This document shows positions 1 through 64,000 of a stretch of 64,000 bases of DNA, piece by piece. Under the pieces are notes generated by a model. It made no database searches. It was not told the DNA's origin and was given only the letters and a program-made list of their open reading frames with translations. The DNA comes from a virus. Taxonomy: Duplodnaviria > Heunggongvirae > Uroviricota > Caudoviricetes. A program made the position numbers and the translations under genes. The stretch lies in IMG/VR virus record IMGVR_UViG_3300028361_000018. One strand, 5' to 3'. Numbering within the stretch: the first letter of the stretch is position 1; every line of letters starts with the position of its first letter.

Positions 1-75
1 TCACAATGAACAAGCAGGATAAAGGTTCAGTTAGTAGGGGCATCAAGCCAGGCGACAAAGTGAGTGTGAGATAAT

Positions 76-279
76 ATGAGACTTAACGAACTAGTAGGCG
101 AGTTTTCAATATATCTTACTAACGAAGAAAAGTTCGTGCTAGAATCAATTGACGGAGTAATGCCGCTAAATGGGTTTGAAGAAAGGCAGCAAGTCATTAT
201 AGGAAACCTAATCCGCAAGAGTGTGGTAAGTAAAGTTATGTACAAACAACAACCAATGGTAATGCGCAATGAGTACTGA
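76..279 (+). CDS. hypothetical protein (67 aa)
   Basis: ORF in the prevailing + orientation. No recognisable motifs. Confidence 0.3.
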   Translation: MRLNELVGEFSIYLTNEEKFVLESIDGVMPLNGFEERQQVIIGNLIRKSVVSKVMYKQQPMVMRNEY

Positions 280-694
280 GACACTGGCTAGAGATTTTGA
301 GAACATCATAAACAAAGGACTAGAGACTAGCTTTTTACCAATGGTGCGCGGCAATAGTATACGAATCAAAAACTACGTGATTAGGTCCAACCCAAACAAA
401 GGCTATTTAATTTACGATACTGTAACTAATGTGCAGACAGCAAGAACGCAGTTTAAATCGTCAGCAATTGCAATTGCCAAGACTCTAGCTGCTGGCAAAA
501 ATTCAGTATCTACTATATTGCGTTATGACTGTGAACTTAGTAAGCATCAGAATGACATTATGTTCTACAAAAACATGCTAAACAATACTAGCGACGATTT
601 TGTAAAGCAGGTTAGAAAGGTGCGAGTTGATGTTTCTCTTGAGAAGTCTCGATTGATACGCAAGAAAATAGACAGATTTATATTTAGCTTTTGA
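269..694 (+). CDS. hypothetical protein (141 aa)
   Basis: ORF, + strand, start overlaps the upstream stop. No motif recognised. Confidence 0.4.
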   Translation: MSTETLARDFENIINKGLETSFLPMVRGNSIRIKNYVIRSNPNKGYLIYDTVTNVQTARTQFKSSAIAIAKTLAAGKNSVSTILRYDCELSKHQNDIMFYKNMLNNTSDDFVKQVRKVRVDVSLEKSRLIRKKIDRFIFSF

Positions 695-735
695 TAAATA
701 ATACAAATACATATACTTTCATTTAGGACCCAACA

Positions 736-1485
736 ATGAACATTAGAGAATTCTCAAAACCAAAGACAGCCAAGACTTTAAATGAAAGTCTTGCTAAGAA
801 ATTCGGCGCAAAGATTGATATCGACGCGTTTACTACAGAACAGTTAATGAATGTTCGGAACAAACTGCGCACCAAAGTGTTCAACGTTGAGACTACTGAA
901 AGCTTCAACAGTGTACAAACAGCAGAATTTCAAAAGAACAAATTGTTCTTAGAAGTGTTAAACACTGCTCTTGCTGAGCGTGACGACAACATTTCTGATG
1001 CGCTAGACGAAGCTGTCAAGCAGGTCAATGAAGGTGCAGAAGACACTGCTCAGATCGTAATGGCTTCTAAAGACATGGTTGATCGTGTTACGGGCTGGAT
1101 GGAAGACACGTCTGAAATGGAAACAGAAAGCATGCTGGAACTAGCAGATGCAATTCGTGACGAAATGGGTTCAGAAAAAAGCGAAGCATTTGTTGCATTA
1201 GTTAAACAATCTCTTGAGTCACTTTACACTGCATTGGAGTCAACTCGTACTGCACTAACTCAAGGAGTGAGCATGTTGACCGGCGAAGGTGATCCTGTAG
1301 TACCAATGGGTGATCCGATGGACGATGAAATGGGAGATCCAATGGACGACAGCAGCTCAGAAGACGGAATCGACTCATTAGATGACGAAGACTTTGGTGC
1401 TGCTGACGCCGCTGCCGGCGGTGACGTGCCAATGGGTCGTGAAAAGCGTGAATCAATAGATCGCAATCGCTCAAAAAAAAAGTAA
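736..1485 (+). CDS. acidic hypothetical protein with DPMDDEMGDPMDD repeats
   Basis: 249-aa ORF, very acidic (D/E-rich) C-terminal repeats. The internal minus-strand ORFs at 1202-1474 are low-complexity antisense artefacts. Confidence 0.5.
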   Translation: MNIREFSKPKTAKTLNESLAKKFGAKIDIDAFTTEQLMNVRNKLRTKVFNVETTESFNSVQTAEFQKNKLFLEVLNTALAERDDNISDALDEAVKQVNEGAEDTAQIVMASKDMVDRVTGWMEDTSEMETESMLELADAIRDEMGSEKSEAFVALVKQSLESLYTALESTRTALTQGVSMLTGEGDPVVPMGDPMDDEMGDPMDDSSSEDGIDSLDDEDFGAADAAAGGDVPMGREKRESIDRNRSKKK

Positions 1486-1544
1486 ACGAAGCTATTGATG
1501 CTACCTTTCTTTATAGTACGCTAAGGCAACAACAAGCAGCTGGT

Positions 1545-1799
1545 GTGGCTGCTTTGTCTATGAGCAAGCTAAACAAATACATGCAGAACCAAAGCCAAGG
1601 ACACTTTGATTTTGAAGTGTTCAAAGCAGCATACGACCAAGACGATCGGCTACAAGAAATTGTTACTAACTTTGATGACAAAAAAATTGAGCTGAAACAA
1701 CACGATACGGACGAACTGTCTGTCGGTAGCGATGACATGGGCGACAGTAAAGTAGCAGCCATGGCTAACCGTGCAACCAACCTAGACGACACCCTCTAA
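1545..1799 (+). CDS. hypothetical protein (84 aa)
   Basis: ORF track; acidic C-terminus. Confidence 0.4.
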   Translation: MAALSMSKLNKYMQNQSQGHFDFEVFKAAYDQDDRLQEIVTNFDDKKIELKQHDTDELSVGSDDMGDSKVAAMANRATNLDDTL

Positions 1800-1807
1800 T
1801 ATAGTTA

Positions 1808-1836
1808 TTGACATCCTGTAGAATATATATTATAAT
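1808..1836 (+). promoter_or_regulatory. sigma70-like promoter TTGACA-N17-TATAAT overlapping a 13-bp inverted repeat
   Basis: TTGACA at 1808-1813, TATAAT at 1831-1836. CCTGTAGAATATA / TATATTCTACAGG palindrome spans 1814-1857. Confidence 0.5.
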
Positions 1837-1860
1837 TAAGTATATTCTACAGGAGCAGCA

Positions 1861-2175
1861 ATGACAACTCGTACACCACAAGAAATAGAAACTAGTATTA
1901 AAGAAACAATGGACACCTTCGTAGCTCCGGCAGTGGTCCAACATGGAGGCAACGTTCGGTTTGTAAGCTACAACGATGGCAACGTGGTTCTAGAAATGAG
2001 CGGAGCTTGCAGTGGATGCGCAGGGTCAGCCGCTACTCTACAGTTTGGCATACAAAGCATTCTTACTGAAATGGTTCCCGAAGTTAAAAGCATTCAGGGA
2101 TTCGACGACCCTAATTCAACAGTTGATCCTTATTTTACCGACTTTGACGATGACCCGCAATGGGGCTTTGAATGA
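1861..2175 (+). CDS. NifU/Nfu-like Fe-S cluster scaffold domain protein
   Basis: 104 aa with the GACSGCAGS CxxC motif inside a V..HGG....dG.vvLem.GaC.gC pattern typical of the Nfu C-terminal domain. Confidence 0.55.
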   Translation: MTTRTPQEIETSIKETMDTFVAPAVVQHGGNVRFVSYNDGNVVLEMSGACSGCAGSAATLQFGIQSILTEMVPEVKSIQGFDDPNSTVDPYFTDFDDDPQWGFE

Positions 2176-2855
2176 GTTTAGTAATCACCAAATACAACTA
2201 CACAAAACTAAGCCGCACAGAGTGTAATGGCGCGAGACGCTATCTTACTCCTGACGGCAGTGCAGTAGCCAGTGTAACAACCATTCTAAGTGAGACAGCA
2301 GACAAGAGTCACTTAGTAGCATGGCGCAACAGGGTAGGACACGCTAAAGCAAAAGAGATCACTACAGAAGCCGCCGGTGTAGGCACAAGAATGCACAAGT
2401 ATTTGGAAGATTTTATAGTAACAGGCGAATGGCCCACCCCGGGTAGCAATCCTTATGCAATTAAAGCACACGCTATGGCAACTGTAATCAGAGATCAAGC
2501 ACTGGTTCATATGGATGAAATCTGGGGCACAGAGGTTAGCTTGTACGTACCTAAAATATATGCAGGCACTACTGACCTAGTAGGAAAGTACAAAAAAAAA
2601 CCGTCTATTTGTGATTTCAAGCAATCAAACCGATTAAAGAAGCCTGAGTGGGTCAGTGACTATCGACTTCAAATAGTAGCGTATGCTGACGCTCACAACG
2701 CGGTACACGGCACCGATATACGCGAAGGCCATATATTCATGTGTACAAGAGATTTGGAGTACCAGCAGTTTGACGTGTGGCCTAATGAGTTTGATAACTG
2801 GCGGCACGAGTGGTATGAAAGAGTACATCAGTTCTATTCAATGTCAGGAAGTTGA
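2172..2855 (+). CDS. PD-(D/E)XK-type nuclease-like protein (RecB/lambda-exo family-like)
   Basis: 227 aa. TTDLVGKY ... ICDFKQS resembles the D / D-x-K catalytic motifs of the Cas4/RecB nuclease family. Confidence 0.4.
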   Translation: MSLVITKYNYTKLSRTECNGARRYLTPDGSAVASVTTILSETADKSHLVAWRNRVGHAKAKEITTEAAGVGTRMHKYLEDFIVTGEWPTPGSNPYAIKAHAMATVIRDQALVHMDEIWGTEVSLYVPKIYAGTTDLVGKYKKKPSICDFKQSNRLKKPEWVSDYRLQIVAYADAHNAVHGTDIREGHIFMCTRDLEYQQFDVWPNEFDNWRHEWYERVHQFYSMSGS

Positions 2856-2856
2856 T

Positions 2857-3147
2857 ATGAAACTGGAAACTAAGAAAAAGTACTACACTAAACTATATAA
2901 GTGGGCATACAAAAAGTATAGAGACACACACCTTAGTATGTTCCATAATGACATCAAATGCCCAGGATGTAACGAGTGGATGAGCATATCCGGTATCAAT
3001 CACAAACACTCAAGAGTAGAGCCACAGCCCGAATGGAACAGTCATATACATTGCGGACAGTGCGGCACCGACGCCTATTGGAACTTAGAAGCATTTCCGT
3101 TCCCGGCAAGTTGCGATAGCAAAGGCATGCCATTCCCGGATAAATAA
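2857..3147 (+). CDS. small Cys-rich zinc-ribbon protein
   Basis: Internal ATG at 2857 just after the upstream stop. CPGC ... CGQCG cysteine pairs. Confidence 0.4.
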   Translation: MKLETKKKYYTKLYKWAYKKYRDTHLSMFHNDIKCPGCNEWMSISGINHKHSRVEPQPEWNSHIHCGQCGTDAYWNLEAFPFPASCDSKGMPFPDK

Positions 3148-3175
3148 TACTAGCTAACACAGGAGTATCATTTAC

Positions 3176-4792
3176 ATGGCCGTTGTATCAATTTCACGAA
3201 TACAGCTTCGTAGAGGCAGAAAGAACCAAGGAACTGGATTGCCACAACTAGCAAGCGGAGAACTTGGTTGGGCAATAGACTCCCAAGAACTGTATATCGG
3301 CAACGGATCGGTATCAGAAGGAGCTCCCTACATTGGCAATACTCGGCTGCTTAGTGAGTCCGACGATTTGTTTGCTCTTGCAACCGGCTATATCTACGCT
3401 GGGACAGCAGGCAATGTACAGACAGGACTGTCTCCCAGCTTGCCAGTTCAACGGTCATTACAGGAAAGACTGGACGATAGGGTTAGTTTAAGAGCATTTG
3501 GAGCTAGTGGAGATAATACTGATCACTCTGTTTTACTACAGCAAGCAATTGATCAGCTATATCTAAACACCAACTCTGGTTCAAACATTGCTGCCAGAGT
3601 AGAATTAATAATTGAACCTGGTGAGTACACACTGCTAACCACAGTAAAGGTGCCTCCATATGTTACCCTACGCGGCGCAGGGTCAAAAAAGACTATATTT
3701 AACACAGGTGATAACATTGCTTTTGAAACCGTAAACAGTAGCAGCACAGTTGGAAACTATGACATCGAACCAACTAGCGGGACAAATCAATCTAGAGACA
3801 TTTCGTTCAAAGGACTTACTATTAACACACAAGGAGCACCTGCTCTTAAACTTATAAGTTGTAAGGACAGCATGTTTGACGACTTGGTTCTTCGTGGTAC
3901 TTGGGAGTTTGAAGACTCCGACTTAGAGACCCCTAATGAAAGTAATACTGCTATAGAGTTAAGCATGCCTAATGGGCTAGCTCCTACTAGCAACAACCAG
4001 TTCAGTAGAGTTGAAATCTATAACTACGTATACGCTGCAATAGGAGATGACGATATTAGTGATAATACATTTGACAACTGTATCTTTGATAACCTGCAGA
4101 GCGGAGTGATGTTTGGTGAAGCCGTTCAGATTACTGGACCTCAGAACAACTGTGTAAGAAACAGCAGCTTTGGCAAAGAACACGGCATTGTTGAATCCGG
4201 CTTTAAGGCACTGTCTGGATCAGGTAATCTGAGCGAGTCCAACAAGTACTACAATGTAGGCAATAATCAAGGTAGTTCAGAATTTAATGTATACCCGATT
4301 GTAGAGTTTTCAAAAAATGCCGGAACTAGTCACAATGATTGGTTCCTTCGTTCAACAGAATTAGGATATAGCCAAGACTTTATTACTAATGTTCCCTACA
4401 CTACTGAAATAGAAGGATCGCAAATTACGCAGTTAAACACCTCACATACGTTGAATGTGGGACAATCAGGGGAACCCCTAAGACTATTCAAGCTTCCGGC
4501 TGCATCTAACAAGAGGGGATATGTAATTGACTATTTCTATCGCAGCTCGTTTATAAACGCAGCAAGAAGCGGAGCTATAACCATAATAGTCGACCCTGTA
4601 AACGATAACGTTAGCTTTAGCGACGAATATGACTATGCTGGTGATCCTACGTATAGCGATAACATCGAGCTTAATGCAATACTTTTTGATGAGAATAGTG
4701 ACGGAGAAGTTGACACTGTGGTTATTAGTATGTTGAACTCTACTATTGATGACGATGCTGAATTTACTTACACAGTAAGGTACAAAACGTAA
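3176..4792 (+). CDS. pectate-lyase-fold (right-handed beta-helix) protein; tailspike/depolymerase-like
   Basis: 538 aa. LRAFGASGDNTDHSVLLQQAIDQL matches the FGAKGDGvTDDTaAiQaAid signature of pectate-lyase-3 / tailspike proteins. Asn/Ser/Gly-rich beta-helix-like body. Confidence 0.5.
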   Translation: MAVVSISRIQLRRGRKNQGTGLPQLASGELGWAIDSQELYIGNGSVSEGAPYIGNTRLLSESDDLFALATGYIYAGTAGNVQTGLSPSLPVQRSLQERLDDRVSLRAFGASGDNTDHSVLLQQAIDQLYLNTNSGSNIAARVELIIEPGEYTLLTTVKVPPYVTLRGAGSKKTIFNTGDNIAFETVNSSSTVGNYDIEPTSGTNQSRDISFKGLTINTQGAPALKLISCKDSMFDDLVLRGTWEFEDSDLETPNESNTAIELSMPNGLAPTSNNQFSRVEIYNYVYAAIGDDDISDNTFDNCIFDNLQSGVMFGEAVQITGPQNNCVRNSSFGKEHGIVESGFKALSGSGNLSESNKYYNVGNNQGSSEFNVYPIVEFSKNAGTSHNDWFLRSTELGYSQDFITNVPYTTEIEGSQITQLNTSHTLNVGQSGEPLRLFKLPAASNKRGYVIDYFYRSSFINAARSGAITIIVDPVNDNVSFSDEYDYAGDPTYSDNIELNAILFDENSDGEVDTVVISMLNSTIDDDAEFTYTVRYKT

Positions 4793-4798
4793 ACAACT

Positions 4799-5224
4799 AT
4801 GTTCAATAAAAAGTACGCCGACCGCCTGGTCTATTGGAGTGGTTTTCGCACCTCTCTAGAAACTTCCGCAACTCCTGTTGAGGATACTATTGCCTTATTT
4901 AACGCAGCGCCTATACGGTTATATGCCGCTGATCCATACGACTCTAGCACGTGGCCTGATCCTTGGGAATTGATACATGAAAATAGTTTCTGTCCTTTTG
5001 TAAGGATTTTAGCAATTTGCTATACTTTGCAATTAACTGCTCGTTTTTCGAACAGCAATTTTGAGATACATATTATAAAGGATCGATCTTTATCAACAAC
5101 TGAATATCTGTTGTATGTCGATGATCTAATACTAGGAACATCGCAAGGAAAGTGTGTAATTAAAGATAAACTACCCGAAACTGCATACTCTGAATACACA
5201 CATGTGATGCCACTGCTTCACTAA
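4799..5224 (+). CDS. hypothetical protein (141 aa)
   Basis: ORF track; no motif. Confidence 0.35.
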   Translation: MFNKKYADRLVYWSGFRTSLETSATPVEDTIALFNAAPIRLYAADPYDSSTWPDPWELIHENSFCPFVRILAICYTLQLTARFSNSNFEIHIIKDRSLSTTEYLLYVDDLILGTSQGKCVIKDKLPETAYSEYTHVMPLLH

Positions 5225-5303
5225 ATATCATACTAACAACACACTAGATCCACAACCCATAAAGGGTGCCTGGCCTATAAAAATATTAATACACGAGGAA
5301 ACA

Positions 5304-7556
5304 ATGATAGAAACAATTATTAAACGCAACGGAGATAAGCAACCATTTTCACCTACTAAGGTAAATCAGTGGGGTGAGTGGGCTGCAAAAACTCTAGGAA
5401 CCAGAGTTGATTGGTCAAGTGTGGTGTTATACACAGTAAACACTCTTCCAAAAGAATGTAAATCACAGGTTCTACAGGAACGTTTAATCAAAACGTGTCT
5501 TGAGTACAACGCCTGGTCCTATAATCGCATGGCCGGACGACTGTACGCGGCTCTACTTTACAAAAACGTATTTAATGACGTTATTCCAAGTATAGTTGAA
5601 TTACATAAAAAACTAAAAGCACTCGGCATGATGGAATACCTGAACTATAGTGATCAGGAATATGCACACGTTGAAAAGTTAATTGACCACAGTAAAGACC
5701 TAAAAGCAACACACTTTGAACTTAAACAGATTCGTGAAAAGTATTCTTTAATGAATAGAGTTACTGGTGAAGAATATGAGACACAACAGTTTGTGTATAT
5801 GCGTATGGCTATGGCTTTGTCAGAAGACCAGCCAAAAGAACGCCGTATGGATGATGTAGCAGCATTTTACGAACTTCTATCTAACAAAGAGATCAACGCT
5901 CCTACTCCCAACTATGTGAATCTTGGAACACCACTAAGAGGATTCGCATCTTGTTGTTTATATACAGTTGATGACAGTGCCAAGTCTATCGGCGTTGGTG
6001 ATCATATCGCATACACAATGACATACATGAGTGCAGGTATCGGCGCCCACCATCAAATCCGCTCACTTGGCGATCCAATTCGAGGCGGTGCTATTAAACA
6101 CCAAGGCAAACTTCCGTATTATAGACAGTTAGTCGGTGCTATTAAAGCAAACTTACAAAATGGTAGAGGTGGCGCTGCAACAACATACTATTCCATGTTT
6201 GACCCAGAAGTAAATGTTATATCTCAATTAAAGAATCCAATGTCAACAGAAGACAAAAAGATTCGTGGCATGGATTACAATGCAGGAACAAACAAATTCT
6301 ATGCTAGAAAAGTAGCTAAGAAAGAAGATGTATTTTTGTTTAATAGCTTTACTGCACCAGACCTGTACGCAGCATTCTATGGTAAAGACGAAGAGACGTT
6401 TGCTACTTTATATGCAAAGTATGAAGCTGATGATAGTTTCAAGAAAACCTATGTTAACGCTAGAAAAGCCCTGCTAGTGTCATTAAACGAAGCTTATGAA
6501 ACGGGCCGGTCCTACTTGCATTGGCCCGACGAAATGAACAGACATACTCCGTTCCATGACACTATTTTTAGTTCAAACTTGTGTGCGGAAATATCCTTGC
6601 CCACACAGGGATATGAAAGCATGGCCGACCTGTATTCTACAGAGGATCATGGCCGGGGCGAGATTGCACTGTGTAGTTTGGCCGGTATTGTAGTTGGAAA
6701 TATTAAAGATGACGAGCACTACAAAAAAGCGTGTTATTACTCGTTGCTGATGATCGATAAATGCATTCATAGAACTCACTACGAACTACCACACTTGTCT
6801 GTTACTGCTAAGAGTAGATTAAATGCTGGGGTTGGTATTATTGGACTAGCTCACCATATGGCCAAGAAAGACCTGCGCTACAGCAGCAGCGAAGGCAAGA
6901 AAGAGATTCACGACCTCTCAGAAAAGCACATGTACTACATGATTAAAGCAAGCTTGCAATTGGCAAAAGAACTAGGTAATGCGCCATGGATACACAAAAC
7001 AAAGTGGCCGGCAGGTTGGTTGCCTATTGATACATACAATAAAAATGTCGATGCAATTGTTGGGACTGAATTAAACTATGACTGGGAAGCGCTGCGACAG
7101 GAAGTTATTCTCAACGGCGGCATTCGTAACTCTGCCCTAGTTTCGATGATGCCCTCGGAATCTAGCTCGAAGGCATCCGGAACCACAAATGGATTATATC
7201 CTATACGTGATCTTGCTTTGCTAAAATCCGACGACAACATTATTATAAACTGGTGTGCGCCAGATGGCGAAAAGCTGGCGAAAAAGTATGAAATTGTTTG
7301 GGACGTACCAACTAAAGATTTAATTGACTGCTACGCTATTGTGCAAAAGTTTACTGACCAAGGAATTAGTGCTGATTTATATAAAAAACTTGTTGGTGAT
7401 GCATCTATTGGTTCAACAGAAATGTTGAGTGATTATTTCTATATGACAAAAATGGGTTTAAAGACTCGCTATTATGTGAATAGCAAAACAAGTGACGGAA
7501 TAGAACTGGACACAGGCGACGACGCTTGTGGTCCTGACGGCGGATGTATACTTTAA
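5304..7556 (+). CDS. nrdA: ribonucleoside-diphosphate reductase alpha subunit (class Ia)
   Basis: 750 aa. N-terminal ATP-cone (IKRNGDKQPF), NLCAEISLP active-site loop, C-terminal Cys pair (CGPDGGC) and GLK..YY motifs typical of NrdA. Confidence 0.9.
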   Translation: MIETIIKRNGDKQPFSPTKVNQWGEWAAKTLGTRVDWSSVVLYTVNTLPKECKSQVLQERLIKTCLEYNAWSYNRMAGRLYAALLYKNVFNDVIPSIVELHKKLKALGMMEYLNYSDQEYAHVEKLIDHSKDLKATHFELKQIREKYSLMNRVTGEEYETQQFVYMRMAMALSEDQPKERRMDDVAAFYELLSNKEINAPTPNYVNLGTPLRGFASCCLYTVDDSAKSIGVGDHIAYTMTYMSAGIGAHHQIRSLGDPIRGGAIKHQGKLPYYRQLVGAIKANLQNGRGGAATTYYSMFDPEVNVISQLKNPMSTEDKKIRGMDYNAGTNKFYARKVAKKEDVFLFNSFTAPDLYAAFYGKDEETFATLYAKYEADDSFKKTYVNARKALLVSLNEAYETGRSYLHWPDEMNRHTPFHDTIFSSNLCAEISLPTQGYESMADLYSTEDHGRGEIALCSLAGIVVGNIKDDEHYKKACYYSLLMIDKCIHRTHYELPHLSVTAKSRLNAGVGIIGLAHHMAKKDLRYSSSEGKKEIHDLSEKHMYYMIKASLQLAKELGNAPWIHKTKWPAGWLPIDTYNKNVDAIVGTELNYDWEALRQEVILNGGIRNSALVSMMPSESSSKASGTTNGLYPIRDLALLKSDDNIIINWCAPDGEKLAKKYEIVWDVPTKDLIDCYAIVQKFTDQGISADLYKKLVGDASIGSTEMLSDYFYMTKMGLKTRYYVNSKTSDGIELDTGDDACGPDGGCIL

Positions 7557-7570
7557 CTAAGAGAGAATAA

Positions 7571-8626
7571 ATGACAATTGATAAAAACGTTTTTAACACA
7601 GAAAAAACAGACTACGAAAAGCCTAAGCTGTTGCTTGGAGAACAGGAATCTGGTTTGTTTGATATCTTAAATACAATCCCAAATAATGCACATTATCTTA
7701 ATAGGTATATTAGATTTATCTATTATTGTGTTAATTACAACAAATATAATGTTAAGTATGAATTGCATCATATATGCCCAAAATCAAAAAATATGTTTCC
7801 TGAATATACCAATTTAAAAATAAACCCTTGGAATGGTGCAGAATTGAGTCTTAGGCAGCATTTTATAGCCCACCATATATTATGGAAAACGTATGGTGGG
7901 GATATGACAATAGCCTTCAAAGGGATGAACAATTTTGGGAGATATGAAAATAGATTAAATTCCAAATCATACCAATCTCTCGTTGTGCAGGGCAGGCGAA
8001 CACAATCTAAAAAGATGAAAATTTATTATGAGAATAATCCGTGGAGAATAGAGGAAATTAGAATTTCTCGAACAGCAGAGAATAACCCACTATTCGGGAA
8101 ACCTATATCAGAAGCTCACAAACAAAAGCTATTGGATGGTGGAAATTTATGGAGAGCAAATCCAGAGAATGTTATAAAATTTAAAATAGAAGCTAGAAAG
8201 CGTTGTAGTATACCAACCAATTGTCCTTTTTATGGAAAAAAGCATTCTGATGAAACTAGAAAACTTCAAAGCGAAAATCATTCAGGAGTTAATAATCCGT
8301 TTTACGGAAAAAGCCATTCAGAGGAAACAAAAAATCTAATAAGTGAAAAGGCCAAAGGTGAAGGGAATGGGATGTTTGGAAAGATGGGGGCTGAAAATCC
8401 GAATTATGGACAGAAGCGATCTAAAGAGTACAAAGATAACATAACAGGAAGCAAAAATCCTAGAGCAAAGTCAGTCGAAATAAATAACACACTATATGGT
8501 TGTATAAAAGATGCTGCTAAAAGGTTAAATTTATGCTATTCTTCGCTTTCCCAAAATTTAAAATACAATGACACAAGAAGACTAGAAAAAATGGGAATAT
8601 ATCAGTTTAAATTATTTACTAACTAA
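7571..8626 (+). CDS. HNH homing endonuclease with NUMOD-like repeats (MobE-like, inserted between nrdA and nrdB)
   Basis: YELHHICPKSKN...N...L...HF.AHH HNH core, then repeated NPLFGK.ISE.HK / NPFYGK.HSEETK motifs. Intergenic position matches T4 mobE. Confidence 0.7.
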   Translation: MTIDKNVFNTEKTDYEKPKLLLGEQESGLFDILNTIPNNAHYLNRYIRFIYYCVNYNKYNVKYELHHICPKSKNMFPEYTNLKINPWNGAELSLRQHFIAHHILWKTYGGDMTIAFKGMNNFGRYENRLNSKSYQSLVVQGRRTQSKKMKIYYENNPWRIEEIRISRTAENNPLFGKPISEAHKQKLLDGGNLWRANPENVIKFKIEARKRCSIPTNCPFYGKKHSDETRKLQSENHSGVNNPFYGKSHSEETKNLISEKAKGEGNGMFGKMGAENPNYGQKRSKEYKDNITGSKNPRAKSVEINNTLYGCIKDAAKRLNLCYSSLSQNLKYNDTRRLEKMGIYQFKLFTN

Positions 8627-8638
8627 GGAAAAGAAAGC

Positions 8639-9748
8639 ATGAAAGATACTATAAAAGATACTATATTTAACACGAAAAAGACGGATTACAATAATGTTTC
8701 CCTTCTAATGGGGGATCAACCAAATGGATTGTTTGATACTGTTAATAAAAAATTTCCTGAAATATGGGAGTTGTACAAAGTTTGTAAATCTCTTGACTGG
8801 GATGAAAATGAGTTCGACTACAGTTCATGCAACGTAGAATTTAAAACATGCTCAAAATCAACTTATGAGATGATGATTAAGACTCTGGCATGGCAATGGG
8901 AAGCGGATAGTGTAGCGTGTCGTTCAATCGCTCCTGTTATGGCTCCATTTATTACATCATCCGAATTATGGGCTGCAATCCAAAGAATTAGCGACCAAGA
9001 AGTTTTGCACTCTGCAACCTATTCTGAAATTGTTCGCAGCAGCTTTGATGATCCATCAGAGATCATAGCCGAAGTGTTGAAAGTAGAAGAGGCTATGGCT
9101 CGCATGACTTCTGTTTCCAGAGTGTTTAGTGAAGCGTACAAAGCTTCACACATGTATGCTCTGGGTATGATTGAGAACAATCAAGATACCTATAACAAGG
9201 CTTTCATGGTGTTTGTGGCACTGTTATGTCTTGAGCGCATTCAGTTTGCATCTAGTTTTGCTGTGACGTTTGCTATTTGCGACACTGGCATGTTTGGGCC
9301 TATTGGGAAAGCTGTTCAAAAGATTGCACAGGACGAACTAGAAGTTCATGCTGAATTTGACAAGCGTGTTATCACAGCAGAACTAAAAACCGAGCGTGGA
9401 CAAATTGCCATGGAGCAATGCGCTGATCAGATCAAAGATTTGGTTGATGAGGTTGTGAATGGTGAACTGGACTGGACTGAGTATTTGTTCTCAGAAGGGC
9501 GAGAACTGGTAGGATTGAATAAATCACTTCTATCTCAATGGGCACTTTTTTGTTCAAAGCCAGTGTACAGGTTCTTGAAAGTTAAAAGCGAGCATACACT
9601 GCCAAAGTCAAATCCGTTAAAGTTTATGGAAAATTGGCTTGACATTTCTAAAACGCAGGCATCTCCACAAGAGCAGGACAATGGTCAGTATAAAGTGAGC
9701 ATCATGCGTAGAGATGACGAAAACGAAGACTTCGACATTGGATTCTAA
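8639..9748 (+). CDS. nrdB: ribonucleoside-diphosphate reductase beta subunit
   Basis: 369 aa, ferritin-like R2 pattern (E..H iron ligands, FSEG-like region, acidic C-terminal tail). Adjacent to nrdA. Confidence 0.85.
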   Translation: MKDTIKDTIFNTKKTDYNNVSLLMGDQPNGLFDTVNKKFPEIWELYKVCKSLDWDENEFDYSSCNVEFKTCSKSTYEMMIKTLAWQWEADSVACRSIAPVMAPFITSSELWAAIQRISDQEVLHSATYSEIVRSSFDDPSEIIAEVLKVEEAMARMTSVSRVFSEAYKASHMYALGMIENNQDTYNKAFMVFVALLCLERIQFASSFAVTFAICDTGMFGPIGKAVQKIAQDELEVHAEFDKRVITAELKTERGQIAMEQCADQIKDLVDEVVNGELDWTEYLFSEGRELVGLNKSLLSQWALFCSKPVYRFLKVKSEHTLPKSNPLKFMENWLDISKTQASPQEQDNGQYKVSIMRRDDENEDFDIGF

Positions 9749-9788
9749 AGTATACGGTCATAAATAATAGAAACATACAGGATCTATT

Positions 9789-11207
9789 ATGAGATATCAA
9801 GAGTTTAAGCTAAACGAAGGCTACAAAGAAGTACAACAGAAGTTCAGTCAAGAGGCAGATCCTACTGAAGTGGCGAGTGCCTTTGATGTGTTTAAAAAAC
9901 TAGTCAGTGCTAATCGCATCTCAGGCAATGAACGCAATATTGATTGGTGGGGTAAACAGGGGTGGCCTGCATTTATTGAATATGTGACCGCCATTGACGA
10001 AAGACCTAGCGAAGCAGAACAAAAATCTCGCACTAAAAAAGGCAATAGCTACGTACTAGAAGAAACTGCCGAGTGGCTGATTGTGGTGCCTCTGGACAAA
10101 GACGCCAGTTGCTTTCACGGCAAGAGAAGCGATTGGTGCACAACTAAGCCAACACAAGCATATTTTGAACAATACTTTCGTGACGATGGTATTACACTAA
10201 TCTACTTCTTCCGTCAGTCAGATGGAGCAATGTGGTCCATGGCTGTTTATCCAGAAGGCGATGTAGATTATTTTGATCAGCAAAATGAACAGCTTGATGA
10301 TGAGGAGTTCCTCGAGCAAACAAGACTAAGCTACAACAAATACATTAGAATGGTCGGCGGTGAAACTGATGTTGGACAAAAAGCCACTGCTAGTCGAGAC
10401 AGCATGAATGCTGATTTGAAGACTCTACAAGACTACATTGAAAAATTAGAACAAATGGCTACCCCTAGACGAAGCGCAAAGGTAGAAACATTGCTGCTAA
10501 AAATTAAACACCAGAAGTTATTAGGAGAGTATTTTGAGTTATTACACGACGCTACCGGTCCAGTAGAAGTAGACCAACAATTACAAACGCTAGTTGCTAC
10601 CACCGCACGCTCTGCTATTAACTTTTTAAAGGGAGTTACTTCAAAGACAATTCGGATACTTCAAAAGCAAGAAACCAACGTTCGGAAGAAGATCCTAAAT
10701 ATACAATACCCCTCTAAAGAAGCGGTATCATATATCGCAACTGTAGGAGAGCTAGCAGCGTCGTATGCAATTAACGTAATAGAAGGTCCTTGGCCGCCTG
10801 GCGAAGCTGCTATTGCCCAAGATACCACTTCATCAATTCGTTATGCAAAGGATGCTATGCAAGGTCTGTGGCCGCCGGGCGAAGCTGCTATTCTTACAGA
10901 CTCAGAAACAGCTCTAGAATATGCTCGCGACATAATAAAAGACCGATGGCCCGAGGCCGAAGAGGTTATAGCTAAAGACTACCGTAGCGCATATAGATAT
11001 GCCAATGAAGTGCTAGAAGGCCCATTTCCTGCCGGAGAAGCTGCTATTGCTAGTAATGGATATTATGCATACAGATATGCAATTGATGTACTAAAAAAGA
11101 GATGGCCTGAGGGCGAAGAGGCTATGAAAAATTTCTGGGACGATACGCTGTGGAAACAGTACGTGAAGTTCGTTAATGGTGAAGATGTAGAACCTTATAA
11201 AATATAG
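9789..11207 (+). CDS. paralogous repeat-family protein 1 (conserved N-domain + 5 x 26-aa WPxGEAAIA repeats)
   Basis: 472 aa. N-terminus MRYQEFKLNEGYKEVQQKFSQEADPTEVASAFDVFKKL...DKDASCFHGKRSDWCTTKPT is near-identical to the ORFs at 23529, 25292, 27067 and 28404. C-terminal WPPGEAAIA..Y.YA..V..G repeats. Confidence 0.65.
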   Translation: MRYQEFKLNEGYKEVQQKFSQEADPTEVASAFDVFKKLVSANRISGNERNIDWWGKQGWPAFIEYVTAIDERPSEAEQKSRTKKGNSYVLEETAEWLIVVPLDKDASCFHGKRSDWCTTKPTQAYFEQYFRDDGITLIYFFRQSDGAMWSMAVYPEGDVDYFDQQNEQLDDEEFLEQTRLSYNKYIRMVGGETDVGQKATASRDSMNADLKTLQDYIEKLEQMATPRRSAKVETLLLKIKHQKLLGEYFELLHDATGPVEVDQQLQTLVATTARSAINFLKGVTSKTIRILQKQETNVRKKILNIQYPSKEAVSYIATVGELAASYAINVIEGPWPPGEAAIAQDTTSSIRYAKDAMQGLWPPGEAAILTDSETALEYARDIIKDRWPEAEEVIAKDYRSAYRYANEVLEGPFPAGEAAIASNGYYAYRYAIDVLKKRWPEGEEAMKNFWDDTLWKQYVKFVNGEDVEPYKI

Positions 11208-11289
11208 TCTGACTAAAAGATTCATAATTGTAACGTTTGCAATTAACGATAGATATATAATACAAACAACCAAACAAAGAGGCGAAGAC

Positions 11290-11529
11290 ATGAGTAAAGC
11301 AATTGTATGGAGTAAAGAAGGATGTTCGTTTTGCGAGAGAGCAATTACACTGCTGGCCGGAAAAGGTATTGAATACGAACTTCGCACAATCGGTGAAGGC
11401 TGGACCCGAGCGCAGCTACTAGAGTCAGTTCCTAGCGCAACAACAGTTCCTCAGATTTTCTTAGAAGGTGAATTCATCGGTGGGTTTACAGAACTAGCAA
11501 ACCATTTCAACAAAAGGAAGCAAGCATAA
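11290..11529 (+). CDS. glutaredoxin (NrdC-like redoxin)
   Basis: 79 aa, CSFC CxxC active site near the N-terminus, TVPQIF..G..IGG glutaredoxin fold signature. Next to the RNR genes. Confidence 0.75.
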   Translation: MSKAIVWSKEGCSFCERAITLLAGKGIEYELRTIGEGWTRAQLLESVPSATTVPQIFLEGEFIGGFTELANHFNKRKQA

Positions 11530-11816
11530 TGTTAATAGACGTACCCTATAAGCATGGCGATGTTGTTAGTATTAAACTATCGTCTGGTGAGGAGATGATC
11601 GGAAGGCTTGTTGAAGAAAAGAGTGACAAGGTTATTATCGAAAAACCAAGAATGATTACCATGATGGAACAAGGCCTAGGACTAGGACCATTTATGTTTA
11701 GTGTAGGAGTAGATCAAAAGGCTACGATCAGCATGAATTCCGTGACGTGTATTGCCAAGACTCATGTGGACTTCTCCAAGCAGTACACAGAAGGTACCAC
11801 AGGGATTAAACTATAA
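11529..11816 (+). CDS. hypothetical protein (95 aa)
   Basis: ORF track; start overlaps the upstream stop. Confidence 0.4.
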   Translation: MLIDVPYKHGDVVSIKLSSGEEMIGRLVEEKSDKVIIEKPRMITMMEQGLGLGPFMFSVGVDQKATISMNSVTCIAKTHVDFSKQYTEGTTGIKL

Positions 11817-12593
11817 ATGACAACCGCAACAGCACCTCTAATAAATGTTAAAACTCTAGTAGATAACCAAGTTGCAAGTACTTCGGGGCTCACTGATGAC
11901 CTTATACTAGTGGCTGCCGATAGCTGTGGACTATTAGGTACTGCTCAGTCAGCAGTTGACGAAATTGCTGCTGGCGCTGCGAATGCGGCCGATGCCGCAA
12001 TTAATAAAACTATAGAATCAGTTGGTAATATATCTAAAAAAGTTAATGACTTTGCTGAAGGAGCTGTCTCGGCGGCTCGAGCAAAATTAGACAGCGCTGT
12101 TGCTGCTATAAACACTAAGATACAACAATTGTTTGATGCTGTTCAGGGTGACCCAGAAAAACAAAGTATATTAGACAAATTTTTAGCAAAAGTAGCGTCT
12201 GTGACAGCGGCTATAGGTTCAGCCTTTGCAGCAGTGTCTGCTTTTGCAAAAGACGCATATGATAAAGTTAGTGCCTTTGTTAGTGACATCATCACTACTG
12301 TCCTGGAAATTGCAAATGACGCACGTATCATGGCGTGTGGCGGCGCAAACGCTGCTCTAAGCGCAATAGGTAGTGGACTCGGCGGAGCATTTAACAGTAT
12401 GGCAGAATCACTTTCTGACGATAAGAGCCCACAAGACATAATCAAAGAAAGAAATAGTGGAGCAGTTAAAGCCAAATCAGATGCTGTAAAAGCAAGTGCT
12501 GATGCTACTAACATTCAAGCTGATAACATCTCAGCGGGTGTAGACACAGTAGATGCTAATTTGGATCAACTACAAGCGATAGCAGCAGAATGA
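11817..12593 (+). CDS. Ala-rich hypothetical (possible structural protein)
   Basis: 258 aa, extremely Ala/Ser/Val-rich low complexity. The 12143-12514 minus ORF is an antisense artefact. Immediately upstream of a PAAR gene. Confidence 0.45.
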   Translation: MTTATAPLINVKTLVDNQVASTSGLTDDLILVAADSCGLLGTAQSAVDEIAAGAANAADAAINKTIESVGNISKKVNDFAEGAVSAARAKLDSAVAAINTKIQQLFDAVQGDPEKQSILDKFLAKVASVTAAIGSAFAAVSAFAKDAYDKVSAFVSDIITTVLEIANDARIMACGGANAALSAIGSGLGGAFNSMAESLSDDKSPQDIIKERNSGAVKAKSDAVKASADATNIQADNISAGVDTVDANLDQLQAIAAE

Positions 12594-12901
12594 GCAGAGG
12601 ACTGGCTAGATTTGGAGATCGTACATTTGGTACCTGCAAACATCCTAGTCACAATAAACCAATAGAGATAGCAGGAACTATAATAACAGGTTCTCCATCT
12701 GTTACAGTTGACAAGATGGCCAGCGCCAGAATAGGTGATATGGTAATAACTGACTGCGGACATCTCGATCAGATTATCTCAGGCAGTGCTAGTGTGCTGG
12801 CCGGCAACATTGGAGTTGCTAGAGTTGGCGACAAAACAGGCGGACGAGGAATATACAACGCTGTTATAATTACTGGCTCTCCAGCTTCGACTACCTCATA
12901 G
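12590..12901 (+). CDS. PAAR-repeat spike tip protein (gp5.4-like)
   Basis: 103 aa with repeated G..T.G.P.V...G...ARIGD / ARVGD motifs and conserved Cys/His. This matches the PAAR domain. Confidence 0.65.
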   Translation: MSRGLARFGDRTFGTCKHPSHNKPIEIAGTIITGSPSVTVDKMASARIGDMVITDCGHLDQIISGSASVLAGNIGVARVGDKTGGRGIYNAVIITGSPASTTS

Positions 12902-12906
12902 CGTGA

Positions 12907-12935
12907 TTGACAATCCACGTTAGCGAGCATATAAT
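12907..12935 (+). promoter_or_regulatory. sigma70-like promoter TTGACA-N17-TATAAT
   Basis: TTGACA 12907-12912, TATAAT 12930-12935. Confidence 0.45.
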
Positions 12936-12963
12936 ATAGATTAACGCGGCAAAAGAGGTAGTT

Positions 12964-13551
12964 ATGAAAAAAATATTGACAGATGTAGACGGCGTGTGTC
13001 TCTGGTGGGAACCAGCATTTCATCACTGGATGGCACGACGAGAACAGCATCCGTTGGACCGACAAGACACATACAATGTACACGAAATGTATCCAAGTAT
13101 GAGTCAACAAGAAGCTGTACGTACTATGAGAGAATTCTGCAACAGTAGCTGGATAGGCTTCTTAGACCCTCTAAGAGACGCTAAGACAGGCATTGCAGCA
13201 TTAGTAGCTCAAGGGTACACCTTTGACGTCATCACTAGTTTGAGTACCGACCCATGTACCACGCAACTGCGCACAATGAACCTAAACAACCACTTTGGTA
13301 TTGAAGCGTTTGACAAATATACGTATTTGCCACAGGGCGCTAGTAAAGAAAAAGCACTGGCACAGTATGCAGGCACAGGCTACTACTGGTTGGAAGACAA
13401 AATCGAAAACGCTGAAGCAGGCCTTGAATTTGGTCTGCAACCAATACTAATCGATCATCCATATAACCGATGGTACAGCCATCCTAAGATCTTTCGAGTA
13501 ACTACTTGGGCTCAAGTGGTTGACATTATCCTAAATGATAAAAAACTGTAA
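12964..13551 (+). CDS. HAD-superfamily hydrolase-like (possible 5'-nucleotidase)
   Basis: 195 aa with N-terminal ILTDVDGV (HAD motif I DxDG[TV]). Confidence 0.45.
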   Translation: MKKILTDVDGVCLWWEPAFHHWMARREQHPLDRQDTYNVHEMYPSMSQQEAVRTMREFCNSSWIGFLDPLRDAKTGIAALVAQGYTFDVITSLSTDPCTTQLRTMNLNNHFGIEAFDKYTYLPQGASKEKALAQYAGTGYYWLEDKIENAEAGLEFGLQPILIDHPYNRWYSHPKIFRVTTWAQVVDIILNDKKL

Positions 13552-13572
13552 ATACAGGAAGAGGATATAACT

Positions 13573-13893
13573 ATGGCAATAACAGTAGCAACACAAAAAT
13601 ACTTTGAAGAGATTTCTAAAAAGACACAGGAATATCACAATGCTTTTGTAACTGGCAAAAAGTATGTAATAGAAAACGAAATTACACAAATACGCAGCGC
13701 TACTAATTGTGTATTAATGAGTATACTTTGGTGCGCAGCTAACCGCGGCGACACACTGGATGAGCAAGATGTGTGTTTGTTCTTAAACGTTAGTGCAACC
13801 GATGTAAAGAAGGGTGATGTTGCAATCAAGCTGATGCCCGAAATGAAAGAATGGACACTTGAAGAAATTCTTAGCTATGTGAAAGAAGCATAA
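13573..13893 (+). CDS. hypothetical protein (106 aa)
   Basis: ORF track. Confidence 0.4.
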   Translation: MAITVATQKYFEEISKKTQEYHNAFVTGKKYVIENEITQIRSATNCVLMSILWCAANRGDTLDEQDVCLFLNVSATDVKKGDVAIKLMPEMKEWTLEEILSYVKEA

Positions 13894-13898
13894 GCTAG

Positions 13899-13927
13899 TT
13901 GACAAAGTGATAGATTGATAGTATTAT
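13899..13927 (+). promoter_or_regulatory. sigma70-like promoter TTGACA-N17-TATTAT
   Basis: TTGACA 13899-13904, TATTAT 13922-13927. Confidence 0.4.
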
Positions 13928-13983
13928 GTATATGTGAGATAAGAAATAATCATTCGCAATAGATTAAACAAAGAGAAAATAAC

Positions 13984-14340
13984 ATGAACACAGGCCAAGT
14001 ATATTTTTATTACTATAAACAAAAGTTAGCCGACTGTGTATTCGACTATAAACAAAAGTTAGCCGACTATGTATTCGAACAACAGCGACGCAATAACATC
14101 AAGGAACACGGATACTGCCCGCTACATCTTGTGACCAAGTACAATGTGGCTATTGAAGATGCTGGTCGATATCGTTGGCTACGTGACAGCGGGCACCTTG
14201 ATGCGTTTTGGAGCGTTGATGGTACAGAAGTCCGCTGTGATAACATCGACGTCGAGATTGAAGACGCAATGGCCGAACACGCATTGCATAATATGATGGC
14301 AGACTTAGAAAAAGAAGAGCATGCTCATGACAAAGAGTGA
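13984..14340 (+). CDS. hypothetical protein with internal duplicated YKQKLADxVF segment
   Basis: 118 aa. DNA-level tandem duplication (ctataaacaaaagttagccgact) near the 5' end. Confidence 0.4.
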   Translation: MNTGQVYFYYYKQKLADCVFDYKQKLADYVFEQQRRNNIKEHGYCPLHLVTKYNVAIEDAGRYRWLRDSGHLDAFWSVDGTEVRCDNIDVEIEDAMAEHALHNMMADLEKEEHAHDKE

Positions 14341-14682
14341 ATGCACACTGTAAGAATAAATAGTAATAATGGTAGTAAACTAGCTTAGGAAAACACGGGA
14401 ACACGCCGGGGCAGTACCGGCCAGCTCCACCATAAGCGCACTGCTAGTGTCTGCATACACTGCTAGCGTGCTTTTGATGGGGCTGTACTAGATTCGACTT
14501 TCGGAGCTATTACTAATGTTGGCTACTCGGTAGATGACGGCCGTAAACGCATAAAACTAGGAAATGACAAAACATCATTTACCACAGAACTAACAGTAGA
14601 AGGTCTTTTCGAAGATCAACTGCTAGCTGCCTAAACCGTAGCAAGTTCGGGGATATCGCTATCCTGCAACAGAAAAGTGATA

Positions 14683-14706
14683 AGAGCGCTTCGGCGCTCT
14701 TTTTTA
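14683..14706 (+). terminator. intrinsic terminator
   Basis: AGAGCGC-TTCG-GCGCTCT perfect 7-bp GC-rich hairpin followed by TTTTT. Lies at the 3' end of a 430-bp ORF-free region. Confidence 0.7.
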
Positions 14707-14717
14707 CGGATATTCAG

Positions 14718-14746
14718 TTGACAGACCTTTTAATTATTGTTATAAT
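14718..14746 (+). promoter_or_regulatory. sigma70-like promoter TTGACA-N17-TATAAT
   Basis: TTGACA 14718-14723, TATAAT 14741-14746, directly after the terminator. Confidence 0.5.
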
Positions 14747-14776
14747 TTATGCTTAATGTAATTAGAGGCAAAGATT

Positions 14777-15193
14777 ATGACTATGCACCTTGTTAGAGGA
14801 ATGAGTTCAACTAGAACTGCTAAGCCTAAAGAAGCAACCATCACTATAGCAAAACGCAAAGAGCTCGGAGACCAGCTTGCTGTGTACAATCGTCAGCTTA
14901 GACAACAGGGACGACATGACGAGCGACTTACGTTTGACCAGTATTATAACTACGTACACGGTAGAGGCAAGGTTAAGTTAGCGCAGCCTGTGAAGCGCAA
15001 GACAGTACCAAGGTACCGTCGAGAGACACAGCATATACCCAGCTTAGACAAAGACCCAGGAATTGCGCCCAAGAAAGAATCTATAATGTATTCGGGCTCC
15101 TTGGTCAAGGGGATCTCCGTTCTACACAAGAGCAACGCTGTTCCCGTGATCAGTGACGAAGAAATAAACGACATTGCACGGATGAGACGCTAG
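14777..15193 (+). CDS. basic hypothetical protein (138 aa)
   Basis: ORF track; Arg/Lys-rich. Confidence 0.4.
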   Translation: MTMHLVRGMSSTRTAKPKEATITIAKRKELGDQLAVYNRQLRQQGRHDERLTFDQYYNYVHGRGKVKLAQPVKRKTVPRYRRETQHIPSLDKDPGIAPKKESIMYSGSLVKGISVLHKSNAVPVISDEEINDIARMRR

Positions 15194-15194
15194 T

Positions 15195-15464
15195 ATGATT
15201 ATTTCAAATATTCGTAATGTAGAAGTCATACAGTCTAAGAAATATCACTCGCTACATTCAGTAGTAGCTGAGGTAGACGTTACTACCACTACAGGATATT
15301 GGTTATGGAAGAAGACGGAGACTGTAACACGACAGGTTTTTAAAGATGAACTATCAGCTTCTTGGGTATGGACAGACACTGGCGAATGGACTCCTAGCCG
15401 AGATGTCGAACAACTTCATGCAGCGCACGAAGCCCAAGCAAAGATCAAGGAGATGCGTCGATGA
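15195..15464 (+). CDS. hypothetical protein (89 aa)
   Basis: ORF track. Confidence 0.35.
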   Translation: MIISNIRNVEVIQSKKYHSLHSVVAEVDVTTTTGYWLWKKTETVTRQVFKDELSASWVWTDTGEWTPSRDVEQLHAAHEAQAKIKEMRR

Positions 15465-15973
15465 AATATATTATTGCTATACTGCTGGTCTGTACTGCAA
15501 CTTTTGCAGACTCACGCACACTGATGAGCAGTCCTATTATTGGCAATACCATAATGGCCAATAACCCAGCCGAAGAGTGCTTGGCGTTAAACGTATACTA
15601 CGAAGCTAGAGGCCAATCAGTTATAGGAGCAATGGCAGTTGCAGAGGTCACAATGAATAGAGTCAAAAGTAAAAAGTTTAGGAACCATGTATGTCAAGTA
15701 GTATACCGAGCTTGGGCATTTTCGTGGACAAGTGATCGTTCTTTGCACCGAGTCACTCCAAACCTAGACAGCGTAGTAGATGCTCGTGCCTGGACAAGAT
15801 CCTTGCTGATAGCAAGAAGGTACATAGATGGTGTCAACTCAAATATCACACGCGGTGCTTTGTTCTTCCACGCCCGCTATGTTTCCCCTTACTGGGCAAA
15901 ATGTTTTACTCAAACAATAGTCATCGATGATCATATATTTTACAAAAATAATTTGCAGCGTAGGTCGTGCTAG
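15461..15973 (+). CDS. secreted cell-wall hydrolase (SleB / Hydrolase_2 family)
   Basis: 170 aa. Signal peptide MKYIIAILLVCTATFA. ECLALNVYYEARGQS...AVAEVTMNRV...HVCQVVY...AFSW...YWA matches the SleB-type hydrolase signature. Confidence 0.7.
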   Translation: MKYIIAILLVCTATFADSRTLMSSPIIGNTIMANNPAEECLALNVYYEARGQSVIGAMAVAEVTMNRVKSKKFRNHVCQVVYRAWAFSWTSDRSLHRVTPNLDSVVDARAWTRSLLIARRYIDGVNSNITRGALFFHARYVSPYWAKCFTQTIVIDDHIFYKNNLQRRSC

Positions 15974-16040
15974 CGAGAATAATCACTTTGTGCTACACCA
16001 AAATAGCAATAGCGATAACTAAATGTAAGAGGCAATAGAG

Positions 16041-16439
16041 TTGAACAAGATTCACATAGTTACATATCCTGATAGACTGCACAATGACAGTTACGAAATA
16101 CTCCTAGTTTACCCTAGTCAAAAAGTGTTAGCAGATTTGCAAAACACCGTTCTAGCGCATTACGAAAATAATGCAAACATCTATATATATGACAAAGGAG
16201 TATATGTAAAGGAAGAAATAAATTGGGTGTTAACCACATTAAAATGCGTTGATGTCTGCATTGCAGATATTGATAACACATTACCATTCTTTAAAGACAT
16301 GATGTCTTATATAGTTGCAAAAGATAAAACTTACTGGTTGACTAACGCTGAGGAATCAGTATATAATCATATCAGTAAAAATAGAATATACAACTTAGAG
16401 TTTTTATTACACACCGGAGAAATGAATGAAAAGACATAA
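16041..16439 (+). CDS. hypothetical protein (132 aa)
   Basis: ORF track. Confidence 0.4.
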
Positions 16440-16686
16440 CAAAGCAAGTCAAGAATCACTGATTATCAAGGGGATCAGTGTCGAAGTCCGAAACGGCGAT
16501 GTAAATTTTGCATTACGCAAATTTAAACGTAAAGTGCAAGAAGCTGGACTTTTGCAAGAACTGCGTGATCGCGAGTTCTATACCAAACCTAGTGAAAAAC
16601 GTAAGCGGGCTAAAGCTGCTGCCCGTTCTCGCTGGCTCAAGAAAGAAACCAAGATAGACGAAAACACCAGCCAAGGTAATAGCTAA
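16426..16686 (+). CDS. rpsU: 30S ribosomal protein bS21 homolog
   Basis: 86 aa. [48 protein letters not shown] aligns with E. coli S21 ([47 protein letters not shown]). Confidence 0.8.
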
Positions 16687-16695
16687 GGAAAAACA

Positions 16696-16989
16696 ATGAT
16701 TAACCCAGTACAAGATAGAGTTATTATTAAGCCGTCTAAGCTAGAAGAAAAAACTGCCAGCGGATTAGTTATTGCTGGATCAGTTGATAAAAAAAACGAA
16801 CTCGAACAAGGACAAGTAATAGCGGTCGGCCCAGGGAAAACTACTAGCGGAGGTCAGCTAATTGAGCCGCTAGTAGAAGTGGGTGAGATTGTTGCTTACC
16901 AAAAAGGCACAGGAATAAAGACTAAGATTGATAACGTAGAGTATTTGGTACTTGATGAGCACCAAATACTAGCGGTTATCTTGGAGTAA
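16696..16989 (+). CDS. groS: co-chaperonin GroES
   Basis: 97 aa. MINPVQDRVIIKP...EKTASGLVI.....K.....G.V.AVG.G mobile-loop pattern. Confidence 0.85.
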   Translation: MINPVQDRVIIKPSKLEEKTASGLVIAGSVDKKNELEQGQVIAVGPGKTTSGGQLIEPLVEVGEIVAYQKGTGIKTKIDNVEYLVLDEHQILAVILE

Positions 16990-17070
16990 AGTACAACTAT
17001 ATTTGATAAATAAATGTGGATGCCGCAAGGGTCCACAACAAAGTATCTTGCTTAATAAAGGAGAAATAAT

Positions 17071-17517
17071 ATGACAAGACTACATACCTTAGATTTACCT
17101 TCACTACACAGAGCTTCAATCGGTTTCGACAGACTATTTAATGAGCTAGATCGTTCATTCACTAATAGTCAGTCTCAGGGATATCCTCCATACAACATCT
17201 TGCAGATTAACGAAGACGAATTTATGATCAGTCTTGCAGTTGCCGGGTTCACTATGGATAATTTAGATATCACTAAGGACCGCAATGTGCTAACGATCGA
17301 AGGGGCAATGCCCAAACTTAGCGACGAAAAAACACCAAATTATATACACAAAGGTATTGCAGAGCGTAACTTCCGTAGAGAATTTCGTTTAGCAGAACAC
17401 GTAGATATAGTAGGTGCTAGTCTTGAATTAGGAATGCTCAATGTACACTTACATAGAGATGTTCCAGCAGAGCTACAACCAAGAAAGATTTCAATAACCG
17501 GTCCTGCTAACAAATAG
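17071..17517 (+). CDS. small heat-shock protein (Hsp20/IbpA family)
   Basis: 148 aa. YPPYNI...EDEFMISLAVAGF...L.I......L.IEG alpha-crystallin domain pattern. Confidence 0.8.
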   Translation: MTRLHTLDLPSLHRASIGFDRLFNELDRSFTNSQSQGYPPYNILQINEDEFMISLAVAGFTMDNLDITKDRNVLTIEGAMPKLSDEKTPNYIHKGIAERNFRREFRLAEHVDIVGASLELGMLNVHLHRDVPAELQPRKISITGPANK

Positions 17518-17526
17518 CAGTAAACT

Positions 17527-17555
17527 AGTAGGGGCAGTTAAACTGCCCCTACTAC
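17527..17555 (+). terminator. hairpin terminator-like element after the hsp20 gene
   Basis: TAGTAGGGGCAG-TTAAA-CTGCCCCTACTA 12-bp stem. No strong U-tract, so lower confidence. Confidence 0.4.
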
Positions 17556-17571
17556 TTATAGGAGGAACTTA

Positions 17572-17880
17572 ATGTCCACAAATGCGCAACCAGTCACTGA
17601 CGAAAAGGTTAAGATTAAAAAGAAAACGCCTAACAAGTATAAGGTAATCTTACTAAACGATGATAGTACTCCGATAGATTGGGTTATAGGAATCTTAAAA
17701 GAAATATTTCGTCACACTACGCCTACTGCCGAAGCGTTGACTATGGAAGTGCATAATCAAGGATCAGCCGTAGTAGGAACCTATACTTTTGAAATTGCCG
17801 AAACAAAGATTGCTGAAACAATTAACATTAGCCGAGATAACGGCTTTCCGTTAGTAGCTAAAATAGAAGAGGACAAATGA
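17572..17880 (+). CDS. clpS: ATP-dependent Clp protease adaptor ClpS
   Basis: 102 aa. KYKVILLNDDSTPIDWVIGILKEIF.....A..L...VH..G.AVVG.Y matches the ClpS core. Confidence 0.75.
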   Translation: MSTNAQPVTDEKVKIKKKTPNKYKVILLNDDSTPIDWVIGILKEIFRHTTPTAEALTMEVHNQGSAVVGTYTFEIAETKIAETINISRDNGFPLVAKIEEDK

Positions 17881-18422
17881 ATAATTTAAAAGAATTAACA
17901 TCAGAGCAACACAGAAATGCTGAGAGACAAGCGTTTGTGAAAGAGATGTTCTCTGGAACGATATCTAATGAGCGTTACGCGAAGTTCTTGTTTAATCAGC
18001 ATCCGATATACAACTTATTAGAAACACTTGCTAACATCCATGGGTTGTTTGACGATATGCCGGAGTTGCGCAGAGCTCCAAAAATTCATGAAGACTATCA
18101 GGACTTGATGAAGGGAACTGAAGAACCACCTGTGCTGTTACCGGTCGTAAAAGAATACATGGATTACTTAATGTCTATCTCCGAAGATGCAGATAGACTA
18201 ATGGCGCATGTATACGTCAGGCACATGGGTGACTTATTCGGCGGACAGATGATTTCTAAAAAAGTTCCTGGCCTTGGCAAGATGTACCAGTTTGATCGAG
18301 ATAAGGACGAACTAAAGACCTTAATAAGAGAACGAGTAAACGATAGTATGGCCGACGAGGCAAAGGTATGCTTCGATTTTGCTACTAAGCTGTTCCAACA
18401 GATGAATGAGGCAAAAAAGTGA
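17877..18422 (+). CDS. heme oxygenase-like protein
   Basis: 181 aa. N-terminal L.E.T...H...E...FVK..F.G......Y...L...Y..Y..LE resembles the HO1 proximal helix. Shorter than canonical HO. Upstream of a bilin-reductase gene. Confidence 0.5.
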   Translation: MNNLKELTSEQHRNAERQAFVKEMFSGTISNERYAKFLFNQHPIYNLLETLANIHGLFDDMPELRRAPKIHEDYQDLMKGTEEPPVLLPVVKEYMDYLMSISEDADRLMAHVYVRHMGDLFGGQMISKKVPGLGKMYQFDRDKDELKTLIRERVNDSMADEAKVCFDFATKLFQQMNEAKK

Positions 18423-19111
18423 GCGAAATTTGGACGCAGCTAATTAAATGTAAAGATAACTTTATTTCTGCGTTCGACGAGGTTGCTACAGAAATAGAGG
18501 AGCCAGGGTTGTCTGCGTTTAATCAACCAGAAAATGGGTGGATTAATCGAGTCTGGACCAATGACTACATACGAAGAGCACACATCGACGTAGTAGATGC
18601 TCGCGATGCTAAAGGAATCTGGATGATGCACGTCTGCATCTTTCCGCAACTGCACAATGATGCTCCTATCTTTGGATTCGACGTAATTGCCGGCAAGAAT
18701 AAGATTACTGGGGCATTTCACGATTTCTCTAAAAGTGTTAATTTAGATCATCCTATGATACAGCAATATTTCGACAGTGTTGAAGACTTTGTTCCCAAGA
18801 AGCAACGAGAACTACCGGAATGGGCCACTAACATCTTTACTGACAAAATGTTAGCTGCAAGCAATGTAAAGCAAGAAGAAAGTGCAGACATTATTAGTAT
18901 TGTAGAAGACAATTTAAGATTGTACCTTAACAGAATCACGCAGTACAATCACATGTGTGATACTAACGAATGTCTTAAAGCGCAAAACTATTACTGCACC
19001 AACCAGCAAAAAAACCCACACACTCCCGCAGTAATGAAAAGTTTAGGACTTCCTCCCGAAGAAGTAGATATGTTCTGTAAAGATATGTTGTTTCCTAAAG
19101 TTCAGCAATAG
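18419..19111 (+). CDS. ferredoxin-dependent bilin reductase (PebS/PcyA family)
   Basis: 230 aa. IRRAHIDVVDARD...IWMMHVCIFPQLHNDAPIFGFDVIAG matches the conserved FDBR core (h.h.v.fP....aPifG.D). Confidence 0.6.
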   Translation: MSEIWTQLIKCKDNFISAFDEVATEIEEPGLSAFNQPENGWINRVWTNDYIRRAHIDVVDARDAKGIWMMHVCIFPQLHNDAPIFGFDVIAGKNKITGAFHDFSKSVNLDHPMIQQYFDSVEDFVPKKQRELPEWATNIFTDKMLAASNVKQEESADIISIVEDNLRLYLNRITQYNHMCDTNECLKAQNYYCTNQQKNPHTPAVMKSLGLPPEEVDMFCKDMLFPKVQQ

Positions 19112-19228
19112 TTAAAAGCTATTAGTCTTGCATTGTGTATATAAAAATTAATTAAAAAAAATATCTTGCTCTAGTACTGAATCGACGCTATACTAGCGTT
19201 AACGCATAAAAGAAAAAGTGCGTAAATT

Positions 19229-19444
19229 TTGAACCAACAGGAAACACTAATGTCCGATATAACTACCTACAAAGTTAGTGACATCTTTGAAGACGATAAA
19301 AATGATCCCAACAATGTGTTAATGAATATTCCGCCTGAGGTATCACAGCGAATGGGCTGGATTGAAGGTGACGTTCTAAAAGTAAGCGTCGAAGAAGGAC
19401 GTATTGTATTAACCAAAATCGAAGACCAACCTAAAGAGAGCTAA
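19229..19444 (+). CDS. hypothetical protein (71 aa)
   Basis: ORF track. A candidate TTGCTC-N17-TATACT promoter lies upstream. Confidence 0.35.
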   Translation: MNQQETLMSDITTYKVSDIFEDDKNDPNNVLMNIPPEVSQRMGWIEGDVLKVSVEEGRIVLTKIEDQPKES

Positions 19445-19445
19445 A

Positions 19446-19823
19446 ATGCAAAACTGGAAAGCACCCGCACAACAGGCAGTAGACTACTGGAGCACTCAAG
19501 CCACCGACGTACCTAGTATAGTCAACGGGTTTAACGGAACTTGGGCTATTAGTGATTACAAGTTAATACCATCTTCACTAATGGATTTTGTATCAGAAAT
19601 GTTCTTTAGTTCTACTAAGCTTTCACGTGTTCCTATGAGTGACATTAACAAAGTACTAAATGACGCGTGGGACGGTCCTGGATCTATGCCCAAAATTATC
19701 AACCTTACCTATCAAAGTCGTCGAGCTCGACAGCTGGGACGCCTTAACGACGATGATGCGGAACTAACAGGAAACGATGCTTCTTCGATCGCACATGATC
19801 TTATAATGCCAGTTAAGGACTAA
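19446..19823 (+). CDS. hypothetical protein (125 aa)
   Basis: ORF track. Confidence 0.4.
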   Translation: MQNWKAPAQQAVDYWSTQATDVPSIVNGFNGTWAISDYKLIPSSLMDFVSEMFFSSTKLSRVPMSDINKVLNDAWDGPGSMPKIINLTYQSRRARQLGRLNDDDAELTGNDASSIAHDLIMPVKD

Positions 19824-19826
19824 TTA

Positions 19827-20291
19827 ATGTTGGTCATTGTGATAGGTGGTACTGCGTCACAAAAGCAGCGAGTTACTAGCATGGTTGAGTTCTGTGCTCG
19901 GCAACTAGTACCGAGGTTAACGTCTTTAGAAGTTATTGTAAAACTTATATCAATACCAACGGAAGCGCACGGCTATTGTATGGCTTACACTGACAGTCCT
20001 AGATTAGATCGTCCTCGAGACTTCATAATTGAAGTAGACCGAAGAAACAACCTGCGCCTGGTACTAGAAACTGTTGCCCACGAGATGATACATGTAAAAC
20101 AATACGCCCGAGGAGAATTATACTACAGTCCAATTAAACGCAAGTACAGATGGTGTGGAAAATGGATAAACTATAGAATAAGCTATTGGCAACAACCCTG
20201 GGAAAAAGAAGCTTTCAAAAAAGAGAAAGTATTATTGAGCAGCTGGCTTAAAAAAGAAGGGTTGCAAAACAGAAAGTGGGCTATAGAATAA
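19827..20291 (+). CDS. hypothetical protein with HExxH motif (possible zincin-like metallopeptidase)
   Basis: 154 aa with VAHEMIHVKQY. Confidence 0.4.
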   Translation: MLVIVIGGTASQKQRVTSMVEFCARQLVPRLTSLEVIVKLISIPTEAHGYCMAYTDSPRLDRPRDFIIEVDRRNNLRLVLETVAHEMIHVKQYARGELYYSPIKRKYRWCGKWINYRISYWQQPWEKEAFKKEKVLLSSWLKKEGLQNRKWAIE

Positions 20292-20311
20292 TCTAAAAAT
20301 AGGTACAAGGT

Positions 20312-20464
20312 ATGTCTAAACGCGATAAGAGTAAAGCAAAGTTGTTTAGGGCATGGAAACAACACTTGTCAACTAGTCGATTATCACAGACTGCACAAGT
20401 AAAACGGGCCAAAGAATTTACTAGAAAAGGAATGGAAGTTCCTAGCAACATAATTTATTCTTAA
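20312..20464 (+). CDS. small basic hypothetical ORF (50 aa)
   Basis: ATG..TAA ORF in a 180-bp gap, below the 60-aa track cutoff. Weak RBS. Confidence 0.25.
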   Translation: MSKRDKSKAKLFRAWKQHLSTSRLSQTAQVKRAKEFTRKGMEVPSNIIYS

Positions 20465-20475
20465 GGATTGACACT

Positions 20476-20694
20476 ATGACTAAAGAGAAAACTACTGTTA
20501 CTGATAGCTTAGAAGACGATGATTGGGCGTTGATTATTAATTCAAAAGGAGACCTTAAAGGTGTTTATATTCCCCACGAAGCAGATGAGAAAGATGTGCC
20601 TGAGGCTATTGTAGAGATATTAGAACAATATTATAATATCGACTTCTACGACAATGATGATAATACAGATGAACATCCAAAGACAGTACACTAA
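20476..20694 (+). CDS. acidic hypothetical protein (72 aa)
   Basis: ORF track. Confidence 0.35.
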   Translation: MTKEKTTVTDSLEDDDWALIINSKGDLKGVYIPHEADEKDVPEAIVEILEQYYNIDFYDNDDNTDEHPKTVH

Positions 20695-20954
20695 TGAAAG
20701 ATGATACTAAATCACAGTTAGCTCAACTAACAAAAGAAGAAGCTGTCTTTGCTGATAATATTGACTGGACTATGCTCGGAATGACAAAAGAGCAAGCCAT
20801 CGATCTAATGGCAGACAAGGTTATACATCAGCTTACTAGTATTAACGAAGACGATAGAGCAATTGTTGCAATGGCAACCTTGTGTAAGCTGCTAGTAGAG
20901 AATCTAGCATTCCAAGCTATGCTTGAAAACAAAACTAATTCAACGGAGAAGTGA
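20694..20954 (+). CDS. hypothetical protein (86 aa)
   Basis: ORF track. Confidence 0.35.
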   Translation: MKDDTKSQLAQLTKEEAVFADNIDWTMLGMTKEQAIDLMADKVIHQLTSINEDDRAIVAMATLCKLLVENLAFQAMLENKTNSTEK

Positions 20955-21581
20955 ATGAGTAATCTAGTACCTTTCGTAGTGGAAAGAACAAGCAACGGAG
21001 AAAGGGCCCAAGACATTTTCTCGAGATTGTTGCAGGATCGTATTATTATGATCAACGGTGGAATACATACAGAAATGGCGCACTCGATCGTTGCCCAATT
21101 ATTGTTTTTGGAAGCAGACAACCCCGACAAAGAAATCAGTGTTTACATTAATAGCGGTGGTGGAGAAGTAACTGCTGGACTGGCAATTTACGACACTATG
21201 CAATTTATTAAGAGTGACGTGCGCACTATTGTAATGGGACAGGCCTGTAGCATGGGCAGCTTTTTAGCACAAGCAGGCACAGCAGGCAAGCGAGTAGTAC
21301 TACCGGAATCACGTACAATGATACACCGCGTTAGTTCAGGTACACCGGGTACCAAAGGCAGTATCCACGTACAAGAGCTTGAGTTCGAAGACGCTCGACG
21401 TCACTATGAAGAATCTCGTAAGGTCAATAAGCGCCTTACGGAGCTGTATGTTAAACACAACAGCAAAGAAAAAACTTACGATGAACTTTACGAGTTAATG
21501 AAGTTTGATACTTTCTACAATGCACAGGAAGCAGTTGATGCAGGCCTTGCTGACAAAGTAGTGGAGCGCAAAGATGCTTAA
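20955..21581 (+). CDS. clpP: ATP-dependent Clp protease proteolytic subunit
   Basis: 208 aa. RIIMINGGI...[32 protein letters not shown]...V.T...G.A.SMGS (active Ser) ... H catalytic triad pattern. Confidence 0.85.
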
Positions 21582-21777
21582 TCGCGCGCCAACGCTTTAT
21601 ACACTAACTGATATTGTAGAAGCAGCAGTTGACCCAGAAGTTCTAAGTGAGCACTCAAGTGGACAATGGGTGCCGGCTAGGCGACTAGGTATGTACGGGC
21701 TGCGGAATAGGCTCAAGCTAGCACTTATGGTATTTACTGGAAAAGCCGACGTAGTAATTTGGCCAGGAGAGCAGTGA
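21574..21777 (+). CDS. hypothetical protein (67 aa)
   Basis: ORF track. Confidence 0.3.
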
Positions 21778-21810
21778 GCTCTTAACAAGACCCAGCTCTA
21801 GGAGTAATAC

Positions 21811-22296
21811 ATGATCAATATTGAAGTTACCGAAAAAAGCATAAAAGAATTAGTCAACAACAAGGAAGTTAATGTTATTGTTCACGGGTGTAACTGTTTC
21901 CACAAGATGATTGGTCCTGTATCCGATAGTCTCAGACAGCTAACTGACAATAATATATTAGTTGTAGATGTTGACGGCTCTGACTACGGCGACATTAATA
22001 AGTTAGGAACATGGACTAGCGGCGGCTATGAGTTTGCTGGTCACGCAGTAGACATAGTTAATCTCTACTGCTCGTATACCTACCCGGCTGCCGGATGCGA
22101 TGCTATACACTGGGCAAGTGTAAACGATGCTTTGGTTGAGATTATTTCAAAGGTCGAAAGCGGTCATGTAATGGGAATTGAACACATTGGCTTTAACTCA
22201 CTAGACAAAACTGAATTTATGAGTGTACTTGATGACATTGCAGACCGATACGACAACGAACTACCAGATGTTAACATAGTAGTGTTTGAAAAATGA
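21811..22296 (+). CDS. macro-domain-like protein (paralog of the 34889 ORF)
   Basis: 161 aa. VNVIVHGCNCFHKM matches IIVHGCSCQNRM of the 34889 ORF and the hCxxxCxMG.GIA N-terminal motif of TARG1/Poa1p-type macro domains. Confidence 0.4.
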   Translation: MINIEVTEKSIKELVNNKEVNVIVHGCNCFHKMIGPVSDSLRQLTDNNILVVDVDGSDYGDINKLGTWTSGGYEFAGHAVDIVNLYCSYTYPAAGCDAIHWASVNDALVEIISKVESGHVMGIEHIGFNSLDKTEFMSVLDDIADRYDNELPDVNIVVFEK

Positions 22297-22508
22297 CAGA
22301 AAAACTTAAACTGTGCGTATGTGGCAAAGACAACAATACTGAACTAGACAGAATAGACAGTGTGTATCCGTTAAACAGAGAACGCACTGAGTGGAATGTA
22401 TGCTGTCAAATACATAACTGTGGGTGTGGCAGGACAGTATACGGCAGCAGCGCCGACCAAGCAATTAGTCGATGGAACAGCGGCGTTACTGACGAATACA
22501 TAAGTTAA
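22293..22508 (+). CDS. Cys-rich hypothetical protein (71 aa)
   Basis: ORF track. CVCGK...CCQIHNCGCG. Confidence 0.3.
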   Translation: MTEKLKLCVCGKDNNTELDRIDSVYPLNRERTEWNVCCQIHNCGCGRTVYGSSADQAISRWNSGVTDEYIS

Positions 22509-22521
22509 CAGGACAACACAA

Positions 22522-22833
22522 ATGAAAACACCAAGCGAACTAGAAGCTGCTAACCTAGCATTAACTGTGGCACTAAACGAGGCTATCATAGAATATCAAG
22601 ATACCTTAATATACAAGAGTGAGTATCTCACTGAGAAACATGGTGACTGGGAGACCGTTGCTGAGCTAAAGAAGATACTAGAAGTACACCGAACAAAAGG
22701 TGCAGACATACTCAAAGAGATCCAGGCGCAGACTATCGAAGACCTAAGGTTTCCGGCAGATTTGCGTAAAATGTGGAGTGGAACGGAGATAAAAGAATGG
22801 CTCAAAGACCAAGCACACAACAAGAGGACGTAA
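22522..22833 (+). CDS. hypothetical protein (103 aa)
   Basis: ORF track. Confidence 0.35.
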   Translation: MKTPSELEAANLALTVALNEAIIEYQDTLIYKSEYLTEKHGDWETVAELKKILEVHRTKGADILKEIQAQTIEDLRFPADLRKMWSGTEIKEWLKDQAHNKRT

Positions 22834-23147
22834 TCCGCAATAAGCTAGTGGAGTTTGCTGAAGAGATGCTGCCTCTAGATGCTGAATTTGCGCAAGTGCT
22901 ACGCGACAACCTATGGGACTTGTATATGTTGTCTACACTTACAGAAATTAGTCGAGACATTCCTGACTACATTTATAAAGAGGATATAATCACATTACAA
23001 GATTGGAAGTTATTACAAGAATCAAATGACTTTACCTTCGACGACGGCGATGCATGCTACGGAACAGAAAGTCGAGTTTCTGATATCTGTGCTTTTATCT
23101 CCGATCCTCCAAACTGGGCAACTCACGTGATACTTTTCGGAAAATAA
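22797..23147 (+). CDS. hypothetical protein
   Basis: ORF 22773-23147 in the track. Likely start is the ATG at 22797, preceded by GGAG. Confidence 0.35.
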   Translation: MAQRPSTQQEDVIRNKLVEFAEEMLPLDAEFAQVLRDNLWDLYMLSTLTEISRDIPDYIYKEDIITLQDWKLLQESNDFTFDDGDACYGTESRVSDICAFISDPPNWATHVILFGK

Positions 23148-23150
23148 TAG

Positions 23151-23179
23151 TTGACAATGCCCTACTATGGCCGTACACT
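23151..23179 (+). promoter_or_regulatory. sigma70-like promoter TTGACA-N17-TACACT
   Basis: TTGACA 23151-23156, TACACT 23174-23179. Confidence 0.4.
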
Positions 23180-23528
23180 GTAGATAACATAAACTAACTT
23201 ACGAGCATAAAATATGGTATTTAACCCAGCAATGTTAGGCTCACTGAGCAACAGTGAACTGGCTATCGAGGCCCAGCGTACAGAGAACCTTGATGCTAAC
23301 ACAGTAGCAGAACTAGTCAAGTGATTCGTTGAGATGCTAGATAACGGTACTATACAAGAACACTACGACGAAGATACTCGCGAAGGTCGAAGGAACCACG
23401 ACGAAGACGAAAACGACGACCTGCGTGAAGCAATTCGAGAAGCAATATCTGTGCTATAGGGGGTGTAACACGCCCCCTAGAGATGCACGACTTTTCTATA
23501 TAAATAATAGAACCAGACAGGATCTATT

Positions 23529-25265
23529 ATGAGATATACCGAGTTTAAGTTAAACGAGGGCTTTAAAGAAGTACAACAAAAATTTAGCCAAGAGGCAGAT
23601 CCTACAGAAGTAGCATCTGCCTTCGACGTGTTCAAAAAGCTAGTAAATGCAAATCGTATATCTGGTCAAGAACGCAATATTGATTGGTGGGGCAAACAGG
23701 GGTGGTCTGCATTTGCTGAGTACGTGACAGCCATAGACGAGAGGCCCAGTTCTTCAGAACAAGACAAGCGCACAAAGAAAGGCGAAAGTCACGTATTAGA
23801 AGATTCTAGTCAGTGGTTGATTGTAGTGCCACTAGACAAAGATGCCAGTTGTTTCCATGGTAAGAAAAGCGATTGGTGTACAACCAAACCCACTCGATCA
23901 CATTTCGAACAATACTTTCGTGACAGTAGTATTACGCTAATTTATTTCTTCCGTCAGTTAGATGGAGCCATGTGGGCCATGGCTGTTAGCCCAAATAAAA
24001 GATCAGAATACTTTGATCAACAAGATGAATCGTTGTCGTCTGCTCAATTTAATAAGCAAACAGGCCTAAACAGCAACAAGTACATCGAAATGGTTGGTGG
24101 CAAGACAGAAGTTGGTCAAAAAGCCACTGCTAGTCGAGACGTGATGAAAGCTGACTTGAAGACTCTTCAAGGTTACATTGGAAAGCTGAGACGGATGGGG
24201 AGCCCGCGACGAAGTGCAAAAATTGAAACACTGATGCTGGTTGTTAAAGATCCGACGTCAATAGAAGAATATTTCTATATACTGCATGAAGTCGACGGGC
24301 CGGTAGAAGTAGATCAGCAAGTACAAACTTTAGTTGCTAACTCTGCTGAAGATGCTATCAAATATCTACAAAATGTTAGTGTAAAGACAGTTAAAGTACT
24401 AGAAAGAAACCTACCTCCTAATCAATCAATGAGCAATATGCTACACCCTACTGAACAAGCACTTGCTTATATAGCTAGTAAAGGAGCATTGGCTGCTGCG
24501 TATGCACGTCGAATAATAAAAGGTCCGTGGCCCGAAGCCGAAGCTGCTATTGCGGAAGACGGCCTAGGAGCAGCAATTTATGCACTGGATGTCATTAACA
24601 AAGACAAAGAACAACCAGTTAGGTGGCCACCAGGTGAGGCAGCTATTGCACAAAGCCCTAGAGGATCATTAATATACGCACGTGATGTACTTAACAAGCC
24701 ATGGCCGCCAGGTGAAGCTGCTATTGCAAAAGATGCCGAAACATCTCTAGAATATGCTCGCGAGATAATTAAAGGCAAGTGGCCAGCAGGTGAGGAGACT
24801 ATTGCACAAGACCCTTCTACATCCAGTAGGTATGCTATTGAAGTGCTTAATCAAGGAAAAAATAAAAAAGAAAGATGGCTTCCTGGTGAAGATGCTATTG
24901 CTACTGAATCATTTGCGGCTTATCAGTACGCAAGAATGGTAATAAGAGGACGTTGGAAACCCGGTGAAGATGCTATTGCGCTGGATGGGTACAACGCTGC
25001 AATGTATGCTACTGAAATATTAGAACGTGAGTGGCCAGCAGCCGAATCTGTTATTTCTCAGGACGCTTACGGTGCATTAGTATACGCTCGCGGAATAATC
25101 GAAGGAGAATGGCCCGAAGGAGAAGCTGCTATGGCAACTTTATCTGATGCAGCATACGAGTATGCCATAGACGTACTAGAAGATCAATTCCTAGAAGGTG
25201 AAGATGCAATACGTGCCGACACGTTCTTATGGCCGAAGTATAAACGACGGTTTGGCATCGGTTAA
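23529..25265 (+). CDS. paralogous repeat-family protein 2 (N-domain + ~10 x 26-aa repeats)
   Basis: 578 aa. Same N-domain as the 9789 ORF. C-terminal half is tandem WP(P/E)GEAAIA..D...AY.YAR..I.G units. Ends ...YKRRFGIG like the 27067 ORF. Confidence 0.65.
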   Translation: MRYTEFKLNEGFKEVQQKFSQEADPTEVASAFDVFKKLVNANRISGQERNIDWWGKQGWSAFAEYVTAIDERPSSSEQDKRTKKGESHVLEDSSQWLIVVPLDKDASCFHGKKSDWCTTKPTRSHFEQYFRDSSITLIYFFRQLDGAMWAMAVSPNKRSEYFDQQDESLSSAQFNKQTGLNSNKYIEMVGGKTEVGQKATASRDVMKADLKTLQGYIGKLRRMGSPRRSAKIETLMLVVKDPTSIEEYFYILHEVDGPVEVDQQVQTLVANSAEDAIKYLQNVSVKTVKVLERNLPPNQSMSNMLHPTEQALAYIASKGALAAAYARRIIKGPWPEAEAAIAEDGLGAAIYALDVINKDKEQPVRWPPGEAAIAQSPRGSLIYARDVLNKPWPPGEAAIAKDAETSLEYAREIIKGKWPAGEETIAQDPSTSSRYAIEVLNQGKNKKERWLPGEDAIATESFAAYQYARMVIRGRWKPGEDAIALDGYNAAMYATEILEREWPAAESVISQDAYGALVYARGIIEGEWPEGEAAMATLSDAAYEYAIDVLEDQFLEGEDAIRADTFLWPKYKRRFGIG

Positions 25266-25291
25266 TAGGAATACAAAAATAAAGGACCATT

Positions 25292-27055
25292 ATGAGATAT
25301 CAAGAGTTTAAGCTAAACGAGGGATACAAGGAAGTACAACAGAAGTTCAGTCAAGAAGCAGATCCTACTGAAGTAGCAAGTGCTTTTGACGTGTTCAAAA
25401 AACTAGTAAGTGCTAATCGCATCAAAGGCAACGAACGCAATATTGATTGGTGGGGCAAACAGGGGTGGCCTGCGTTTATTGAATACGTGACCGCCATTGA
25501 TGAACGACCTAGCGAGGCCGAACAAAAAGCTCGAAAAGGCAAAGGTGAAAGTCATGTACTAGAAGAAACTGCCGAGTGGTTTATTGTCGTCCCACTGGAC
25601 AAGGACGCCAGTTGCTTTCACGGTAAAAAAAGCGATTGGTGCACAACTAAGCCAACACAAGGCCATTTCGAATCTTACTTTCGCGACTATGACGTTACAC
25701 TGATCTACTTCTTTCGTCAGTCAGATGGAGCCATGTGGGCTATGGCAGTTTATCCCAATAAAAAAGCAGAGTATTTTGATCAGCAGGATGATTCGCTTGA
25801 TGATGAAGAATTCGAGAAGCAAACAGGTCTGGATCCCAACAAATACACCGAGCTAGTTGGCGGTAAAACTGATGTTGGACAAAAGGCCACTATTAATCGA
25901 GACATCATGAAGACCGACTTTAACACCTTAACAGGTTACATTAAAAAATTAGAACAAATGAGTAACCCACGCCGAAGTGCAAAGATTGAAACCTTACTGT
26001 TGAAAGTTAAAGACTCTAGACTAATAAAAGATTATTTAAGGACACTATATAATTATAGCGGACCAGTGGAGGTAGATCAACAACTACAAAGTCTAGTTGC
26101 TGGCGGTGATGGGGCGGTTGGTATTAGATTTTTGAACAATGTTAGTGTAAAGACAGTTAAAATACTAGGAAGGCAAGAAGATCTCAGGCATATGATGAAA
26201 AACTTGCGGCACCCTTCTAAAGAAGCGATGGAATACATTACCGACACAGGTAGACTAGCAGTCGCATACGCAAGATATGTGATCGAGGGTCAGTGGCCTC
26301 TAGGCGAAGCTGCTATTGCCGCAGATGCACAATCAGCGTTCAGCTATGCTAGAGAAGTAATCAACGACGGTGGTGGGCCTTGGGACGAGAAAGTTAGGTG
26401 GCCGCCCGGCGAAGCTGCTATTGCCACAAATGCAGAAGCAGCCTATATGTATGCTGACCAGATAATTAAAGGCCCCTGGCCCCCGGGAGAAGCTGCTATT
26501 GTTACCGATACACAATCAGCCTATAGATATGCCAGCGCAGTAATCAACAGAAGTACCTTTGGCAACGATCGTGTTAGGTGGCCGCCTGGTGAAGCTGCTA
26601 TTGCACAAGACGCATATACTTCTATTGACTACGCAAGAAATGTCGTAAGAGGCAGATGGCCACAAGGTGAGGCTGCTATTGCCTCAGATGCAGATACGGC
26701 CTATAAGTATGCTCGCGAGATAATTAAAGGAAGGTTTCCAGAAGGAGAAGCTGCTATTGCCCAAGATGCCGAAACAGCTTATAAATATGCTGACCTGATA
26801 ATTAAAGGAAGGTTTCCAGAAGGTGAAGCTGCTATTCTTACAGACGCATATACTTCTATTGACTACGCAAGAAATGTCATAAGAGGCAGATGGCCACAAG
26901 GTGAGGCTGTTATTGCCGCAGAGGCTGCAACTGCGTATGCCTATGCAAAGGATGTGATAAAAGGCAAATGGCCTCCAGGTGAAGCTGCTATTGATAAAGA
27001 TTATGATTTTAGAAGGGCGTATTCAAGCTTTTTAAATCCGATTCGTAACAATTAA
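25292..27055 (+). CDS. paralogous repeat-family protein 3 (N-domain + ~10 x 26-aa repeats)
   Basis: 587 aa. Repeats are nearly perfect, e.g. RWPQGEAAIASDADTAYKYAREIIKG / RFPEGEAAIAQDAETAYKYADLIIKG. 78-bp periodicity is visible in the DNA (gaagctgctattgc recurs). Confidence 0.65.
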   Translation: MRYQEFKLNEGYKEVQQKFSQEADPTEVASAFDVFKKLVSANRIKGNERNIDWWGKQGWPAFIEYVTAIDERPSEAEQKARKGKGESHVLEETAEWFIVVPLDKDASCFHGKKSDWCTTKPTQGHFESYFRDYDVTLIYFFRQSDGAMWAMAVYPNKKAEYFDQQDDSLDDEEFEKQTGLDPNKYTELVGGKTDVGQKATINRDIMKTDFNTLTGYIKKLEQMSNPRRSAKIETLLLKVKDSRLIKDYLRTLYNYSGPVEVDQQLQSLVAGGDGAVGIRFLNNVSVKTVKILGRQEDLRHMMKNLRHPSKEAMEYITDTGRLAVAYARYVIEGQWPLGEAAIAADAQSAFSYAREVINDGGGPWDEKVRWPPGEAAIATNAEAAYMYADQIIKGPWPPGEAAIVTDTQSAYRYASAVINRSTFGNDRVRWPPGEAAIAQDAYTSIDYARNVVRGRWPQGEAAIASDADTAYKYAREIIKGRFPEGEAAIAQDAETAYKYADLIIKGRFPEGEAAILTDAYTSIDYARNVIRGRWPQGEAVIAAEAATAYAYAKDVIKGKWPPGEAAIDKDYDFRRAYSSFLNPIRNN

Positions 27056-27066
27056 CAGGATCTATT

Positions 27067-28377
27067 ATGAGATATAACGAATTTAAACTAAACGAGGGCT
27101 TCAAGGAAGTACAACTGAAGTTTAGTCAGGAAGCAGATCCTACTGAGGTAGCGTCTGCTTTCGACGTGTTCAAAAAGTTGGTCAGTGACAATCGCATCTC
27201 AGGCCAAGAACGAAATATTGATTGGTGGGGCAAACAGGGGTGGTCCGCATTTAGTGAGTACGTGACTGCAATTGATGAAAGACCTAGTTCTTCTGAACAA
27301 AAGATGCGAAAAAACAAAGGCACGAGTCACGTAATAGAGGAATCTGCTGACTGGTTCATTGTAGTGCCACTAGACAAAGACGCCAGTTGTTTCTACGGCA
27401 AAAAAAGTAGCTGGTGTACCACCAAGCCAACGCAAGCACACTTCGAATCGTACTTCCGTGGCAAAGCTATTACACTGATCTATTTCTTCCGTCAGTCAGA
27501 TGGCGCCATGTGGGCTATGGCTGTTGCTCCAAATAAAGGAGCAGAATACTTTAATCAAAAAGACCAATCGCTTGATGTAATTGAATTCAACAAGCAGACA
27601 GGTCTAGACAGCAACAAGTACATTGAGATGGTAGGCGGTAAAACAGAGATAGGTAAAAAAACTGCTGCTAGTCGTAAAGAAATGCGAGCTAGTTTAAAAA
27701 ATCTAAAGGACTTTCTTAAAAAATTAGAACAAATGGATGCTCCGCAACGAAGTGCAAAAATAGAAACAATGATGTTACAGGTTAAGGATCCAAGATTAAT
27801 AGAAGAATATTTTAAAATATTACACAAGCAAAGTGGGCCAGTGGAAATAGATCAACAACTGCAAACTCTTGTTGCTAATATTTCTACTGATGCTGTTAGA
27901 TATTTACAAGACGTTAGTATAAAGACAGTTAAAATAATGGAAAGAAATGCTACGCCTGGTGAAGTAATAAATAATGTCCGAAATCCTACTAAACAAGTAC
28001 TTGCTTATATAGCTAGTAGAGGAGCATTGGCTGTTGCTTATGCTGCTATAGTAATAAAGGGTAGATGGCCTCTGGGCGAAGTTGTAATTGCACAAGATGG
28101 TTATTATGCAGCGTTATACGCCCGAGATATATTAAAACGCGAGTGGCCCGAAGCCGAATCTGCTATTGCCAACAATAGCTCCGGTTCATTTATGTATGCA
28201 CATGCAGTACTCAACAAAGCATGGCCTCCTGGAGAAGCTGCAATTGCCACGCACACTAATTACTCTTTTCGATATGCTACAGAAGTACTAGAAGATCGAT
28301 TTTTAAAAGGAGAGAATGCAATACGTAAAGCACAATCGGCGTGGAATGCATACAAAAAACGGTTTGGCATCGGTTAA
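27067..28377 (+). CDS. paralogous repeat-family protein 4 (N-domain + ~5 repeats)
   Basis: 436 aa. Same N-domain. C-terminus ...AYKKRFGIG. Confidence 0.65.
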   Translation: MRYNEFKLNEGFKEVQLKFSQEADPTEVASAFDVFKKLVSDNRISGQERNIDWWGKQGWSAFSEYVTAIDERPSSSEQKMRKNKGTSHVIEESADWFIVVPLDKDASCFYGKKSSWCTTKPTQAHFESYFRGKAITLIYFFRQSDGAMWAMAVAPNKGAEYFNQKDQSLDVIEFNKQTGLDSNKYIEMVGGKTEIGKKTAASRKEMRASLKNLKDFLKKLEQMDAPQRSAKIETMMLQVKDPRLIEEYFKILHKQSGPVEIDQQLQTLVANISTDAVRYLQDVSIKTVKIMERNATPGEVINNVRNPTKQVLAYIASRGALAVAYAAIVIKGRWPLGEVVIAQDGYYAALYARDILKREWPEAESAIANNSSGSFMYAHAVLNKAWPPGEAAIATHTNYSFRYATEVLEDRFLKGENAIRKAQSAWNAYKKRFGIG

Positions 28378-28403
28378 TAGGCATACAAAAATAAAGGACC
28401 AGT

Positions 28404-29594
28404 ATGAGATATAACGAGTTTAAATTAACCGAAGGTTACAAGGAAGTACAACAGAAGTTTAGCCAGGAGGCGGATCCTACAGAGGTAGCAAGTGCTTTTG
28501 ATATCTTCAAAAAATTAGTAAGTGCCAATCGCATCTCAGGTCAAGAAAGAAATATTGATTGGTGGGGCAAACAGGGATGGTCTGCATTTACTGAATACGT
28601 AACAGCCATTGACGAACGCCCTAGCTCTTCAGAACAAAAAGCTCGCACTAAAAAAGGAAATAGCTACGTATTAGAAGAAACTGACGAGTGGCTAATTGTA
28701 GTACCATTGGACAAGGACGCCAGTTGCTTTCACGGCAAGAACAGTGATTGGTGCACAACCAAACCCACTCAAAACCATTTTGAACAATACTTTCGTGACT
28801 TCAGCGTTACATTAATCTATTTCTTTCGTCAGTCAGATGGTGCTATGTGGGCCATGACAGTTAGTACAAAGAAAGGGCCAGAGTATTTTGACCAGCAAGA
28901 TACATCATTATCTATGGAAGAATTCAATCAACAAACAGGACTAGACAGCAACAAGTACGCCGAACTAGTCGGAGGAGAAACTGAGGTTGGCCAACAAGCC
29001 ACTGCTAGTCGAGACGTAATGAAAGCCGACTTAGAGAATCTAAAAAGTCTTATTGAAAAATTAGTACAAATGGATGCTCCGCGGCGCAGTGCAAAAATTG
29101 AAACAATGCTGTTGAGGGTTAAGGACGCAAAGTCAATAAAAAGATATTTAATAATACTATATCAAGCCAACGGTCTAGTCGAATTAGATCAACAACTACA
29201 AACTCTAGTTGCTACAAATGTAACGGGATCTATTAAATATTTGAAAGGTGTCACTGCAAAGACAATTAAACAACTAGAACAAAATAATGAAGACGAAGAT
29301 GAAGATGAAGATGGACCCAACTACGAAATATTCGGGGATTTACAAGACCTTACCAAAGAAGCGCTTGCTTATATAGCTAGCAAAAGCTATTTGTCCCTTG
29401 CGTATGCACTTCACGTAGTCGACGGTACGTGGCCACCGGGCGAGGCAGCTATTGCAAAAGATCCAGACATATCTTTAGAATACGCACAGAATGTAATTGG
29501 CGGAAGATTCCCTGCAGGTGAAGCTGCTATGACTAGTGACGAAAATATTAAGCGGTTGTATAAACTTACAATACTTAATCATGAAACAAGTTAA
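28404..29594 (+). CDS. paralogous repeat-family protein 5 (N-domain + 2-3 repeats, EDEDEDED linker)
   Basis: 396 aa. Same N-domain (DKDASCFHGKNSDWCTTKPT). Fewer repeats. Confidence 0.65.
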   Translation: MRYNEFKLTEGYKEVQQKFSQEADPTEVASAFDIFKKLVSANRISGQERNIDWWGKQGWSAFTEYVTAIDERPSSSEQKARTKKGNSYVLEETDEWLIVVPLDKDASCFHGKNSDWCTTKPTQNHFEQYFRDFSVTLIYFFRQSDGAMWAMTVSTKKGPEYFDQQDTSLSMEEFNQQTGLDSNKYAELVGGETEVGQQATASRDVMKADLENLKSLIEKLVQMDAPRRSAKIETMLLRVKDAKSIKRYLIILYQANGLVELDQQLQTLVATNVTGSIKYLKGVTAKTIKQLEQNNEDEDEDEDGPNYEIFGDLQDLTKEALAYIASKSYLSLAYALHVVDGTWPPGEAAIAKDPDISLEYAQNVIGGRFPAGEAAMTSDENIKRLYKLTILNHETS

Positions 29595-29630
29595 CCAGTT
29601 GAATATTCGCAACATAAAAAGACATTCCTC

Positions 29631-29659
29631 TTGACATCTAGGTCCGTTGACTACATAAT
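29631..29659 (+). promoter_or_regulatory. sigma70-like promoter TTGACA-N17-CATAAT
   Basis: TTGACA 29631-29636, CATAAT 29654-29659. Confidence 0.4.
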
Positions 29660-29687
29660 GTGTAATTACAAAACTAAAGAGCAGTTT

Positions 29688-29900
29688 ATGCACACTAACG
29701 TAGAAGTTATTTCCTATAGAATCCCCGAAGACGAGTATGACGAAAACAACAATATTGTTGAGAGGGCTGGCAGCGTGGTTGTTAGCCACGGAGTAGACCA
29801 TTCTACTGGCCGCATTGTTATACTGCCCGACGAACCGTTTCTTCCATTCGTAAAAGAGCACTGCGAATATTACCGCGGCGCTTACTTTCTAAAAGAGTAA
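29688..29900 (+). CDS. hypothetical protein (70 aa)
   Basis: Track ORF 29631-29900 begins at a non-ATG codon inside the promoter. The first ATG with an AAGAG RBS downstream of the promoter is at 29688. Confidence 0.3.
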   Translation: MHTNVEVISYRIPEDEYDENNNIVERAGSVVVSHGVDHSTGRIVILPDEPFLPFVKEHCEYYRGAYFLKE

Positions 29901-29906
29901 ACTAAT

Positions 29907-30248
29907 ATGAAAACACCAACAGATGAGTTAACAGGCACTCAGTTAGATGTTGCATTTTGTTCGGCACTTAATATTGACGTTAGGTACTCTTCTATGCAGG
30001 GAGTGATACAGGAAGGGCCGGCGGACGAATGGCATCCTTTTCGACCGTCGGTTGACATAACCAAGTTATGGCGTTATATTACTAGTCGTAGGGTAGAACT
30101 ATCACCAACAGCAGACGGCATGTGGCAGTCGCAATGCTGGCAGCCCTACGGGATTAGTACAGGACACACGCCAGAAATAGCAGCTTGTCGCGCAATAGTA
30201 AATTCAGTTTACGGCGACGAGTGGGGAACACGAATTTTTCCACAGTGA
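29907..30248 (+). CDS. hypothetical protein (113 aa)
   Basis: ORF track. Confidence 0.35.
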   Translation: MKTPTDELTGTQLDVAFCSALNIDVRYSSMQGVIQEGPADEWHPFRPSVDITKLWRYITSRRVELSPTADGMWQSQCWQPYGISTGHTPEIAACRAIVNSVYGDEWGTRIFPQ

Positions 30249-30255
30249 GAACAAT

Positions 30256-30465
30256 ATGGAATTCTTTTTAATGATGTTTGCTTTGATAGCAGGCTATATG
30301 CTCGGGTTTTCAAGCGGGCACCACAAGGGCACAATCGATGCGCACTCAGAAGTGGCAAGAGAGTGCCACAAGCTAGGAAAATTTTACGTGGGCAAAGAAG
30401 TTTTCACTTGCTCTGAGATTAACAAATGCGTCCCCAAGAGGAGAAACAATGAACAAGCTATGTGA
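30256..30465 (+). CDS. small membrane protein (69 aa)
   Basis: Hydrophobic N-terminus MEFFLMMFALIAGYMLGF. Confidence 0.35.
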   Translation: MEFFLMMFALIAGYMLGFSSGHHKGTIDAHSEVARECHKLGKFYVGKEVFTCSEINKCVPKRRNNEQAM

Positions 30466-31465
30466 AATGGTACACGGCAGTCACCTATACGGTTTAAACA
30501 CCGAGAACAGTGATATGGACTACAAAGGTGTGTTCTTGCCCACGTTGGACGAAATGGTCACAATGACAGCCAGCCACGAAATCCGACACAGTACAGGCGA
30601 TGCACACCAAAAAAACTCAAGTGAAGACGTAGACACTGTATTCTTTAGTCTACAAAAATTTATCAAAATGGCTTGTGACGGAGACACGGTGGCGATAGAC
30701 ATGATTCACTGTGACAATGCCCATCTTATCTCAAGCAGCCCTGTATGGGAGGCAATTGTAGCAAATCGTCACTTGTTCTACACCAAGAACATGAAGGCGT
30801 TTTTAGGCTACTGTCGCAAGCAAGCGTCAAAGTACGGTGTAAAAGGTTCAAGGCTCAAGTCCATGGAAGATGTGTTAACAGTGCTACACAGCGCATTACT
30901 TGTTAACCCCGAAGCCAGAATGGACGAGTCTACCAGCACAGAAACACAGTTGCTTGCTGTCGAAGCAGCTCACCCAGGAAAGGTCACTATTAAGGACGGG
31001 TTCTATAAAGGCAGTAGATTCGTTAACAAGAAAATTGTAGAAGTGTGTGACGCCAAGTATGACTTTACTACTAAAATATCATATGTTGTGGACTCACTAC
31101 AGAAAAAATATGACGCATACGGTCATCGTGCGCAATTGGCCAAAAACAACGAAAATATTGACTGGAAGGCCATTTCTCATAGTTTGCGGGCAGGGTACCA
31201 GTTACTAGAAATCTACGAAACTGGCGATCTAAAATACCCGTTAAAGTATCGTGAGTTCGTTCTTGCTGTCAAGCAAGGTAAATTAGACTTTACTGCTACT
31301 GTGCAACCTGCGTTAGAGGACGTAATTGCAAAAGTTGAACGGCTGGCAGCCATTGTGGTACTACCTGAAACTGTCAATCGCAAGTACTGGGAACAGTTTA
31401 TTGTAAACGTTTACGACGGATTCTATGACTACACTGAGCATAAAGAATCGTTAACTGCAAAATAG
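30449..31465 (+). CDS. Pol-beta-superfamily nucleotidyltransferase (isotype unknown; CCA-adding-enzyme-like or CD-NTase-like)
   Basis: 338 aa. N-terminal VHGSHLYGLNTENSDMDYKGVF is the [G]GS-x9-DxD minimal nucleotidyltransferase signature (compare GGAVRD...D.D of CCA enzymes), followed by a ~250-aa helical region. Confidence 0.5.
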   Translation: MNKLCEMVHGSHLYGLNTENSDMDYKGVFLPTLDEMVTMTASHEIRHSTGDAHQKNSSEDVDTVFFSLQKFIKMACDGDTVAIDMIHCDNAHLISSSPVWEAIVANRHLFYTKNMKAFLGYCRKQASKYGVKGSRLKSMEDVLTVLHSALLVNPEARMDESTSTETQLLAVEAAHPGKVTIKDGFYKGSRFVNKKIVEVCDAKYDFTTKISYVVDSLQKKYDAYGHRAQLAKNNENIDWKAISHSLRAGYQLLEIYETGDLKYPLKYREFVLAVKQGKLDFTATVQPALEDVIAKVERLAAIVVLPETVNRKYWEQFIVNVYDGFYDYTEHKESLTAK

Positions 31466-31567
31466 TGGTTGACGCTAAGCTAAAAGGCTGTAAAGTAGTA
31501 CTTGTTGTAGCAAGAAGCTACTTTTAAAAACTTAAACTTAAACTAAAATGAACCCAAAGGTAATACA

Positions 31568-32458
31568 ATGAAAAAGACAATGCTGAAACTATTTGCCGTA
31601 ATGGCAGTTACACTTGCAATGGTTGGCTGCGGCCAAGTTGTAGAGGTAGGGCCTGCTCAAGTTGCAAAGGTTATGTCTCAATCGGGATATAAAGCAAATA
31701 TTATTCCAACTTCCAAGTTCCGACTTGATATGTGTTATGCATATTGTGACAAGCTAGTTGTACTTGATGCCAGTGACCGCAGCTTTAAAGAAAGCATGGA
31801 CCTGTTTATGCCGCAAGACAAGCTGTTAATGACGTTCGAGATCCGGGCAACTATGTCACTTGCGTCTAAAGACTTTGAGCAGGTGTTTAATAAAGTACAG
31901 CCGGCACCAATGGGCGATAGCGAGCGTATGTATATGATTCCGCTAGAAAAAGTATATATGACCTACGCTCGAGATATCATCCGAGCCGAGGCACGGGAGT
32001 TCCTATCACAGTACACTATTGCAGAAATTGCAAGCTCACGTGAGGCCATTAACGCACAGCTATCAGAACGCCTATCTAAGAGCATCGCAGAACGAACTCC
32101 GTTTATGGTGCGATATATTGGCATTGCAGACCTTGCATACCCAACAATTATTGTGAAAGCGCAAGAAAATGCGGCAGAGCGTCGTGAGATGATTAACCAA
32201 GAAGCTGCACAGCTTGAAATCAGCAAGGTACAACTTGATCGTAAGCTACAGGAACAGACCATGCAGCGAAAAATCGACGTTGAAAAAGCTGAGGCCGAAG
32301 CACAAGTCAACAAGATCATGGGCGAGTCAATGACACCAGAGTACAAGGTGTACAAAAGCTTCCAAGTAATGGAATCAATGGCTAGCTCCAGTAACAAGGT
32401 GTTTATGCCAGCAGAGATGCTTAGCACAGTAGCAGGACAAATGCAACTAGGCAAGTAA
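31568..32458 (+). CDS. SPFH/Band-7 (HflK/C-like) domain lipoprotein
   Basis: 296 aa. Lipobox MKKTMLKLFAVMAVTLAMVGC. C-terminal coiled-coil EAE/AQ-rich region typical of SPFH proteins. Confidence 0.55.
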   Translation: MKKTMLKLFAVMAVTLAMVGCGQVVEVGPAQVAKVMSQSGYKANIIPTSKFRLDMCYAYCDKLVVLDASDRSFKESMDLFMPQDKLLMTFEIRATMSLASKDFEQVFNKVQPAPMGDSERMYMIPLEKVYMTYARDIIRAEAREFLSQYTIAEIASSREAINAQLSERLSKSIAERTPFMVRYIGIADLAYPTIIVKAQENAAERREMINQEAAQLEISKVQLDRKLQEQTMQRKIDVEKAEAEAQVNKIMGESMTPEYKVYKSFQVMESMASSSNKVFMPAEMLSTVAGQMQLGK

Positions 32459-32466
32459 ACTTAACT

Positions 32467-32489
32467 GCTAGGGGACTTGCTCCCCTAGC
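32467..32489 (+). terminator. hairpin terminator-like element
   Basis: GCTAGGGGA-CTTG-CTCCCCTAGC perfect 9-bp stem directly after the stop of the SPFH gene, followed by a T-containing tract. Confidence 0.5.
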
Positions 32490-32516
32490 ATACTCTTTGT
32501 TAATAAGGATTATAAA

Positions 32517-32885
32517 ATGGAATACGTAATTGCCTTCGCGCAAACATTTGTGCCTAAAATGTTGTTTGGTTTATTTGCTTGGGTTGCAATCAGCGCAGTA
32601 ATGAAGCAGTTTAAAGAGTTTAAGGGTAAGCCAGTCTACAAAAACAATAGCTGGTACCTTGGTGTTTTTTTGCTAATAGCACTTGTAATGACTGCGTCCA
32701 GTACTAGTATTTCGTACAAGCACCAGACGTTTGATGCAGACCAGGAAAGCTATCAAATCGAACTAATCAAGCAGCAAGAACAAGAACGCACTGACCTAGT
32801 TATTGAAGATCGAACACGCAAAGATTACACAGTAACGGATGAAGAATGGAAAGATAACTCCAGCTACACCAAGGGCGTAAAATGA
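32517..32885 (+). CDS. membrane protein (122 aa, two predicted TM helices)
   Basis: Hydrophobic segments [10 protein letters not shown] and [13 protein letters not shown]. Confidence 0.4.
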
Positions 32886-33172
32886 ACAAGCACCAGGGTT
32901 TTACACTAATCGAGTTAATGATTGTTGTTGCTATTATTCTTATCTTAGCAGCAATTGCTATTCCGGCTTATCAAGAGCATAACAACCCCACGACATCAGA
33001 ACAAAAGTACACACAATGTATCAACGGTGTTAAGTTTACAACAGCTAACACTCCTACACAAATTATCGGTGAAGACGGGCGCGGAATTAGTTGCAATAGT
33101 AACTCAGCTACTAGTAACCCAGCGCCCAGTGACACCTATAACAACACCTTCGAAAACACCTGGAATAATTAA
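32882..33172 (+). CDS. type IV pilin-like (prepilin N-terminus) protein
   Basis: 96 aa. [33 protein letters not shown] is a textbook class-III signal peptide / N-methylation motif (G|[13 protein letters not shown]). Confidence 0.7.
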
Positions 33173-33178
33173 TACAAG

Positions 33179-33207
33179 TTGACAGGGTTGACAATCTGTC
33201 ATACACT
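33179..33207 (+). promoter_or_regulatory. sigma70-like promoter with tandem TTGACA boxes (TTGACAGGGTTGACA ... TACACT)
   Basis: TTGACA at 33179 and 33188. TACACT 33202-33207. TGACAGGGTTGACAATCTGTCA forms a hairpin. Confidence 0.45.
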
Positions 33208-33240
33208 CTATACACACTAACAACACAACAAGAGATCAAT

Positions 33241-33771
33241 ATGCATGCTTCACTAAATATCAATTCATATATTGGTGACGGCTTTCAAAAAGTCTGCTCA
33301 GTAACTTCTGACAATTCTGTAGACAATAAATGGTTTTATACTGATATTAATCCAGACCTAATGTTTGCAGATCACAGATCATGGATCTATTTTATTGTAG
33401 TTGATGAAGAAGTTTGGAAGGTAGGCGAAACAGGAAACCCGTTAGGCATTCGTGCAAAGAACCCAGAAGCAACACAACCGTTAACCGGAACACGCGGACG
33501 GCTGGGTCGTTACCGATCCGGCGACTATCGTGTAGGAACATACGGAGACACTGACTGGGACATTCGAGTACGATTAAACGATGTAATAGCAGATGGCAGT
33601 AACGTAGAATTTTGGGCAAGACAGTGCCCCATTGATAAAGTAGAAGTCACAGTAGGAGGCAAACCTTTCACTGTGGGCACAGCGTATCATAAAGAACTTG
33701 AAATGGCGCACTTGGATTATATCTTTAACAGCGTCGACGAGCTTCCTACGCTCAACAAGTTTAGAAAATAG
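33241..33771 (+). CDS. hypothetical protein (176 aa)
   Basis: ORF track. Confidence 0.4.
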   Translation: MHASLNINSYIGDGFQKVCSVTSDNSVDNKWFYTDINPDLMFADHRSWIYFIVVDEEVWKVGETGNPLGIRAKNPEATQPLTGTRGRLGRYRSGDYRVGTYGDTDWDIRVRLNDVIADGSNVEFWARQCPIDKVEVTVGGKPFTVGTAYHKELEMAHLDYIFNSVDELPTLNKFRK

Positions 33772-33781
33772 ACAAAACAAG

Positions 33782-33810
33782 TTGACAAGGACGTCAACTG
33801 AGCTTATACT
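33782..33810 (+). promoter_or_regulatory. sigma70-like promoter TTGACA-N17-TATACT (near-identical copy at 39478)
   Basis: GTTGACAAGGACGTCAACTGAGCTTATACTGTA. The -35 box is embedded in a GTTGAC/GTCAAC hairpin. Confidence 0.5.
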
Positions 33811-33842
33811 GTATACACACTAAATTAAAAAGGTAAGTTACA

Positions 33843-34001
33843 ATGGATACTGAAGGACTAGGCAAAGGCATTAGCAACATTGCTATCTGGGGAGCAGTGG
33901 CAGCAGTAGCATACTTCACCCAAGGTACCGGATGGGTCGTTGGCTTTGCATTCTTTGCAGCTTGCTGTACCTACGAAATGTACAACAAAGAAGGCAAATA
34001 G
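33843..34001 (+). CDS. small hydrophobic protein (52 aa)
   Basis: ATG 33843..TAG 34001, below the track cutoff. Gly/Ala-rich TM-like sequence. Sits directly downstream of the promoter. Confidence 0.3.
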   Translation: MDTEGLGKGISNIAIWGAVAAVAYFTQGTGWVVGFAFFAACCTYEMYNKEGK

Positions 34002-34002
34002 T

Positions 34003-34887
34003 ATGACAATCACAGTGACATCATATACTAACGGCAAACACAACGTTCCATACGAATCGTTTACGTTTAGTGGCGGTGAAGAGCACATTCGATTTAGTGG
34101 TCCTAGGCGACACGCAGCGTGGGATGTGCATATTACTGCTATCCTTACCAGCTCAGCTGAGATTATCAAATTGGCTATGGTCACTGACGCAATCCGTAGA
34201 CACGCAGACAATGTAAAGATCACACTAAAAATGCCTTACATTCCCTACGCTCGTCAAGACCGTGTATGCGTCGAAGGAGAAGCGCTCGGCATTCGTGTGT
34301 TCTGTGATATAATCAACGCTATGCAATTCGATCGCGTACACGTACTAATGCCTCACAGTGAAGTTGCTCCAGCATTGCTTAACAACTGTGACGAAAACCT
34401 GTATACTTCAAACTGGAATCTTTTTATTCCAGACTCTATTCCAAGAGATTTGAAAAATGATCTCATTATTGTATCGCCAGATGCAGGCGCAATGAAACGA
34501 ACGCTTGGGTTTGCCCAAATGCTTAATACTACAAAACACCATCGCCTGCCGCAAGTGGACGTTGTAATGGCAGATAAGGTGCGTGATGTGGTCACAGGAC
34601 AGATCACTAGCACAGCAGTACACGCAGGTCCAGAGCTTGTAGGCAAAGTTTGCCTCATTTACGATGACATCTGCGACGGTGGATTTACGTTTATTAAGCT
34701 GGCAGAAGCACTACGCGAAAAGGGTGCTAGTAAAGTAATCCTAGCTGTGCCGCACGGTATCTTCAGCAAAGGATTTACTGAAATTGCTAAAGTTATTGAT
34801 CAAGTGATTACAACCAATATTTTTAAAGATAACATTCCAGAACACACCAGCATTCCTGTTAGTGTGTTCGACATTACAAGGGCGTAA
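34003..34887 (+). CDS. prs: ribose-phosphate pyrophosphokinase (PRPP synthetase)-like
   Basis: Track ORF 33940-34887. Likely start ATG 34003. MPYIPYARQDR..., IVSPDAGAMKR, CLIYDDICDGGFT parallel the Prs motifs (YARQDR; DxGG PRPP-binding loop). Confidence 0.65.
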   Translation: MTITVTSYTNGKHNVPYESFTFSGGEEHIRFSGPRRHAAWDVHITAILTSSAEIIKLAMVTDAIRRHADNVKITLKMPYIPYARQDRVCVEGEALGIRVFCDIINAMQFDRVHVLMPHSEVAPALLNNCDENLYTSNWNLFIPDSIPRDLKNDLIIVSPDAGAMKRTLGFAQMLNTTKHHRLPQVDVVMADKVRDVVTGQITSTAVHAGPELVGKVCLIYDDICDGGFTFIKLAEALREKGASKVILAVPHGIFSKGFTEIAKVIDQVITTNIFKDNIPEHTSIPVSVFDITRA

Positions 34888-34888
34888 T

Positions 34889-35419
34889 ATGAAATACGTA
34901 GACGGCAATTTGTTAGACATAGCAGAGCAAGGCAAATTCGATATTATTGTACACGGTTGTAGCTGCCAGAATAGAATGGAAAGTGGTATTGCTAAACAAA
35001 TTCGTGATCGCTACCCGAAAGCATATATGGCAGATCAGCTAACACAGAAAGGCGACAGCGACAAACTAGGGTGCTTCACGCAAGCAAACATTGACGGTAC
35101 CTCTATGTTTCCACCCGAAAAGGGAAGTCGTGGCTTATATCAATACCGATACTCGTTTACGCTACTCAATGCATACACACAGGATCACTACGGCTACGAC
35201 CACTCAATATATGTTAACTACGAAGCTGTATCACAAGTGTTTAAGCAGATTAAACTGTTGTACGATATGAATCCAATGGCTCCTGTGCGAATTGGCATTC
35301 CAATGATAGGAAGCGGAGCAGCAAACGGAGACTGGACCACAATAGAAAGCATTATTGCTAGTATGAACTTTAGTGATCTTACAGTAGTATGTTTTAACGG
35401 AGACAGCGATGATACCTGA
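34889..35419 (+). CDS. macro-domain protein (TARG1/Poa1p-like ADP-ribose processing enzyme)
   Basis: Track ORF 34862-35419. ATG at 34889. IIVHGCSCQNRMESGIAKQIRDRYP and IGIPMIGSGAANGDW parallel TARG1 (AHCISEDCRMGAGIA ... PRIGCGLDRL). Confidence 0.5.
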   Translation: MKYVDGNLLDIAEQGKFDIIVHGCSCQNRMESGIAKQIRDRYPKAYMADQLTQKGDSDKLGCFTQANIDGTSMFPPEKGSRGLYQYRYSFTLLNAYTQDHYGYDHSIYVNYEAVSQVFKQIKLLYDMNPMAPVRIGIPMIGSGAANGDWTTIESIIASMNFSDLTVVCFNGDSDDT

Positions 35420-35759
35420 GAGTTTAAGAGACTATAAATCAAATCGAACACTAATCGACGAGATGGACTCTGCTGAAACTGAGATTGATAAGCTTCGTTT
35501 AAAGATCAAAGTAAATCAGGGCAAGCTAAAGTACAAGTGTCCTGAATGTAAAAAGTTCTCAACACTGCGCGATACTGATGCTATACAAAAAAATTACTAC
35601 GTAGAACCACACGGATGCACTGGAGGAGACTATTGGGATCGAGACGGAATTATGTGGAATTGTCCTAAATGCAATCAGAAGCAGAGTCTAAAATACGAAG
35701 AACTCACTAGCTGGCAGTCAATGTCACATCACTTTAAATCAATTACAGACGAAAAATAA
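35409..35759 (+). CDS. zinc-ribbon protein (116 aa)
   Basis: CPECKK ... CPKCNQ cysteine pairs. Confidence 0.4.
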   Translation: MIPESLRDYKSNRTLIDEMDSAETEIDKLRLKIKVNQGKLKYKCPECKKFSTLRDTDAIQKNYYVEPHGCTGGDYWDRDGIMWNCPKCNQKQSLKYEELTSWQSMSHHFKSITDEK

Positions 35760-35772
35760 CTAGGAGAAACAT

Positions 35773-36624
35773 ATGAGATTAGACGCCCTTTCAGCAATCG
35801 ACTTTTACAAAGCAGATCACAGACGCCAGTACCCAGAAGGTACTGAGCTAGTCTACAGCAACTTTACACCACGCAGTATGCGCCTGTACAAAGGCAACGC
35901 TACTGAGACTGTAGTGTTCGGACTACAGGGATTCTGCAAATGGTTCCTCATTGATATGTGGAACGAAACTTTCTTCAACAAGCCAAAGGCAGAAGTTGTA
36001 GCCAAGTATCAAAGAAGACTTGACTCTAGCTTAGGTGACGGCGCTGTGCCAATGGATCACGTCGAAGCATTACACGACTTGGGCTATTTGCCTTTAGAGA
36101 TTAAAGGTCTGCCAGAAGGCGTAAGTGTGCCGGAAAAAGTAGCTGTTCTTACAGTCAAGAATACAGTACCAGAGTTTTACTGGCTGGTTAACTACATTGA
36201 AAGCGTGATGAGCTCAGAGCTGTGGAAGCCAAGCGTAGTTGCTACGCTCGCAAAAGAGTATCGCGAAATACTTACAAAGTATGCTAATCTAACTGGCGCA
36301 TCACTCGATGGCGTTCCTATTCAGTGTCACGACTTTAGCTTCCGGGGAATGAGTGGACTACACGATTCCGCAAGCTCAGGGGCCGGGCACTTGCTGTCCT
36401 TTGTGGGCACAGACGGTGTTCCATCAATTGACTATTTAGAAGAGTACTACAACGCAGATCCAGCTAAAGAAATGATTGGGTGTAGCATTCCTGCAACCGA
36501 ACATTCGGTCATGAGCTGTAACGTAGGAAACTTATCTAAGTTAATCGGCGAGCAGCTGGAAGAAAATCCCAACCTAAGTCTCGAAGACGCGCACCGACGT
36601 GTTCTTCAGATAGCCAAGGGTTAG
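35773..36624 (+). CDS. nadV: nicotinamide phosphoribosyltransferase (NAMPT/NadV), N-terminal fragment
   Basis: 283 aa. DFYKADHRRQYP, SFRGMS, GHLLSFVGTDGV...IPATEHSVMS align with the N-terminal ~330 residues of NAMPT (FKGTDTV...VPAAEHST). The ORF then runs into unrelated sequence and overlaps the antisense HNH gene. Confidence 0.75.
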   Translation: MRLDALSAIDFYKADHRRQYPEGTELVYSNFTPRSMRLYKGNATETVVFGLQGFCKWFLIDMWNETFFNKPKAEVVAKYQRRLDSSLGDGAVPMDHVEALHDLGYLPLEIKGLPEGVSVPEKVAVLTVKNTVPEFYWLVNYIESVMSSELWKPSVVATLAKEYREILTKYANLTGASLDGVPIQCHDFSFRGMSGLHDSASSGAGHLLSFVGTDGVPSIDYLEEYYNADPAKEMIGCSIPATEHSVMSCNVGNLSKLIGEQLEENPNLSLEDAHRRVLQIAKG

Positions 36625-37261
36625 TTAACATTTGCTTAGTAACAATCCTGTCAGGATTTGAGCAAAAGTTGCGCACTGTTCCGGCGGTATAAGGAGTGCT
36701 TCGGGCTGCTTGCGGAGCAGACCCGAAAGTTCCTTTAGGGGTTACATAGTGCCCCTTAAAGTTAGCATTCCTTTCAGGATGCGCAAGTTTTGTATTTCTT
36801 ATCTTGTCGACAACGTCAGGTGTTCTTGGTATGTTATATAAGTGAGATTCTTTACCACCTTTATGAGGGTTGTTAGTTTTAATAAGTTGTCTAATAATAT
36901 TAATGTGCTCAGGCGATAGTGTTTTTCCAGAATGTAAGTTAGAATTAGCAATAGCAAATTGCTCTTTAGCAGTCTGAAATGTTCGAGAAGTAATTTTGTA
37001 GTATCGTTGAACATCACCGTTAAGTTGATTGTTCATTGCCCAGAAAGCAAATTTTAGTTTATCAGATTCTGGATATATCTTACAAAGCATCCTGTGACAT
37101 ATAAAATGTACACGAGCAGACAAGTATACTAAATTAGTAGAACAGTTGGTTCCGCCGATCGACTTAGGAACAATATGGTGCCTTTCAGAATAAACGTCTT
37201 TTGGCTTGACACGTTGCCCAAACTGTGCTATTATAGCGTTATAAGTTTTTATGTAATTCAT
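36536..37261 (-). CDS. HNH homing endonuclease inserted in the NAMPT gene (antisense orientation)
   Basis: 241 aa, - strand. ERHHIVPKSIGGTNCSTNLVYLSARVHFICH is an HNH core shared with the 7571 and 49150 ORFs. Lies exactly in the gap between the two NAMPT fragments. Confidence 0.7.
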   Translation of the reverse strand: MNYIKTYNAIIAQFGQRVKPKDVYSERHHIVPKSIGGTNCSTNLVYLSARVHFICHRMLCKIYPESDKLKFAFWAMNNQLNGDVQRYYKITSRTFQTAKEQFAIANSNLHSGKTLSPEHINIIRQLIKTNNPHKGGKESHLYNIPRTPDVVDKIRNTKLAHPERNANFKGHYVTPKGTFGSAPQAARSTPYTAGTVRNFCSNPDRIVTKQMLTNPWLSEEHVGARLRDLGWDFLPAARRLT

Positions 37262-37306
37262 TATTTTACACTCCGTTATGTGTATTTATACAAAAAAGGA
37301 AATTTT

Positions 37307-38116
37307 ATGTCGTATACCGAAAAAGAAATCATGAACTACTGCGAGCAGGAACTGTTTCGGCACTTGGTCGAAGACCTGTATCCAACAGGGCTTGTATCTA
37401 TTGTTAGTGACACGTGGGACTTTTGGACTGTGGTTACTGAGTATATTCCTGCGCTCAAAGACGTTATTATGGCTCGCCAACCAAACGCCATTGGCCTTAA
37501 CAAGGTAGTGTTGCGTCCAGACAGCGGAGACCCTGTAAAGATCATCACAGGCTACACTGAAGACGAATATTACATCGAAGAAGACGGTGAGCTCATTAGC
37601 TACAAGGACGGTATCACACTGTCTCCTGCAGAAGTCAAAGGCGCTATCGAATGCCTGTGGGACACTTTTGGTGGTACGCTAACCGACTGTGGTTATAGAG
37701 AATTAGACGAGCATATTGGCTTAATCTATGGCGATAGCATTACGCTAGAACGCGCACACGCAATTCTACGCAGACTGGCAGACAAAGGCTTTGCTAGCAG
37801 CAACGTTGTTCTTGGAGTGGGGTCATACACTTACCAGCACAACACACGCGACAGCATGGGGTTTGCAATGAAGGCAACCTATGGTGAGGTCAACGGAGTA
37901 GGACGTGAAATCTTTAAAGACCCAGCAACAGACAGCGGCACAAAGAAGAGTGCTAAAGGTTTGTTACGTGTTGATCTAGTAGACGGAGAATACGTAATGC
38001 AAGACCAAGTAACGTGGGCTGAAGAAGCAGGCGGTGAGCTAAAGACTGTGTTTAAGGACAGCAAGCTCTACAACCAAACCAGCTTGGGTGAGATCAGGCA
38101 GCGTATACAGGGTTAA
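37307..38116 (+). CDS. nadV: nicotinamide phosphoribosyltransferase (NAMPT/NadV), C-terminal fragment
   Basis: Track ORF 37175-38116. ATG 37307 with AAGGA RBS. TEKEIMNYCEQ...VSIVSDTWD...LRPDSGDP...KGLLRV align with NAMPT residues ~330-490 (HEKDAFEH...VSVVSDSYD...IRPDSGNP...KGRL). Confidence 0.75.
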   Translation: MSYTEKEIMNYCEQELFRHLVEDLYPTGLVSIVSDTWDFWTVVTEYIPALKDVIMARQPNAIGLNKVVLRPDSGDPVKIITGYTEDEYYIEEDGELISYKDGITLSPAEVKGAIECLWDTFGGTLTDCGYRELDEHIGLIYGDSITLERAHAILRRLADKGFASSNVVLGVGSYTYQHNTRDSMGFAMKATYGEVNGVGREIFKDPATDSGTKKSAKGLLRVDLVDGEYVMQDQVTWAEEAGGELKTVFKDSKLYNQTSLGEIRQRIQG

Positions 38117-38126
38117 TCTTAGAGGT

Positions 38127-38155
38127 TGACAATCAGCGTGTTGTAGTATATACTT
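38127..38155 (+). promoter_or_regulatory. sigma70-like promoter whose -10 lies in the loop of a terminator hairpin
   Basis: TTGACA 38127-38132, TATACT ~38149-38154, nested within the 38135-38184 hairpin. Confidence 0.45.
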
Positions 38156-38184
38156 AGAGTATAATACACAACACGCTTTTTTTT
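38135..38184 (+). terminator. intrinsic terminator (10-bp stem + T8)
   Basis: AGCGTGTTGT ... ACAACACGCT perfect inverted repeat followed by TTTTTTTT (38177-38184). Confidence 0.6.
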
Positions 38185-38195
38185 AGGAGAATAAA

Positions 38196-38528
38196 ATGAT
38201 CACAGCAGGCGATGTTTACAATCGGATGATTAAGGCAGGTGAAGTAGACAATACTGCGCTAGACGGATTTCTAGAGCAAATTATTATTCCTCGATTTGAG
38301 AAAGCGCAAAAAAATAAGATTAAACTAACAACTGCGGTGTTTATCATTAACCCACTGTTTGCTGGCAAAGTTCCTGCCGAGATTGTCGATTTGTTTAATA
38401 GTCGCGGGTTTAGAATGGAATTCGAATGCGAGGACAGGCCTTGCGGAAACTCTTACTACGAACTAGAGATTCCGCCCCAAGGCGAAGATAGTTGCGGATT
38501 CGGCAAGGAGCATGACTGGAACAAATAA
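38196..38528 (+). CDS. hypothetical protein (110 aa)
   Basis: ORF track. Confidence 0.4.
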   Translation: MITAGDVYNRMIKAGEVDNTALDGFLEQIIIPRFEKAQKNKIKLTTAVFIINPLFAGKVPAEIVDLFNSRGFRMEFECEDRPCGNSYYELEIPPQGEDSCGFGKEHDWNK

Positions 38529-38998
38529 TGAAATACTATGCCGGAATCGGCTCTCGGGTAACTCCTGATAATATACAGACCGACATGACCAACATTGCTA
38601 GTATATTAGCAGACAACGGGTATATATTGCGCAGTGGAGGAGCACTTGGCGCAGATCGTGCGTTTGAAAACGGAGCCAAAAACCGAGCAGAAATATTTCT
38701 TCCTCGGGCAGATTCGCCTGCATGGACACTAGTGTTTACTCAACATTTTCATCCTAATCCTAGTGCGTTGTCAGATAAGGCGTGGATGTTGATGAACCGC
38801 AATGCAATGCAGATACTAGGACGAGACGGTGACACTCCCGTTGACTTTATAATTTGCTGGACTAGAGACGGAAAAGCAAGTGGTGGGACAGGGCAAGCTC
38901 TGCGCATTGCTGCTGATTTTGGAATTACTGTATATAATATGTTTAACAACGACCATGTTAGTGAACTTGCTAACAAACTAACAAATATTAAGGAATAA
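38528..38998 (+). CDS. hypothetical protein (156 aa)
   Basis: ORF track. Confidence 0.4.
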   Translation: MKYYAGIGSRVTPDNIQTDMTNIASILADNGYILRSGGALGADRAFENGAKNRAEIFLPRADSPAWTLVFTQHFHPNPSALSDKAWMLMNRNAMQILGRDGDTPVDFIICWTRDGKASGGTGQALRIAADFGITVYNMFNNDHVSELANKLTNIKE

Positions 38999-39001
38999 AA
39001 T

Positions 39002-39481
39002 ATGAACGTTAAATTTGTAAGTCGAGGAGATGCCAAAAAGTACATCAGCAAAAATCACTTCGCTGACGCCGATTGCGACTTAGTTAGTATTTCAGATACC
39101 CATAAAGAAGCTGAACAGATGAAGGAGTTGTGGCTAGCTAATAAAAAACACGCGAACGCCGCTGTGTTTCTTCGGTTTGCAGATATGGACGACAGTAGCA
39201 GCGGATTTGATTCTAAAAAAGCCGAAACTATCTGCAACTTCTTAGAGCAATCCTTTAGGAAGAAAAAAGACGTGATAGTACATTGCTTTGCTGGAATTTC
39301 ACGAAGTGGTGCTGTTGCTAAGTTTGCTAACGAGTATTACGGACTAAATGACGTATACTTAGACACTTACGCAGGACATAACTTGTGGGTGTTCTACACT
39401 TTGTTAGAGCAAGCAGGAGTACCCACCCAACGACAATATTACGGTGATCTAGAGAAGCGCCTCGGAAAAGAAAACAGTTGA
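39002..39481 (+). CDS. dual-specificity / protein-tyrosine phosphatase-like
   Basis: 159 aa with VIVHCFAGISRSGAV = HCx5R(S/T) P-loop of Cys-based phosphatases. Confidence 0.7.
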   Translation: MNVKFVSRGDAKKYISKNHFADADCDLVSISDTHKEAEQMKELWLANKKHANAAVFLRFADMDDSSSGFDSKKAETICNFLEQSFRKKKDVIVHCFAGISRSGAVAKFANEYYGLNDVYLDTYAGHNLWVFYTLLEQAGVPTQRQYYGDLEKRLGKENS

Positions 39482-39506
39482 CAAGGACATCAACTGACTT
39501 TACACT
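39478..39506 (+). promoter_or_regulatory. sigma70-like promoter TTGACA-N17-TACACT (copy of the 33782 promoter)
   Basis: GTTGACAAGGACATCAACTGACTTTACACTGTA. About 50 bp of similarity to 33781-33830. Confidence 0.5.
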
Positions 39507-39546
39507 GTACTTACACTAAATTAACTTATTAAAAAGAGTACTTAAT

Positions 39547-39735
39547 ATGCCTATCGAAGCAATGTTCGCAATTACTGCTGTAATATTTACTGGCGTAGGT
39601 TGGTGGTTTGGTATGCAATCATCAACTGAAGAAACAGTCGGTCATACAATCGATTCACTAATCGAACGCGGGTATCTTAAGACTCGTGTTAAAGACGACG
39701 GCAACACTGAAATCCTCAAACACGATGAAAAATAA
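39547..39735 (+). CDS. small membrane protein (62 aa)
   Basis: Hydrophobic MPIEAMFAITAVIFTGVGWWFG. Confidence 0.35.
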   Translation: MPIEAMFAITAVIFTGVGWWFGMQSSTEETVGHTIDSLIERGYLKTRVKDDGNTEILKHDEK

Positions 39736-40003
39736 GAATTGGGGACTCGCCCAATACTACGTCGTGCCTATGTTAGAGGCAGACCAAGTACTTGTCGTTC
39801 CAGTAACTGATTACAAAAAACCCGGTGAAACTCCAGTAGCAGCACTAGGAAACGAGATACACGCCTGGTGCGCAGACGCTAACATCGAAGCAGATCTGTT
39901 AGGTGCTCATATGCTCGATAACGACACAACTATGCAACTGGTTTGGAAAGTACCTAGTGAAAAGCACAGACTTCTATTTTCACTAAAGTGGGGTGCAGAG
40001 TGA
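39725..40003 (+). CDS. hypothetical protein
   Basis: Track ORF 39686-40003. ATG at 39725 (MKNKNWG...) overlaps the upstream stop. Confidence 0.35.
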   Translation: MKNKNWGLAQYYVVPMLEADQVLVVPVTDYKKPGETPVAALGNEIHAWCADANIEADLLGAHMLDNDTTMQLVWKVPSEKHRLLFSLKWGAE

Positions 40004-40338
40004 GCATACTTAGCAATGTCAAAACAGCATATCAAGATATGAAAACTGCACGGCTGTTTAAGAAGCATAACGTATCTACATGGTCCGAATACAACCTAAA
40101 GTTTGATCGTGACTACAATAAACGAGCAAATACCATAAGAACATTGTTTCACGGTTATCCGTTTATTGCAGAGATAGACGATGTCAGTGCGTTATTAACT
40201 AATACATGTGATAACTGGGAAGCGGGATCCTGCATCTCAGAGGATGGTTATCTACAGAATGCAGAGGCAAAGCTAGAGCAACGATCGCCCACACTATCCG
40301 TTTTGAACATCTATATAACGACGGAACCAAACTTGTAG
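39988..40338 (+). CDS. hypothetical protein (116 aa)
   Basis: ORF track. Confidence 0.35.
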   Translation: MGCRVSILSNVKTAYQDMKTARLFKKHNVSTWSEYNLKFDRDYNKRANTIRTLFHGYPFIAEIDDVSALLTNTCDNWEAGSCISEDGYLQNAEAKLEQRSPTLSVLNIYITTEPNL

Positions 40339-40420
40339 ATTGGGACATAAACACATTTGGAGAAGGTAGTGCCTTTATAGCCTTTCAGGACGAGCGTGAC
40401 TACCTGATATTTTTGTTAAA

Positions 40421-40801
40421 GTGGGATACAGCGTGAATAAACAAGAACTAGTTTTTTGTAAAAAATATCAAGCAAAAGTAAACATCACCAATCAACGCAT
40501 ATACCGGCACACTACCGAATCTAGGTATATACCCGACGGATACCCTGGCGATGTTATGTCAACAACTGTTAATATCGTACAGATCGAAATGCCAGAAGAT
40601 AGATATCGGGCGATGATGGAAAAAGAGCGTATGCTTGAGCAAATGTTCAAGCAACACAGCACAGCAAATAAACACCCTATAGACTATTTTTGGGATACTT
40701 TTCTTAACGAGTTAATTACACGTGAACAAGTGCCAGCAGTTAAGATAGCATACGACAAATACAAAAACTTGCTAGAATTAGTACGAGGAAACTATGACTA
40801 A
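40421..40801 (+). CDS. hypothetical protein (126 aa)
   Basis: ORF track. Confidence 0.35.
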   Translation: MGYSVNKQELVFCKKYQAKVNITNQRIYRHTTESRYIPDGYPGDVMSTTVNIVQIEMPEDRYRAMMEKERMLEQMFKQHSTANKHPIDYFWDTFLNELITREQVPAVKIAYDKYKNLLELVRGNYD

Positions 40802-41075
40802 AGCCATTAGTCTGTCACAACACGAATGGAATATTCTTAGAGCAAAGTTAGAAGAAGAAAACCCTCGTAGCGTGTTTATGATACGCAGTAAGATGAAACG
40901 AGTTCTAGGATTTGTCCCCCGAAAACATCGAATAATTGAGAATCAGAAAGATAAACACGGTAACGACATTACTAGAGCATACTACAGCGTCAGGCTAGAC
41001 TTTTACAGTGAGAAAAAATACACTTGGTTCTTGCTTAAATATTCAGATTTCATTAACGAGCTAGAAAATGTCTGA
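40794..41075 (+). CDS. hypothetical protein (93 aa)
   Basis: ORF track; overlapping start/stop with neighbours (operon-like packing). Confidence 0.35.
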   Translation: MTKAISLSQHEWNILRAKLEEENPRSVFMIRSKMKRVLGFVPRKHRIIENQKDKHGNDITRAYYSVRLDFYSEKKYTWFLLKYSDFINELENV

Positions 41076-41448
41076 TTTAGAATTAATGAGCCACTTTGGT
41101 ATAGTGAACGCAGTTAAGTGGCACCTGCTCAAGGGCAGTTGTGTAATAGCAGCCTGGCCAGAGTGGAGCGAAGTTACTGTAGACCACAATGACCTAGCGT
41201 GGGTAGACTACGGTGGCGCTGTAACACTTACAAGAGACACCGACGATCCGAATTGGCACTATCGGCCGTTTTTAGATAAGAACGTTGGCAAGTTTGGAAA
41301 GGACTGGATGTGGAAGGTACACCCCGGCACAAAAGAAGCCGCAGAACTAGGCACATATGATGTAGATCACGCAGTACTAGAGATTAGGCTACACAAACGC
41401 AAGGCAAAGTGGGCATCTATTCTACAACTAAAATGGAGTAGTAAATGA
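41068..41448 (+). CDS. hypothetical protein (126 aa)
   Basis: ORF track. Confidence 0.35.
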   Translation: MSDLELMSHFGIVNAVKWHLLKGSCVIAAWPEWSEVTVDHNDLAWVDYGGAVTLTRDTDDPNWHYRPFLDKNVGKFGKDWMWKVHPGTKEAAELGTYDVDHAVLEIRLHKRKAKWASILQLKWSSK

Positions 41449-41771
41449 AAGCAAAGTTATATAAGTTTCTAACCATGTTCGACTGCGAAGGTTTTGAGTG
41501 TCTCATTGACATTACTCGTCGAGAAAAGGACTGGTTAATAACCACGCTAAAGGGCGAAGAGTACAAAGACGATCTTAACTTTAATTCTATGATGATGCGA
41601 GCGCGATACAACCCGCAGCGCAGGCCAGAAATTTGGATTTTTACTAGCACCGTAGATGACGCAACTCTACAAGAGATCAAGGACGAACAGCCACAGGCAC
41701 TAGTTGATCTAATTCGAGAGAACGGACATTGTTTGTGGGAAAATACTCCAATCAAACAGGTTATATCATGA
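41445..41771 (+). CDS. hypothetical protein (108 aa)
   Basis: ORF track. Confidence 0.35.
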   Translation: MKAKLYKFLTMFDCEGFECLIDITRREKDWLITTLKGEEYKDDLNFNSMMMRARYNPQRRPEIWIFTSTVDDATLQEIKDEQPQALVDLIRENGHCLWENTPIKQVIS

Positions 41772-42100
41772 AACGTTCATCATATTGGAATCCTACATTT
41801 AGTCAGAAGTTAGCACAGAGTGCTAATGCAAGGAATACCCGTCAACTGAAGAGGTCAGGCTACAGTCTTTATCGTTTATATAAATCAGTAATAGAAGAAC
41901 TGCCAATGCCCCCATATTACTACAAACTTGGCCTTGGCAGTATGTACGGTACAGTCACATTACTAGACGAAGTAAGATGGCTAAAACCCAAGCACGTCAC
42001 TCTAATTAGGATGAAAGGCACTACTGTTACTCCGTTGCTGAGGAGTAGAGTGGACCGTGAAGAAAAAGTAGGTTATATTTTAGACATCGAATCCTATTGA
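41768..42100 (+). CDS. hypothetical protein
   Basis: Track ORF 41729-42100. ATG at 41768 overlaps the upstream stop (ATGA). Confidence 0.35.
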   Translation: MKRSSYWNPTFSQKLAQSANARNTRQLKRSGYSLYRLYKSVIEELPMPPYYYKLGLGSMYGTVTLLDEVRWLKPKHVTLIRMKGTTVTPLLRSRVDREEKVGYILDIESY

Positions 42101-42154
42101 CACTCTGCAACTCTGAGCGTATAATTTAATAACACTAACGAAAAGAGTCACAAT

Positions 42155-42580
42155 ATGAACATCAAACACGCCCCGATTTTTAATATCAAAAAACTTGAAG
42201 AAATTTACAGTAAAAAAGATGGCGTTTTGGTTAAGTACGTGTGTACGAGCGAACTTGTAAACAGAGATGTTCCTATGGACATTTTCTATCGTGAGACTCC
42301 GCACCCAGAGTTTGGGAACAAATACTTTGCTATTTTTCTTAAGCCGGGCACCGACACAATTATGATCACTGATGCTGACAAGATCGAAGATTTAGAATTT
42401 GGCATGATTGATGTAGACGGTGAGTGGATCTACTCTCGTTACAACCACGAAAATATTATGCACACAGACAGTGCTGGCAATCATAAACACATTGATGGTG
42501 GTCGGCAATATGCTCGTGGTTGGGGTTATGAGTTCTTTGAAGTTAAAGACGGTGAATTTATATCAAAGGAGATACCATGA
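42155..42580 (+). CDS. hypothetical protein (141 aa)
   Basis: ORF track. Confidence 0.35.
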   Translation: MNIKHAPIFNIKKLEEIYSKKDGVLVKYVCTSELVNRDVPMDIFYRETPHPEFGNKYFAIFLKPGTDTIMITDADKIEDLEFGMIDVDGEWIYSRYNHENIMHTDSAGNHKHIDGGRQYARGWGYEFFEVKDGEFISKEIP

Positions 42581-42798
42581 GCAACAGCAAAAATCATAGT
42601 TTAAAATTTGAAAAAGCACTTGAAAACAACGACTACGGACTAATTATCGGCGAAGAAGGAGAGCTTAAAGGAATTTGGGTTCCAGATCATTTGTATGACG
42701 ATCCAGTACCCGAAGCACTTGCGCAACTTTGCATGATGAACTACGGAATTAATCCTAACGGACAAACACCTATGGTTATATCAACAAACCTACATTAA
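42577..42798 (+). CDS. hypothetical protein (73 aa)
   Basis: ORF track. Confidence 0.3.
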   Translation: MSNSKNHSLKFEKALENNDYGLIIGEEGELKGIWVPDHLYDDPVPEALAQLCMMNYGINPNGQTPMVISTNLH

Positions 42799-42807
42799 GG
42801 ATCAGAA

Positions 42808-43194
42808 ATGAAAATTGGACTTAGCCTAAGCCTGTGTGTGCTTGATATCTTCTTGAAAAAGGTTGACAAATCTGATGTCATAGTGATTGTGAGTCGCACT
42901 GATTTTGACCCAGAGAACGACGAGCAATGGAAATCTATCTGGCAGGGATACGCTAATCAGGGAAGCTACCTCGGTATCTGGGGGTTTCACTCAGCTTACG
43001 AAGTAGAGTTTCGTCAAATTATATTAAACCTACACAAAACTGGCAAGCTGCATCAACCAAGGCAGTACGGTGCACATCCTCCAAGGATAATGTACCATTG
43101 GTTAGAGACCCTTGCCCCTGAAGAAGATGTTGAAAAGAATCCTGCTGTTAAAAAGGCGTGGGAGAATTATAAAATACTTGCGGGGCTAAGCTAA
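42808..43194 (+). CDS. hypothetical protein (128 aa)
   Basis: ORF track. Confidence 0.35.
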   Translation: MKIGLSLSLCVLDIFLKKVDKSDVIVIVSRTDFDPENDEQWKSIWQGYANQGSYLGIWGFHSAYEVEFRQIILNLHKTGKLHQPRQYGAHPPRIMYHWLETLAPEEDVEKNPAVKKAWENYKILAGLS

Positions 43195-43496
43195 TGGAAA
43201 ACAACGAAGATCTCAATCAAGCACTGCGGGGCATTGCACAGGGGATGGCAGAGGCAACAGCTAAACACCAAAAAGAAGTTGATCAATGGTGGGACGCACT
43301 GTCGCAGGAAGACCGCGAACGTGCGTTTTATGCCGTCTCACAACGCATACACACCGCCGATCTCAAGGAGCAACGCAGCTTTCGCGGGTCAATATACGGT
43401 GTGTTTGGATTTGGTCCAGATATGTATGGGCGAGCAATGGACTGTGGATACTTAGATATACACAATGCAATTGTAAATGGCAATGACTATGATTGA
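43194..43496 (+). CDS. hypothetical protein (100 aa)
   Basis: ORF track. The overlapping ORFs at 43234 and 43286 in other frames are rejected. Confidence 0.35.
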   Translation: MENNEDLNQALRGIAQGMAEATAKHQKEVDQWWDALSQEDRERAFYAVSQRIHTADLKEQRSFRGSIYGVFGFGPDMYGRAMDCGYLDIHNAIVNGNDYD

Positions 43497-43809
43497 TAAC
43501 ACTCTAACACATCGCGGATTTGCACACTCCAGTTTCGAAGACAGATACGGTGCAAGGTGTAGCATTCAAAAAAGCAGCTTGGCATTCGAGGATTGTATCT
43601 GGTTTGGCGTGAATGACGCAGATCCTAAGATTATGTGTAATAACGCTGCACGCAACGGAGTGCCAGCTCAAAACAACTGTGGTTGGCAACCTTATAAAAT
43701 TCCAGAAGACGTATTGCTCACTACTCGTATGCACCTTACACAAGAACAAGTAAAACAAATTATTCCTGTCCTTCAGCACTTTGTAGACACAGGCGAACTT
43801 CCGGTCTAA
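43477..43809 (+). CDS. hypothetical protein (110 aa)
   Basis: ORF track. Confidence 0.35.
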   Translation: MAMTMIDNTLTHRGFAHSSFEDRYGARCSIQKSSLAFEDCIWFGVNDADPKIMCNNAARNGVPAQNNCGWQPYKIPEDVLLTTRMHLTQEQVKQIIPVLQHFVDTGELPV

Positions 43810-44384
43810 CTATCAGTTAGCTTCCTAAGCAGAGTATAAAGGTTTGCACGCCGAATATAATTGTGCTATGTAATGTTGCCGCTTGCGCGATCGATGCATT
43901 AGAACTGGCTGTCTGCTGTCAGACTATCAACACTAACCCTCACGGGCTGCTGATTAGAGTAATGTCTAGTTTGTTGTTAGAATAAAAATTCCAATAGCGT
44001 TTAAGTCCTATGAAATGTAATCGTCACCTGAAAGCATTCTTAAAAATCGTAGCGGCAGGGTTAGGTACAGAGCCCAAGGACTAGCTATATAAGCCCGCTG
44101 ACATTCGTGCGCGAGAACAACTCACATGAAACCTTTGTCATCTTATTAGCGTAAGGTGACTCATGGCTCTGCAATCTACATGAATCATCTACTAACTAAT
44201 AATAATTATTCACTTTAGTATAATCTATATAAAGTATTTAAACTAACAACAATTATTCATTCTAATAAAACACGAGATGCGTTAGCAACGAGTACGTTGA
44301 CTTAGTCAACGGTATACTATTATAAAGTCTATAAGTACATAGAGCGTTTGGTGATGCTCTGACTCACTCATCAGGATTAAAATT

Positions 44385-44726
44385 ATGAATTATGACAAAT
44401 ATAAATTAGTTAGAGATAAAATTCCTGCTTTAGTAAAATCTGATAGATTATCTAATAGCGAACCACTTCGACCCTGTGAACGTGTACTAGACAAAAGTGC
44501 ATATTTGATGCTGCTTAATCGTAAACTTAAAGAAGAAGTTGCTGAACTGGACGAAGCGCTAGGGCACGGAAATCAGGATGCTATAGAAAATGAACTAGCA
44601 GATGTACACGAAGTTCTAGTTGCAATTAGTGATGCTTATAGGTGCAGAGATGTTGTGGACCTGGCTAGCGAAAAAGCTCACAAGCTGGGTGGTTTCTACC
44701 AAGGACATATATTAAAAATAGGTTGA
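44385..44726 (+). CDS. MazG-like nucleotide pyrophosphohydrolase domain protein
   Basis: 113 aa. KLVRDKIP N-terminus and LKEEVAELDEA ... ELADV acidic helices resemble MazG / HisE-type NTP pyrophosphatases. Confidence 0.5.
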   Translation: MNYDKYKLVRDKIPALVKSDRLSNSEPLRPCERVLDKSAYLMLLNRKLKEEVAELDEALGHGNQDAIENELADVHEVLVAISDAYRCRDVVDLASEKAHKLGGFYQGHILKIG

Positions 44727-44751
44727 CACTTGCAGGGTACGAAACTATACT
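44723..44751 (+). promoter_or_regulatory. sigma70-like promoter TTGACA-N17-TATACT
   Basis: TTGACA 44723-44728, TATACT 44746-44751. Confidence 0.45.
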
Positions 44752-44783
44752 AGTTAAAACTTAAACACTTAAGGTAGTTGTAA

Positions 44784-45131
44784 ATGAAAGCTCAGACGCC
44801 AGCAAAAGGTATTTCGGAATCAAGCAGTTGGGATAACGGAAAGATTTATCATATCGAGTGTGACTGCACTTGTGAAGATCATGCTGTTGATACTTGGATA
44901 GAGGCTGATGCAGAGCCTGACTTTGGAGTCAACGTGACTTTCTATGTTAAAACATGGACTCCTTACAGCTTGAGCGCAGACGGCATGTGGCAGCGTATTA
45001 AAAAAGCTTATAATATCCTAGTCAAAGGGGTTGACACCCAGGAACACGGTATACTGCTAAAAGAACAAGCTGCTCTAAATTGGGTAGCTGCTGTACAAAA
45101 CGCAATTGCGGATTTTCAAGACTTAGAATAA
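44784..45131 (+). CDS. hypothetical protein (115 aa)
   Basis: ORF track. Confidence 0.35.
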   Translation: MKAQTPAKGISESSSWDNGKIYHIECDCTCEDHAVDTWIEADAEPDFGVNVTFYVKTWTPYSLSADGMWQRIKKAYNILVKGVDTQEHGILLKEQAALNWVAAVQNAIADFQDLE

Positions 45132-45158
45132 AACAACTAGCTACGAACAGGTGAAAAT

Positions 45159-45344
45159 ATGCATTGGTTACATACAATCGGCGGCACAGCATTATACCTC
45201 AACAACACTCTTATTGGGTGGGTGACCTCAACGCTGAATGGACAATACTTCTACGGCCTTGTAGTACAATCTACTCGGCAAAAACAAACTGCTGACACCA
45301 AGCACGATGCTATGTTACGCTTGCTAAACTCAGTTGGAGACTAG
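45159..45344 (+). CDS. hypothetical protein (61 aa)
   Basis: ORF track. Confidence 0.3.
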   Translation: MHWLHTIGGTALYLNNTLIGWVTSTLNGQYFYGLVVQSTRQKQTADTKHDAMLRLLNSVGD

Positions 45345-45584
45345 ATGCGAAATCATGACATGGTATGGGACGTAATGCCAGACGAACCTATGATGGTAGG
45401 CATATGGCTTACTAAAGCAGCACGTGATGCTAATGAGGCACCAGCAATGCGTATGTTTGTAGGAGAAATTATAGAGAACGCAGGCAGAAAAGGAGTAATG
45501 CAGCACGTTAAAGAGTGCGATCGTAGTCCGTGGTTACGTAGTTGGAAAGAAGACTATCACAAAACATTTGACGCATTAAAATAA
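45345..45584 (+). CDS. hypothetical protein (79 aa)
   Basis: ORF track. Confidence 0.3.
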   Translation: MRNHDMVWDVMPDEPMMVGIWLTKAARDANEAPAMRMFVGEIIENAGRKGVMQHVKECDRSPWLRSWKEDYHKTFDALK

Positions 45585-45768
45585 GGAAACCGCATGCAGC
45601 ACAACTACACAAAGGCTATTGTAAAGTTTGATAACGGCAACGGTGCTCTGTTGTGTAATGGCTGCTCAATTATTATAGCACGTGGATTTGAACATCAAGA
45701 CCGAGAACACTATTGTACAATGTGCATGAGTGGAAACTGCAAAACTAAATTTAAAAAAGGTAAGTAGC

Positions 45769-46413
45769 ATGAAGTTTATAACAGGCAAGTACAAAACATT
45801 TTGGGGTCCATACCAAATTGCAGGACTGCTCAAGTACGTGGGTGTTAAAGAAGACACTTACGACAAAGTAGGCGAGTGGCTAGGTGAAACCTGGGTTGAT
45901 ACTCTAGCACAGTGGTACTACAAGCATCATGGTGATCAGAAAGTTCAAGTTAAAATCTCACCTTGGGATACTTGGAGCATGGATCACACGCTAGGACATA
46001 TCGTGCTGCCCATGCTGCGCCAGCTAAAAACTACCAAGCACGGAGCACCTTATGTAGAGCCAGAGGACGTGCCCCTGCACCTTCGTCCCACAGTTGAAGC
46101 TGGTTTAGATGGCAGCACTGACGATACGCATTTTGAACGTTGGGATTGGGTGTTGGATGAAATGATCTTTGCGTTTGAAAGTATCTACAACGAGTGGGAA
46201 TCTGAGTTTACTAGTGGTGTGCATCACATGCTGGATATTCCTATCAACTTTGCCGGAGACATCGTGGACGAAAAAGACGCTGATCTGTTTCGTTGGGAAG
46301 AAGGCCCCAACAACACCTACAAGATAGACTTTGAAGGAATGAAGGTATACGGTGCTAGGGTCCAAAACGGATTTAGGCTTTTTGGAACCTATTTTACTTC
46401 ACTTTGGGATTAG
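45769..46413 (+). CDS. hypothetical protein
   Basis: Track ORF 45730-46413. ATG at 45769 (MKFITGKYK...). Confidence 0.35.
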   Translation: MKFITGKYKTFWGPYQIAGLLKYVGVKEDTYDKVGEWLGETWVDTLAQWYYKHHGDQKVQVKISPWDTWSMDHTLGHIVLPMLRQLKTTKHGAPYVEPEDVPLHLRPTVEAGLDGSTDDTHFERWDWVLDEMIFAFESIYNEWESEFTSGVHHMLDIPINFAGDIVDEKDADLFRWEEGPNNTYKIDFEGMKVYGARVQNGFRLFGTYFTSLWD

Positions 46414-46417
46414 TAAA

Positions 46418-47179
46418 ATGGCTCTACTTTGTGAGATTAACCGAGTGTCAGACATTGATCGAGCTCCAGCACAGGATAGGATGCAGGACATATTCTCGCT
46501 GGACTGGATCAGTCTTGACGAGGAATTATTGACTTTGTATTACGATAAGGATCCATTAGCAGAATATATTAACTTAAGAGAGTTAGGGCATGTTACGCCC
46601 AACATATTTCAAACTATTGTCAACACCCCCGACGGCCCGTATATAGCTGCTGATGCTTTTAAACGAGTTAGCGAAAAACACTATGCTGTTGCACAAGCAG
46701 TGCGCAACCATTTCAAAAATAAATTTATGTTAATTAGGCTGCATGCCAAGCTGCTTACTCAATTTCAAGTTGACGTAGAAAAAATGTTAGAGCAGCCATT
46801 AGTAATACACAGCAGCAACGTGGCAGCATTCTGCAAACTTTATGACTTCTATCTAGAGGACAAAGCAAGTGAAGAGATTTTTAAGAAAGCCAAACCCCTT
46901 CCGCAAAGGCTTGAATTCTATAATCCACAAGGTGAAATAACATTTATCGGGTCTGTGGATAGAAAAGCTAAAGATTCTGTGTATACTACCTACTATTGGC
47001 TCAGTGTTGACCAGTACCTAATCTCAAAAAAAGTGAAACAATCAGAGCAGGCAGTATGGCAGTACATATCCAAAAAAGGAAAAATAAAGATTAAGGGAGA
47101 CCTACTAACTGGAATAACTGCGGGTCACGATTTTAAACTAGCGAAAATAATTGGAGAACACTATGAAATATACGACTGA
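46418..47179 (+). CDS. hypothetical protein
   Basis: Track ORF 46352-47179. ATG at 46418 (MALLCEIN...). Confidence 0.35.
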   Translation: MALLCEINRVSDIDRAPAQDRMQDIFSLDWISLDEELLTLYYDKDPLAEYINLRELGHVTPNIFQTIVNTPDGPYIAADAFKRVSEKHYAVAQAVRNHFKNKFMLIRLHAKLLTQFQVDVEKMLEQPLVIHSSNVAAFCKLYDFYLEDKASEEIFKKAKPLPQRLEFYNPQGEITFIGSVDRKAKDSVYTTYYWLSVDQYLISKKVKQSEQAVWQYISKKGKIKIKGDLLTGITAGHDFKLAKIIGEHYEIYD

Positions 47180-47474
47180 AGAAACCAATCTACAGGATAA
47201 CCCGGCTGTGTCAAAAGAAGTCCCTACACATGCTGCATTGGTTGATCAATTAGAACAGACCGTATTGGTAGTTACATTTGACAAGAAGGACGGCGCAGAG
47301 AGAGTTATGACCTGTACCAAGAGTCTTGCTGTGATACCAACAGAAAATCACCCTGGCAACACTAAGGCTGCCAAGGAAGGACTAATCAACGTGTGGGACA
47401 CCACAGCACAAGGATGGCGCAGTTTTTACTATAATCGCGTAAAAGTAGTATCATTAGAAAATAGACAAAATTAA
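47163..47474 (+). CDS. hypothetical protein
   Basis: Track ORF 47151-47474. ATG at 47163. Confidence 0.35.
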   Translation: MKYTTEETNLQDNPAVSKEVPTHAALVDQLEQTVLVVTFDKKDGAERVMTCTKSLAVIPTENHPGNTKAAKEGLINVWDTTAQGWRSFYYNRVKVVSLENRQN

Positions 47475-47743
47475 ACCATTAGCAGGTTAAAAAGTCTGCA
47501 AAGAGATAAATAAACGTATAACAAAGGAACTAACGCTTTTAATGAAACTTACTACACTGCTGTCATCACTAACAACTACTTGGAATAATTCGAGTAATAG
47601 TGTTATGGTGGGTTTGGTGTAGAGCGAAAGAACAGTTCGACACTTTACAAGCCCACTGCACACGCACTGGGCTTTTTTTGTGTAAGAAATTTGTAGCATT
47701 ACTAGTATTGAAAATAACAACTATCAATTCTGAGCTGATAAAT

Positions 47744-48451
47744 ATGAAATGTGTACACTGTGGAAAGAAATTTAAAGATGATAGCAAAGAGTCTGCTCAT
47801 GCTAGACTATGTAAAATGAACTTGGACAAACATAGTGATCCGCTGAGCAAGCATCATACTCCGTCGGGGTTTTCTGACCGCGTGGCCTTTCGCTTAACCA
47901 GGCTGTTGCGGTTTTTTGCAGACCTATTTTTTGCCAAACGCTATGGCCATCGTGCGGTAGTATTGGAAACCGTAGCCGCAGTACCGGGAATGGTCGGAGG
48001 AATGCTGGGGCACATGCGCTCCCTCCGTCGGATGGAGGACAATCGGGAATGGATTCACACGCTGCTGGAAGAGGCTGAAAACGAGCGCATGCACCTGATG
48101 ACGTTTGTGCAAATTGCTCAGCCCAGCTTTCTGGAACGGGTGTTGATTTTGTTGGCGCAGGGAATTTTCTTCACCAGCTTTCTGTTTCTCTATGTTGTTT
48201 CGGGCCGCACCGCACATCGGCTAGTGGGTTATTTTGAAGAAGAGGCGGTTTACAGCTATAGCGAATACCTGGCTGAGGTGGACAGCGGCCGTTTGGAAAA
48301 CGTGGCCGCGCCGCAGATTGCAATTGACTATTGGAAATTGCCCGTCGATGCGACTTTGCGCGATGTCATTATAGTGGTCAGAATGGACGAAGTGGGTCAT
48401 CGAGACACCAATCACCGCTTTGCAGATAGTTTAATTAATTTTAAAAAGTAG
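47744..48451 (+). CDS. plastoquinol terminal oxidase / alternative oxidase (PTOX)
   Basis: Track ORF 47600-48451. ATG at 47744. LETVAAVPGMV, NERMHLM, FEEEAV.SY..Y, DE..HRD are the diiron AOX/PTOX ligand motifs. Region is visibly more GC-rich than its surroundings. Confidence 0.85.
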   Translation: MKCVHCGKKFKDDSKESAHARLCKMNLDKHSDPLSKHHTPSGFSDRVAFRLTRLLRFFADLFFAKRYGHRAVVLETVAAVPGMVGGMLGHMRSLRRMEDNREWIHTLLEEAENERMHLMTFVQIAQPSFLERVLILLAQGIFFTSFLFLYVVSGRTAHRLVGYFEEEAVYSYSEYLAEVDSGRLENVAAPQIAIDYWKLPVDATLRDVIIVVRMDEVGHRDTNHRFADSLINFKK

Positions 48452-48480
48452 TTGACAGGCAAGTGCACAGGCCATATACT
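48452..48480 (+). promoter_or_regulatory. sigma70-like promoter TTGACA-N17-TATACT driving the tRNA cluster
   Basis: TTGACA 48452-48457, TATACT 48475-48480. Followed by a conserved 45-nt leader that is also found at 58368. Confidence 0.5.
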
Positions 48481-48547
48481 TAGTGCATAGGTTAGCAAAA
48501 CAGCTAACACGCTCTTTAACAATAGAAAGTAAAAACAAAAGTTTATC

Positions 48548-48633
48548 GGAAGGTGCCGCTAATTGGATGGCAACTGGATTTGAACTCCAGGGTATTTGCA
48601 AAACAGGTAGGGGTTCGATTCCTCCACCTTCCT
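48548..48633 (+). tRNA. tRNA-Ser (anticodon UGA), type II
   Basis: Acceptor GGAAGGT/ACCTTCC. Anticodon arm CTGGA-TTTGAAC-TCCAG. Long variable arm. T-arm GGGG-TTCGATT-CCTC. CCA not encoded (ends TCA). Confidence 0.65.
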
Positions 48634-48844
48634 CAAACTTTAAAGTAAAACACACTAAGACGTGGATGTCACTCCAGACGTGGGGAAGACAGGTTCGAGA
48701 CCTGTAATGGTAAATCCTGGTTTCGAAACCAGGTAGTGTGTTTTACTTTAAAGTTTATAGTAAAGCATACTAAGGCATGACAGACACTTTTAACGTGTTT
48801 GACTAGGTCCTACACCCAATAGTATGCTTTACTATAAAGTTTAT

Positions 48845-48935
48845 AGTAGATTGGCTGAGTGATCTAAGGCGTTCCGCTGCTAACGGAAAAGTTCACATTG
48901 TGGGCTCGAAGGTTTGAATCCTTCATCTACTGCCA
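48845..48935 (+). tRNA. tRNA-Ser (anticodon GCU), type II
   Basis: Acceptor AGTAGAT/ATCTACT + G + CCA. Anticodon arm TTCCG-CTGCTAA-CGGAA. Long variable arm. T-arm GAAGG-TTTGAAT-CCTTC. Confidence 0.7.
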
Positions 48936-49149
48936 TTTAGGAGGACAACCCCCGGGCTCTCCGCTATTTTAATGTAAATCAAGGAAATATAATGTATCCA
49001 TATCCAGGATTTTACGTAATGAGAACGAACTGCGGAAAGTGATGTCTAGGACAATAATAGACCGTGGAGCAGCAGAAAGTTGGAAAAGTTTTTGTGAAGA
49101 CTCAGAATCCAAACAAGAGTTTTTTATTGTAGAAATAAAGTAAAAGTTT

Positions 49150-49917
49150 ATGCCTCAGGTACAGGGTACGGATTGGTCTCCAAAACCAGTAAGCGGGGTT
49201 CGCAAAATGATAAATAGTCGTATGAACTATAACAAACATTATGCGACATTGATTGAACGAGCAAAAACACGAGTATTTGACGGTTACACTGAGAAACATC
49301 ATATTGTTCCTAGATGCTTAGGCGGCACAGATGACAGAGAGAATATAGTAGCATTAACTCCTGAAGAGCACTATGTAGCACATCAGTTACTAGTTAAGAT
49401 GCACCCAAAGGAACATAAGTTGGTATACGCTGCTAATATGATGACTGTTAGTAGTAGAAAGAATTTGCGTAGTAATAAACAGTACGGATGGATAAAGAAA
49501 CGTTACATTAGCGAGTGTAGAAAACGAAAAGGAAGTGAAAACTCGTCGTACGGGAAGCCCTGGTATTATAATCCTGAGACTTTAGAAAACGGGAAGTTTC
49601 TTAAAGAAAATGTTCCAATAGGCTGGATTAAAGGGAGAAAATCAACACAGAAGCATTGTACTGGTTGTCTGGTTAAAATTACTTCACAGCATGCAAAATA
49701 TTGTCAAGGATGCCTTACTAAATTACAGCTAAGTCGTGTAACAAAAAACGAATTAGAATTTTTGAAAAGAAAAGACAAGTTTATTAGCCTAATAGAAGAA
49801 GGTTATGCCTTCTCGACAGCACTCGACAAAATGGGATATGGCAATTCATATTCGTTAAAGTCCGGGGTAGGCAAGTGGGCTAAAGAAGTTTTATATGCGT
49901 CGGGTACTGGGTACTGA
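49150..49917 (+). CDS. HNH homing endonuclease
   Basis: 255 aa. TEKHHIVPRCLGGTDDRENIVALTPEEHYVAHQLL HNH core. Flanked by ~30-bp imperfect direct repeats (49160-49192 and 49900-49932). Confidence 0.65.
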   Translation: MPQVQGTDWSPKPVSGVRKMINSRMNYNKHYATLIERAKTRVFDGYTEKHHIVPRCLGGTDDRENIVALTPEEHYVAHQLLVKMHPKEHKLVYAANMMTVSSRKNLRSNKQYGWIKKRYISECRKRKGSENSSYGKPWYYNPETLENGKFLKENVPIGWIKGRKSTQKHCTGCLVKITSQHAKYCQGCLTKLQLSRVTKNELEFLKRKDKFISLIEEGYAFSTALDKMGYGNSYSLKSGVGKWAKEVLYASGTGY

Positions 49918-49983
49918 TTGGTCTCCAAAACCGATCTTGTGAGGATCGTAACCTCGTCGACGCGCCAATTTAGAGGAAGTGTT

Positions 49984-50157
49984 ATGATAGCGTGTGTATG
50001 CAGAAACATTAAAGACAGCAGCTACGACACGCTAGAGGCTCTTAAACTGCGTATTATGCAGGATGACGCTGTATGCGGTAAGTGTCAAGTTTATTATAAA
50101 CGAACAGAAAGAGCAGTAAATAGTACAGCCAACTACGGGGTGTCTAGATTAGGCTAG
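49984..50157 (+). CDS. small Cys-containing hypothetical (57 aa)
   Basis: Track ORF 49918-50157. ATG at 49984. Confidence 0.3.
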   Translation: MIACVCRNIKDSSYDTLEALKLRIMQDDAVCGKCQVYYKRTERAVNSTANYGVSRLG

Positions 50158-50227
50158 CATAGTGAGGACCTAGTCCAATAACTGAGCAGGGCGGTGCTGC
50201 TACACTCCACATATTGTAAATGAGGAG

Positions 50228-50256
50228 TTGACAGATAGTAAATACATTGCTATTGT
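50228..50256 (+). promoter_or_regulatory. sigma70-like promoter TTGACA-N17-TATTGT
   Basis: TTGACA 50228-50233, TATTGT 50251-50256. Confidence 0.4.
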
Positions 50257-50282
50257 AGTTAAACATTAAAGTAAAGAGGATA

Positions 50283-50750
50283 ATGAACATGAAGGTCAAA
50301 CTGTTAGCAGGCGTACTTGCAATTGCTCTATCTGCTCCTTTAGTTGCAGGACAGCGAGTTAACGCACAAGTAGTTCATCACTACCGAGATGTAGCAGTAC
50401 AGACACCTCATGTGAGCCAGCAGTGTGGTGTCGAACAGGTTCCGGTCTACGGTACAGTTCGACAGCAGGGCAGCACATCAGACACTCTGATAGGTGCAGT
50501 AATAGGTGCAGCAGTAGGAAGGCAGTTTGGCGGAGGAAGTGGACGTGATGCAGCCACTGCGGCAGGTGCATTGATTGGTGGCGCTAGAGGACACTCAGGT
50601 TCTACCTCCACAGTAGTAGTAGGCTATAGACAGGAGCAACGTTGTTTTAACAGTACCACGTACTCTACGTCGTATCAGCAGCAATATGATTACAGTATTG
50701 TGAAATTTGTTGAGAACGGACGAGAAGTAACTTTACAGTATCAGAAATAA
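50283..50750 (+). CDS. secreted glycine-zipper protein (17-kDa-antigen/Slp-like)
   Basis: 155 aa. Signal peptide MNMKVKLLAGVLAIALSAPLVAG. GAVIGAAVGRQFGGGSGRDAATAAGALIGGARG glycine-zipper segment. Confidence 0.45.
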   Translation: MNMKVKLLAGVLAIALSAPLVAGQRVNAQVVHHYRDVAVQTPHVSQQCGVEQVPVYGTVRQQGSTSDTLIGAVIGAAVGRQFGGGSGRDAATAAGALIGGARGHSGSTSTVVVGYRQEQRCFNSTTYSTSYQQQYDYSIVKFVENGREVTLQYQK

Positions 50751-50816
50751 GGGATTGACAAACACAACACAGATGTTATTATAGTTATACATTAAAGCAA
50801 GATAAGTGTTATTTGC

Positions 50817-50889
50817 TCCTAAGTAGCTCAGTTGGTAGAGCGTCGGTCTGTTAAACCGAATGTCGCTGGATCGTGCCCGGCCTTAGGAG
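50817..50889 (+). tRNA. tRNA-Asn (anticodon GUU)
   Basis: Acceptor TCCTAAG/CTTAGGA, discriminator G (as in E. coli tRNA-Asn, which starts UCCUCUG). D-arm GCTC-AGTTGGTA-GAGC. Anticodon arm TCGGT-CTGTTAA-ACCGA. CCA not encoded. Confidence 0.7.
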
Positions 50890-50912
50890 CAAATAACATT
50901 TTTAGAATTTAT

Positions 50913-50995
50913 TCCTCGGTAGACAAAATGGTAAAGTCGCCGGACTGTTAATCCGGTTCCGCAAGGAGCTGTAGGTTCGAAGCCTACCCGGGGAG
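50913..50995 (+). tRNA. type II tRNA with apparent anticodon GUU (Tyr-like body; isotype uncertain)
   Basis: Acceptor TCCTCGG/CCGGGGA. Anticodon arm CCGGA-CTGTTAA-TCCGG. 14-nt variable arm TTCCGCAAGGAGCT. T-arm GTAGG-TTCGAAG-CCTAC. The loop differs from E. coli tRNA-Tyr (CUGUAAA) by one base. Confidence 0.5.
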
Positions 50996-51030
50996 CATTT
51001 GAGTCTTAACTTAGTGTTAAGACTCGAACT

Positions 51031-51684
51031 TTGTATAAATACAGTATGAACTATACTATATACAAAGTTACAAATAAGATGAACGGCAAGATCTATATCG
51101 GATCTCATAAGACCCCTAATCTTAATGACGGCTATATGGGCTCAGGTAAGTATTTGAAGCGAGCATTAGAAAAACACGGAATTGATAATTTTGTGAAAGA
51201 AATATTGTTTATTTTTGATACTCCTGAGCTAATGTACGCAAAAGAAGCAGAATTAGTAAATGAAGAATTTTTGACAGAAGCTAACACTTATAATTTAAAA
51301 GTAGGTGGATTTGGTGGATGGGACTATGTTAACAAAAACAATTCTTCGCATTCAAAAGAACATATGAATAAAATGTGTAAAGCTAGAATATCAAAGTATC
51401 CAAACGGTACTTTTTACGGCAGAAGTCATACAGAAGAGACCAACAAACGCATTAGCACTTCCTTAGCAGCATTGGCCCTTAGAACTTTTTTAGGAAAAAA
51501 ACATACTGACGCAACTAAACAACTAATTAGTGAAAAGGCTAAAATTCATAGTAAAGGAAAACGAAATTCGCAGTTTGGTACGATGTGGATTACAAACGAA
51601 GTAGAATCAAAGAAGATTAAGAAGACTGAACTTATACCAGAAGGGTACAGAAGAGGCCGAGTAGTAAACAAGACGTTACAGTAA
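51031..51684 (+). CDS. GIY-YIG homing endonuclease (Seg/I-TevI-like)
   Basis: 217 aa. YTIYKVTNKMNGKIYIGSHKT...YMGSG...NLKVGGFGG GIY-YIG core with a C-terminal NUMOD-like basic region. Paralogous to the 54414 and 55360 ORFs. Confidence 0.7.
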   Translation: MYKYSMNYTIYKVTNKMNGKIYIGSHKTPNLNDGYMGSGKYLKRALEKHGIDNFVKEILFIFDTPELMYAKEAELVNEEFLTEANTYNLKVGGFGGWDYVNKNNSSHSKEHMNKMCKARISKYPNGTFYGRSHTEETNKRISTSLAALALRTFLGKKHTDATKQLISEKAKIHSKGKRNSQFGTMWITNEVESKKIKKTELIPEGYRRGRVVNKTLQ

Positions 51685-51893
51685 AACATTTAGGACATAG
51701 GTTCACAACAGACGTAGAGGAACAAGTTTGAGTCCTATAATGGTAGATCCTGGTCCGTCCTCGGTCGCCAGCACGTTCCACCAATTTATGCAGGGTAAGT
51801 CCAGTGCTTTCTGGTATGAATCCATAAGAGGTGTTAGGGGTTATCCACAGCATCCACCAGGGGTTAGAATCCCCAACCCTGCTCCATTTTTAT

Positions 51894-51969
51894 TGCCTCG
51901 TAGCTCAATTGGCAGAGCGCCTGACTTTGACTCAGGAGGTTGTAGGATCATACCCTACCGGGGCTGCCA
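51894..51969 (+). tRNA. tRNA-Gln (anticodon UUG)
   Basis: Acceptor TGCCTCG/CGGGGCT with U1 (as in E. coli tRNA-Gln) and discriminator G + CCA. Anticodon arm CCTGA-CTTTGAC-TCAGG. T-arm GTAGG-ATCATAC-CCTAC. Confidence 0.65.
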
Positions 51970-51978
51970 AACAAACAG

Positions 51979-52006
51979 TTGACAAAACTGTAAAAGACTG
52001 TATACT
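51979..52006 (+). promoter_or_regulatory. sigma70-like promoter TTGACA-N16-TATACT
   Basis: TTGACA 51979-51984, TATACT 52001-52006. Confidence 0.4.
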
Positions 52007-52037
52007 GTGTATAACAGTTAGATAAAAGGTAAGCGGT

Positions 52038-52490
52038 ATGATAGTACAAGTTCCAGGACATCGCTCCTACAAGTGGTTTTTAAAAGAAGAGAACAACAGT
52101 TGTGCTATGATAAACTTTGCTTACACTACCAACTTTCCGTTGGTTACACAAGTAATTGATCGAGAGTACGAAGAACGAGTTAGGACTAGAGGAAACAATG
52201 CATCGTATCATTGGCCTGAGGTCATACGCACGTTGCCAAAACCTAACAATTCAGTACCTGCGTTTGAAAGTTCGCCGCACGTTTGGCACTTTAAGGACAC
52301 TGAAACTGATATAGAATTTTTATTGCTTAGTGACGGACTTCGCAAGAATCATTACAAAGGCTCAAAGATTGAAGTAATGTGCGACACACACAGGCATCAT
52401 AAACAGGACGCAATGTTAGCAGCAGCGTACAGCAGATTGTTAGAATTTGTTGAACAGTGCCATAACAATGCGCAACAGAATAACTCCTAG
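52038..52490 (+). CDS. hypothetical protein (150 aa)
   Basis: ORF track. Confidence 0.4.
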   Translation: MIVQVPGHRSYKWFLKEENNSCAMINFAYTTNFPLVTQVIDREYEERVRTRGNNASYHWPEVIRTLPKPNNSVPAFESSPHVWHFKDTETDIEFLLLSDGLRKNHYKGSKIEVMCDTHRHHKQDAMLAAAYSRLLEFVEQCHNNAQQNNS

Positions 52491-52533
52491 TCGATTAGTG
52501 GCTAAATCACTTGGCTTATTTTTAAAACTATAC

Positions 52534-52609
52534 GCTCTTATCGTCTAAAGGTTAGGACACTGGACTTTCACTCCAGTAATGTTGGGTTCGAGTCCCACTA
52601 AGAGCACCA
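52534..52609 (+). tRNA. tRNA-Glu (anticodon UUC)
   Basis: Acceptor GCTCTTA/TAAGAGC + A + CCA. Anticodon arm CTGGA-CTTTCAC-TCCAG. T-arm TTGGG-TTCGAGT-CCCAC. Confidence 0.7.
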
Positions 52610-52611
52610 AC

Positions 52612-53469
52612 TTAATCGTATAGAACTTTATAGTCGGTAACAAAATAGAAATCAGTAACATAATCAAATACAAATTTTAGATCCTTTTTATACAGTATAT
52701 CAATAGGTTCCGACACTGACTGTAATTTTAAGTCAACAACATGGGTGTAATAACCTTTGATCTCAACAAGACGCCCGTTGACACGAAAATCTGGATAATA
52801 CTTTCTGTGCTTACCGTTGTAATAATATTTCCAAGATTCTTTATTACGTTCAATGCAGATTTGGTGATCAACACAAAAAATATAGTAACACAGTTCGTAT
52901 GTAGATGCTAAATAAAAACCTTTATAATATCCACCTTTACTATTTCCGGATCCTTTACGTTCGCCACCAGAATACGGTATAAAGCAGCTAAATGAACAGT
53001 ATTTTTTACTTTCTTCACAAGGATAGGCATAAAATTTATTTTGGCAAGTTTCAGAAGAGCAAGTTTTATACGTTCCTTTACGTTGAAAAGTCGGCCTATT
53101 AGTAACAAATCCGGAAGGATTATTTTTAGCATACAACGAAAGTTTCTTCTTGGTGCTCTCCTTTACTTTCCGTTTAGTATTTGTAAATGTCGTTGAACAA
53201 GATTTTGAACAAAAAGTGCTGTGCCGTTTTTCAAATGGAAGAGCTAGGGTGCACGACTTACAAAACTTATCAGCTGTTTCCTTAAACTGATTAATTGTGT
53301 TTTGTTTTAGTTTACTTGAAATTTGTGGAGCCACAAATTTCATTCGCTGCTGATGTGCAACTCTTTGAGCAGCATCATGAGAAAGTCGATGATGTCCAGC
53401 TATGCCTTTGGCGGATAACTGTTTGCCGCATATGATACAAGAACATATAGGTGATTTATAAATATGCAA
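52612..53469 (-). CDS. Cys-rich putative endonuclease (PD-(D/E)XK-like core; possible homing endonuclease)
   Basis: 285 aa, the only convincing minus-strand gene in the tRNA island. N-terminal CxxC...HH zinc-finger-like segments. C-terminal YYPDFRVNGRLVEIKG resembles a PD...E.K nuclease motif. Confidence 0.45.
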   Translation of the reverse strand: MHIYKSPICSCIICGKQLSAKGIAGHHRLSHDAAQRVAHQQRMKFVAPQISSKLKQNTINQFKETADKFCKSCTLALPFEKRHSTFCSKSCSTTFTNTKRKVKESTKKKLSLYAKNNPSGFVTNRPTFQRKGTYKTCSSETCQNKFYAYPCEESKKYCSFSCFIPYSGGERKGSGNSKGGYYKGFYLASTYELCYYIFCVDHQICIERNKESWKYYYNGKHRKYYPDFRVNGRLVEIKGYYTHVVDLKLQSVSEPIDILYKKDLKFVFDYVTDFYFVTDYKVLYD

Positions 53470-53574
53470 GTTAGTAACTCCGTTTTTATCTAATAGTGCG
53501 GTTAATTCACAATGTATTTATGTAAAGTCACCCAAGAGCAAGGGGATCGATACCCCTCTAGGAGACCATTTTAT

Positions 53575-53650
53575 AGTACCATAGTATAGCGGCTCTGTAC
53601 ACTCGGCTGATAACCGAGAGGTCCTGGATCGACACCAGGTGGTACTACCA
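53575..53650 (+). tRNA. tRNA-Ile (anticodon GAU)
   Basis: Acceptor AGTACCA/TGGTACT + A + CCA. Anticodon arm CTCGG-CTGATAA-CCGAG. T-arm CCTGG-ATCGACA-CCAGG. Confidence 0.7.
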
Positions 53651-53747
53651 AGCAATGGGGTGTTAGCTAACGACCAATGCGCTCGGTATAATTTCAGAGC
53701 CGAGAACGGGTAACTACGCAGTCCCGTACATTCCACCAAACAAGTAG

Positions 53748-53775
53748 TTGACACAGCGCTTATTGATGCTATACT
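53748..53775 (+). promoter_or_regulatory. sigma70-like promoter TTGACA-N16-TATACT
   Basis: TTGACA 53748-53753, TATACT 53770-53775. Confidence 0.4.
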
Positions 53776-53818
53776 TTGTACATAGTAAACAAACACACGT
53801 TAATAAAGAGTAAGAAAC

Positions 53819-54097
53819 ATGGTACGCTTACCAGAACAGTATATCGCAACCAAGCATAGAGGCTACTTTTTCAACACTGAGAACGAGACACTGTACTCGA
53901 TCAAGATAGACGGCATACTAAAGCCTATGAAGTTGCTACGGCCTAATCATTTTAACTACATGAAAGAACCGTTCTTTCGTATTAGTGTCAAAGGAATACG
54001 AAAGTGTTATCCGTTAACAAGTTTGAAAGAGTTAGCAGAGAAAGAAAAAGCGAATCCCAGGATTGATGTTATTCCTGAGATGGCAACAACATTTTAA
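53819..54097 (+). CDS. hypothetical protein (92 aa)
   Basis: ORF track. Confidence 0.35.
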   Translation: MVRLPEQYIATKHRGYFFNTENETLYSIKIDGILKPMKLLRPNHFNYMKEPFFRISVKGIRKCYPLTSLKELAEKEKANPRIDVIPEMATTF

Positions 54098-54289
54098 AGT
54101 TTAATGCGCCTGTATACCCTCGGTCTACGAAATCGTTGAAAGGTTAGCAGGATACAGGTAGGTTCGAATCTCGCCATTTTAAATGGCAGATCAGCACCCT
54201 TTTAAGGTGAAGACAGGGTATCGATACCCCTATGTGATACCAAACATAACGCAGACGATAAGTTGTAAGCCGTGTGAATAAAGATTTAT

Positions 54290-54365
54290 CTCTCTGTAGT
54301 GTAGTCTAGTAACACCCTACGTTTGAGACGTAGAATCTGGGGTTCAAAATCTCACAGAGAGACCA
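54290..54365 (+). tRNA. type I tRNA with apparent anticodon UGA (Ser-reading anticodon on a short-variable-arm body; isotype uncertain)
   Basis: Acceptor CTCTCTG/CAGAGAG + A + CCA. D-arm GTGT-AGTCTAGTA-ACAC. Anticodon arm CTACG-TTTGAGA-CGTAG. T-arm TGGGG-TTCAAAA-TCTCA (two G-U pairs). Confidence 0.5.
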
Positions 54366-54413
54366 GTTTTAGGAATAGTTCAATAAATATCGAACTTGTA
54401 TAAATAGTAGTAT

Positions 54414-55064
54414 ATGCTATACACACTATACAAGATAACGAATATTATTAACAATAAGATATACGTAGGAGTCCATAAGACTCACGATATCAATGATGAC
54501 TATATGGGATCAGGTAAGATCCTAAAGCTATCAATAAAGAAAAATGGAATTGAAAACTTCACTAAAGAAATATTAGAAGTTTACGACAACCCAGAAGATA
54601 TGTTCTCTGCTGAAGCAAAGATAGTTAACGAAGAATTTATTAAAGATAAAGATAACTATAATTTGAAAGAAGGTGGTCAAGGTGGGTTTGATTGGATTAA
54701 CGAAAATGTTGATCGTAGTCTTGTAGACTATAAACCGCATATTGGTTCAAAAGTTTTTGTTGATAAATGGAAAAATGATCCTGTCTTCCGCGCAGCGCAA
54801 CTGTCACGTATGAAGGAGTTCAGTAGACTTGGAGTGGAAGCTCATAAGCTATTATACCCAGAAGGAGTATGGAAAGGGAAATTCCATAATGAAGAATCAA
54901 AAAAGAAAATAGGTAAAGCAAATAGTATTCACCAAACTGGTAAAGGTAATTCTCAGTTTGGTACAAGATGGATTCATAATTTAGAATTAAAGAAATCTAA
55001 AAAAGTTAATAAAGAAGAACCTCTACCTGAAGGATGGTTAGAAGGTAGAAAAATAAAGTTTTAG
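54414..55064 (+). CDS. GIY-YIG homing endonuclease
   Basis: 216 aa. LYTLYKITNIINNKIYVGVHKT...YMGSG...NLKEGGQGG. Paralog of the 51031 ORF. Confidence 0.7.
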   Translation: MLYTLYKITNIINNKIYVGVHKTHDINDDYMGSGKILKLSIKKNGIENFTKEILEVYDNPEDMFSAEAKIVNEEFIKDKDNYNLKEGGQGGFDWINENVDRSLVDYKPHIGSKVFVDKWKNDPVFRAAQLSRMKEFSRLGVEAHKLLYPEGVWKGKFHNEESKKKIGKANSIHQTGKGNSQFGTRWIHNLELKKSKKVNKEEPLPEGWLEGRKIKF

Positions 55065-55125
55065 GGGGATCTGTATGGGACAGACCTTGCAATGCGAGAG
55101 AAAGAGATCGTTACTCTTATCCTCT

Positions 55126-55337
55126 ACCCGAGGAGCAAAACGACATAGTTGATTTGCCCGTGCATTGTGCCAGTGAACTATAATGCGAACTTAGCTCCTA
55201 TCGAGAGCGCCAAATTTATTAGCTTGGCTAGTAACAGAAAGAATGCTTAATCGGGGCTGCGAACCTTTACTCTGCCCGAGGAGCGGAACGACATAGTTCA
55301 TCCGCCCATGCGTTGTGCTAATAACCTATTATGCGGA
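55126..55337. repeat. two ~70-bp imperfect direct repeats
   Basis: CTCTACCCGAGGAGCAAAACGACATAGTTGATTTGCCCGTGCATTGTGCC... (55126-55195) and CTCTGCCCGAGGAGCGGAACGACATAGTTCATCCGCCCATGCGTTGTGCT... (55268-55337). Confidence 0.6.
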
Positions 55338-55359
55338 CATGGTGTGAAGGGTAACACGA

Positions 55360-56016
55360 GTGTCTTCATTGCTAAATAATTGTATGAAACATTATACAGT
55401 ATACAAGACAACAAATATAATTAACAGAAAATATTACATCGGTACACACGTTACTAATAACCCAACTGATTCATATTTAGGTTCAGGAACACGCTTAGCT
55501 AAATCTATCAAAAAGTACGGAAAAGAGAGCTTTTATAAAGAAATTCTGTTCGACTGCACTAGTGAAGAAGAAATGTTTAGAAAAGAAAACGAGCTAGTTA
55601 ATGAAACGGTCTTGAAAGACAAGCAGTGCCTTAACTTAATTGTTGGTGGGAAAGGTGGATTTTCCTACATTAATAAAAGCGGTATAGCTAAATTTAAAGG
55701 AAGGAAACATACGCAAGCGTCTATTAAGAAGATGCTAGCAACAAAAAGAGATAACGGAACTTGGTGTCCAACAGACGAGTGCCGAGAAGAAAGAGCCGAA
55801 GCAAATCGTATAAGAGCAAAAAACCCTGCTAGAAACGCAGCAATATCTAAGACAGTGTCGGGAAGAATAAAAACCGAAGAACATAAAAAAAAGATTGCCG
55901 AAAGTCTGAGAGGCAAGAAACAGAACAGAGTACAATGTCCTTACTGTAAAAGAGTAGGCGGCGAACAAGCATTTAAGCGTTATCATTTCGATAACTGTAA
56001 AAATTTGCGGATCTAG
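55360..56016 (+). CDS. GIY-YIG homing endonuclease
   Basis: 218 aa. YTVYKTTNIINRKYYIGTHVT...YLGSG...NLIVGGKGG. C-terminal basic/Cys region. Its stop overlaps the 5' end of tRNA-Gly. Confidence 0.7.
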   Translation: MSSLLNNCMKHYTVYKTTNIINRKYYIGTHVTNNPTDSYLGSGTRLAKSIKKYGKESFYKEILFDCTSEEEMFRKENELVNETVLKDKQCLNLIVGGKGGFSYINKSGIAKFKGRKHTQASIKKMLATKRDNGTWCPTDECREERAEANRIRAKNPARNAAISKTVSGRIKTEEHKKKIAESLRGKKQNRVQCPYCKRVGGEQAFKRYHFDNCKNLRI

Positions 56017-56082
56017 CTCAATTGGTAGAGCACTGTCCTTCCAAGTCAGATGTTAGGGGTTCAAGTCCCCTGATCCGCTCCA
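56007..56082 (+). tRNA. tRNA-Gly (anticodon UCC)
   Basis: Acceptor GCGGATC/GATCCGC + T + CCA. D-arm GCTC-AATTGGTA-GAGC. Anticodon arm CTGTC-CTTCCAA-GTCAG (one T-T mismatch). T-arm AGGGG-TTCAAGT-CCCCT. Confidence 0.65.
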
Positions 56083-56096
56083 AATAAGAGGTAATT

Positions 56097-56366
56097 ATGA
56101 AGTCAATACCAATGAACGTCAAGCAAGGCGACCGCGTAAAAGCACGATTTAACCCTTACACTGATGAGAATAGTAATGACTGGAGCCCGTCTCTATCAGG
56201 AGATATAGAACAAGTTGAGTACAACGCTAAAAACGAAGTTGTAGCTATTGTAGTTGATTCTTGCAGGTACTCTGCCGAGCATTACCAAAGGTCCGCTGGA
56301 CAACAGAATGAAATTCATTATTTTGATGTTGGTCATGGGTTAGTTTTTGAATTTACAGTAGTATGA
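56097..56366 (+). CDS. hypothetical protein (89 aa)
   Basis: ORF track. Confidence 0.35.
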   Translation: MKSIPMNVKQGDRVKARFNPYTDENSNDWSPSLSGDIEQVEYNAKNEVVAIVVDSCRYSAEHYQRSAGQQNEIHYFDVGHGLVFEFTVV

Positions 56367-56410
56367 GCGGTTCGAATCCCTGTGTCCGCACCAAACAAAA
56401 GGAAAACGTA

Positions 56411-56626
56411 ATGAGCACGATTAAAGATATGGTAATTGACAGAAAGCAAGTTCAGTTTAAGTTTTACCGCAAGGGCGAACTCTTTTACGAAACTGAATGC
56501 GGCTTTATTTTTCCAGTGCCAATCTCCGACACTGGCGACGGACAGTTTAACCGTTCGGATAAGGCAATGATGTTCATGCGTTACATCCGCAAAGAACTAG
56601 CAGTACGAGAACAAGCTGTAAGCTAA
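56411..56626 (+). CDS. hypothetical protein (71 aa)
   Basis: Track ORF 56363-56626. ATG at 56411 with AAGGAAAACG RBS. The upstream in-frame part overlaps a tRNA 3'-fragment-like sequence. Confidence 0.35.
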   Translation: MSTIKDMVIDRKQVQFKFYRKGELFYETECGFIFPVPISDTGDGQFNRSDKAMMFMRYIRKELAVREQAVS

Positions 56627-56671
56627 TACATTACCCTCTGTAGCTCGGTGGATAGAGCTACATAATTATTT

Positions 56672-56746
56672 GGCCCTATGGTGAAATGGATATCATAAGA
56701 GTCTTCGAAACTCCTGTTCCTTGTTCGAATCAAGGTAGGGTCGCCA
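56672..56746 (+). tRNA. tRNA-Arg (anticodon UCG)
   Basis: Acceptor GGCCCTA/TAGGGTC (one G-U) + G + CCA. Anticodon arm AGAGT-CTTCGAA-ACTCC. T-arm CCTTG-TTCGAAT-CAAGG. Confidence 0.55.
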
Positions 56747-56815
56747 ATATTCTTTGTTTGTAGCACTCTACAAATATACAGATAAGTACACGGTTAATCC
56801 AAACTAAGGAACCGT

Positions 56816-57748
56816 ATGAACAATTACCAAAGTAATACCGCTTGGACAACACAACACCAAAATGTGTATGAAACTAACGCAATTAAACTATTACAATTCT
56901 CACAAGGTACAGGCACGCCGGCTGTAATTATTCCACCACAAGCAGGCCATCACAGCAACATAGCAGATTATGCACCTAACCAAAGTTTAGTACAAAGTGC
57001 TGCTAAAAACTACACAGGCAGTGTCTACACAATAGAGTGGAAGAGCTGTACATATACTCGCCGCAACGAAGGCATAGAGGACTTGCTATCACAGCTTAAT
57101 CAATGTGTATCGCACGTCGGCGGAACAGCAACATTAGTAGGGTTGTGTCAAGGCGGCTGGCTAGCCACAATCTACGCAGCATTACATCCAAATCAAGTAT
57201 CGTCTCTAGTAATAGCAGGAGCTCCTATTGATACTAAAGTAGGTAACAGTGTAATACATCGCGCTACGAAGACGCCTTTAGTCTTATATAAAGCTATTGT
57301 AATGATGAGCGGAGGTCTTATGCTAGGCCAAACTATGTTAGCAGCTTGGAAGAGCAGCAATCTAAGTAAACACTATTTTGAACGATATGTCTATCCAGAC
57401 GACGATGCTCGACGCTTTTACAAGTGGTACGATCATACACAGGATCTAGCAGGTAAATGGTACCTATGGGCTGTAGAACAGTTGTTTAAGAAGAACTTAC
57501 TAGGTAAGAACGAACTCACAATAGCCGGTGTCAAAGTGGACCTTACTGTGCTAAACAGCTTAAAAGGTGTACACATTGTTACAGGAGTGCGTGACGACAT
57601 TACGCCAAGTGAACAATCTCTTGCTCTGCAACGCTACACCCGCGCACAAACCTACTTAGTTGACGCAGGGCACATAGGAGTGTTCATGAGCCACCGAGGA
57701 ATATGTGACGTTTGGAATGGCTTGTTCGCTAGGTTGGATGCAGCTTAG
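56816..57748 (+). CDS. alpha/beta-hydrolase-fold protein with GxCxGG box (PHA synthase / depolymerase-like)
   Basis: 310 aa. VGLCQGGWLATIYAALHP nucleophile-elbow with Cys in place of Ser, as in PhaC-type enzymes. Later conserved D and H candidates (GVRDDI, DAGHIGVF). Confidence 0.45.
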   Translation: MNNYQSNTAWTTQHQNVYETNAIKLLQFSQGTGTPAVIIPPQAGHHSNIADYAPNQSLVQSAAKNYTGSVYTIEWKSCTYTRRNEGIEDLLSQLNQCVSHVGGTATLVGLCQGGWLATIYAALHPNQVSSLVIAGAPIDTKVGNSVIHRATKTPLVLYKAIVMMSGGLMLGQTMLAAWKSSNLSKHYFERYVYPDDDARRFYKWYDHTQDLAGKWYLWAVEQLFKKNLLGKNELTIAGVKVDLTVLNSLKGVHIVTGVRDDITPSEQSLALQRYTRAQTYLVDAGHIGVFMSHRGICDVWNGLFARLDAA

Positions 57749-57758
57749 TAAATACTAG

Positions 57759-57787
57759 TTGACAGAATATCTAATCTCTCTTATACT
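57759..57787 (+). promoter_or_regulatory. sigma70-like promoter TTGACA-N17-TATACT
   Basis: TTGACA 57759-57764, TATACT 57782-57787. Confidence 0.45.
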
Positions 57788-57846
57788 GTTAGAACATTAG
57801 AAATACGCAGAGTATCTAAGATTGAAAGCAAAGTTTGGAGAGTAAA

Positions 57847-58335
57847 ATGTTATTTGATGATGTAGTTGGCAAGACTTTTAAGTTCTATGGTGTTCACGAT
57901 ACGTTCTTTAAGATTGGTCAACACATCTTTGAGGCTATAGAGGATGAAGACGACGGATATCGTAGCTACTTAGATTCTGTAGAAACTCGCAAGGACGAAA
58001 AGCTAGTGTTCTTAGGTCGCAGCTTTGCAACTGTAACAGTAGAAGAAAAGTGCAATGGATGCTTTGACGGCTACGTATTGCGAGACACTACAGATGATCA
58101 TATTTGGTTAAAGTTTGGCACTGAAAACACCGACGACTATTATCCGTATTTTGTATTTGAGTATCAAACCAAGCTAGAAGTAGCTGAACGTGTAGAACGC
58201 AAGGCTGCTAGAGAAGATGCCGAGCACACACGAGGCCTAGTCAGTCAACAACTGGCATTAGTGGACCGAGCACTAAAGGGCGGACAATTAGATGTAGCAC
58301 AAGAACTTCTGAACGACTTAGCAAATAAAATGTAA
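57847..58335 (+). CDS. hypothetical protein
   Basis: Track ORF 57835-58335. ATG 57847 preceded by GGAG. Confidence 0.4.
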   Translation: MLFDDVVGKTFKFYGVHDTFFKIGQHIFEAIEDEDDGYRSYLDSVETRKDEKLVFLGRSFATVTVEEKCNGCFDGYVLRDTTDDHIWLKFGTENTDDYYPYFVFEYQTKLEVAERVERKAAREDAEHTRGLVSQQLALVDRALKGGQLDVAQELLNDLANKM

Positions 58336-58342
58336 ACAGTGG

Positions 58343-58371
58343 TTGACAGCAACAACGTTAGACACTATAAT
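58343..58371 (+). promoter_or_regulatory. sigma70-like promoter TTGACA-N17-TATAAT followed by a conserved 45-nt leader
   Basis: TTGACA 58343-58348, TATAAT 58366-58371. The downstream TTAGTACATAGGTTAGCAAAACGTTAACACGTTCTTTAACAATAG matches 48479-48526. Confidence 0.5.
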
Positions 58372-58667
58372 TAGTACATAGGTTAGCAAAACGTTAACAC
58401 GTTCTTTAACAATAGTAACTGGGCAGTATAATGTCCTTAGACTAAGCATAGCAATATGCCAGAATTGGTAAGATACCGTTAGTTAAGTTAGACAACCAAA
58501 CGGTGTACCCATATTAAGAACCTTGTCTAATACACGAAAGCTGAAATGCGCCGGATTGCTTTGACTACGTACTAAAATGTAGTAGCACTAGATGGTAAAA
58601 GTGTAGGTGACTTGGCAGTGGAATAGTAACTGTCTAGCTAATTTTGTAAATAATTAATAGGTGACGT

Positions 58668-58880
58668 ATGTTAGTAGTAGCATTACATGAGTACGGCGAC
58701 TTTGATATGCCAATACTGAATTCAGTTTGGACTTCTTCAGAATTTGACAGCTTAACACAAACAGGGCTTTCATCAGACACCTTTGATTACTCAGATATCA
58801 ACAATGCCATTAAGCAGCTTAGAAAGCTAGGCTTTAAAAATACTAAAATTGCTATTGTCACAGTAGGCGGAGGATTCTAA
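58668..58880 (+). CDS. hypothetical protein (70 aa)
   Basis: ORF track. Confidence 0.35.
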   Translation: MLVVALHEYGDFDMPILNSVWTSSEFDSLTQTGLSSDTFDYSDINNAIKQLRKLGFKNTKIAIVTVGGGF

Positions 58881-58882
58881 CT

Positions 58883-59158
58883 ATGCACACAGAAATTACC
58901 ACATACGCAAGCGAACAAGAAATACTCGAATTAATCAACAGCTACTTTAATCTCGACGAGGATTCGTTGGTTGCTCTCGAAGAACTAGGTAACCAAGACT
59001 GGTGCATAACTGTTGAACCAGCTGACAAATACGACATGGACGCTTTATTAGAGGTCAAAAACGGTAACGCTCAATTTAGTACCAACGCGATGCTAAATCA
59101 GCTTTGCAGCTCAGGGGTACTGTTGTCGGGTAAATACGTTATAGACTGTACTTGGTAA
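58883..59158 (+). CDS. hypothetical protein (91 aa)
   Basis: ORF track. Confidence 0.35.
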   Translation: MHTEITTYASEQEILELINSYFNLDEDSLVALEELGNQDWCITVEPADKYDMDALLEVKNGNAQFSTNAMLNQLCSSGVLLSGKYVIDCTW

Positions 59159-59173
59159 TATTTGGAGAACAAC

Positions 59174-59488
59174 ATGAAAAAACTAATTCAAGCAGCACTA
59201 ATTACAGTAATGTTCGCAGGCTCATCTGCTGCGCTAGCATCAAAAGTAGTAACTGTGCCCACTAAGATGGTGTGTACTGTATACTTAGAAATTGAACAGC
59301 ACCTGCGGGATAAGGGACAATCGCCTATCCTTGAGGGTAATTCCAGCATGGCTGATCGAGCAGGAACTACATCTCTGTTCTACATGGATAATGACGGCAA
59401 TTATACATTGGTAATTCGAAGTGATGTTAACTCCCTTGGCTGTATCATTGACTTTGGAAAAATGTCAAAATACGGCATGGAAAGCTAA
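59174..59488 (+). CDS. secreted hypothetical protein
   Basis: Track ORF 59162-59488. ATG 59174. Signal peptide MKKLIQAALITVMFAGSSAALA. Confidence 0.4.
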   Translation: MKKLIQAALITVMFAGSSAALASKVVTVPTKMVCTVYLEIEQHLRDKGQSPILEGNSSMADRAGTTSLFYMDNDGNYTLVIRSDVNSLGCIIDFGKMSKYGMES

Positions 59489-59511
59489 TCTAAATATACG
59501 AGTAGGTTGTT

Positions 59512-59805
59512 ATGACTGACAAATACACGCTGCCTGTGATGTACGATAAGATTTCGTCTAGAGACAAGCGAGTAGTTCGAGAACAGTATATTAAACAGCA
59601 GGGCGGTGCCTGTATGTTTTGCGAACGACAGCTGACCGAAGAGCCGCCTAAGTCAGTAACTTCTAAGAAAGTAAACTGGAAACTGTTCCCGCCATTCTTC
59701 CTAAAACATCCAATTCACTTACAACACTGTCATGACTCAGGGCTAACAGAAGGTGCAGTACACGCACTCTGCAATGCTGTGATGTGGCAATTTCACGGTC
59801 GCTAA
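59512..59805 (+). CDS. hypothetical protein (97 aa), Cys/His-rich
   Basis: ORF track. CMFCERQ ... HCHDSG ... HALCNAVMWQFHG. Confidence 0.35.
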   Translation: MTDKYTLPVMYDKISSRDKRVVREQYIKQQGGACMFCERQLTEEPPKSVTSKKVNWKLFPPFFLKHPIHLQHCHDSGLTEGAVHALCNAVMWQFHGR

Positions 59806-59829
59806 CCAAACTAACAAGGAGTAAATTTT

Positions 59830-60726
59830 ATGGGATGCTGGAATAAAACATGTTCATTGACAAACCTTCCAATCTACCACGGCGACGCAGTGTACGTCTT
59901 TGCATTAGAGAAGAAGGCAACATACGATCAGTGCTATGCTACAGGGCACTATGCACCGGTTCTGATACCGTTCGAAGGTGTTTATAATGACTACGGCGGA
60001 AGCGATGAGAATAGCGGAGTGGGGCTAACGTATGTGCTAGGCGCAGTTAGGGAAAACTTAATAGAAATGGAAATAGAAGTGGGAGAGAACCAGCGCCACG
60101 ACGTTGCTGTTACTCGCAGCTCTTTTGGAGAGGAACAGTTTTTTGAAAGTGTTCGCGAACAGCGTTTAATTATTGAAAATAAGTTTGGCAAAGAGTCCTA
60201 TATTGACTTTGCAATGATGCGCAAAGACTGCGTGGACGCAATTCTTAATAAGTGGCAAATTGAAGACTGCAAATATAACCATGAGTCTAATGAGGTAAAC
60301 TACTTTAAATACGGTTACAATGACCTTGTTGAGGAAGCAACTGATTACATCCTGGCAATAAAAGACCTTGTTGAAAAGAATGACGAAATAGGATTCATGC
60401 TTATAAACAACATGGCCGAATACCCAGTGTGCAGCAAGCTGGCGAAGACGCTAAACTTTAACGAGCACCGATTTAGTGGAATGTTACGAGGCCAAGGAAT
60501 TGTTCGTGCACTAGTTGAAGCAGGTGAGATCGAACAAGCAGAAGCGTTCATCAAAGAATACCTCAAAGGAGCTATGCTTAACCTATTCTTTGATGAAACG
60601 CGCAAGCAATGGCTACCCGGAGGACACGAAGGTAGCCAAGGACAAGAATACGAGCCTTACGAATTGCTACTACAAGTGACTCAAGAAACTATCAACAAAA
60701 GAAAGACAGAAATGGAAGAATGGTAG
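59830..60726 (+). CDS. hypothetical protein (298 aa)
   Basis: ORF track. Confidence 0.4.
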   Translation: MGCWNKTCSLTNLPIYHGDAVYVFALEKKATYDQCYATGHYAPVLIPFEGVYNDYGGSDENSGVGLTYVLGAVRENLIEMEIEVGENQRHDVAVTRSSFGEEQFFESVREQRLIIENKFGKESYIDFAMMRKDCVDAILNKWQIEDCKYNHESNEVNYFKYGYNDLVEEATDYILAIKDLVEKNDEIGFMLINNMAEYPVCSKLAKTLNFNEHRFSGMLRGQGIVRALVEAGEIEQAEAFIKEYLKGAMLNLFFDETRKQWLPGGHEGSQGQEYEPYELLLQVTQETINKRKTEMEEW

Positions 60727-60754
60727 TTGACAAACACTACAAAGGTGCTATACT
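60726..60754 (+). promoter_or_regulatory. sigma70-like promoter TTGACA-N17-TATACT driving an ORF-free structured region
   Basis: TTGACA 60726-60731, TATACT 60749-60754. Confidence 0.45.
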
Positions 60755-60770
60755 AATAAAGTAAAGATTT

Positions 60771-61428
60771 ACACTGTGCTGGAATAGGTATACAGGGGTG
60801 CGGAATAAGCCAATATGGATAGGCGGTGAAATATTAATAATACACCGTTTTGCGCTCAAGACTTGTATAACTGAGTCAGGCGAGAACTACCCGTTTCATA
60901 ACAGCGCAACGTAATTGAAACATCCGGGTTCGATCCCCGGCAGTGTAAATAAATAATTCGGTCTGCTCATTACAATTAAAATGAGCACACGGTACTCTTA
61001 GCGCAAGCTAAGGGGCGCAGTATAACTAAACAGTAGAGCATACTGTGAAGAATCCTTATTCGGGCGAAGAAGCGACGGCTTCTAGGATCGGAGGTACACA
61101 AGTTGAACGCCAAGTGTTACGTAGTGATCTTTGGTATTGCTTGAACGCCACAGCTGGGACCTGCTAGGCAACCGAACTAGCTACTGCGTTAATGTCCTTT
61201 GCCTACGGGTAGAGGACATCTTAAAGCACTTTGACACAGAGTGCTTTAAGATGTGACAGATGCGTAGACTGATACGCAGTGCTTGAGCTTAGCGGCCAAG
61301 CATGAGACGAGGCGCTGACCCTGGGCAGATTTGAACAAACAGGGGAACCGATATTGGTCGCGAACTGTGTCGGGTTGCTATGCTGGAGATCAGTACCAGT
61401 TGTCACACTACTAATTCACGAGGTTAAT
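60771..61428 (+). ncRNA. large structured non-coding region (tRNA-like 3' module + multiple long hairpins); identity unknown
   Basis: No ORF >61 aa on either strand for ~650 nt, downstream of a promoter. TACACTG (60771) pairs with CAGTGTA just after a canonical T-arm CCGGG-TTCGATC-CCCGG (~60925-60946). Further perfect hairpins include ACATCTTAAAGCACT-TTGACACAG-AGTGCTTTAAGATGT (~61218-61256). Confidence 0.4.
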
Positions 61429-61782
61429 ATGATAACTAATTACTTGTTTCTAAATCGTGAGCTGCTTGATGATGTTTATTCCGCTCATGGGTCAACCCTT
61501 GTTGTTGTACAAAATCGAGGAGATGCTGTAAACTTCTTTAATGAATTGCTGATGTGCCATAAAATGGACACCGAGTCAGCTATGTGCTCTCACTCTGGGT
61601 TGTGGATATCATGCAAGGTCAGCAAGACCACAGTAAGGTCGATACGTGATCAATCATTTCGTTCGTCAATTCGCGGAGCTCAGTTCACACAGGTATTTAC
61701 AGTGGGCAAAATGTACGAAGAAGACAACGAACTAATAGTAGCTAGTCTTCTGTGGCAGCCAAGGCAATCGCCAGAAGAATAG
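61429..61782 (+). CDS. hypothetical protein
   Basis: Track ORF 61354-61782. ATG 61429 after GAGGT RBS. Confidence 0.35.
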   Translation: MITNYLFLNRELLDDVYSAHGSTLVVVQNRGDAVNFFNELLMCHKMDTESAMCSHSGLWISCKVSKTTVRSIRDQSFRSSIRGAQFTQVFTVGKMYEEDNELIVASLLWQPRQSPEE

Positions 61783-61786
61783 AGGT

Positions 61787-61814
61787 TGACACAGACAGTA
61801 AACATAAGTATACT
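61787..61814 (+). promoter_or_regulatory. sigma70-like promoter TTGACA-N16-TATACT
   Basis: TTGACA 61787-61792, TATACT 61809-61814. Confidence 0.4.
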
Positions 61815-61841
61815 GTGTACTGAGATAAGGGAGTAAGACAA

Positions 61842-62030
61842 ATGAGATTTATTGCAAGATCTAAGTCCGACCCAAATATCAGCAACGGCGGAATGGAATA
61901 TGATTCGGAGTCATCTGCACAATTACATGCAGACACAATGAACAAGTTAATTGAACGCTATCCGGATAAGCCATGGAACACAGACTTTTGGAAGACTAAA
62001 CCAGAGGCTTGGGTAGTTTACAAAAAGTAA
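61842..62030 (+). CDS. hypothetical protein (62 aa)
   Basis: ORF track. Confidence 0.35.
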   Translation: MRFIARSKSDPNISNGGMEYDSESSAQLHADTMNKLIERYPDKPWNTDFWKTKPEAWVVYKK

Positions 62031-62033
62031 TAT

Positions 62034-62107
62034 GGCGGGTTGGCCGAGCGACTAGGCAGTGGACTGCAACTCTACGCACACAGGTTTGAATCCTGTACCC
62101 GCTTCCA
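62034..62107 (+). tRNA. tRNA-Cys (anticodon GCA)
   Basis: Acceptor GGCGGGT/ACCCGCT (G1-U72) + T + CCA. Anticodon arm GTGGA-CTGCAAC-TCTAC. T-arm ACAGG-TTTGAAT-CCTGT. Confidence 0.6.
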
Positions 62108-62409
62108 AAATTTAGAATAGAGACGAAAAAAGAAAGAAATGCCGGAAAGCAGGTTCGATTCCTGTGGTGGTCAAGATGGCTGCTGAGTTGGACTCTATAA
62201 AAAATTCCGGAAGTCCTAGGTAATTGTCTCGAGGCTTTTACCTAGGGCGGTACTAATTATGCAGGCGGAGAGCGAACGGCGGTCCTGAGTCTAAACTATG
62301 AGTATACCGGTAAATGCTCGTAGGAATAAGACTTAACAAAGATTATAGATCTTTGTGAATAGGTTAGAATCCTGTCGTCTGCTCCTAATTCAACACAAAA
62401 GGTAATAAA

Positions 62410-62838
62410 ATGAGCGCATTACTAGAATTAATTCGTGCAGATCAAGTTGCTGCACGAAAAGCAAAAGACACATTTGCAGCATCTGCACTAACTACTCTAT
62501 TAGGAGAATCAAGCCCTAGCGGTAATGATACCGTTACAGATGAGCAGGTAGCAAAAGTTGTTCAGAAGTTTCTGAAAAATCTGCACGAGCTGTTAGAGCT
62601 TACTAACGATATAGCCGCACAAAGTGACATCAGAAAGGAGGTAGGTTTGCTGGAAAAATATCAACCTACTCAGCTAACACCAGATCAAATACGCAGTTTT
62701 GTAGCCGCTATTATTGGCGGATGCGGTGATGTACCTGATGCTAAAAAAGTGGGCCTAATGATGGGTGCGCTAAACGCACACTATAAAGGTCAATACGACG
62801 GCAAGGTTGCCAGCGCAATTGTTAAGGAGTTAATTTAA
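62410..62838 (+). CDS. GatB/YqeY-domain protein
   Basis: 142 aa. MSALLELIRADQVAARKAKD ... VVQKFLKNL ... IRSFVAAIIGGCG ... VGLMMGALNAHYKGQYDGKVASAIVKELI matches the YqeY family. Confidence 0.65.
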   Translation: MSALLELIRADQVAARKAKDTFAASALTTLLGESSPSGNDTVTDEQVAKVVQKFLKNLHELLELTNDIAAQSDIRKEVGLLEKYQPTQLTPDQIRSFVAAIIGGCGDVPDAKKVGLMMGALNAHYKGQYDGKVASAIVKELI

Positions 62839-62839
62839 C

Positions 62840-63403
62840 ATGATAAAGTTGGGAGGCAAAAGCTTGAGACAGTTTCTAATAGGCAACCTAGCTGGTTGTA
62901 GTGATGGAAATTGCCTAGTATTCGGCACACGTGCCGGCATGCATACTAATGGTGGATGTAAATGCTTCGTCAACGCTGATCGATCACAGCTGAACATGAT
63001 AGGACAAAAGTTACACGCAGTTATAACACACGACGAGAATCAGCCGCTAGGCAATGATCAATGGAAATTTGCGCTTTTAAAACTAGTGGCTAGATACGAC
63101 ATGGCAGATTGTCTAATGTGGACAGATGAAGAACTTGAGTTTGCGGTACTGTGCAATGACGTATTCTTCTGGGGTGGCGCAGACTGCGAGGAGATACTTG
63201 AAGAAGATCTGCCCCAGTTAGAGCAAGCGTTTATTGACGCAGGCTTCGAAGGCGATACACTGTACTGTGCAAGGAAACGCGAGATGCGTCCACAAGGTGC
63301 ATTGTATGGCCACCTTGACCCTAAACATTGGCACTTGTTTGACGCCGCTGGGCCCGAGCGAGATCCTAAAGAATTTGGAAATACAGCTAAACCCGAAAAA
63401 TAG
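62840..63403 (+). CDS. Cys-rich hypothetical protein (187 aa)
   Basis: ORF track. Confidence 0.4.
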   Translation: MIKLGGKSLRQFLIGNLAGCSDGNCLVFGTRAGMHTNGGCKCFVNADRSQLNMIGQKLHAVITHDENQPLGNDQWKFALLKLVARYDMADCLMWTDEELEFAVLCNDVFFWGGADCEEILEEDLPQLEQAFIDAGFEGDTLYCARKREMRPQGALYGHLDPKHWHLFDAAGPERDPKEFGNTAKPEK

Positions 63404-63478
63404 TTAGCAGTAATATTTGACTTTTTCTATACACAGTGTTATTATTAATAAAATGCAAAACACACAAAGGTAAAGGTT

Positions 63479-63796
63479 ATGAAATACAACTACGATCATA
63501 GAAGTTCACGTCACGAAGACACTCGCAACTATAAACAAGAAGCGCAGGACTTGATAAAAGGACTTAGCAGTAGCCAACTGTATACCCTTTATGAAATTGT
63601 TGTAAACAAACTTAAACATTCAAACTCCGAAACTCGAGACAAAGAGTTGAAAGCTGTGCAAGCAGTTATTGAGAAAGTCTACGGTATTGACCGTGACCGA
63701 CTCCGTAGTATATACCAAGGTTACAAAAGCAGCATGGCAGCTGAAGCAACTCCGGCTAGTGGTTATAACCCACTGCTGAGAAAGAAGAAAGGTTAA
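63479..63796 (+). CDS. hypothetical protein (105 aa)
   Basis: ORF track. Confidence 0.35.
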   Translation: MKYNYDHRSSRHEDTRNYKQEAQDLIKGLSSSQLYTLYEIVVNKLKHSNSETRDKELKAVQAVIEKVYGIDRDRLRSIYQGYKSSMAAEATPASGYNPLLRKKKG

Positions 63797-63827
63797 CTTA
63801 AAAATTCAACCAGCACAAGGACTAGTA

Positions 63828-64000
63828 TGAAAGATTTTGATCAAGACAGCAATACGATTGCAGAGTTCATTAATACAATGACATCTTCAGATATTTTAAA
63901 AGCTTGCGAAATGCTTAATACCTACTGGACTGAGCATTGTGAACATACTGTCTGCTACTTTCATATCTTGTGCTGGACATTTCACAATCACGCTGCCAAA
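63828..64000 (+). CDS. hypothetical protein, 3'-truncated by the window end
   Basis: ATG at 63828 (MKDFDQDSNT...). No stop before the end of the window. Confidence 0.3.

Follow-up and report, generated by a model that had tools for sequence, protein, structure and literature searches.

The window analysed here is a stretch of 64,000 nucleotides of phage DNA (IMG/VR virus record IMGVR_UViG_3300028361_000018) that carries a gene of the nicotinamide phosphoribosyltransferase (Nampt) family in two pieces, with an HNH endonuclease gene on the opposite strand between them. Its features are given below with reference to two other loci, L064, a syntenic relative with the uninterrupted gene, and L065, a homologous locus with the same split arrangement.

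33940..34887, plus strand: Prs-family gene (Pfam Pribosyltran_N, Pribosyltran and Pribosyl_synth; PHROG 619), candidate Adps of a NARP1-type operon
34889..35419, plus strand: candidate Poa1p-like ADP-ribose-1''-phosphate phosphatase, Adpp-like (PHROG 335 'phosphatase', E=4.6e-45)
35773-36624, plus strand: ORF of the N-fragment, 283 aa, matching Pfam NAMPT_N and NAPRTase (positions 1-58)
35773..36513, plus strand: core of the N-fragment (NAMPT_N domain and first part of the catalytic barrel), with the catalytic His in its terminal ...IPATEHSVM
36504..37347, no strand: inserted cassette, 844 nt in place of 36 nt (L064 6627-6662), from blastn and a codon-level view
36514..36624, plus strand: C-terminal tail that the cassette adds to the N-fragment, SCNVGNLSKLIGEQLEENPNLSLEDAHRRVLQIAKG, with its stop codon; absent from L064, conserved in L065
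36536..36624, no strand: convergent overlap of 89 nt, the N-fragment tail lying antisense to the endonuclease C-terminus
36536..37261, minus strand: free-standing HNH homing endonuclease gene, MobE/I-LimIII-like, 241 aa (PHROG 655, E=1.7e-41)
37206..37234, plus strand: putative sigma70-like promoter, TTGACA-17-TGcTATTAT, inside the endonuclease 5' coding region and directed towards the C-fragment
37267..37296, no strand: intergenic block of 30 nt, 30/30 identical to L065
37296..37345, plus strand: RBS (AAGGA, 37296-37300), ATG (37307) and cassette-encoded head of the C-fragment, MSYTEKEIMNYCE(Q)
37307..38116, plus strand: C-fragment, 269 aa, which completes the catalytic barrel and holds RPDSGDP and the clamp helix GVGSYTYQHNTRD

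The two fragments are collinear and together make up a complete enzyme, because the N-fragment covers residues 11-252 of PDB 9W5X and the C-fragment residues 255-487. The same division is seen with PHROG 448 (nicotinamide phosphoribosyl transferase; positions 15-261 and 263-494) and with Pfam, where the C-fragment matches NAPRTase positions 72-222 (E=1e-26). The domain pair of the Nampt family (PF18127 and PF04095) is present, the N-fragment carrying PATEHS and the C-fragment RPDSGDP, and the gene is broken a few codons 3' of the catalytic-His motif PATEHSVM. Fused into one sequence, the two parts give a single-chain AF2 model with a target-normalised TM-score of 0.92-0.93 against the Namat structures 9W5W/9W5X. 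An earlier note on this DNA had described the two ORFs as a Nampt gene split by an antisense HNH gene that fills the ~680-bp gap and overlaps a non-homologous tail of the upstream ORF, the downstream ORF having its own ATG and RBS, and all of this holds. The note had named two observations that would speak against its reading. One, a lack of homology of the second ORF to the Nampt C-terminus, is not seen; the other, a sequencing error hiding a continuous frame, is ruled out together with assembly error because the split arrangement of 2344 nt recurs in independent assemblies (100% identity in two, 99.2% in a third).

As the earlier note had proposed, the breakpoint was defined by alignment to an intact gene, and the boundaries of the insertion are precise because L064 retains the intact allele. 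This relative shares ~13 kb of synteny with the window at about 87-95% DNA identity and has an uninterrupted gene of 511 aa, with ...CCTGCAACCGAGCACAGCGTAATGTGCATGGGCGGACAAACCGGTGAGATGGAACTG... at the site of interruption. By blastn, window positions 35300-36503 correspond to L064 5423-6626 and positions 37348-38600 to L064 6663-7924. By this measure the N-fragment follows L064 as far as 36503, and the codon-level view extends the match to the Met codon 36511-36513. The C-fragment rejoins L064 from 37348 onwards (95% DNA identity). The replaced stretch comprises 12 codons of a segment of variable length behind the catalytic-His motif. In its place, the cassette contributes the tail and stop codon of the N-fragment, the endonuclease gene, the sigma70-like promoter and the RBS, ATG and short head of the C-fragment, and the endonuclease ORF spans the whole insert except for 32 + 45 nt. 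Window and L064, although closely related, therefore differ at this conserved site by presence or absence of the cassette. Identity to L064 is 89.4% over the 660 nt upstream of the junction but 95.7% further upstream and 95.4% downstream, and this gradient towards the junction is only suggestive of a co-conversion tract. A transposon-like or terminal-repeat element was rejected since flanking direct or inverted repeats were not found (a repeat search at the insert gave only short two-copy matches). Similarly, a target-site duplication with the C-fragment head MSYTEKEIM as a degenerate copy of ATEHSVM was dismissed because this match is not kept in L065 or other cassettes.

The endonuclease matches Pfam HNH_5 weakly (E=0.0045), and a tblastn search with it recovered annotated phage homing endonucleases. 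Its motif ERHHIVPK..TNL..VHFICH is kept in all homologues, and the family has 27 full-length members. Where its gene runs into the N-fragment tail, plus-strand LEENPNL is encoded opposite minus-strand LGWDFL, and the DNA of this overlap hardly differs between the window and L065 even though the whole cassettes are only about 73% identical. The C-terminal module of the endonuclease is common to the window protein and I-LimIII of Dickeya phage LIMEstone1, and the LGW-F motif is found also in an enzyme with a different target gene. Conservation of the tail is partly explained by overprinting on the endonuclease C-terminus. In the AF2 model of the fused protein, the tail is predicted to form two helices, with moderate or low confidence.

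Several signals in the cassette could serve expression of the C-fragment and of the endonuclease. The putative sigma70-like promoter agrees with the consensus at 11/12 positions and has an extended -10 element, a match to consensus only, and L065 keeps its hexamers (TTGCGT-17-TGtTATAAT) despite a diverged spacer. On the minus strand, the conserved block of 30 nt contains the RBS of the endonuclease, GGAG, together with TATAAATA, which resembles a T4 late promoter and may act as a promoter there. It was rejected as a phage-wide late promoter since it is not enriched within the window. An RBS-like purine tract and an ATG precede the C-fragment in 5/5 cassettes with upstream sequence listed, and the window, L065, L071 and L073 have M-x-Y-[ST]-x-x-[EQ]-I-x-[ND] as a common motif in the head. 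Because tails and heads of L074 and L075 differ from those of the other lineages, these parts do not establish a universal cassette-borne assembly module.

The antisense arrangement is found in 7/7 homologue contexts (the window, L065, L071, L072, L073, L074 and L075), with endonucleases that are only 44-74% identical to that of the window. An insertion of this kind might have inactivated the gene, leaving two ORFs that are decaying remnants or of which only one keeps some function. Loss of function in an accessory gene could be tolerated, and one clamp position (see below) is H in the window but Y in the intact relative. We nevertheless find this explanation improbable. Both halves are full-length ORFs in all seven lineages wherever the contig covers them, at protein identities down to about 50-60%, and they retain PATEHS, RPDSGDP and the clamp helix as well as dedicated translation signals on the C-fragment. 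Values of dN/dS are 0.05-0.11 for the enzyme halves (N-core, 0.05 for the window versus L065 and 0.076 versus L064; C part, 0.11) and 0.12 for the endonuclease of the window versus L065 (range 0.12-0.30), with dS saturated in most of these pairwise comparisons. They indicate that purifying selection acts on the endonuclease as well as on both halves of the enzyme. Across lineages, pairwise endonuclease distances are incongruent with those of the N-core, and together with the dN/dS of 0.12-0.30 this gives an indirect hint that the endonuclease may cleave cassette-free alleles site-specifically and home.

The earlier note had left room for an intron with an antisense endonuclease gene, but this part of it is not supported. 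A self-splicing insert, group I or other, would restore a single reading frame, and two observations fit it: intron homing sites are typically found in conserved regions at catalytic sites, such as the one that holds this insert, and the authors of the LIMEstone1 genome called the related I-LimIII a 'putative intron', though without experiment (PMC3296691). The search for a group I intron core that the note had suggested gave no Rfam match to Intron_gpI (RF00028) or group II introns in 36300-37500 at E<=10, and none at E<=1 in the cassettes of L065, L071, L072 and L073. The same scan finds the group I intron beside I-LimII in LIMEstone1 (L076; 29 bits, E=6e-4) and nothing around I-LimIII. Moreover, the antisense ORF takes up nearly all of the insert, the N-fragment frame stays open into the tail until it meets a stop codon there, and an RBS and ATG stand before the C-fragment in all cassettes listed. 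We therefore regard splicing as very unlikely. Least plausible of all, and extremely unlikely, is a fractured gene in which tail and head are split-intein halves that ligate the fragments by protein trans-splicing: phage examples with a free-standing endonuclease between such halves are known (PMC2677866), an ordinary intein sits at nearly the same site in L020 and the tail starts with S-C, but tail (35 aa) and head (about 12 aa) sum to ~47 aa, far under Hint-domain size, Hint or intein Pfam matches are absent, the Cys is not conserved (SS in L065; L072 and L073 differ) and no terminal His-Asn followed by Cys/Ser/Thr precedes the C-extein.

Every test run thus supported the two-subunit reading that the earlier note had drawn by analogy to split nrdA and gp39/gp60. 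It seems likely that a Nampt-family gene, probably a Namat, was split by a MobE/I-LimIII-like HNH cassette and is expressed as two polypeptides. The locus combines the hallmarks of genes-in-pieces (collinear complete ORFs around an endonuclease gene, downstream translation signals, and purifying selection) with an endonuclease that is free-standing, having neither intron ribozyme nor Hint domain. The closest precedent is the ribonucleotide reductase of Aeromonas phage Aeh1, encoded 'in pieces' as nrdA-a / mobE / nrdA-b (Crona et al. 2011, PMC3045599), whose NrdA-a and NrdA-b fragments work and whose cassette-derived tails matter. In both cases, a free-standing HNH (Mob-type) gene lies in an enzyme coding region near active-site codons, and the enzyme is translated in two fragments that owe a C-terminal tail and an N-terminal head, respectively, to the insertion, neither RNA nor protein splicing being involved. 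Unlike at Aeh1, the target here is a Nampt/Namat-family gene instead of nrdA, and the endonuclease is encoded on the opposite strand, overlapping the tail of the upstream fragment. In this respect, the window resembles LIMEstone1 (PMC3296691), where I-LimIII (28% full-length identity to the window endonuclease and the same C-terminal ...ELGW-F module) lies antisense between DNA polymerase ORF180 and ORF182 with a convergent overlap. That overlap is only 14 nt and the target is an essential DNA polymerase in a viable phage; the annotation of I-LimIII as a putative intron contrasts with the lack of a detectable ribozyme around it in our scan. The fractured genes of Dassa et al. (2009, PMC2677866) differ in having split inteins beside their free-standing endonuclease, whereas the window has no intein halves.

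The site is also occupied by other elements: an unrelated sense-strand HNH_3 endonuclease is found there in other phages, besides the intein of L020. No cultured phage with a split gene came up when the sense-type HNH_3 endonuclease was used in tblastn. Megablast against cultured phages gave no matches for the region or for window positions 1-25000, and distant blastn yielded Nampt genes in intact form only. A split nadV/Nampt was not described in the literature searched.

Gene context and clamp residues point to a more specific assignment of the enzyme. NAD+ reconstitution by NARP1 and NARP1-AP has been described (bioRxiv 10.1101/2024.02.11.579819; PMC12774641; bioRxiv 10.64898/2026.01.28.702374), with Prs-like Adps as operon partner of Namat and the macro phosphatase Adpp as an optional one. 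Genes for a Prs-family protein and a Poa1p-like phosphatase, candidates for these two roles, lie upstream of the Namat candidate in the window. The Prs-family gene adjoins the split gene in all related loci; no Adps structure is among the PDB matches of its product. For the ORF at 34889-35419, the link to phosphatases comes from PHROG and from its best PDB sequence match, yeast ADP-ribose 1''-phosphate phosphatase 6LFU (E=2.6e-5), while Pfam gave no match, macro domain included. The split enzyme itself has its best sequence and fold match in the SpbetaL1 Namat 9W5X/9W5W. Namat is a nicotinamide ADP-ribose transferase that prefers ADPR-PP to PRPP. Its selectivity clamp consists of an Arg in a loop and aromatic residues in a helix (PMC12774641), and these positions are R40/F392/Y396 in SpbetaL1 Namat and R/Y/H in the window, so that the clamp is present with His for Tyr as a departure. 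The two helix positions are Y/Y in L064, Q/R in the bona fide H. ducreyi NadV and A/K in Xcc Nampt. Because of this operon context and the clamp residues, the split enzyme is most likely the Namat of a NARP1 anti-defence pathway rather than a classical NadV salvage enzyme. Described Namat proteins are single polypeptides, in contrast to the two fragments here, and a split form of Namat is not mentioned by Osterman et al. 2024 (bioRxiv 10.1101/2024.02.11.579819; 0 occurrences of 'split').

Taken together, a free-standing HNH cassette of about 0.84 kb would have inserted just 3' of the catalytic-His motif, so that the 283-aa N-fragment would terminate at the cassette stop and the 269-aa C-fragment would initiate from the cassette RBS and ATG, probably transcribed from the cassette promoter. 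The two fragments may then assemble non-covalently into an active enzyme, as experiments have demonstrated for Aeh1 NrdA-a/NrdA-b. Transcribed from the opposite strand, the endonuclease would stay intact and presumably cuts uninterrupted alleles during co-infection, spreading by recombinational repair. A broader reading, which we offer tentatively, is that such elements form an intron- and intein-free mobile family that dwells in ORFs as a self-sufficient cassette, with the catalytic-His codons as a hot spot. If true, the cassette would carry everything that its host gene needs to function in two pieces, supplying an overprinted tail, an internal promoter, RBS and start codon and a helix-extending head, and the catalytic-His codons of Namat/Nampt would have been exploited independently by at least three unrelated selfish elements.

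The locus is best read as a new case of genes-in-pieces, an already known form of gene fragmentation, and not as an intron. The antisense MobE/I-LimIII-like 'introns' of cultured ViI-like phages probably represent gene-splitting cassettes of this type, and in annotation, two 'partial' Nampt ORFs around an HNH gene should not be labelled pseudogenes. To our knowledge, the genes that survive endonuclease fragmentation have so far been those of ribonucleotide reductase, topoisomerase and DNA polymerase; a non-replicative accessory gene would now join this short list. Recent work has recognised phage NAD+ reconstitution (NARP1/NARP2) as a form of counter-defence, and its key transferase probably occurs here in a naturally split and apparently functional form that is broken right after the catalytic histidine, offering a ready-made split site for the study of active-site assembly.

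The earlier note had described a phage NAMPT gene interrupted by an antisense HNH endonuclease gene, and these genes were recovered from a six-frame ORF list as follows:

35773-36624, plus strand: N-fragment of the split enzyme, 283 aa
36536-37261, minus strand: endonuclease, 241 aa
37307-38116, plus strand: C-fragment, 269 aa with the ATG at 37307 as start

Successive parts of the same references map to the two plus-strand ORFs: Pfam finds NAMPT_N and NAPRTase positions 1-58 in the N-fragment and NAPRTase 72-222 (E=1e-26) in the C-fragment, PHROG 448 is covered at 15-261 and 263-494, and structure 9W5X corresponds at residues 11-252 and 255-487, respectively. The two are therefore halves of a single Nampt-family enzyme in collinear order, the second being the C-terminal part as proposed. 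A sequencing or assembly artefact is excluded, since the same 2344-nt arrangement recurs at 100% identity in two other assemblies and at 99.2% in a third; the identical N-fragment is carried by six contigs.

A search of a large protein collection with the N-fragment returned one identical protein, a 284-aa protein at 81% identity and a third, at 89% identity, from an uninterrupted gene. Contig L064, a relative syntenic over ~13 kb at ~87-95% DNA identity, encodes a continuous 511-aa enzyme that reads ...IPATEHSVMCMGGQTGEMELFRHLV... and served to fix the breakpoint that the earlier note had left to alignment with an intact gene. By blastn, window 35300-36503 corresponds to L064 5423-6626 and window 37348-38600 to L064 6663-7924, so that a cassette of 844 nt stands in place of 36 nt of the intact allele. 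The N-fragment tracks the intact protein through ...EHSVM, after which it has a tail of 35 residues (SCNVGNLSKLIGEQLEENPNLSLEDAHRRVLQIAKG) and then a stop codon, and the C-fragment opens with a head of ~12-14 new residues (MSYTEKEIMNYCEQ) until the intact sequence resumes at ELFRHLV. The break lies immediately C-terminal to the strand that bears the catalytic histidine, in a segment of variable length among 48 intact homologues. Identity to L064 is 89.4% in the 660 nt directly upstream of the cassette (35854-36513), compared to 95.7% further upstream and 95.4% downstream, and the junction-adjacent Ser codon differs at all three positions (TCG versus AGC) in this comparison; the lower upstream identity could reflect a one-sided co-conversion tract. 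Elsewhere, L064 has ~1.3 kb more DNA (1999-3305 versus window ~33101-33186), including a 407-aa Peptidase_S8 gene that the window lacks.

The minus-strand gene encodes a homing endonuclease: it matches PHROG 655 (E=1.7e-41), has a visible HNH motif and finds annotated phage homing endonucleases by tblastn. Its 27 full-length homologues (44-100% identity) come from metagenomes only. In all seven contexts examined (the window and contigs L065, L071, L072, L073, L074 and L075), the endonuclease gene runs antisense and separates two parts of a Nampt-family gene: an N-fragment (275-299 aa), whose 3' end it overlaps by 35-89 nt, and a C-fragment (262-329 aa wherever the contig covers it; L065 stops 31 codons into it). 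The flanking genes vary among these phages, and L074 also has another order of neighbouring genes; the antisense split arrangement is a family and not a single case. A second PHROG 655 homing endonuclease with three NUMOD3 motifs is encoded in the window at 7571-8626 (plus strand), between nrdA (5304-7556) and nrdB (8639-9748), where mobE is located in T4; the two endonucleases share 36% identity across the HNH region.

Between the window and L065, both split, dN/dS is ~0.05 for the N-core and ~0.12 for the endonuclease, and against the intact L064 allele it is 0.076 for the N-core and 0.11 for the C part. Selection thus maintains both enzyme halves and the endonuclease. Endonuclease and N-core distances are incongruent: L071 has the N-core most distant from that of the window (dN 0.62) and the second closest endonuclease (dN 0.39), behind that of L065. 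Such incongruence is consistent with a horizontally moving cassette but could also come from rate variation.

The C-fragment's own ATG and RBS, noticed previously in the window, are found in all five cassettes with listed upstream sequence, the RBS being purine-rich. A sigma70-like site (TTGACA-17-TGcTATTAT, 11 of 12 consensus positions matched) lies 73 nt upstream of this ATG in the window, within the first codons of the endonuclease gene; L065 retains both hexamers (TTGCGT-17-TGtTATAAT) around a diverged spacer. The divergent start codons are separated by 30 nt (37267-37296) that show 100% identity between window and L065, compared to ~73% for the cassettes overall, and that contain on the minus strand the GGAG of the endonuclease RBS and a TATAAATA motif. 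A late promoter can only be inferred from TATAAATA, because no enrichment of the motif was found in the window. It also occurs at 23499, 30 nt ahead of the first of four tandem copies within a set of five paralogous plus-strand genes (9789-11207 and 23529-29594) with a common N-terminal domain of ~200 aa (PHROG 17056/28193). The ORF at 52612-53469, among very few other long minus-strand ORFs, has no PHROG or Pfam match.

The insert could instead be an intron with an antisense endonuclease gene, but this option of the earlier note did not hold up: a permissive Rfam scan of 36300-37500 found no intron family, group I included, at E<=10, and a scan of four homologous cassettes found none at E<=1, while the same procedure detected a group I intron beside I-LimII in Dickeya phage LIMEstone1 (L076 2828-3033; 29 bits, E=6e-4). 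Moreover, the endonuclease ORF takes up the whole insert except for 32 + 45 nt. Tail and head might also be read as split intein halves, but they total ~47 aa, a Pfam search detected no Hint domain, the tail's leading Cys is not conserved, and a terminal His-Asn is absent. A pseudogene is at odds with the dN/dS values and with ORFs kept intact in lineages at 50-60% protein identity. Two collinear ORFs, the C-fragment's RBS and ATG, selection on both halves and the failure to find a ribozyme favour the other option, a fragmented two-gene enzyme like split nrdA.

This mechanism class, fragmentation by a free-standing endonuclease with function retained, is already established, e.g., by nrdA/mobE of Aeromonas phage Aeh1. 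The antisense layout itself has an unrecognised precedent in LIMEstone1, with DNA polymerase as the target:

L076 321-2809: DNA polymerase fragments ORF180 and ORF182 around antisense I-LimIII, 14-nt convergent overlap

The annotation calls I-LimIII a putative intron, but our Rfam procedure found no intron around it.

In Aeh1 NrdA, the tails derived from the mobE insertion are required for activity (PMC3045599). For the Nampt-family enzyme, evidence for a role of tail and head is mixed: both are shared in conserved form by the window and L065, and a head motif is common to these two, L071 and L073, but L074 and L075 differ from them in tail and head alike. The conserved tail stretch LEENPNL arises where the codons for the C-terminal LGWDF motif of the endonuclease are read from the opposite strand; I-LimIII, with its different target gene, has this motif too. 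Overprinting therefore explains at least some of the conservation in the tail. The two fragments were also modelled by AF2 as one head-to-tail fusion (mean pLDDT 84). Its core superposes on Namat (target-normalised TM-score 0.92-0.93); the tail is predicted to form two helices and the head to lengthen the native helix at its N-terminal end, both with low to moderate confidence. The tail segment LSLEDAHRRVLQIAKG (36577-36621) resembles the C-fragment helix ITLERAHAILRRLADKG (37736-37786; MAFFT, ~7/16 residues identical), which may be chance.

The same place in Nampt-family genes is split by an unrelated sense-strand HNH_3/NUMOD4 endonuclease in contigs L066/L067, L068 and L069, and an intein interrupts the continuous ORF of contig L020:

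L066 5001-7162, L068 745-2966, L069 954-2349: split loci, endonuclease on the sense strand, ~181-192 aa
L020 1269-3971: Nampt-family ORF, 900 aa, intein inserted at PA/C...N/TEHS

The N-fragments of L066, L068 and L069 bear tails such as SCNILNIVQALTEKGEW..., and the L020 intein site (PA/TEHS) precedes the break point in the window by seven codons. Three kinds of selfish element are therefore directed at codons surrounding the catalytic histidine. A continuous ORF in contig L019 (3998-5419) has an in-frame insert after EHSVM (CTNIANIQQSLDITGKW...RLAEIAYIWYLITELYPTG) that looks like the tail and head of the sense-type split genes put together; this may be the ancestral state or a split gene that has healed.

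In sequence and fold, the split enzyme comes closest to 9W5X and 9W5W (2025), SpbetaL1 structures identified as Namat, whose clamp residues R40, F392 and Y396 confer ADPR-PP specificity (PMC12774641). In the window these residues are R, Y and H; the two helix positions are Y/Y in L064, compared to Q/R in H. ducreyi NadV and A/K in Xcc Nampt. Upstream lie a Prs-family gene and then an ORF (34889-35419, plus strand; PHROG 335) similar to yeast Poa1p ADP-ribose-1''-phosphate phosphatase (6LFU, E=2.6e-5). This order matches Adps-Adpp-Namat in the extended NARP1-AP operon, for which a role against aRES defence has been described (bioRxiv 10.64898/2026.01.28.702374), and the phosphatase-like ORF suggests such an operon here. 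Judged by sequence and context only, the split gene is thus more likely Namat than classical NadV. Two genes downstream of it lies a dual-specificity-phosphatase-like gene (39002-39481, plus strand).

No account of a split Nampt or Namat turned up in a literature search. Interest in this case is raised somewhat by its relevance to NARP1, an NAD+ reconstitution pathway of anti-defence, and by indications that gene splitting with no intron or intein involved is routine for this endonuclease family.

Follow-up and report, generated by a model that had tools for sequence, protein, structure and literature searches.

Putative homing endonuclease genes and passenger tRNAs in the tRNA array of a large uncultured phage

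The tRNA array and its nuclease genes

The window analyzed here is a stretch of 64,000 nucleotides from a virus of the Caudoviricetes (IMG/VR record IMGVR_UViG_3300028361_000018). ARAGORN called 12 plus-strand tRNAs between 48548 and 62107 (Table 1), comprising the 11 named in the initial annotation, with the same places and anticodons, and an atypical tRNA-Trp. Ten of them exceed the Rfam tRNA gathering score (47-69 bits), so that most of the earlier calls, made by hand, are supported by both predictors. The tRNA-Cys(GCA) stands apart, 5.3 kb of ordinary genes lying between it and the other tRNAs. Interleaved with the tRNAs are three GIY-YIG genes (GIY1, GIY2 and GIY3), one HNH gene and a Cys-rich PD-(D/E)XK-like gene on the minus strand, all recognized initially. 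The further claim that every gap above 400 bp holds a nuclease gene fails in four cases: the Gln-Glu gap (564 bp; ORF 52038-52490), the gap between tRNA-Ile and the UGA tRNA (639 bp; ORF 53819-54097), the Gly-Arg gap (589 bp; two small ORFs) and the Arg-Cys gap (about 12 ORFs) contain other genes only, several gap genes being backbone genes kept in the relative L059.

The contigs used for comparison are mostly short metagenome fragments. L231 is 78-98% identical to the window in nucleotide sequence. The more distant L059 is syntenic and carries 29 tRNAs but, of the nuclease genes, only an ortholog of GIY3. L054 has 21 tRNAs and three endonuclease genes within 4.8 kb.

Table 1. Predicted features of the tRNA array, in window coordinates
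Feature	Position	Strand	Evidence
tRNA-Ser(UGA), long variable arm, atypical	48548..48634	+	ARAGORN; Rfam 31 bits, tRNA-Sec model only
tRNA-Ser(GCU)	48845..48935	+	ARAGORN; Rfam 50.2 bits; L231 comparison
tRNA-Trp copy A: 16-nt leader and first 36 nt of resident tRNA-Trp	49136..49187	+	Direct repeat D6; L231 comparison
HNH homing endonuclease gene	49150..49917	+	phrog_655 (HNH homing endonuclease family) E 1e-50; Pfam HNH 20.4 bits
tRNA-Trp(CCA) copy B, complete but atypical, 71 nt	49897..49967	+	ARAGORN only
tRNA-Asn(GUU), resident	50817..50890	+	ARAGORN; Rfam 62.3 bits; L231 has one too
GUU-anticodon tRNA, long variable arm, 84 nt	50913..50996	+	ARAGORN; Rfam 53.2 bits; alignments
GIY1, Seg-like GIY-YIG homing endonuclease gene with NUMOD3	51031..51684	+	phrog_314 E 4.5e-47; Pfam GIY-YIG 23.7 bits, NUMOD3 28.8 bits
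tRNA-Gln(UUG), resident	51894..51969	+	ARAGORN; Rfam; synteny with L054
Resident tRNA-Glu(UUC) type A, 5' half (nt 1-34)	52484..52517	+	100% identical to both L054 tRNA-Glu copies
Insert splitting tRNA-Glu between nt 34 and 35, 1010 bp	52518..53527	.	blastn and alignment with L054, L223, L224
Passenger tRNA-Glu(UUC) type B, intact	52534..52609	+	ARAGORN; Rfam 60.7 bits
PD-(D/E)XK endonuclease gene, related to T7 endonuclease I	52612..53469	-	Family profile; invariant residues
Resident tRNA-Glu(UUC) type A, 3' half (nt 35-75)	53528..53568	+	100% identical to L054 3505-3545
tRNA-Ile(GAU), resident	53575..53650	+	ARAGORN; Rfam; L054 comparison
UGA-anticodon tRNA, short arm, 76 nt	54290..54365	+	ARAGORN; Rfam 47 bits; alignment with 9 phage tRNA-Pro genes; nearest neighbours
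GIY2, Seg-like GIY-YIG homing endonuclease gene	54414..55064	+	phrog_314 E 1.4e-42
GIY3, Seg-like GIY-YIG gene with NUMOD3	55360..56016	+	phrog_314 E 1.1e-39
tRNA-Gly(UCC)	56007..56082	+	ARAGORN; Rfam 68.8 bits
tRNA-Arg(UCG)	56672..56746	+	ARAGORN; Rfam
tRNA-Cys(GCA)	62034..62107	+	ARAGORN; Rfam

The GIY-YIG genes and their upstream tRNAs

The three GIY-YIG genes are paralogous, as first thought (pairwise phmmer E values 1e-26 to 1e-50), and all match phrog_314, annotated as 'homing endonuclease', at E values of about 1e-40 to 1e-47. Homologs of GIY1 occur in 987 GenBank phage records, where they are labeled segD, segE or SegB-like. The GIY...YIG...R...E...N core expected of the three proteins is recovered in part: GIY, YIG and Asn align with I-TevI, but the canonical Arg is not evident in that alignment.

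The end of GIY3 overlaps the start of tRNA-Gly by 10 nt, an overlap already noticed initially. The L059 ortholog is 65% identical and occupies the same position, also overlapping tRNA-Gly(UCC), so that phages whose proteins are about 50% identical keep the gene at one site. By this comparison GIY3 is an old resident of the tRNA-Gly site, and its conservation there would suit a mobile gene and a domesticated or immobile one equally. GIY1 and GIY2 are missing from the relatives L059, L054 and L231. GIY2 lies inside a 2.27-kb stretch that L054 lacks, the Ile-Gly spacing being 95 nt in L054 versus 2.36 kb in the window. Both genes are lineage-specific additions, each shortly 3' of an odd tRNA. The tRNA that ends 35 nt before GIY1 combines a GUU anticodon and a long variable arm with an Asn-like acceptor stem (U1-A72, C2-G71, C3-G70) and G73; it was not found in the 240 nt that follow the tRNA-Asn of L231. 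The short-arm UGA tRNA 49 nt before GIY2 has a Pro-like body (C1-G72, A73, G37), with the anticodon loop UUUGAGA versus UUUGGGA in tRNA-Pro.

Relatives of the GIY genes have tRNAs within 3 kb at 77 of 79 IMG/VR loci, usually with a same-strand tRNA 40-75 nt upstream, and their stop codon often overlaps the next tRNA. Together with the crowding in L054 and the published Seg-tRNA association (PMC2330249; PMC13096335), this argues against the initial view that the density of nuclease genes in the window is unusual.

A tRNA-Glu gene split by a nuclease gene and a second tRNA-Glu

The minus-strand nuclease has FCS/YacG-like zinc fingers in its N-terminal part and a PD-(D/E)XK domain in its C-terminal part, with invariant residues E192, P226-D227-F228 and E236-x-K238. 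As a single sequence it falls below Pfam significance, while the family profile finds T7 endonuclease I (1m0d; E 9e-6) and 15 of 35 homologs have a PF05367 match, in agreement with the class first assigned. The gene converges on an intact type-B tRNA-Glu(UUC), which resembles the tRNA-Glu at 10531-10606 of L059. Both lie within the anticodon loop of a resident type-A tRNA-Glu(UUC). The resident gene is intact in L054, L223 and L224, the junction falling exactly at 52517|53528, with neither target duplication nor deletion, and the joined halves of the window are 100% identical to the tRNA-Glu of L054. Judged from these alignments, the nuclease gene and the intact tRNA-Glu form a single 1010-bp block inside the resident gene. 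The split tRNA-Glu is most likely dead, its function being covered by the same-anticodon passenger within the insert.

A clean interruption between nt 34 and 35, with U ending the 5' exon and G ending the insert, would also suit a self-splicing group I intron at its classical anticodon site, with an endonuclease ORF and a tRNA that is functional once spliced; at locus L140, a phage tRNA-Asn is indeed split at 34/35 by a genuine group I intron (Rfam Intron_gpI, 44.8 bits, E 3e-10). We consider an intron very improbable here, however. A search of both strands of 52400-53700, at a threshold as loose as E<=10, gave no match to a group I or group II intron. The ORF of the insert is antisense, and of the 152 nt of insert outside it, 76 are canonical tRNA-Glu, the normal processing of which would cut an intron RNA apart. 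L225, which comes from a different sample, shows the same nesting with a nuclease 61% identical. There the acceptor halves are still complementary through two compensatory changes, which would suit an intron, but the anticodon stem has not been kept, so that splicing could not yield a tRNA and the junctions differ from those of the window.

Chance ORFs or prediction artefacts could in principle account for the minus-strand ORF and for some odd tRNAs, and an assembly chimera for the split tRNA. Two assemblies do break in or near the island (an ENA contig stops at 51899 and an IMG/VR relative begins at 58395), and the tRNA-Trp was called by ARAGORN alone. Such an explanation is nevertheless scarcely credible: three samples, assembled independently, show 100% identity over positions 52469-56630, the minus-strand ORF has at least 121 homologs with the invariant catalytic residues in a family of 1468 clusters at E<=1e-30, and the nesting is repeated in L225.

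At 77 of 80 IMG/VR loci, PD-(D/E)XK relatives have tRNAs within 3 kb, and tRNA-Glu(UUC) is directly adjacent at about 38 of the 80. The antisense orientation, initially regarded as unusual, recurs in this family at seven loci (L063, L065, L083, L096, L117, L140 and L225), and the window has a second, antisense HNH gene at 36536-37261. At six other loci with a convergent tRNA-Glu/nuclease pair no split tRNA halves were found, so nesting inside a tRNA gene is not usual for the family.

The HNH gene and tRNA-Trp

The phrog_655 match to the HNH ORF begins at residue 20, the first 19 codons being read from a partial tRNA-Trp (copy A), and DNA homology with the HNH gene of L054 starts at 49198. The true start is likely the ATG at 49207. 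The tRNA part of copy A (49152-49187) is truncated after the anticodon loop and has the same sequence as the 5' half of the single, intact tRNA-Trp of L231, which lacks the HNH gene and represents the empty site. Copy A is one unit of a 52-nt direct repeat (D6), 81% identical to 49881-49932. The complete tRNA-Trp (copy B) begins inside the HNH ORF, close to its end, and has a degenerate D arm and the T loop ATCGTAA; it gave no Rfam match even at E<=10, and its 3' half is unlike that of the L231 tRNA-Trp. The comparison with L231 shows that the resident tRNA-Trp has lost its 3' half to the HNH gene together with a complete foreign tRNA-Trp, while its first 36 nt are left upstream. Copy A is the left footprint of this insertion, and copy B the passenger that arrived with the HNH gene. 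None of the five HNH relatives in IMG/VR adjoins tRNAs. Both the tRNA-Trp(CCA) and the duplicated tRNA-Trp half, like the split tRNA-Glu, were absent from the initial annotation.

Colonization of the array by homing endonuclease genes

We favor, at a probability of roughly 80%, the reading that the tRNA array of a large (jumbo-like) uncultured phage has been colonized by homing endonuclease genes, at least five in number, all free-standing and drawn from three nuclease superfamilies: the three Seg-like GIY-YIG genes, the HNH gene and the zinc-finger PD-(D/E)XK gene akin to T7 endonuclease I. The initial annotation had already called such genes homing endonucleases; the empty sites in close relatives (L054, L223 and L224 for PD-(D/E)XK, L231 for HNH) place that reading on more than homology. 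As had been proposed initially, related phages lacking the genes were used to define the insertion sites, giving exact footprints for two insertions, at tRNA-Glu 34/35 and in the 3' half of the resident tRNA-Trp. At each of these two sites a passenger with the same anticodon replaces the broken tRNA gene. During co-infection, each enzyme would probably cut relatives that lack its gene at a conserved sequence of a tRNA gene, and recombinational repair would likely then copy the endonuclease gene and the adjoining tRNA gene into the break. The passenger tRNA copy would escape cutting by its enzyme.

Alternatively, the nucleases could be domesticated phage functions, such as junction resolvases or drivers of segmental tRNA-gene amplification that counters host defences which cleave tRNAs, with ordinary recombination among similar tRNA genes as the source of the tRNA rearrangements. 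Amplification of tRNA-Tyr driven by SegB overcomes the Septu defence (PMC13096335), the PD-(D/E)XK domain is akin to the T7 junction resolvase, GIY3 has stayed in place in L059, and synteny breaks exactly at tRNA 3' ends (CCACCA). We nevertheless judge this alternative unlikely, although the two readings are mutually compatible. Nuclease presence or absence varies at four or more sites among phages 78-98% identical, and the variation is reciprocal: L231 carries a gene for a 202-aa EndoI-like protein directly 5' of tRNA-Ser(GCU), where the matching site of the window is empty (48848|48851). The DNA-binding modules (NUMOD3, zinc fingers and an HNH-associated repeat) are typical of homing enzymes, and in the window there is no tandem amplification of a tRNA-plus-endonuclease unit, only one partial duplicate.

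Comparison with known systems

That homing endonucleases occur in phage tRNA clusters is already established, by T4 SegB in 2008 and by a survey of 2026. In T4, SegB is a homing enzyme of the tRNA cluster and co-converts flanking tRNA genes (PMC2330249), and the segB-tRNA association is widespread (p = 1e-50; PMC13096335). As with SegB and its homologs, the window has Seg-like GIY-YIG genes among phage tRNA genes that are variably present in close relatives, with flanking tRNA genes traveling along and a strong tRNA association of the family (77/79 loci). Unlike the SegB case, three paralogs and two further nuclease families occur here in about 7 kb, the unit is not tandemly amplified, and DNA cleavage by the enzymes is a prediction.

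The window PD-(D/E)XK protein shares with T7 endonuclease I, the gene 3 junction resolvase (1m0d, 1fzr; PF05367), the catalytic core E...PDF...E-x-K. It differs in having about 165 additional N-terminal residues, which bear the zinc fingers, and in being encoded by a variably present gene located in tRNA arrays; the T7 enzyme is structure-specific, not site-specific. I-Ssp6803I, a PD-(D/E)XK homing endonuclease in the group I intron of a cyanobacterial tRNA-fMet gene, resembles the window nuclease in superfamily and in interrupting a tRNA gene at the anticodon loop. Its sequence has no detectable similarity to the window protein, as it was not among the PDB matches of the window family at E<=1, and the window gene, in contrast, is free-standing and antisense, encodes zinc fingers, has no surrounding intron and carries a passenger tRNA. 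I-Ssp6803I is listed among the homing families (PMC6083498).

In addition to its tRNA-associated PD-(D/E)XK family, which is uncharacterised and looks new, what appears to be new in the window is the pairing of each of the PD-(D/E)XK and HNH genes with a replacement tRNA. The mobE gene of Aeromonas phage Aeh1 reportedly splits nrdA into pieces whose two proteins reassemble and stay functional. As in the window, a free-standing endonuclease gene lies inside another gene and leaves two pieces; in the window, however, the split gene is a tRNA that is most likely dead and covered by the same-anticodon passenger.

The tRNA gene array and its surroundings

ARAGORN places 12 tRNA genes in the island, all on the same strand. 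They include every one of the 11 tRNAs of the initial annotation and a further one (Trp) that had been overlooked. Ten of the 12 calls pass the Rfam tRNA gathering score; Ser-UGA reaches 31 bits at most, with the tRNA-Sec model, and the Trp call is made by ARAGORN only, with zero Rfam matches even at E<=10. A nuclease gene had been thought to occupy every gap longer than 400 bp. This does not hold, as the Gln-Glu, Ile-UGA, Gly-Arg and Arg-Cys gaps contain other genes; ORF150, ORF92, ORF89 and ORF87 are backbone genes, and their order is kept in L059, a syntenic relative with 29 tRNAs. The endonuclease density had also been called unusual, but it is matched in the relative L054 (21 tRNAs in 4.8 kb), which has endonuclease genes of its own, two HNH and one Endonuclease VII-like, and it is already established that phage tRNA clusters contain homing endonucleases (PMC2330249). 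The repeated isoacceptors of L054 are not recent duplicates, the pairs being about 65-85% identical, except for two identical tRNA-Glu copies.

A megablast search of GenBank phages with the island gives short tRNA-Gly matches only, and therefore there is no close cultured relative. The same phage is present in three other assemblies, at 100% identity from 51899 onward, and one of these breaks at 51899. The contig of the closest IMG/VR relative, L004, begins at window 58395 and does not cover the island. The assemblies of the phage and of this relative thus end inside or beside the island, which suggests that short-read assembly fails at the repeated tRNA and endonuclease sequences. The informative relatives were reached via two anchors, ORF150 and a Gly-zipper protein. 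The hydrolase gene within the island was rejected as an anchor: the nearest homolog in IMG/VR (64%) lies on L001, a non-syntenic, plasmid-like contig without tRNAs that carries ParB-like and replication-initiator-like genes in no common gene order. ORF 46352-47179 and the alternative oxidase gave nothing, or 53-66% relatives only. Comparison with relatives for insertion sites, as the initial annotation had proposed, revealed empty sites for the PD-(D/E)XK gene (L054, L223 and L224) and for the HNH gene (L231).

Several other features accompany the array. The sigma-70-like promoters (perfect TTGACA, 10-12/12 matches) precede tRNA groups and backbone ORFs, not endonuclease genes. A T4 late-promoter-like sequence, TATAAATA, found 5' of GIY1, GIY2 and the antisense HNH gene, has 6 copies in the window vs 5.4 expected and is not enriched. 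The alternative oxidase gene (Pfam AOX, E 1e-82) is directly 5' of the array and has relatives of 53-66% identity on many IMG/VR viral contigs; the alpha/beta hydrolase is PHB depolymerase-like (DUF3141/PHB_depo_C). The small Cys-rich ORF (C-x-C ... C-x2-C) directly 3' of tRNA-Trp is kept in L231 and may resemble BFD-like [2Fe-2S] ferredoxins. Two spacer elements between the tRNA-Ser genes have very stable folds with long closing terminal stems (z -4.3 and -6.9, respectively; 0/200 shuffles fold equally well) and no Rfam family; they could be either tRNAs that have decayed or stable RNAs of small size. The first element has T-arm-like repeats at 51717 and 62144. The spacer 5' of tRNA-Gln is 100% identical between the window and L054 over about 100 nt, the adjacent ORF150 being about 91% identical, and it has an unremarkable fold (z -1.6). 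Both breakpoints of synteny between the window and L054 lie immediately 3' of a CCACCA end.

Features of the island, and related features elsewhere in the window and in comparison loci
Feature	Position	Strand	Detail
tRNA genes (ARAGORN)	48548-62107	+	Ser-UGA, Ser-GCU, Trp-CCA, Asn-GUU, long-arm GUU, Gln-UUG, Glu-UUC, Ile-GAU, short-arm UGA, Gly-UCC, Arg-UCG, Cys-GCA
Resident tRNA-Glu (type A)	52484-52517 and 53528-53568	+	split
Passenger tRNA-Glu (type B)	52534-52609	+	intact
PD-(D/E)XK gene	52612-53469	-	
HNH gene	49150-49917	+	
tRNA-Trp copy B	49897-49967	+	complete
GIY1	51031-51684	+	Seg-like GIY-YIG
GIY2	54414-55064	+	Seg-like GIY-YIG
GIY3	55360-56016	+	Seg-like GIY-YIG
Short-arm UGA tRNA	54290-54365	+	
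Direct repeat, 69 nt	55122-55190 and 55270-55338		GIY2-GIY3 spacer
Hairpin, 13 bp	50998-51028		between long-arm tRNA and GIY1 start
Stable spacer elements	48641-48745 and 48746-48844		
Spacer 5' of tRNA-Gln	51784-51880		
Sigma-70-like promoters (nine)	48452, 50228, 50755, 51979, 53748, 57759, 58343, 60727, 61786	+	
Alternative oxidase	47600-48451		
Alpha/beta hydrolase	56816-57748		within island
Cys-rich ORF	49984-50157		
HNH gene outside island	7571-8626		between nrdA and nrdB (ribonucleotide reductase genes)
HNH gene outside island	36536-37261	-	antisense to neighbours
Five paralogous genes	9789-11207 and 23529-29594		phrog_17056, phrog_28193; four in tandem
Long-arm tRNA-Asn(GUU)	window 50913-50996; L180 2888-2974; L202/L204 2843-2931; L190 1361-1446; L192 2481-2565; L207 228-313; L015 1224-1304		
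Split tRNA-Asn(GUU)	L140 1381-1621	-	phage gene with 183-nt insert at nt 34/35
EndoI-like nuclease gene	L231 143-751		202 aa

A tRNA-Glu gene split by an insert with a nuclease gene and a second tRNA-Glu

In the alignment with L054, window 51777-52517 is followed directly by 53528-53738, at 91% identity, and the tRNA-Glu of L054 spans the junction. When the two parts of the resident gene in the window are joined, they are 100% identical to this tRNA-Glu. L223 and L224 also have an intact tRNA-Glu and the identical junction, 52517|53528. The gene is intact across the junction in all three loci; in the window, therefore, an insert of 1010 bp interrupts the resident tRNA-Glu(UUC) between nt 34 and 35, and nothing has been duplicated or lost. 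This insert contains an intact tRNA-Glu of another sequence type (the passenger, 60.7 bits) and, on the opposite strand to it, the PD-(D/E)XK gene, whose stop is 2 nt from the 3' end of the passenger.

The same nesting is found in L225 with a 61%-identical nuclease: a diverged tRNA-Glu is likewise in two parts, and between them are a passenger, also diverged, and the nuclease gene in antisense. The acceptor halves in L225 are still complementary via two compensatory changes; the anticodon stem is not kept. The occurrence of empty sites, and of the same site invaded in different alleles, fits homing by the PD-(D/E)XK gene. A group I intron in the tRNA-Glu was considered and rejected, as 52400-53700 has no Intron_gpI match at E<=10, and the same tool did find one in the split tRNA-Asn of L140 (Rfam group I intron, 44.8 bits, E 3e-10, slightly below the gathering score).

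The tRNA-Glu/nuclease pair is not always nested. Around six other convergent tRNA-Glu/nuclease pairs, split tRNA halves were absent in a brute-force joining test that recovered the window case. The free pair is therefore the usual state, and in the window and L225 it is nested inside another tRNA-Glu.

The PD-(D/E)XK nuclease family

The minus-strand ORF had been described as a Cys-rich PD-(D/E)XK-like nuclease, and this is correct: it has the catalytic motif and zinc-finger motifs, and its family profile matches T7 endonuclease I. Alone, the ORF has neither a Pfam nor a PHROG match, but 121 homologs were found in a large protein collection. In an alignment of 35 sequences, E192, P226-D227-F228 and E236-I237-K238 are invariant, constituting the PD-(D/E)XK signature, and repeated C-x2-C ... 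C-S-x2-C zinc-finger motifs lie upstream of it. The family profile matches T7 endonuclease I structures (1m0d, E 9.4e-6; 3cae, 5.9e-5; 1fzr, 2.6e-4), and PF05367 (Phage_endo_I) matches 15 of the 35 homologs (best E 8.6e-7). AlphaFold2 models the nuclease domain with confidence, and the protein has a restriction-endonuclease-like fold; no sequence similarity to I-Ssp6803I was found among PDB matches at E<=1. Other family members carry NUMOD3, C2H2, FCS or YacG fingers, and one has a homing-endonuclease-associated repeat.

The family is very large, comprising 1468 clusters at E<=1e-30, a number that rises to 3549 at E<=1e-10. It is nearly absent from GenBank phages, where only Lak megaphages and one uncultured phage have it, each unannotated. 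Its relatives keep close to tRNA genes. Among the best 80 IMG/VR loci, 77 have tRNAs within 3 kb, and in about 38 a tRNA-Glu(UUC) directly adjoins the nuclease gene, with the convergent, overlapping geometry of the window in 5 of these. Other sub-lineages adjoin Ser-UGA, Asp or Ile, and the same pattern is found in L060 and L063. L231 has an EndoI-like nuclease gene (YTPDF...VEVKGY), without zinc fingers, immediately 5' of tRNA-Ser(GCU) and with its stop overlapping it; the window is empty at that site.

The HNH gene and the tRNA-Trp site

That the ORF in the tRNA-Trp region is an HNH endonuclease was borne out by its match to phrog_655 (E 1e-50) and by an HNH (beta-beta-alpha-metal) motif, HHIVPRCLGGTDDRENIVALTPEEHYVAH; Pfam HNH scores 20.4 bits, slightly below the 21.4 cut-off. 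A 52-nt direct repeat is present on both sides of the gene. In L231, which is 78-98% identical to the window, there is a single intact tRNA-Trp and the HNH gene is absent (the empty-site allele). The leader and the first 36 nt of this tRNA-Trp are identical to copy A, the resident 5' part left of the HNH gene in the window. Copy B, 3' of the gene, is a complete tRNA-Trp that differs from that of L231 in the D region, T arm and acceptor. In the resident tRNA-Trp of the window, the 3' half has therefore given way to the HNH gene plus a foreign tRNA-Trp.

A homolog of the HNH gene (60% identity) lies between other tRNAs, Pro and Val, in L054. A tRNA association of the HNH lineage as a whole is not supported, since none of five IMG/VR relatives adjoins tRNAs. 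The two HNH homing endonuclease genes outside the island are its paralogs.

The GIY-YIG genes

The three GIY-YIG ORFs are homing endonuclease genes, as initially annotated: they match PHROG 314 (phrog_314) at E 1e-40 to 1e-47 and are mutual paralogs, with homologs annotated segD, segE or SegB-like in 987 GenBank phage records. GIY1 passes Pfam GIY-YIG, with 23.7 bits. The C-terminal DNA-binding module NUMOD3 is detected by Pfam in GIY1 (28.8 bits) and GIY3 (27.6 bits) but not in GIY2. The closest solved relative is the I-TevI catalytic domain. The expected GIY...YIG...R...E...N core was recovered in part. The motif Y-T-x-Y-K ... K-x-Y-[IV]-G is present in each of the three proteins and aligns to GIYQIK...KVYVG of I-TevI, with the GIY and YIG motifs N-terminal and about 10 residues apart, and the Asn also aligns (YNL vs YNI; N90 in I-TevI). 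Invariant Glu residues fall within one or two columns of E75, and no Arg is invariant at the position of R27; conserved in its place is an H-x-T motif, which typifies the SegE-like subfamily.

GIY1 and GIY2 are missing at the corresponding places in L059, L054 and L231. L231 has neither the long-arm GUU tRNA nor GIY1 within 240 nt 3' of tRNA-Asn. From tRNA-Ile to tRNA-Gly there are 95 nt in L054 vs 2.36 kb in the window, which hold ORF92, the UGA tRNA, GIY2, repeats and GIY3. An ortholog of GIY3 (65% identity) is at the same site in L059, also overlapping tRNA-Gly, and is the only one of the window's endonuclease genes there. The overlap of the GIY3 stop with tRNA-Gly noticed earlier is real, and it is the family norm, because stops of GIY relatives often overlap the next tRNA. 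These relatives typically have a same-strand tRNA 40-75 nt 5', and tRNAs are present in 77 of 79 IMG/VR loci. The 295-nt spacer between GIY2 and GIY3 contains a direct repeat (80% identity) whose fold is unexceptional.

Unusual tRNAs

Bacterial tRNAs with long variable arms are normally those for Leu, Ser, Tyr and Sec only. A long-variable-arm tRNA-Asn(GUU) of 81-89 nt, with an Asn-like acceptor stem and G73, recurs in unrelated phage tRNA arrays, and several of these genes are just 5' of a Seg-like GIY-YIG gene. No description of it was found in the literature searched. The short-arm tRNA 5' of GIY2 has an anticodon, UGA, for a Ser codon. Its body has the tRNA-Pro hallmarks C1-G72, A73 and G37, with UUUGAGA vs UUUGGGA in the anticodon loop, and the closest relatives of GIY2 (L146-L148) have a normal tRNA-Pro(UGG) at the same 5' position. 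It may be either a missense tRNA or a tRNA-Pro that is dead.

T loops with A (ATCG...) in place of T at their start are found in the tRNAs at 49897, 50817, 51894 and 53575, and also in the split tRNA-Glu. They amount to 4/12 tRNAs in the window and 5/30 in close relatives, vs 3.6-6.9% in four other phage tRNA sets. Such loops could reflect escape from cleavage, which is conceivable because SegB of T4 recognizes the T-psi-C sequence (PMC2330249), or could be a trait of the lineage.

A cassette model and its relation to known systems

Insertion polymorphism at single-base resolution, inserts that include passenger tRNAs, and a strong association with tRNAs at the family level are seen directly. 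A further and more novel reading of them, to which we give about one chance in three, is that the zinc-finger PD-(D/E)XK family is a tRNA-gene specialist and, together with the HNH gene, spreads as a cassette of endonuclease and same-anticodon tRNA that replaces its target. From what is established about homing, the enzymes would cut the tRNA-gene DNA of genomes lacking the endonuclease gene, and repair of the break would copy in the endonuclease and tRNA cassette. The cassette may destroy the resident tRNA gene in its anticodon arm while supplying an uncut copy, the passenger tRNA presumably both resisting cleavage and compensating for the broken gene. This would replace a gene, not simply insert one. 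If it happened repeatedly, it could be the origin of the non-canonical tRNAs found in the window and in related arrays, namely those with A54 T loops, the long-arm Asn, the Pro body with UGA and the Trp lacking a proper D arm.

Phage tRNA genes are now tied to escape from tRNA-cutting host defences, and SegB of T4/T6 reshapes tRNA clusters. The locus suggests that nuclease families beyond SegB, one of them very large and so far uncharacterised, reshape these clusters by breaking, then replacing, a resident tRNA gene. If confirmed, this would account for mosaic tRNA arrays that differ between near-identical phages, for odd tRNAs mis-assigned by standard predictors and for assembly breaks at such places, and the enzymes would be candidate site-specific nucleases with tRNA-gene targets.

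The precedent for homing at tRNA genes is T4 SegB, which recognizes the sequence of the T-psi-C stem-loop, with co-conversion of the tRNA genes beside it (PMC2330249). The association of segB with tRNAs is widespread and is able to amplify tRNA genes (PMC13096335, a 2026 study); HNH genes accompany bacterial tRNA arrays too (PMC8421152). SegB-type amplification produces tandem units of tRNA and endonuclease (PMC13096335), whereas no such units were found in the window, which has only one partial duplicate, the 52-nt repeat flanking the HNH gene. In the literature searched, we found no description of a tRNA-array-specific zinc-finger PD-(D/E)XK nuclease family related to T7 endonuclease I, nor of an endonuclease gene paired with a same-anticodon replacement tRNA where the pair sits within the anticodon arm of another, resident tRNA gene. 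Thus, homing in tRNA clusters is known biology, whereas the PD-(D/E)XK family and the pairing of each nuclease gene with a replacement tRNA appear to be new.

Follow-up and report, generated by a model that had tools for sequence, protein, structure and literature searches.

Two copies of a short leader, each directly behind a strong promoter in a 64,000-nucleotide stretch of phage DNA (IMGVR_UViG_3300028361_000018; hereafter the window), are probably rrn-type processive antitermination leaders, each with a predicted loading site for Nus factors (NusB/NusE). The identity of the boxA element, the architecture of the leader, its conservation, the non-coding character of its cargo, and its wide recurrence in phage contigs are established at the level of sequence; by analogy with known boxA systems, we infer from these that both promoters are transcribed, that Nus factors bind the leader, and that the resulting transcription is resistant to Rho. 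In the preliminary description of this DNA, the repeat was regarded as a shared RNA leader, i.e., an sRNA, an attenuator, or an RNase processing signal. A selected, promoter-proximal RNA leader is indeed what the present analysis indicates, but none of the three proposed functions fits best, and antitermination of the boxA type fits better.

The window comes from a large uncultured phage with approximately 41% G+C and is an early-type region that runs in one direction. Its genes comprise nrdA and nrdB, those for homing endonucleases and an AOX, 12 tRNAs, and a permuted tmRNA. The nearest protein matches are weak (nrdA, 57% to phiKZ-like phages; a 298-aa ORF, 37% to Synechococcus phage B23), and megablast and blastn searches with both leader regions gave no counterpart among GenBank phages. 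A homing-endonuclease-type gene with NUMOD3 lies between nrdA and nrdB (7571-8626). The permuted two-piece tmRNA (14317-14683; Rfam RF04321, 87.8 bits) has no consensus promoter or boxA directly upstream, and a similar tmRNA occurs in an unrelated tRNA-rich contig (L138). Five paralogous genes of 396-587 aa (9789-11207 and 23529-29594) contain many internal 78-nt (26-aa) repeats with WPxGE..AI motifs. At 30052-30449, a consensus-like promoter is followed by approximately 370 nt without an ORF that are GC-rich and self-complementary in appearance.

Architecture of the leader

Both copies lie on the + strand, each behind its own promoter, where the preliminary description had placed them. The sigma-70-type promoter of copy 1 (TTGACA-N17-TATACT, 48452-48480) has its -35 box, TTGACA, at 48452-48457 and its -10 box, TATACT, at 48475-48480, and agrees with the consensus at 11 of 12 positions. 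That of copy 2 (TTGACA-N17-TATAAT, 58343-58371; -35 box at 58343-58348 and -10 box, TATAAT, at 58366-58371) agrees at all 12, and the N17-spaced TATA(C/A)T promoters described earlier are thereby confirmed for both copies. Exact matches to TTGACA-N16-18-TATAMT number 14 in the window, where 0.05 would be expected, and all of them are on the + strand; a slightly looser pattern gives 19 sites, two of which carry the leader block.

The shared block begins at the last base of the -10 box in each case and covers 48480-48525 in copy 1 and 58371-58415 in copy 2 of the 64-kb window. A global alignment of the two copies has 42 identical columns out of 46, so the earlier figure of 45 of ~47 shared nucleotides was slightly too high; the copies differ by three substitutions (48485, G/A; 48504, C/T; 48512, C/T) and a 1-nt indel (A at 48502). 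Upstream, the two promoter spacers of 17 nt show no relationship, and downstream the identity is gone a few bases past ...AACAATAG. Since identity collapses on both flanks, the repeat is a bounded block and not a piece of a longer duplication. With up to 3 mismatches, its 22-nt 3' half has two sites in the window, where 0.01 would be expected, and none of 100 shuffles reached two. In an Rfam scan, as suggested previously, of the whole window at the gathering threshold and of both copies at E values up to 10, neither the leader nor the ORF-free stretch behind copy 2 was covered by any family.

The block opens with the initial transcribed segment TAGTGCATAG (48481-48490, + strand), in which transcription of copy 1 would start; it precedes the hairpin, is the same in both copies save for the G/A at 48485, and is conserved in all relatives. 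The boxB-like hairpin of copy 1 (GTTAGC-AAAACA-GCTAAC, 48491-48508, + strand) has a 6-bp stem in which 48491-48496 pairs with 48503-48508, with a folding energy of -7.4 kcal/mol (z = -6.4; matched by none of 200 shuffles). The corresponding hairpin of copy 2 (GTTAGC-AAAAC-GTTAAC, 58382-58398, + strand) also has 6 bp, including one G-U pair, between 58382-58387 and 58393-58398 (-4.7 kcal/mol, z = -3.8). Folding therefore upholds the hairpin reported for each copy. On the other hand, the compensatory change claimed for the stem amounts to a one-sided change from G-C to G-U together with a 1-nt loop deletion. No double compensatory change occurs in the phage lineage, where only GCUAAC versus GUUAAC and one loop base vary, and because this variation is one-sided, the phage's own family provides no covariation support for the stem. 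The type-2 leaders of relatives (see below) carry GCTAAC, which gives a full Watson-Crick stem.

Each hairpin ends 2 nt before the boxA, a predicted NusB/NusE site, which reads GCTCTTTAACAA at 48511-48522 in copy 1 and GTTCTTTAACAA at 58401-58412 in copy 2 (both on the + strand) and is an exact consensus match in both. The boxA starts 30 nt after the -10 box in copy 1 and 29 nt after it in copy 2. Both copies match GYTCTTTAANA, the boxA consensus derived for gamma-proteobacteria (Baniulyte et al. 2017, PMC5725501), the clade to which the host of this phage probably belongs, and the sole difference between the two boxA sequences falls on the degenerate Y position. The exact 12-mer GYTCTTTAACAA was found only at 48511 and 58401 in the 64 kb, and no boxA-like site with up to two mismatches elsewhere in the window was near a promoter. 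This 12-mer, which is unpaired, is the most conserved part of the leader. A GU-rich boxC 3' of the boxA is absent within approximately 40 nt downstream in both copies; boxC is dispensable for rrn antitermination, and its absence therefore does not exclude an rrn-type mechanism. Copy 2 has a weak 5-bp hairpin (58421-58436) located 8 nt 3' of the boxA, and copy 1 is without a convincing hairpin on that side.

Conservation in related phages

Further copies were sought in related phages, as had been proposed, and the leader recurs in one IMG/VR contig (L019) and 13 metagenome contigs, each of which has one of two leader types. The type-1 leader, which resembles copy 1, is identical at 45 of 46 positions in eight contigs (L142, L145, L149, L151, L152, L157, L158, and L161), in which 7 of the 17 positions of the promoter spacer match and the flanking DNA is 67-85% identical. 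It stands at the head of tRNA genes in every case, L161 having 23 tRNAs on that strand. The type-2 leader, which resembles copy 2, was found in L019/L163, L148, L156, L162, and L167. Each copy holds its own orthologous position in these diverged relatives, and the comparison shows the block to be under strong purifying selection. The 16-mer CATAGGTTAGCAAAAC had 20 matches in viral contigs, of which only L019 is a true relative, and the others are chance matches within genes.

The dissimilar flanks and the separate orthologous positions are not those of a simple recent duplication, which the preliminary description had named as the observation that would speak against a shared leader. A related view, that the block is a recently duplicated or mobile regulatory cassette with no function of its own at the RNA level, is extremely improbable. 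It draws on the resemblance of the window to the hyperplastic early region of T4-type phages, visible in its 19 promoters close to the consensus, its homing endonucleases, and the indels by which relatives differ; the PeSL cassettes of those phages likewise pair stem-loops with near-consensus early promoters that recur in a plastic early region. In PeSL cassettes, however, the stem-loop is a terminator that is followed by the promoter (PMC4122927), there is no boxA, and many copies are present per genome. In the window, the conserved part follows the -10 box, the block is found at only 2 of 19 promoters, the similarity ends at the block edges, and both copies are old and have been kept in place in diverged relatives.

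The AOX gene (AOX/PTOX family; 47600-48451) ends at the -35 box of copy 1. The protein is 87-90% identical to the AOX of Glaciecola sp., Brumicola pallidula, and other marine gamma-proteobacteria, and the gene is absent from the type-1 relatives; it is thus probably a recent host-derived auxiliary gene. This one acquired gene, the G+C content, and the cold-brine names of the contigs point to an Alteromonadaceae-like gamma-proteobacterium as the host, which would fall in the clade for which GYTCTTTAANA was derived, so that the consensus should be applicable here.

The tRNA array behind copy 1

Copy 1 was correctly described as heading the tRNA cluster. The first cargo gene, tRNA-Ser(UGA) (48548-48634, + strand; ARAGORN), begins 26 nt after the boxA, and a tRNA-Ser lies directly behind the leader also in the relatives L142, L145, and L152. 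ARAGORN identified 12 tRNAs in the window, up to 62107, and in the remaining array (48845-62107, + strand) the other 11 are scattered among small ORFs, additional promoters, and genes for homing endonucleases. Between the two tRNA-Ser genes lie two non-coding elements with strong structure (48636-48844, + strand; z = -5.3 and -7.1). These elements (48636-48748 and 48749-48844) have closing stems of 15-19 bp, are 85-93% identical in relatives, and match no Rfam family; possible roles are as substrates of RNase III or as stable RNAs of the kind found beside the T4 and T5 tRNAs. The first ORF behind copy 1 begins at 49150, which leaves approximately 670 nt untranslated. The cargo of the leader is thus untranslated RNA, consisting of tRNAs and structured RNAs up to the ORF at 49150 in the window and of GOLLD or 23 tRNAs in relatives.

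If the long helices at 48636-48844 are RNase III substrates, they would suit a leader that acts in processing or stability, with the hairpin as an RNase site or 5' stabilizer and the rest of the block incidental; a 5'-proximal hairpin can stabilize transcripts. Such a role, like that of an sRNA or attenuator, is nevertheless very unlikely. The most conserved part of the leader is the unpaired boxA 12-mer and not a helix, no terminator follows the leader, Rfam gives no match, and control motifs of the same composition are nearly absent behind phage promoters (see below). The three functions proposed originally were rejected individually: the sRNA, as there is no terminator and no discrete sRNA end; the attenuator, as there is no terminator/antiterminator alternative; and the RNase processing signal, as the conserved 3' half is single-stranded and contains an exact boxA and no processing helix. 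Terminator-like sites in the region number 11, about as many as the 12.1 expected by chance.

The boxA is not obligatory for transcription units of this array, since two consensus promoters within it are without one: the promoter at 50755 leads into a tRNA, and that at 60727 leads into an ORF-free stretch of approximately 600 nt. The latter (60755-61353; no + strand ORF longer than 41 aa) is a candidate non-coding RNA that is partly conserved in L019 (13853-14335), is 97.8% identical in L167, and has no Rfam match. The tRNA region of the window resembles that of T5. It includes an HNH gene after the second tRNA-Ser (49150-49917), a GIY-YIG/NUMOD3 gene (51031-51684), and, in the ORF-free gap at 55065-55359, a 69-nt direct repeat with 80% identity (55122-55190 and 55270-55338), the folds of which are not significant.

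The region behind copy 2 and the GOLLD RNA

Copy 2 is followed by approximately 250-255 nt free of ORFs, up to the ATG at 58668. The 250-nt ORF-free stretch noted behind this copy therefore stands as far as the lack of an ORF is concerned, and the stretch itself can now be identified as the flanks that appear to have been left by loss of a GOLLD core. Its first part (58413-58472, + strand) is a remnant of the 5' start of GOLLD, with 90% identity to L156 2619-2678 and 92% identity to L167rc 1-78; in L156 and L167, the counterpart of this segment continues into GOLLD. Its second part (58462-58643, + strand) corresponds to a conserved non-coding segment found immediately 3' of GOLLD in relatives (80% identical to L019 11755-11933 and 88% to L167rc from 945). 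The GOLLD core of 866 nt (L167rc 79-944) is missing from the window, with the deletion junction at a GGTAAG microhomology at about 58462-58477, and the GOLLD model (Rfam RF02032) has no match in the window at the gathering threshold or at E values up to 10. The same model finds GOLLD in L019 (10826-11760; 168.5 bits) and L167 (13900-14844, - strand; 160.7 bits). In L156 and L167, GOLLD starts approximately 25 nt after the boxA; in L019, an insert with a T5orf172-like homing-endonuclease ORF separates the leader from GOLLD.

L167 is 97.8% identical to the window over 59512-64000 and differs here by the 866-nt GOLLD segment. Two separate related lineages have GOLLD, and the simpler reading is therefore that it was deleted in the lineage of the window, a direction of change that we infer. 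L167 and the window thus form a natural near-identical pair of phages with and without GOLLD, and through the comparison the GOLLD RNA is tied to one particular promoter and leader. Folded in full, the predicted 290-nt transcript of copy 2 is no more stable than shuffled sequences (z = -0.75). An nhmmer search with the L019 GOLLD sequence against all loci retrieved gave only close relatives and matches to embedded tRNAs.

Promoter-boxA leaders in other viral contigs

IMG/VR was scanned with the pattern TTGACA-N16-18-TATAMT-N20-45-GYTCTTTAACAA, which was found in at least 117 viral contig stretches. The reversed boxA 12-mer gave one match in the same type of scan, and a boxA carrying C4T/T6C, the pair of changes by which SuhB association with the suhB boxA was abolished (PMC5725501), gave none. 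Judged by these matches, the module is common in uncultivated phages. They reduce to 77 distinct leaders, of which 71 could be assessed for cargo. The 16S start motif occurs in none of the loci among the matches listed, and the boxA loci are therefore not host rRNA operons.

The architecture seen in the window recurs in this set. Among the 77 distinct leaders of the matches listed, the median distance from the -10 box to the boxA is 29 nt, and the fold upstream of the boxA is stronger than expected (Mann-Whitney p = 2e-26): the 26 nt before the boxA have a mean folding energy of -5.29 kcal/mol in the matches listed, versus -1.69 for shuffles and -1.84 for the 26 nt after it. A subfamily of 12 leaders within the matches listed has a GNRA tetraloop on a 5-bp stem in which all cells are paired. 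Three of its five pairs are changed on both sides, and none of 500 shuffles attained its covariation score; as the subfamily was picked by its loop motif, only the outer three pairs are an unbiased test.

Hairpins of this kind raise the possibility of a lambda-like nut site, in which a phage-encoded N-like antiterminator would bind the hairpin and the conserved 5' segment TAGTRCATAGG and act with the boxA and the Nus factors, so that read-through would depend on a phage protein and not be constitutive. We regard this as unlikely, although several observations speak for it. In both paralogues and all relatives, the hairpin, including its loop, has changed far less than the promoter spacer, a pattern that suggests sequence-specific recognition; the covarying GNRA-loop hairpins that adjoin the boxA in many unrelated phage leaders recall lambda boxB; and copy 2 has the 5-bp hairpin 3' of its boxA. 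Lambda nutL and nutR are, moreover, phage-borne combinations of a boxA and a hairpin in an early leader, and give Nus-dependent processive antitermination. The shared hairpin of the present leader, however, is on the 5' side of the boxA, which is the rrn arrangement, and lambda has it on the 3' side; no hairpin of copy 1 at the lambda position is convincing, and the cargo is non-coding. The boxA of lambda nut is a weaker version of the rrn-type boxA, whereas the window has the full rrn-type 12-mer. No N-like or Nus-like domain was detected by Pfam in the ORFs at 58668-59805 behind copy 2, where small arginine-rich proteins would easily be missed.

As for what lies first behind the boxA in the 71 assessable leaders among the matches listed, a tRNA starts within 100 nt in 25 and precedes any ORF further out in 8; an ORF with a Shine-Dalgarno sequence is found within 60 nt in 15, and an ORF further out, or nothing, in the remaining 23. 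Approximately 46% of the distinct leaders in the matches listed thus run straight into tRNA genes. In the same contigs, again for the matches listed, a tRNA lies behind 32 of 87 promoters with a boxA and 21 of 123 without (p = 0.002). These counts and the control scans show that the module is specifically associated with phage promoters and tRNA arrays and that the association is widespread.

The 15 of 71 leaders (matches listed) with an ORF close by are those to which a repressive role of the suhB type could apply, in which bound Nus factors would block translation or promote Rho-dependent termination downstream. Repression that depends on boxA is documented for suhB, the 5' untranslated region of which has the same consensus outside rRNA operons (PMC5725501). 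At suhB, however, the boxA represses translation of an adjacent ORF, and the leader of the window has none: no start codon is near either copy, a tRNA follows after 26 nt or non-coding RNA of approximately 255 nt takes its place, and relatives have tRNAs or GOLLD at that position. For the window, repression is therefore highly improbable.

Several further loci have 400-900 nt without an ORF, tRNA, or Rfam match behind the promoter, hairpin, and boxA (L027, L113, L118/L136, L044, L123/L024, L081/L062/L094/L109, and L077/L092); several are conserved across contigs, and they are candidate phage non-coding RNAs. Rfam searches of 15 non-tRNA boxA loci gave no known family directly behind the boxA. 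BLAST searches with two tRNA-rich viral loci for cultured equivalents gave tRNA-level matches only, and in the tRNA regions of T4 and T5 no boxA was found near a promoter on the coding strand.

Comparison with known boxA leaders

The closest likeness is to the rrn operons of Escherichia coli. The boxA core of the rrnH leader is identical to that of copy 1, GCTCTTTAACAA, and the hairpin precedes the boxA in both. Downstream of P2, the rrnH leader reads ...GCGAC...GTCGCaacTGCTCTTTAACAATTTATCA and contains the 12-mer of copy 1; the E. coli boxA reference is TGCTCTTTAACAA, and both window copies conform to GYTCTTTAANA. As in E. coli rrn, the site of the window is a few tens of nucleotides downstream of a strong sigma-70 promoter, and the cargo is structured RNA that is not translated and gives rise to stable RNAs by processing. 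The E. coli site consists of boxB-boxA-boxC and is used by the rrnTAC complex with NusA/B/E/G, SuhB, and S4. In contrast to it, the window site is phage-encoded and known from its sequence, has no boxC and no second internal boxA, has a much shorter leader, and precedes tRNAs or GOLLD in place of 16S and 23S rRNA.

The boxA is also found ahead of CRISPR arrays, which are long and untranslated, and shields them from Rho (Stringer et al. 2020, PMC7665894). Both there and in the window, it stands ahead of a long array that is not translated and yields small RNAs by processing; the array of the window is composed of viral tRNA genes, however, and a conserved hairpin is part of the module. The role of boxA in rrn operons and CRISPR arrays is established (PMC4807359, PMC6614797, PMC7665894).

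Lytic phages with strong host-type early promoters ahead of a boxA include T7 and K1E. The unannotated early leader of T7 (L164) contains an exact GCTCTTTAACA (813-823) that lies 63 nt downstream of the A3 start, and the 15-mer ACGCTCTTTAACAAT is identical to copy 1 of the window; K1E (L165) has an exact boxA consensus at about 893-905, a place equivalent to that in T7. Unlike the boxA of the window, that of T7 precedes protein-coding early genes and has no tRNA or non-coding RNA cargo. To our knowledge, no function has been established for it.

Leaders with a boxA are thus already known from rrn operons, from the nut sites of lambdoid phages, from suhB, and from CRISPR arrays, and the T7 early leader offers an example at the level of sequence. 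Their occurrence with phage tRNA arrays and GOLLD appears to be undescribed: in the open-access literature, nothing was found that links boxA to phage tRNA genes, tRNA arrays, or GOLLD. The absence of the module from the T4 and T5 tRNA regions may be the reason.

Proposed mechanism and implications

Under the rrn-type reading, host RNA polymerase would start at a very strong sigma-70 promoter, and the first ~40 nt transcribed would contain the short boxB-like hairpin and then the single-stranded boxA. By analogy with rrn operons, the nascent boxA RNA would be bound by host NusB-NusE(S10), and NusA, NusG, and SuhB would join, which would render the elongating polymerase fast and Rho-resistant and would also aid folding of the RNA. 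The phage would set this leader where long untranslated transcripts start, i.e., at the head of the tRNA array and at the GOLLD promoter. Untranslated transcripts have no ribosomes to shield them against Rho, and it is this protection that the leader would supply. RNase P cleavage 26 nt after the boxA would detach the leader early, and we assume that the modified complex persists beyond that point. In the window, loss of the GOLLD core would have left the second leader ahead of the ~250-nt remnant and then small ORFs.

More broadly, and only tentatively, phages may routinely co-opt the antitermination and RNA-chaperone machinery of host rRNA synthesis, with the hairpin-boxA module as a "non-coding RNA promoter leader" of large lytic phages. 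The hairpin might then be read by a phage factor, and the modified polymerase would be needed for the co-transcriptional folding of giant RNAs such as GOLLD. If this is true, the combination of promoter, hairpin, and boxA could flag phage non-coding RNA genes that are as yet unknown. The module may be usable for annotating phage transcription units and for finding new phage non-coding RNAs. It also suggests, in concrete and testable form, how phages manage to transcribe giant non-coding RNAs and long untranslated tRNA arrays despite Rho, namely that they would have copied the solution that the host uses for its rRNA.
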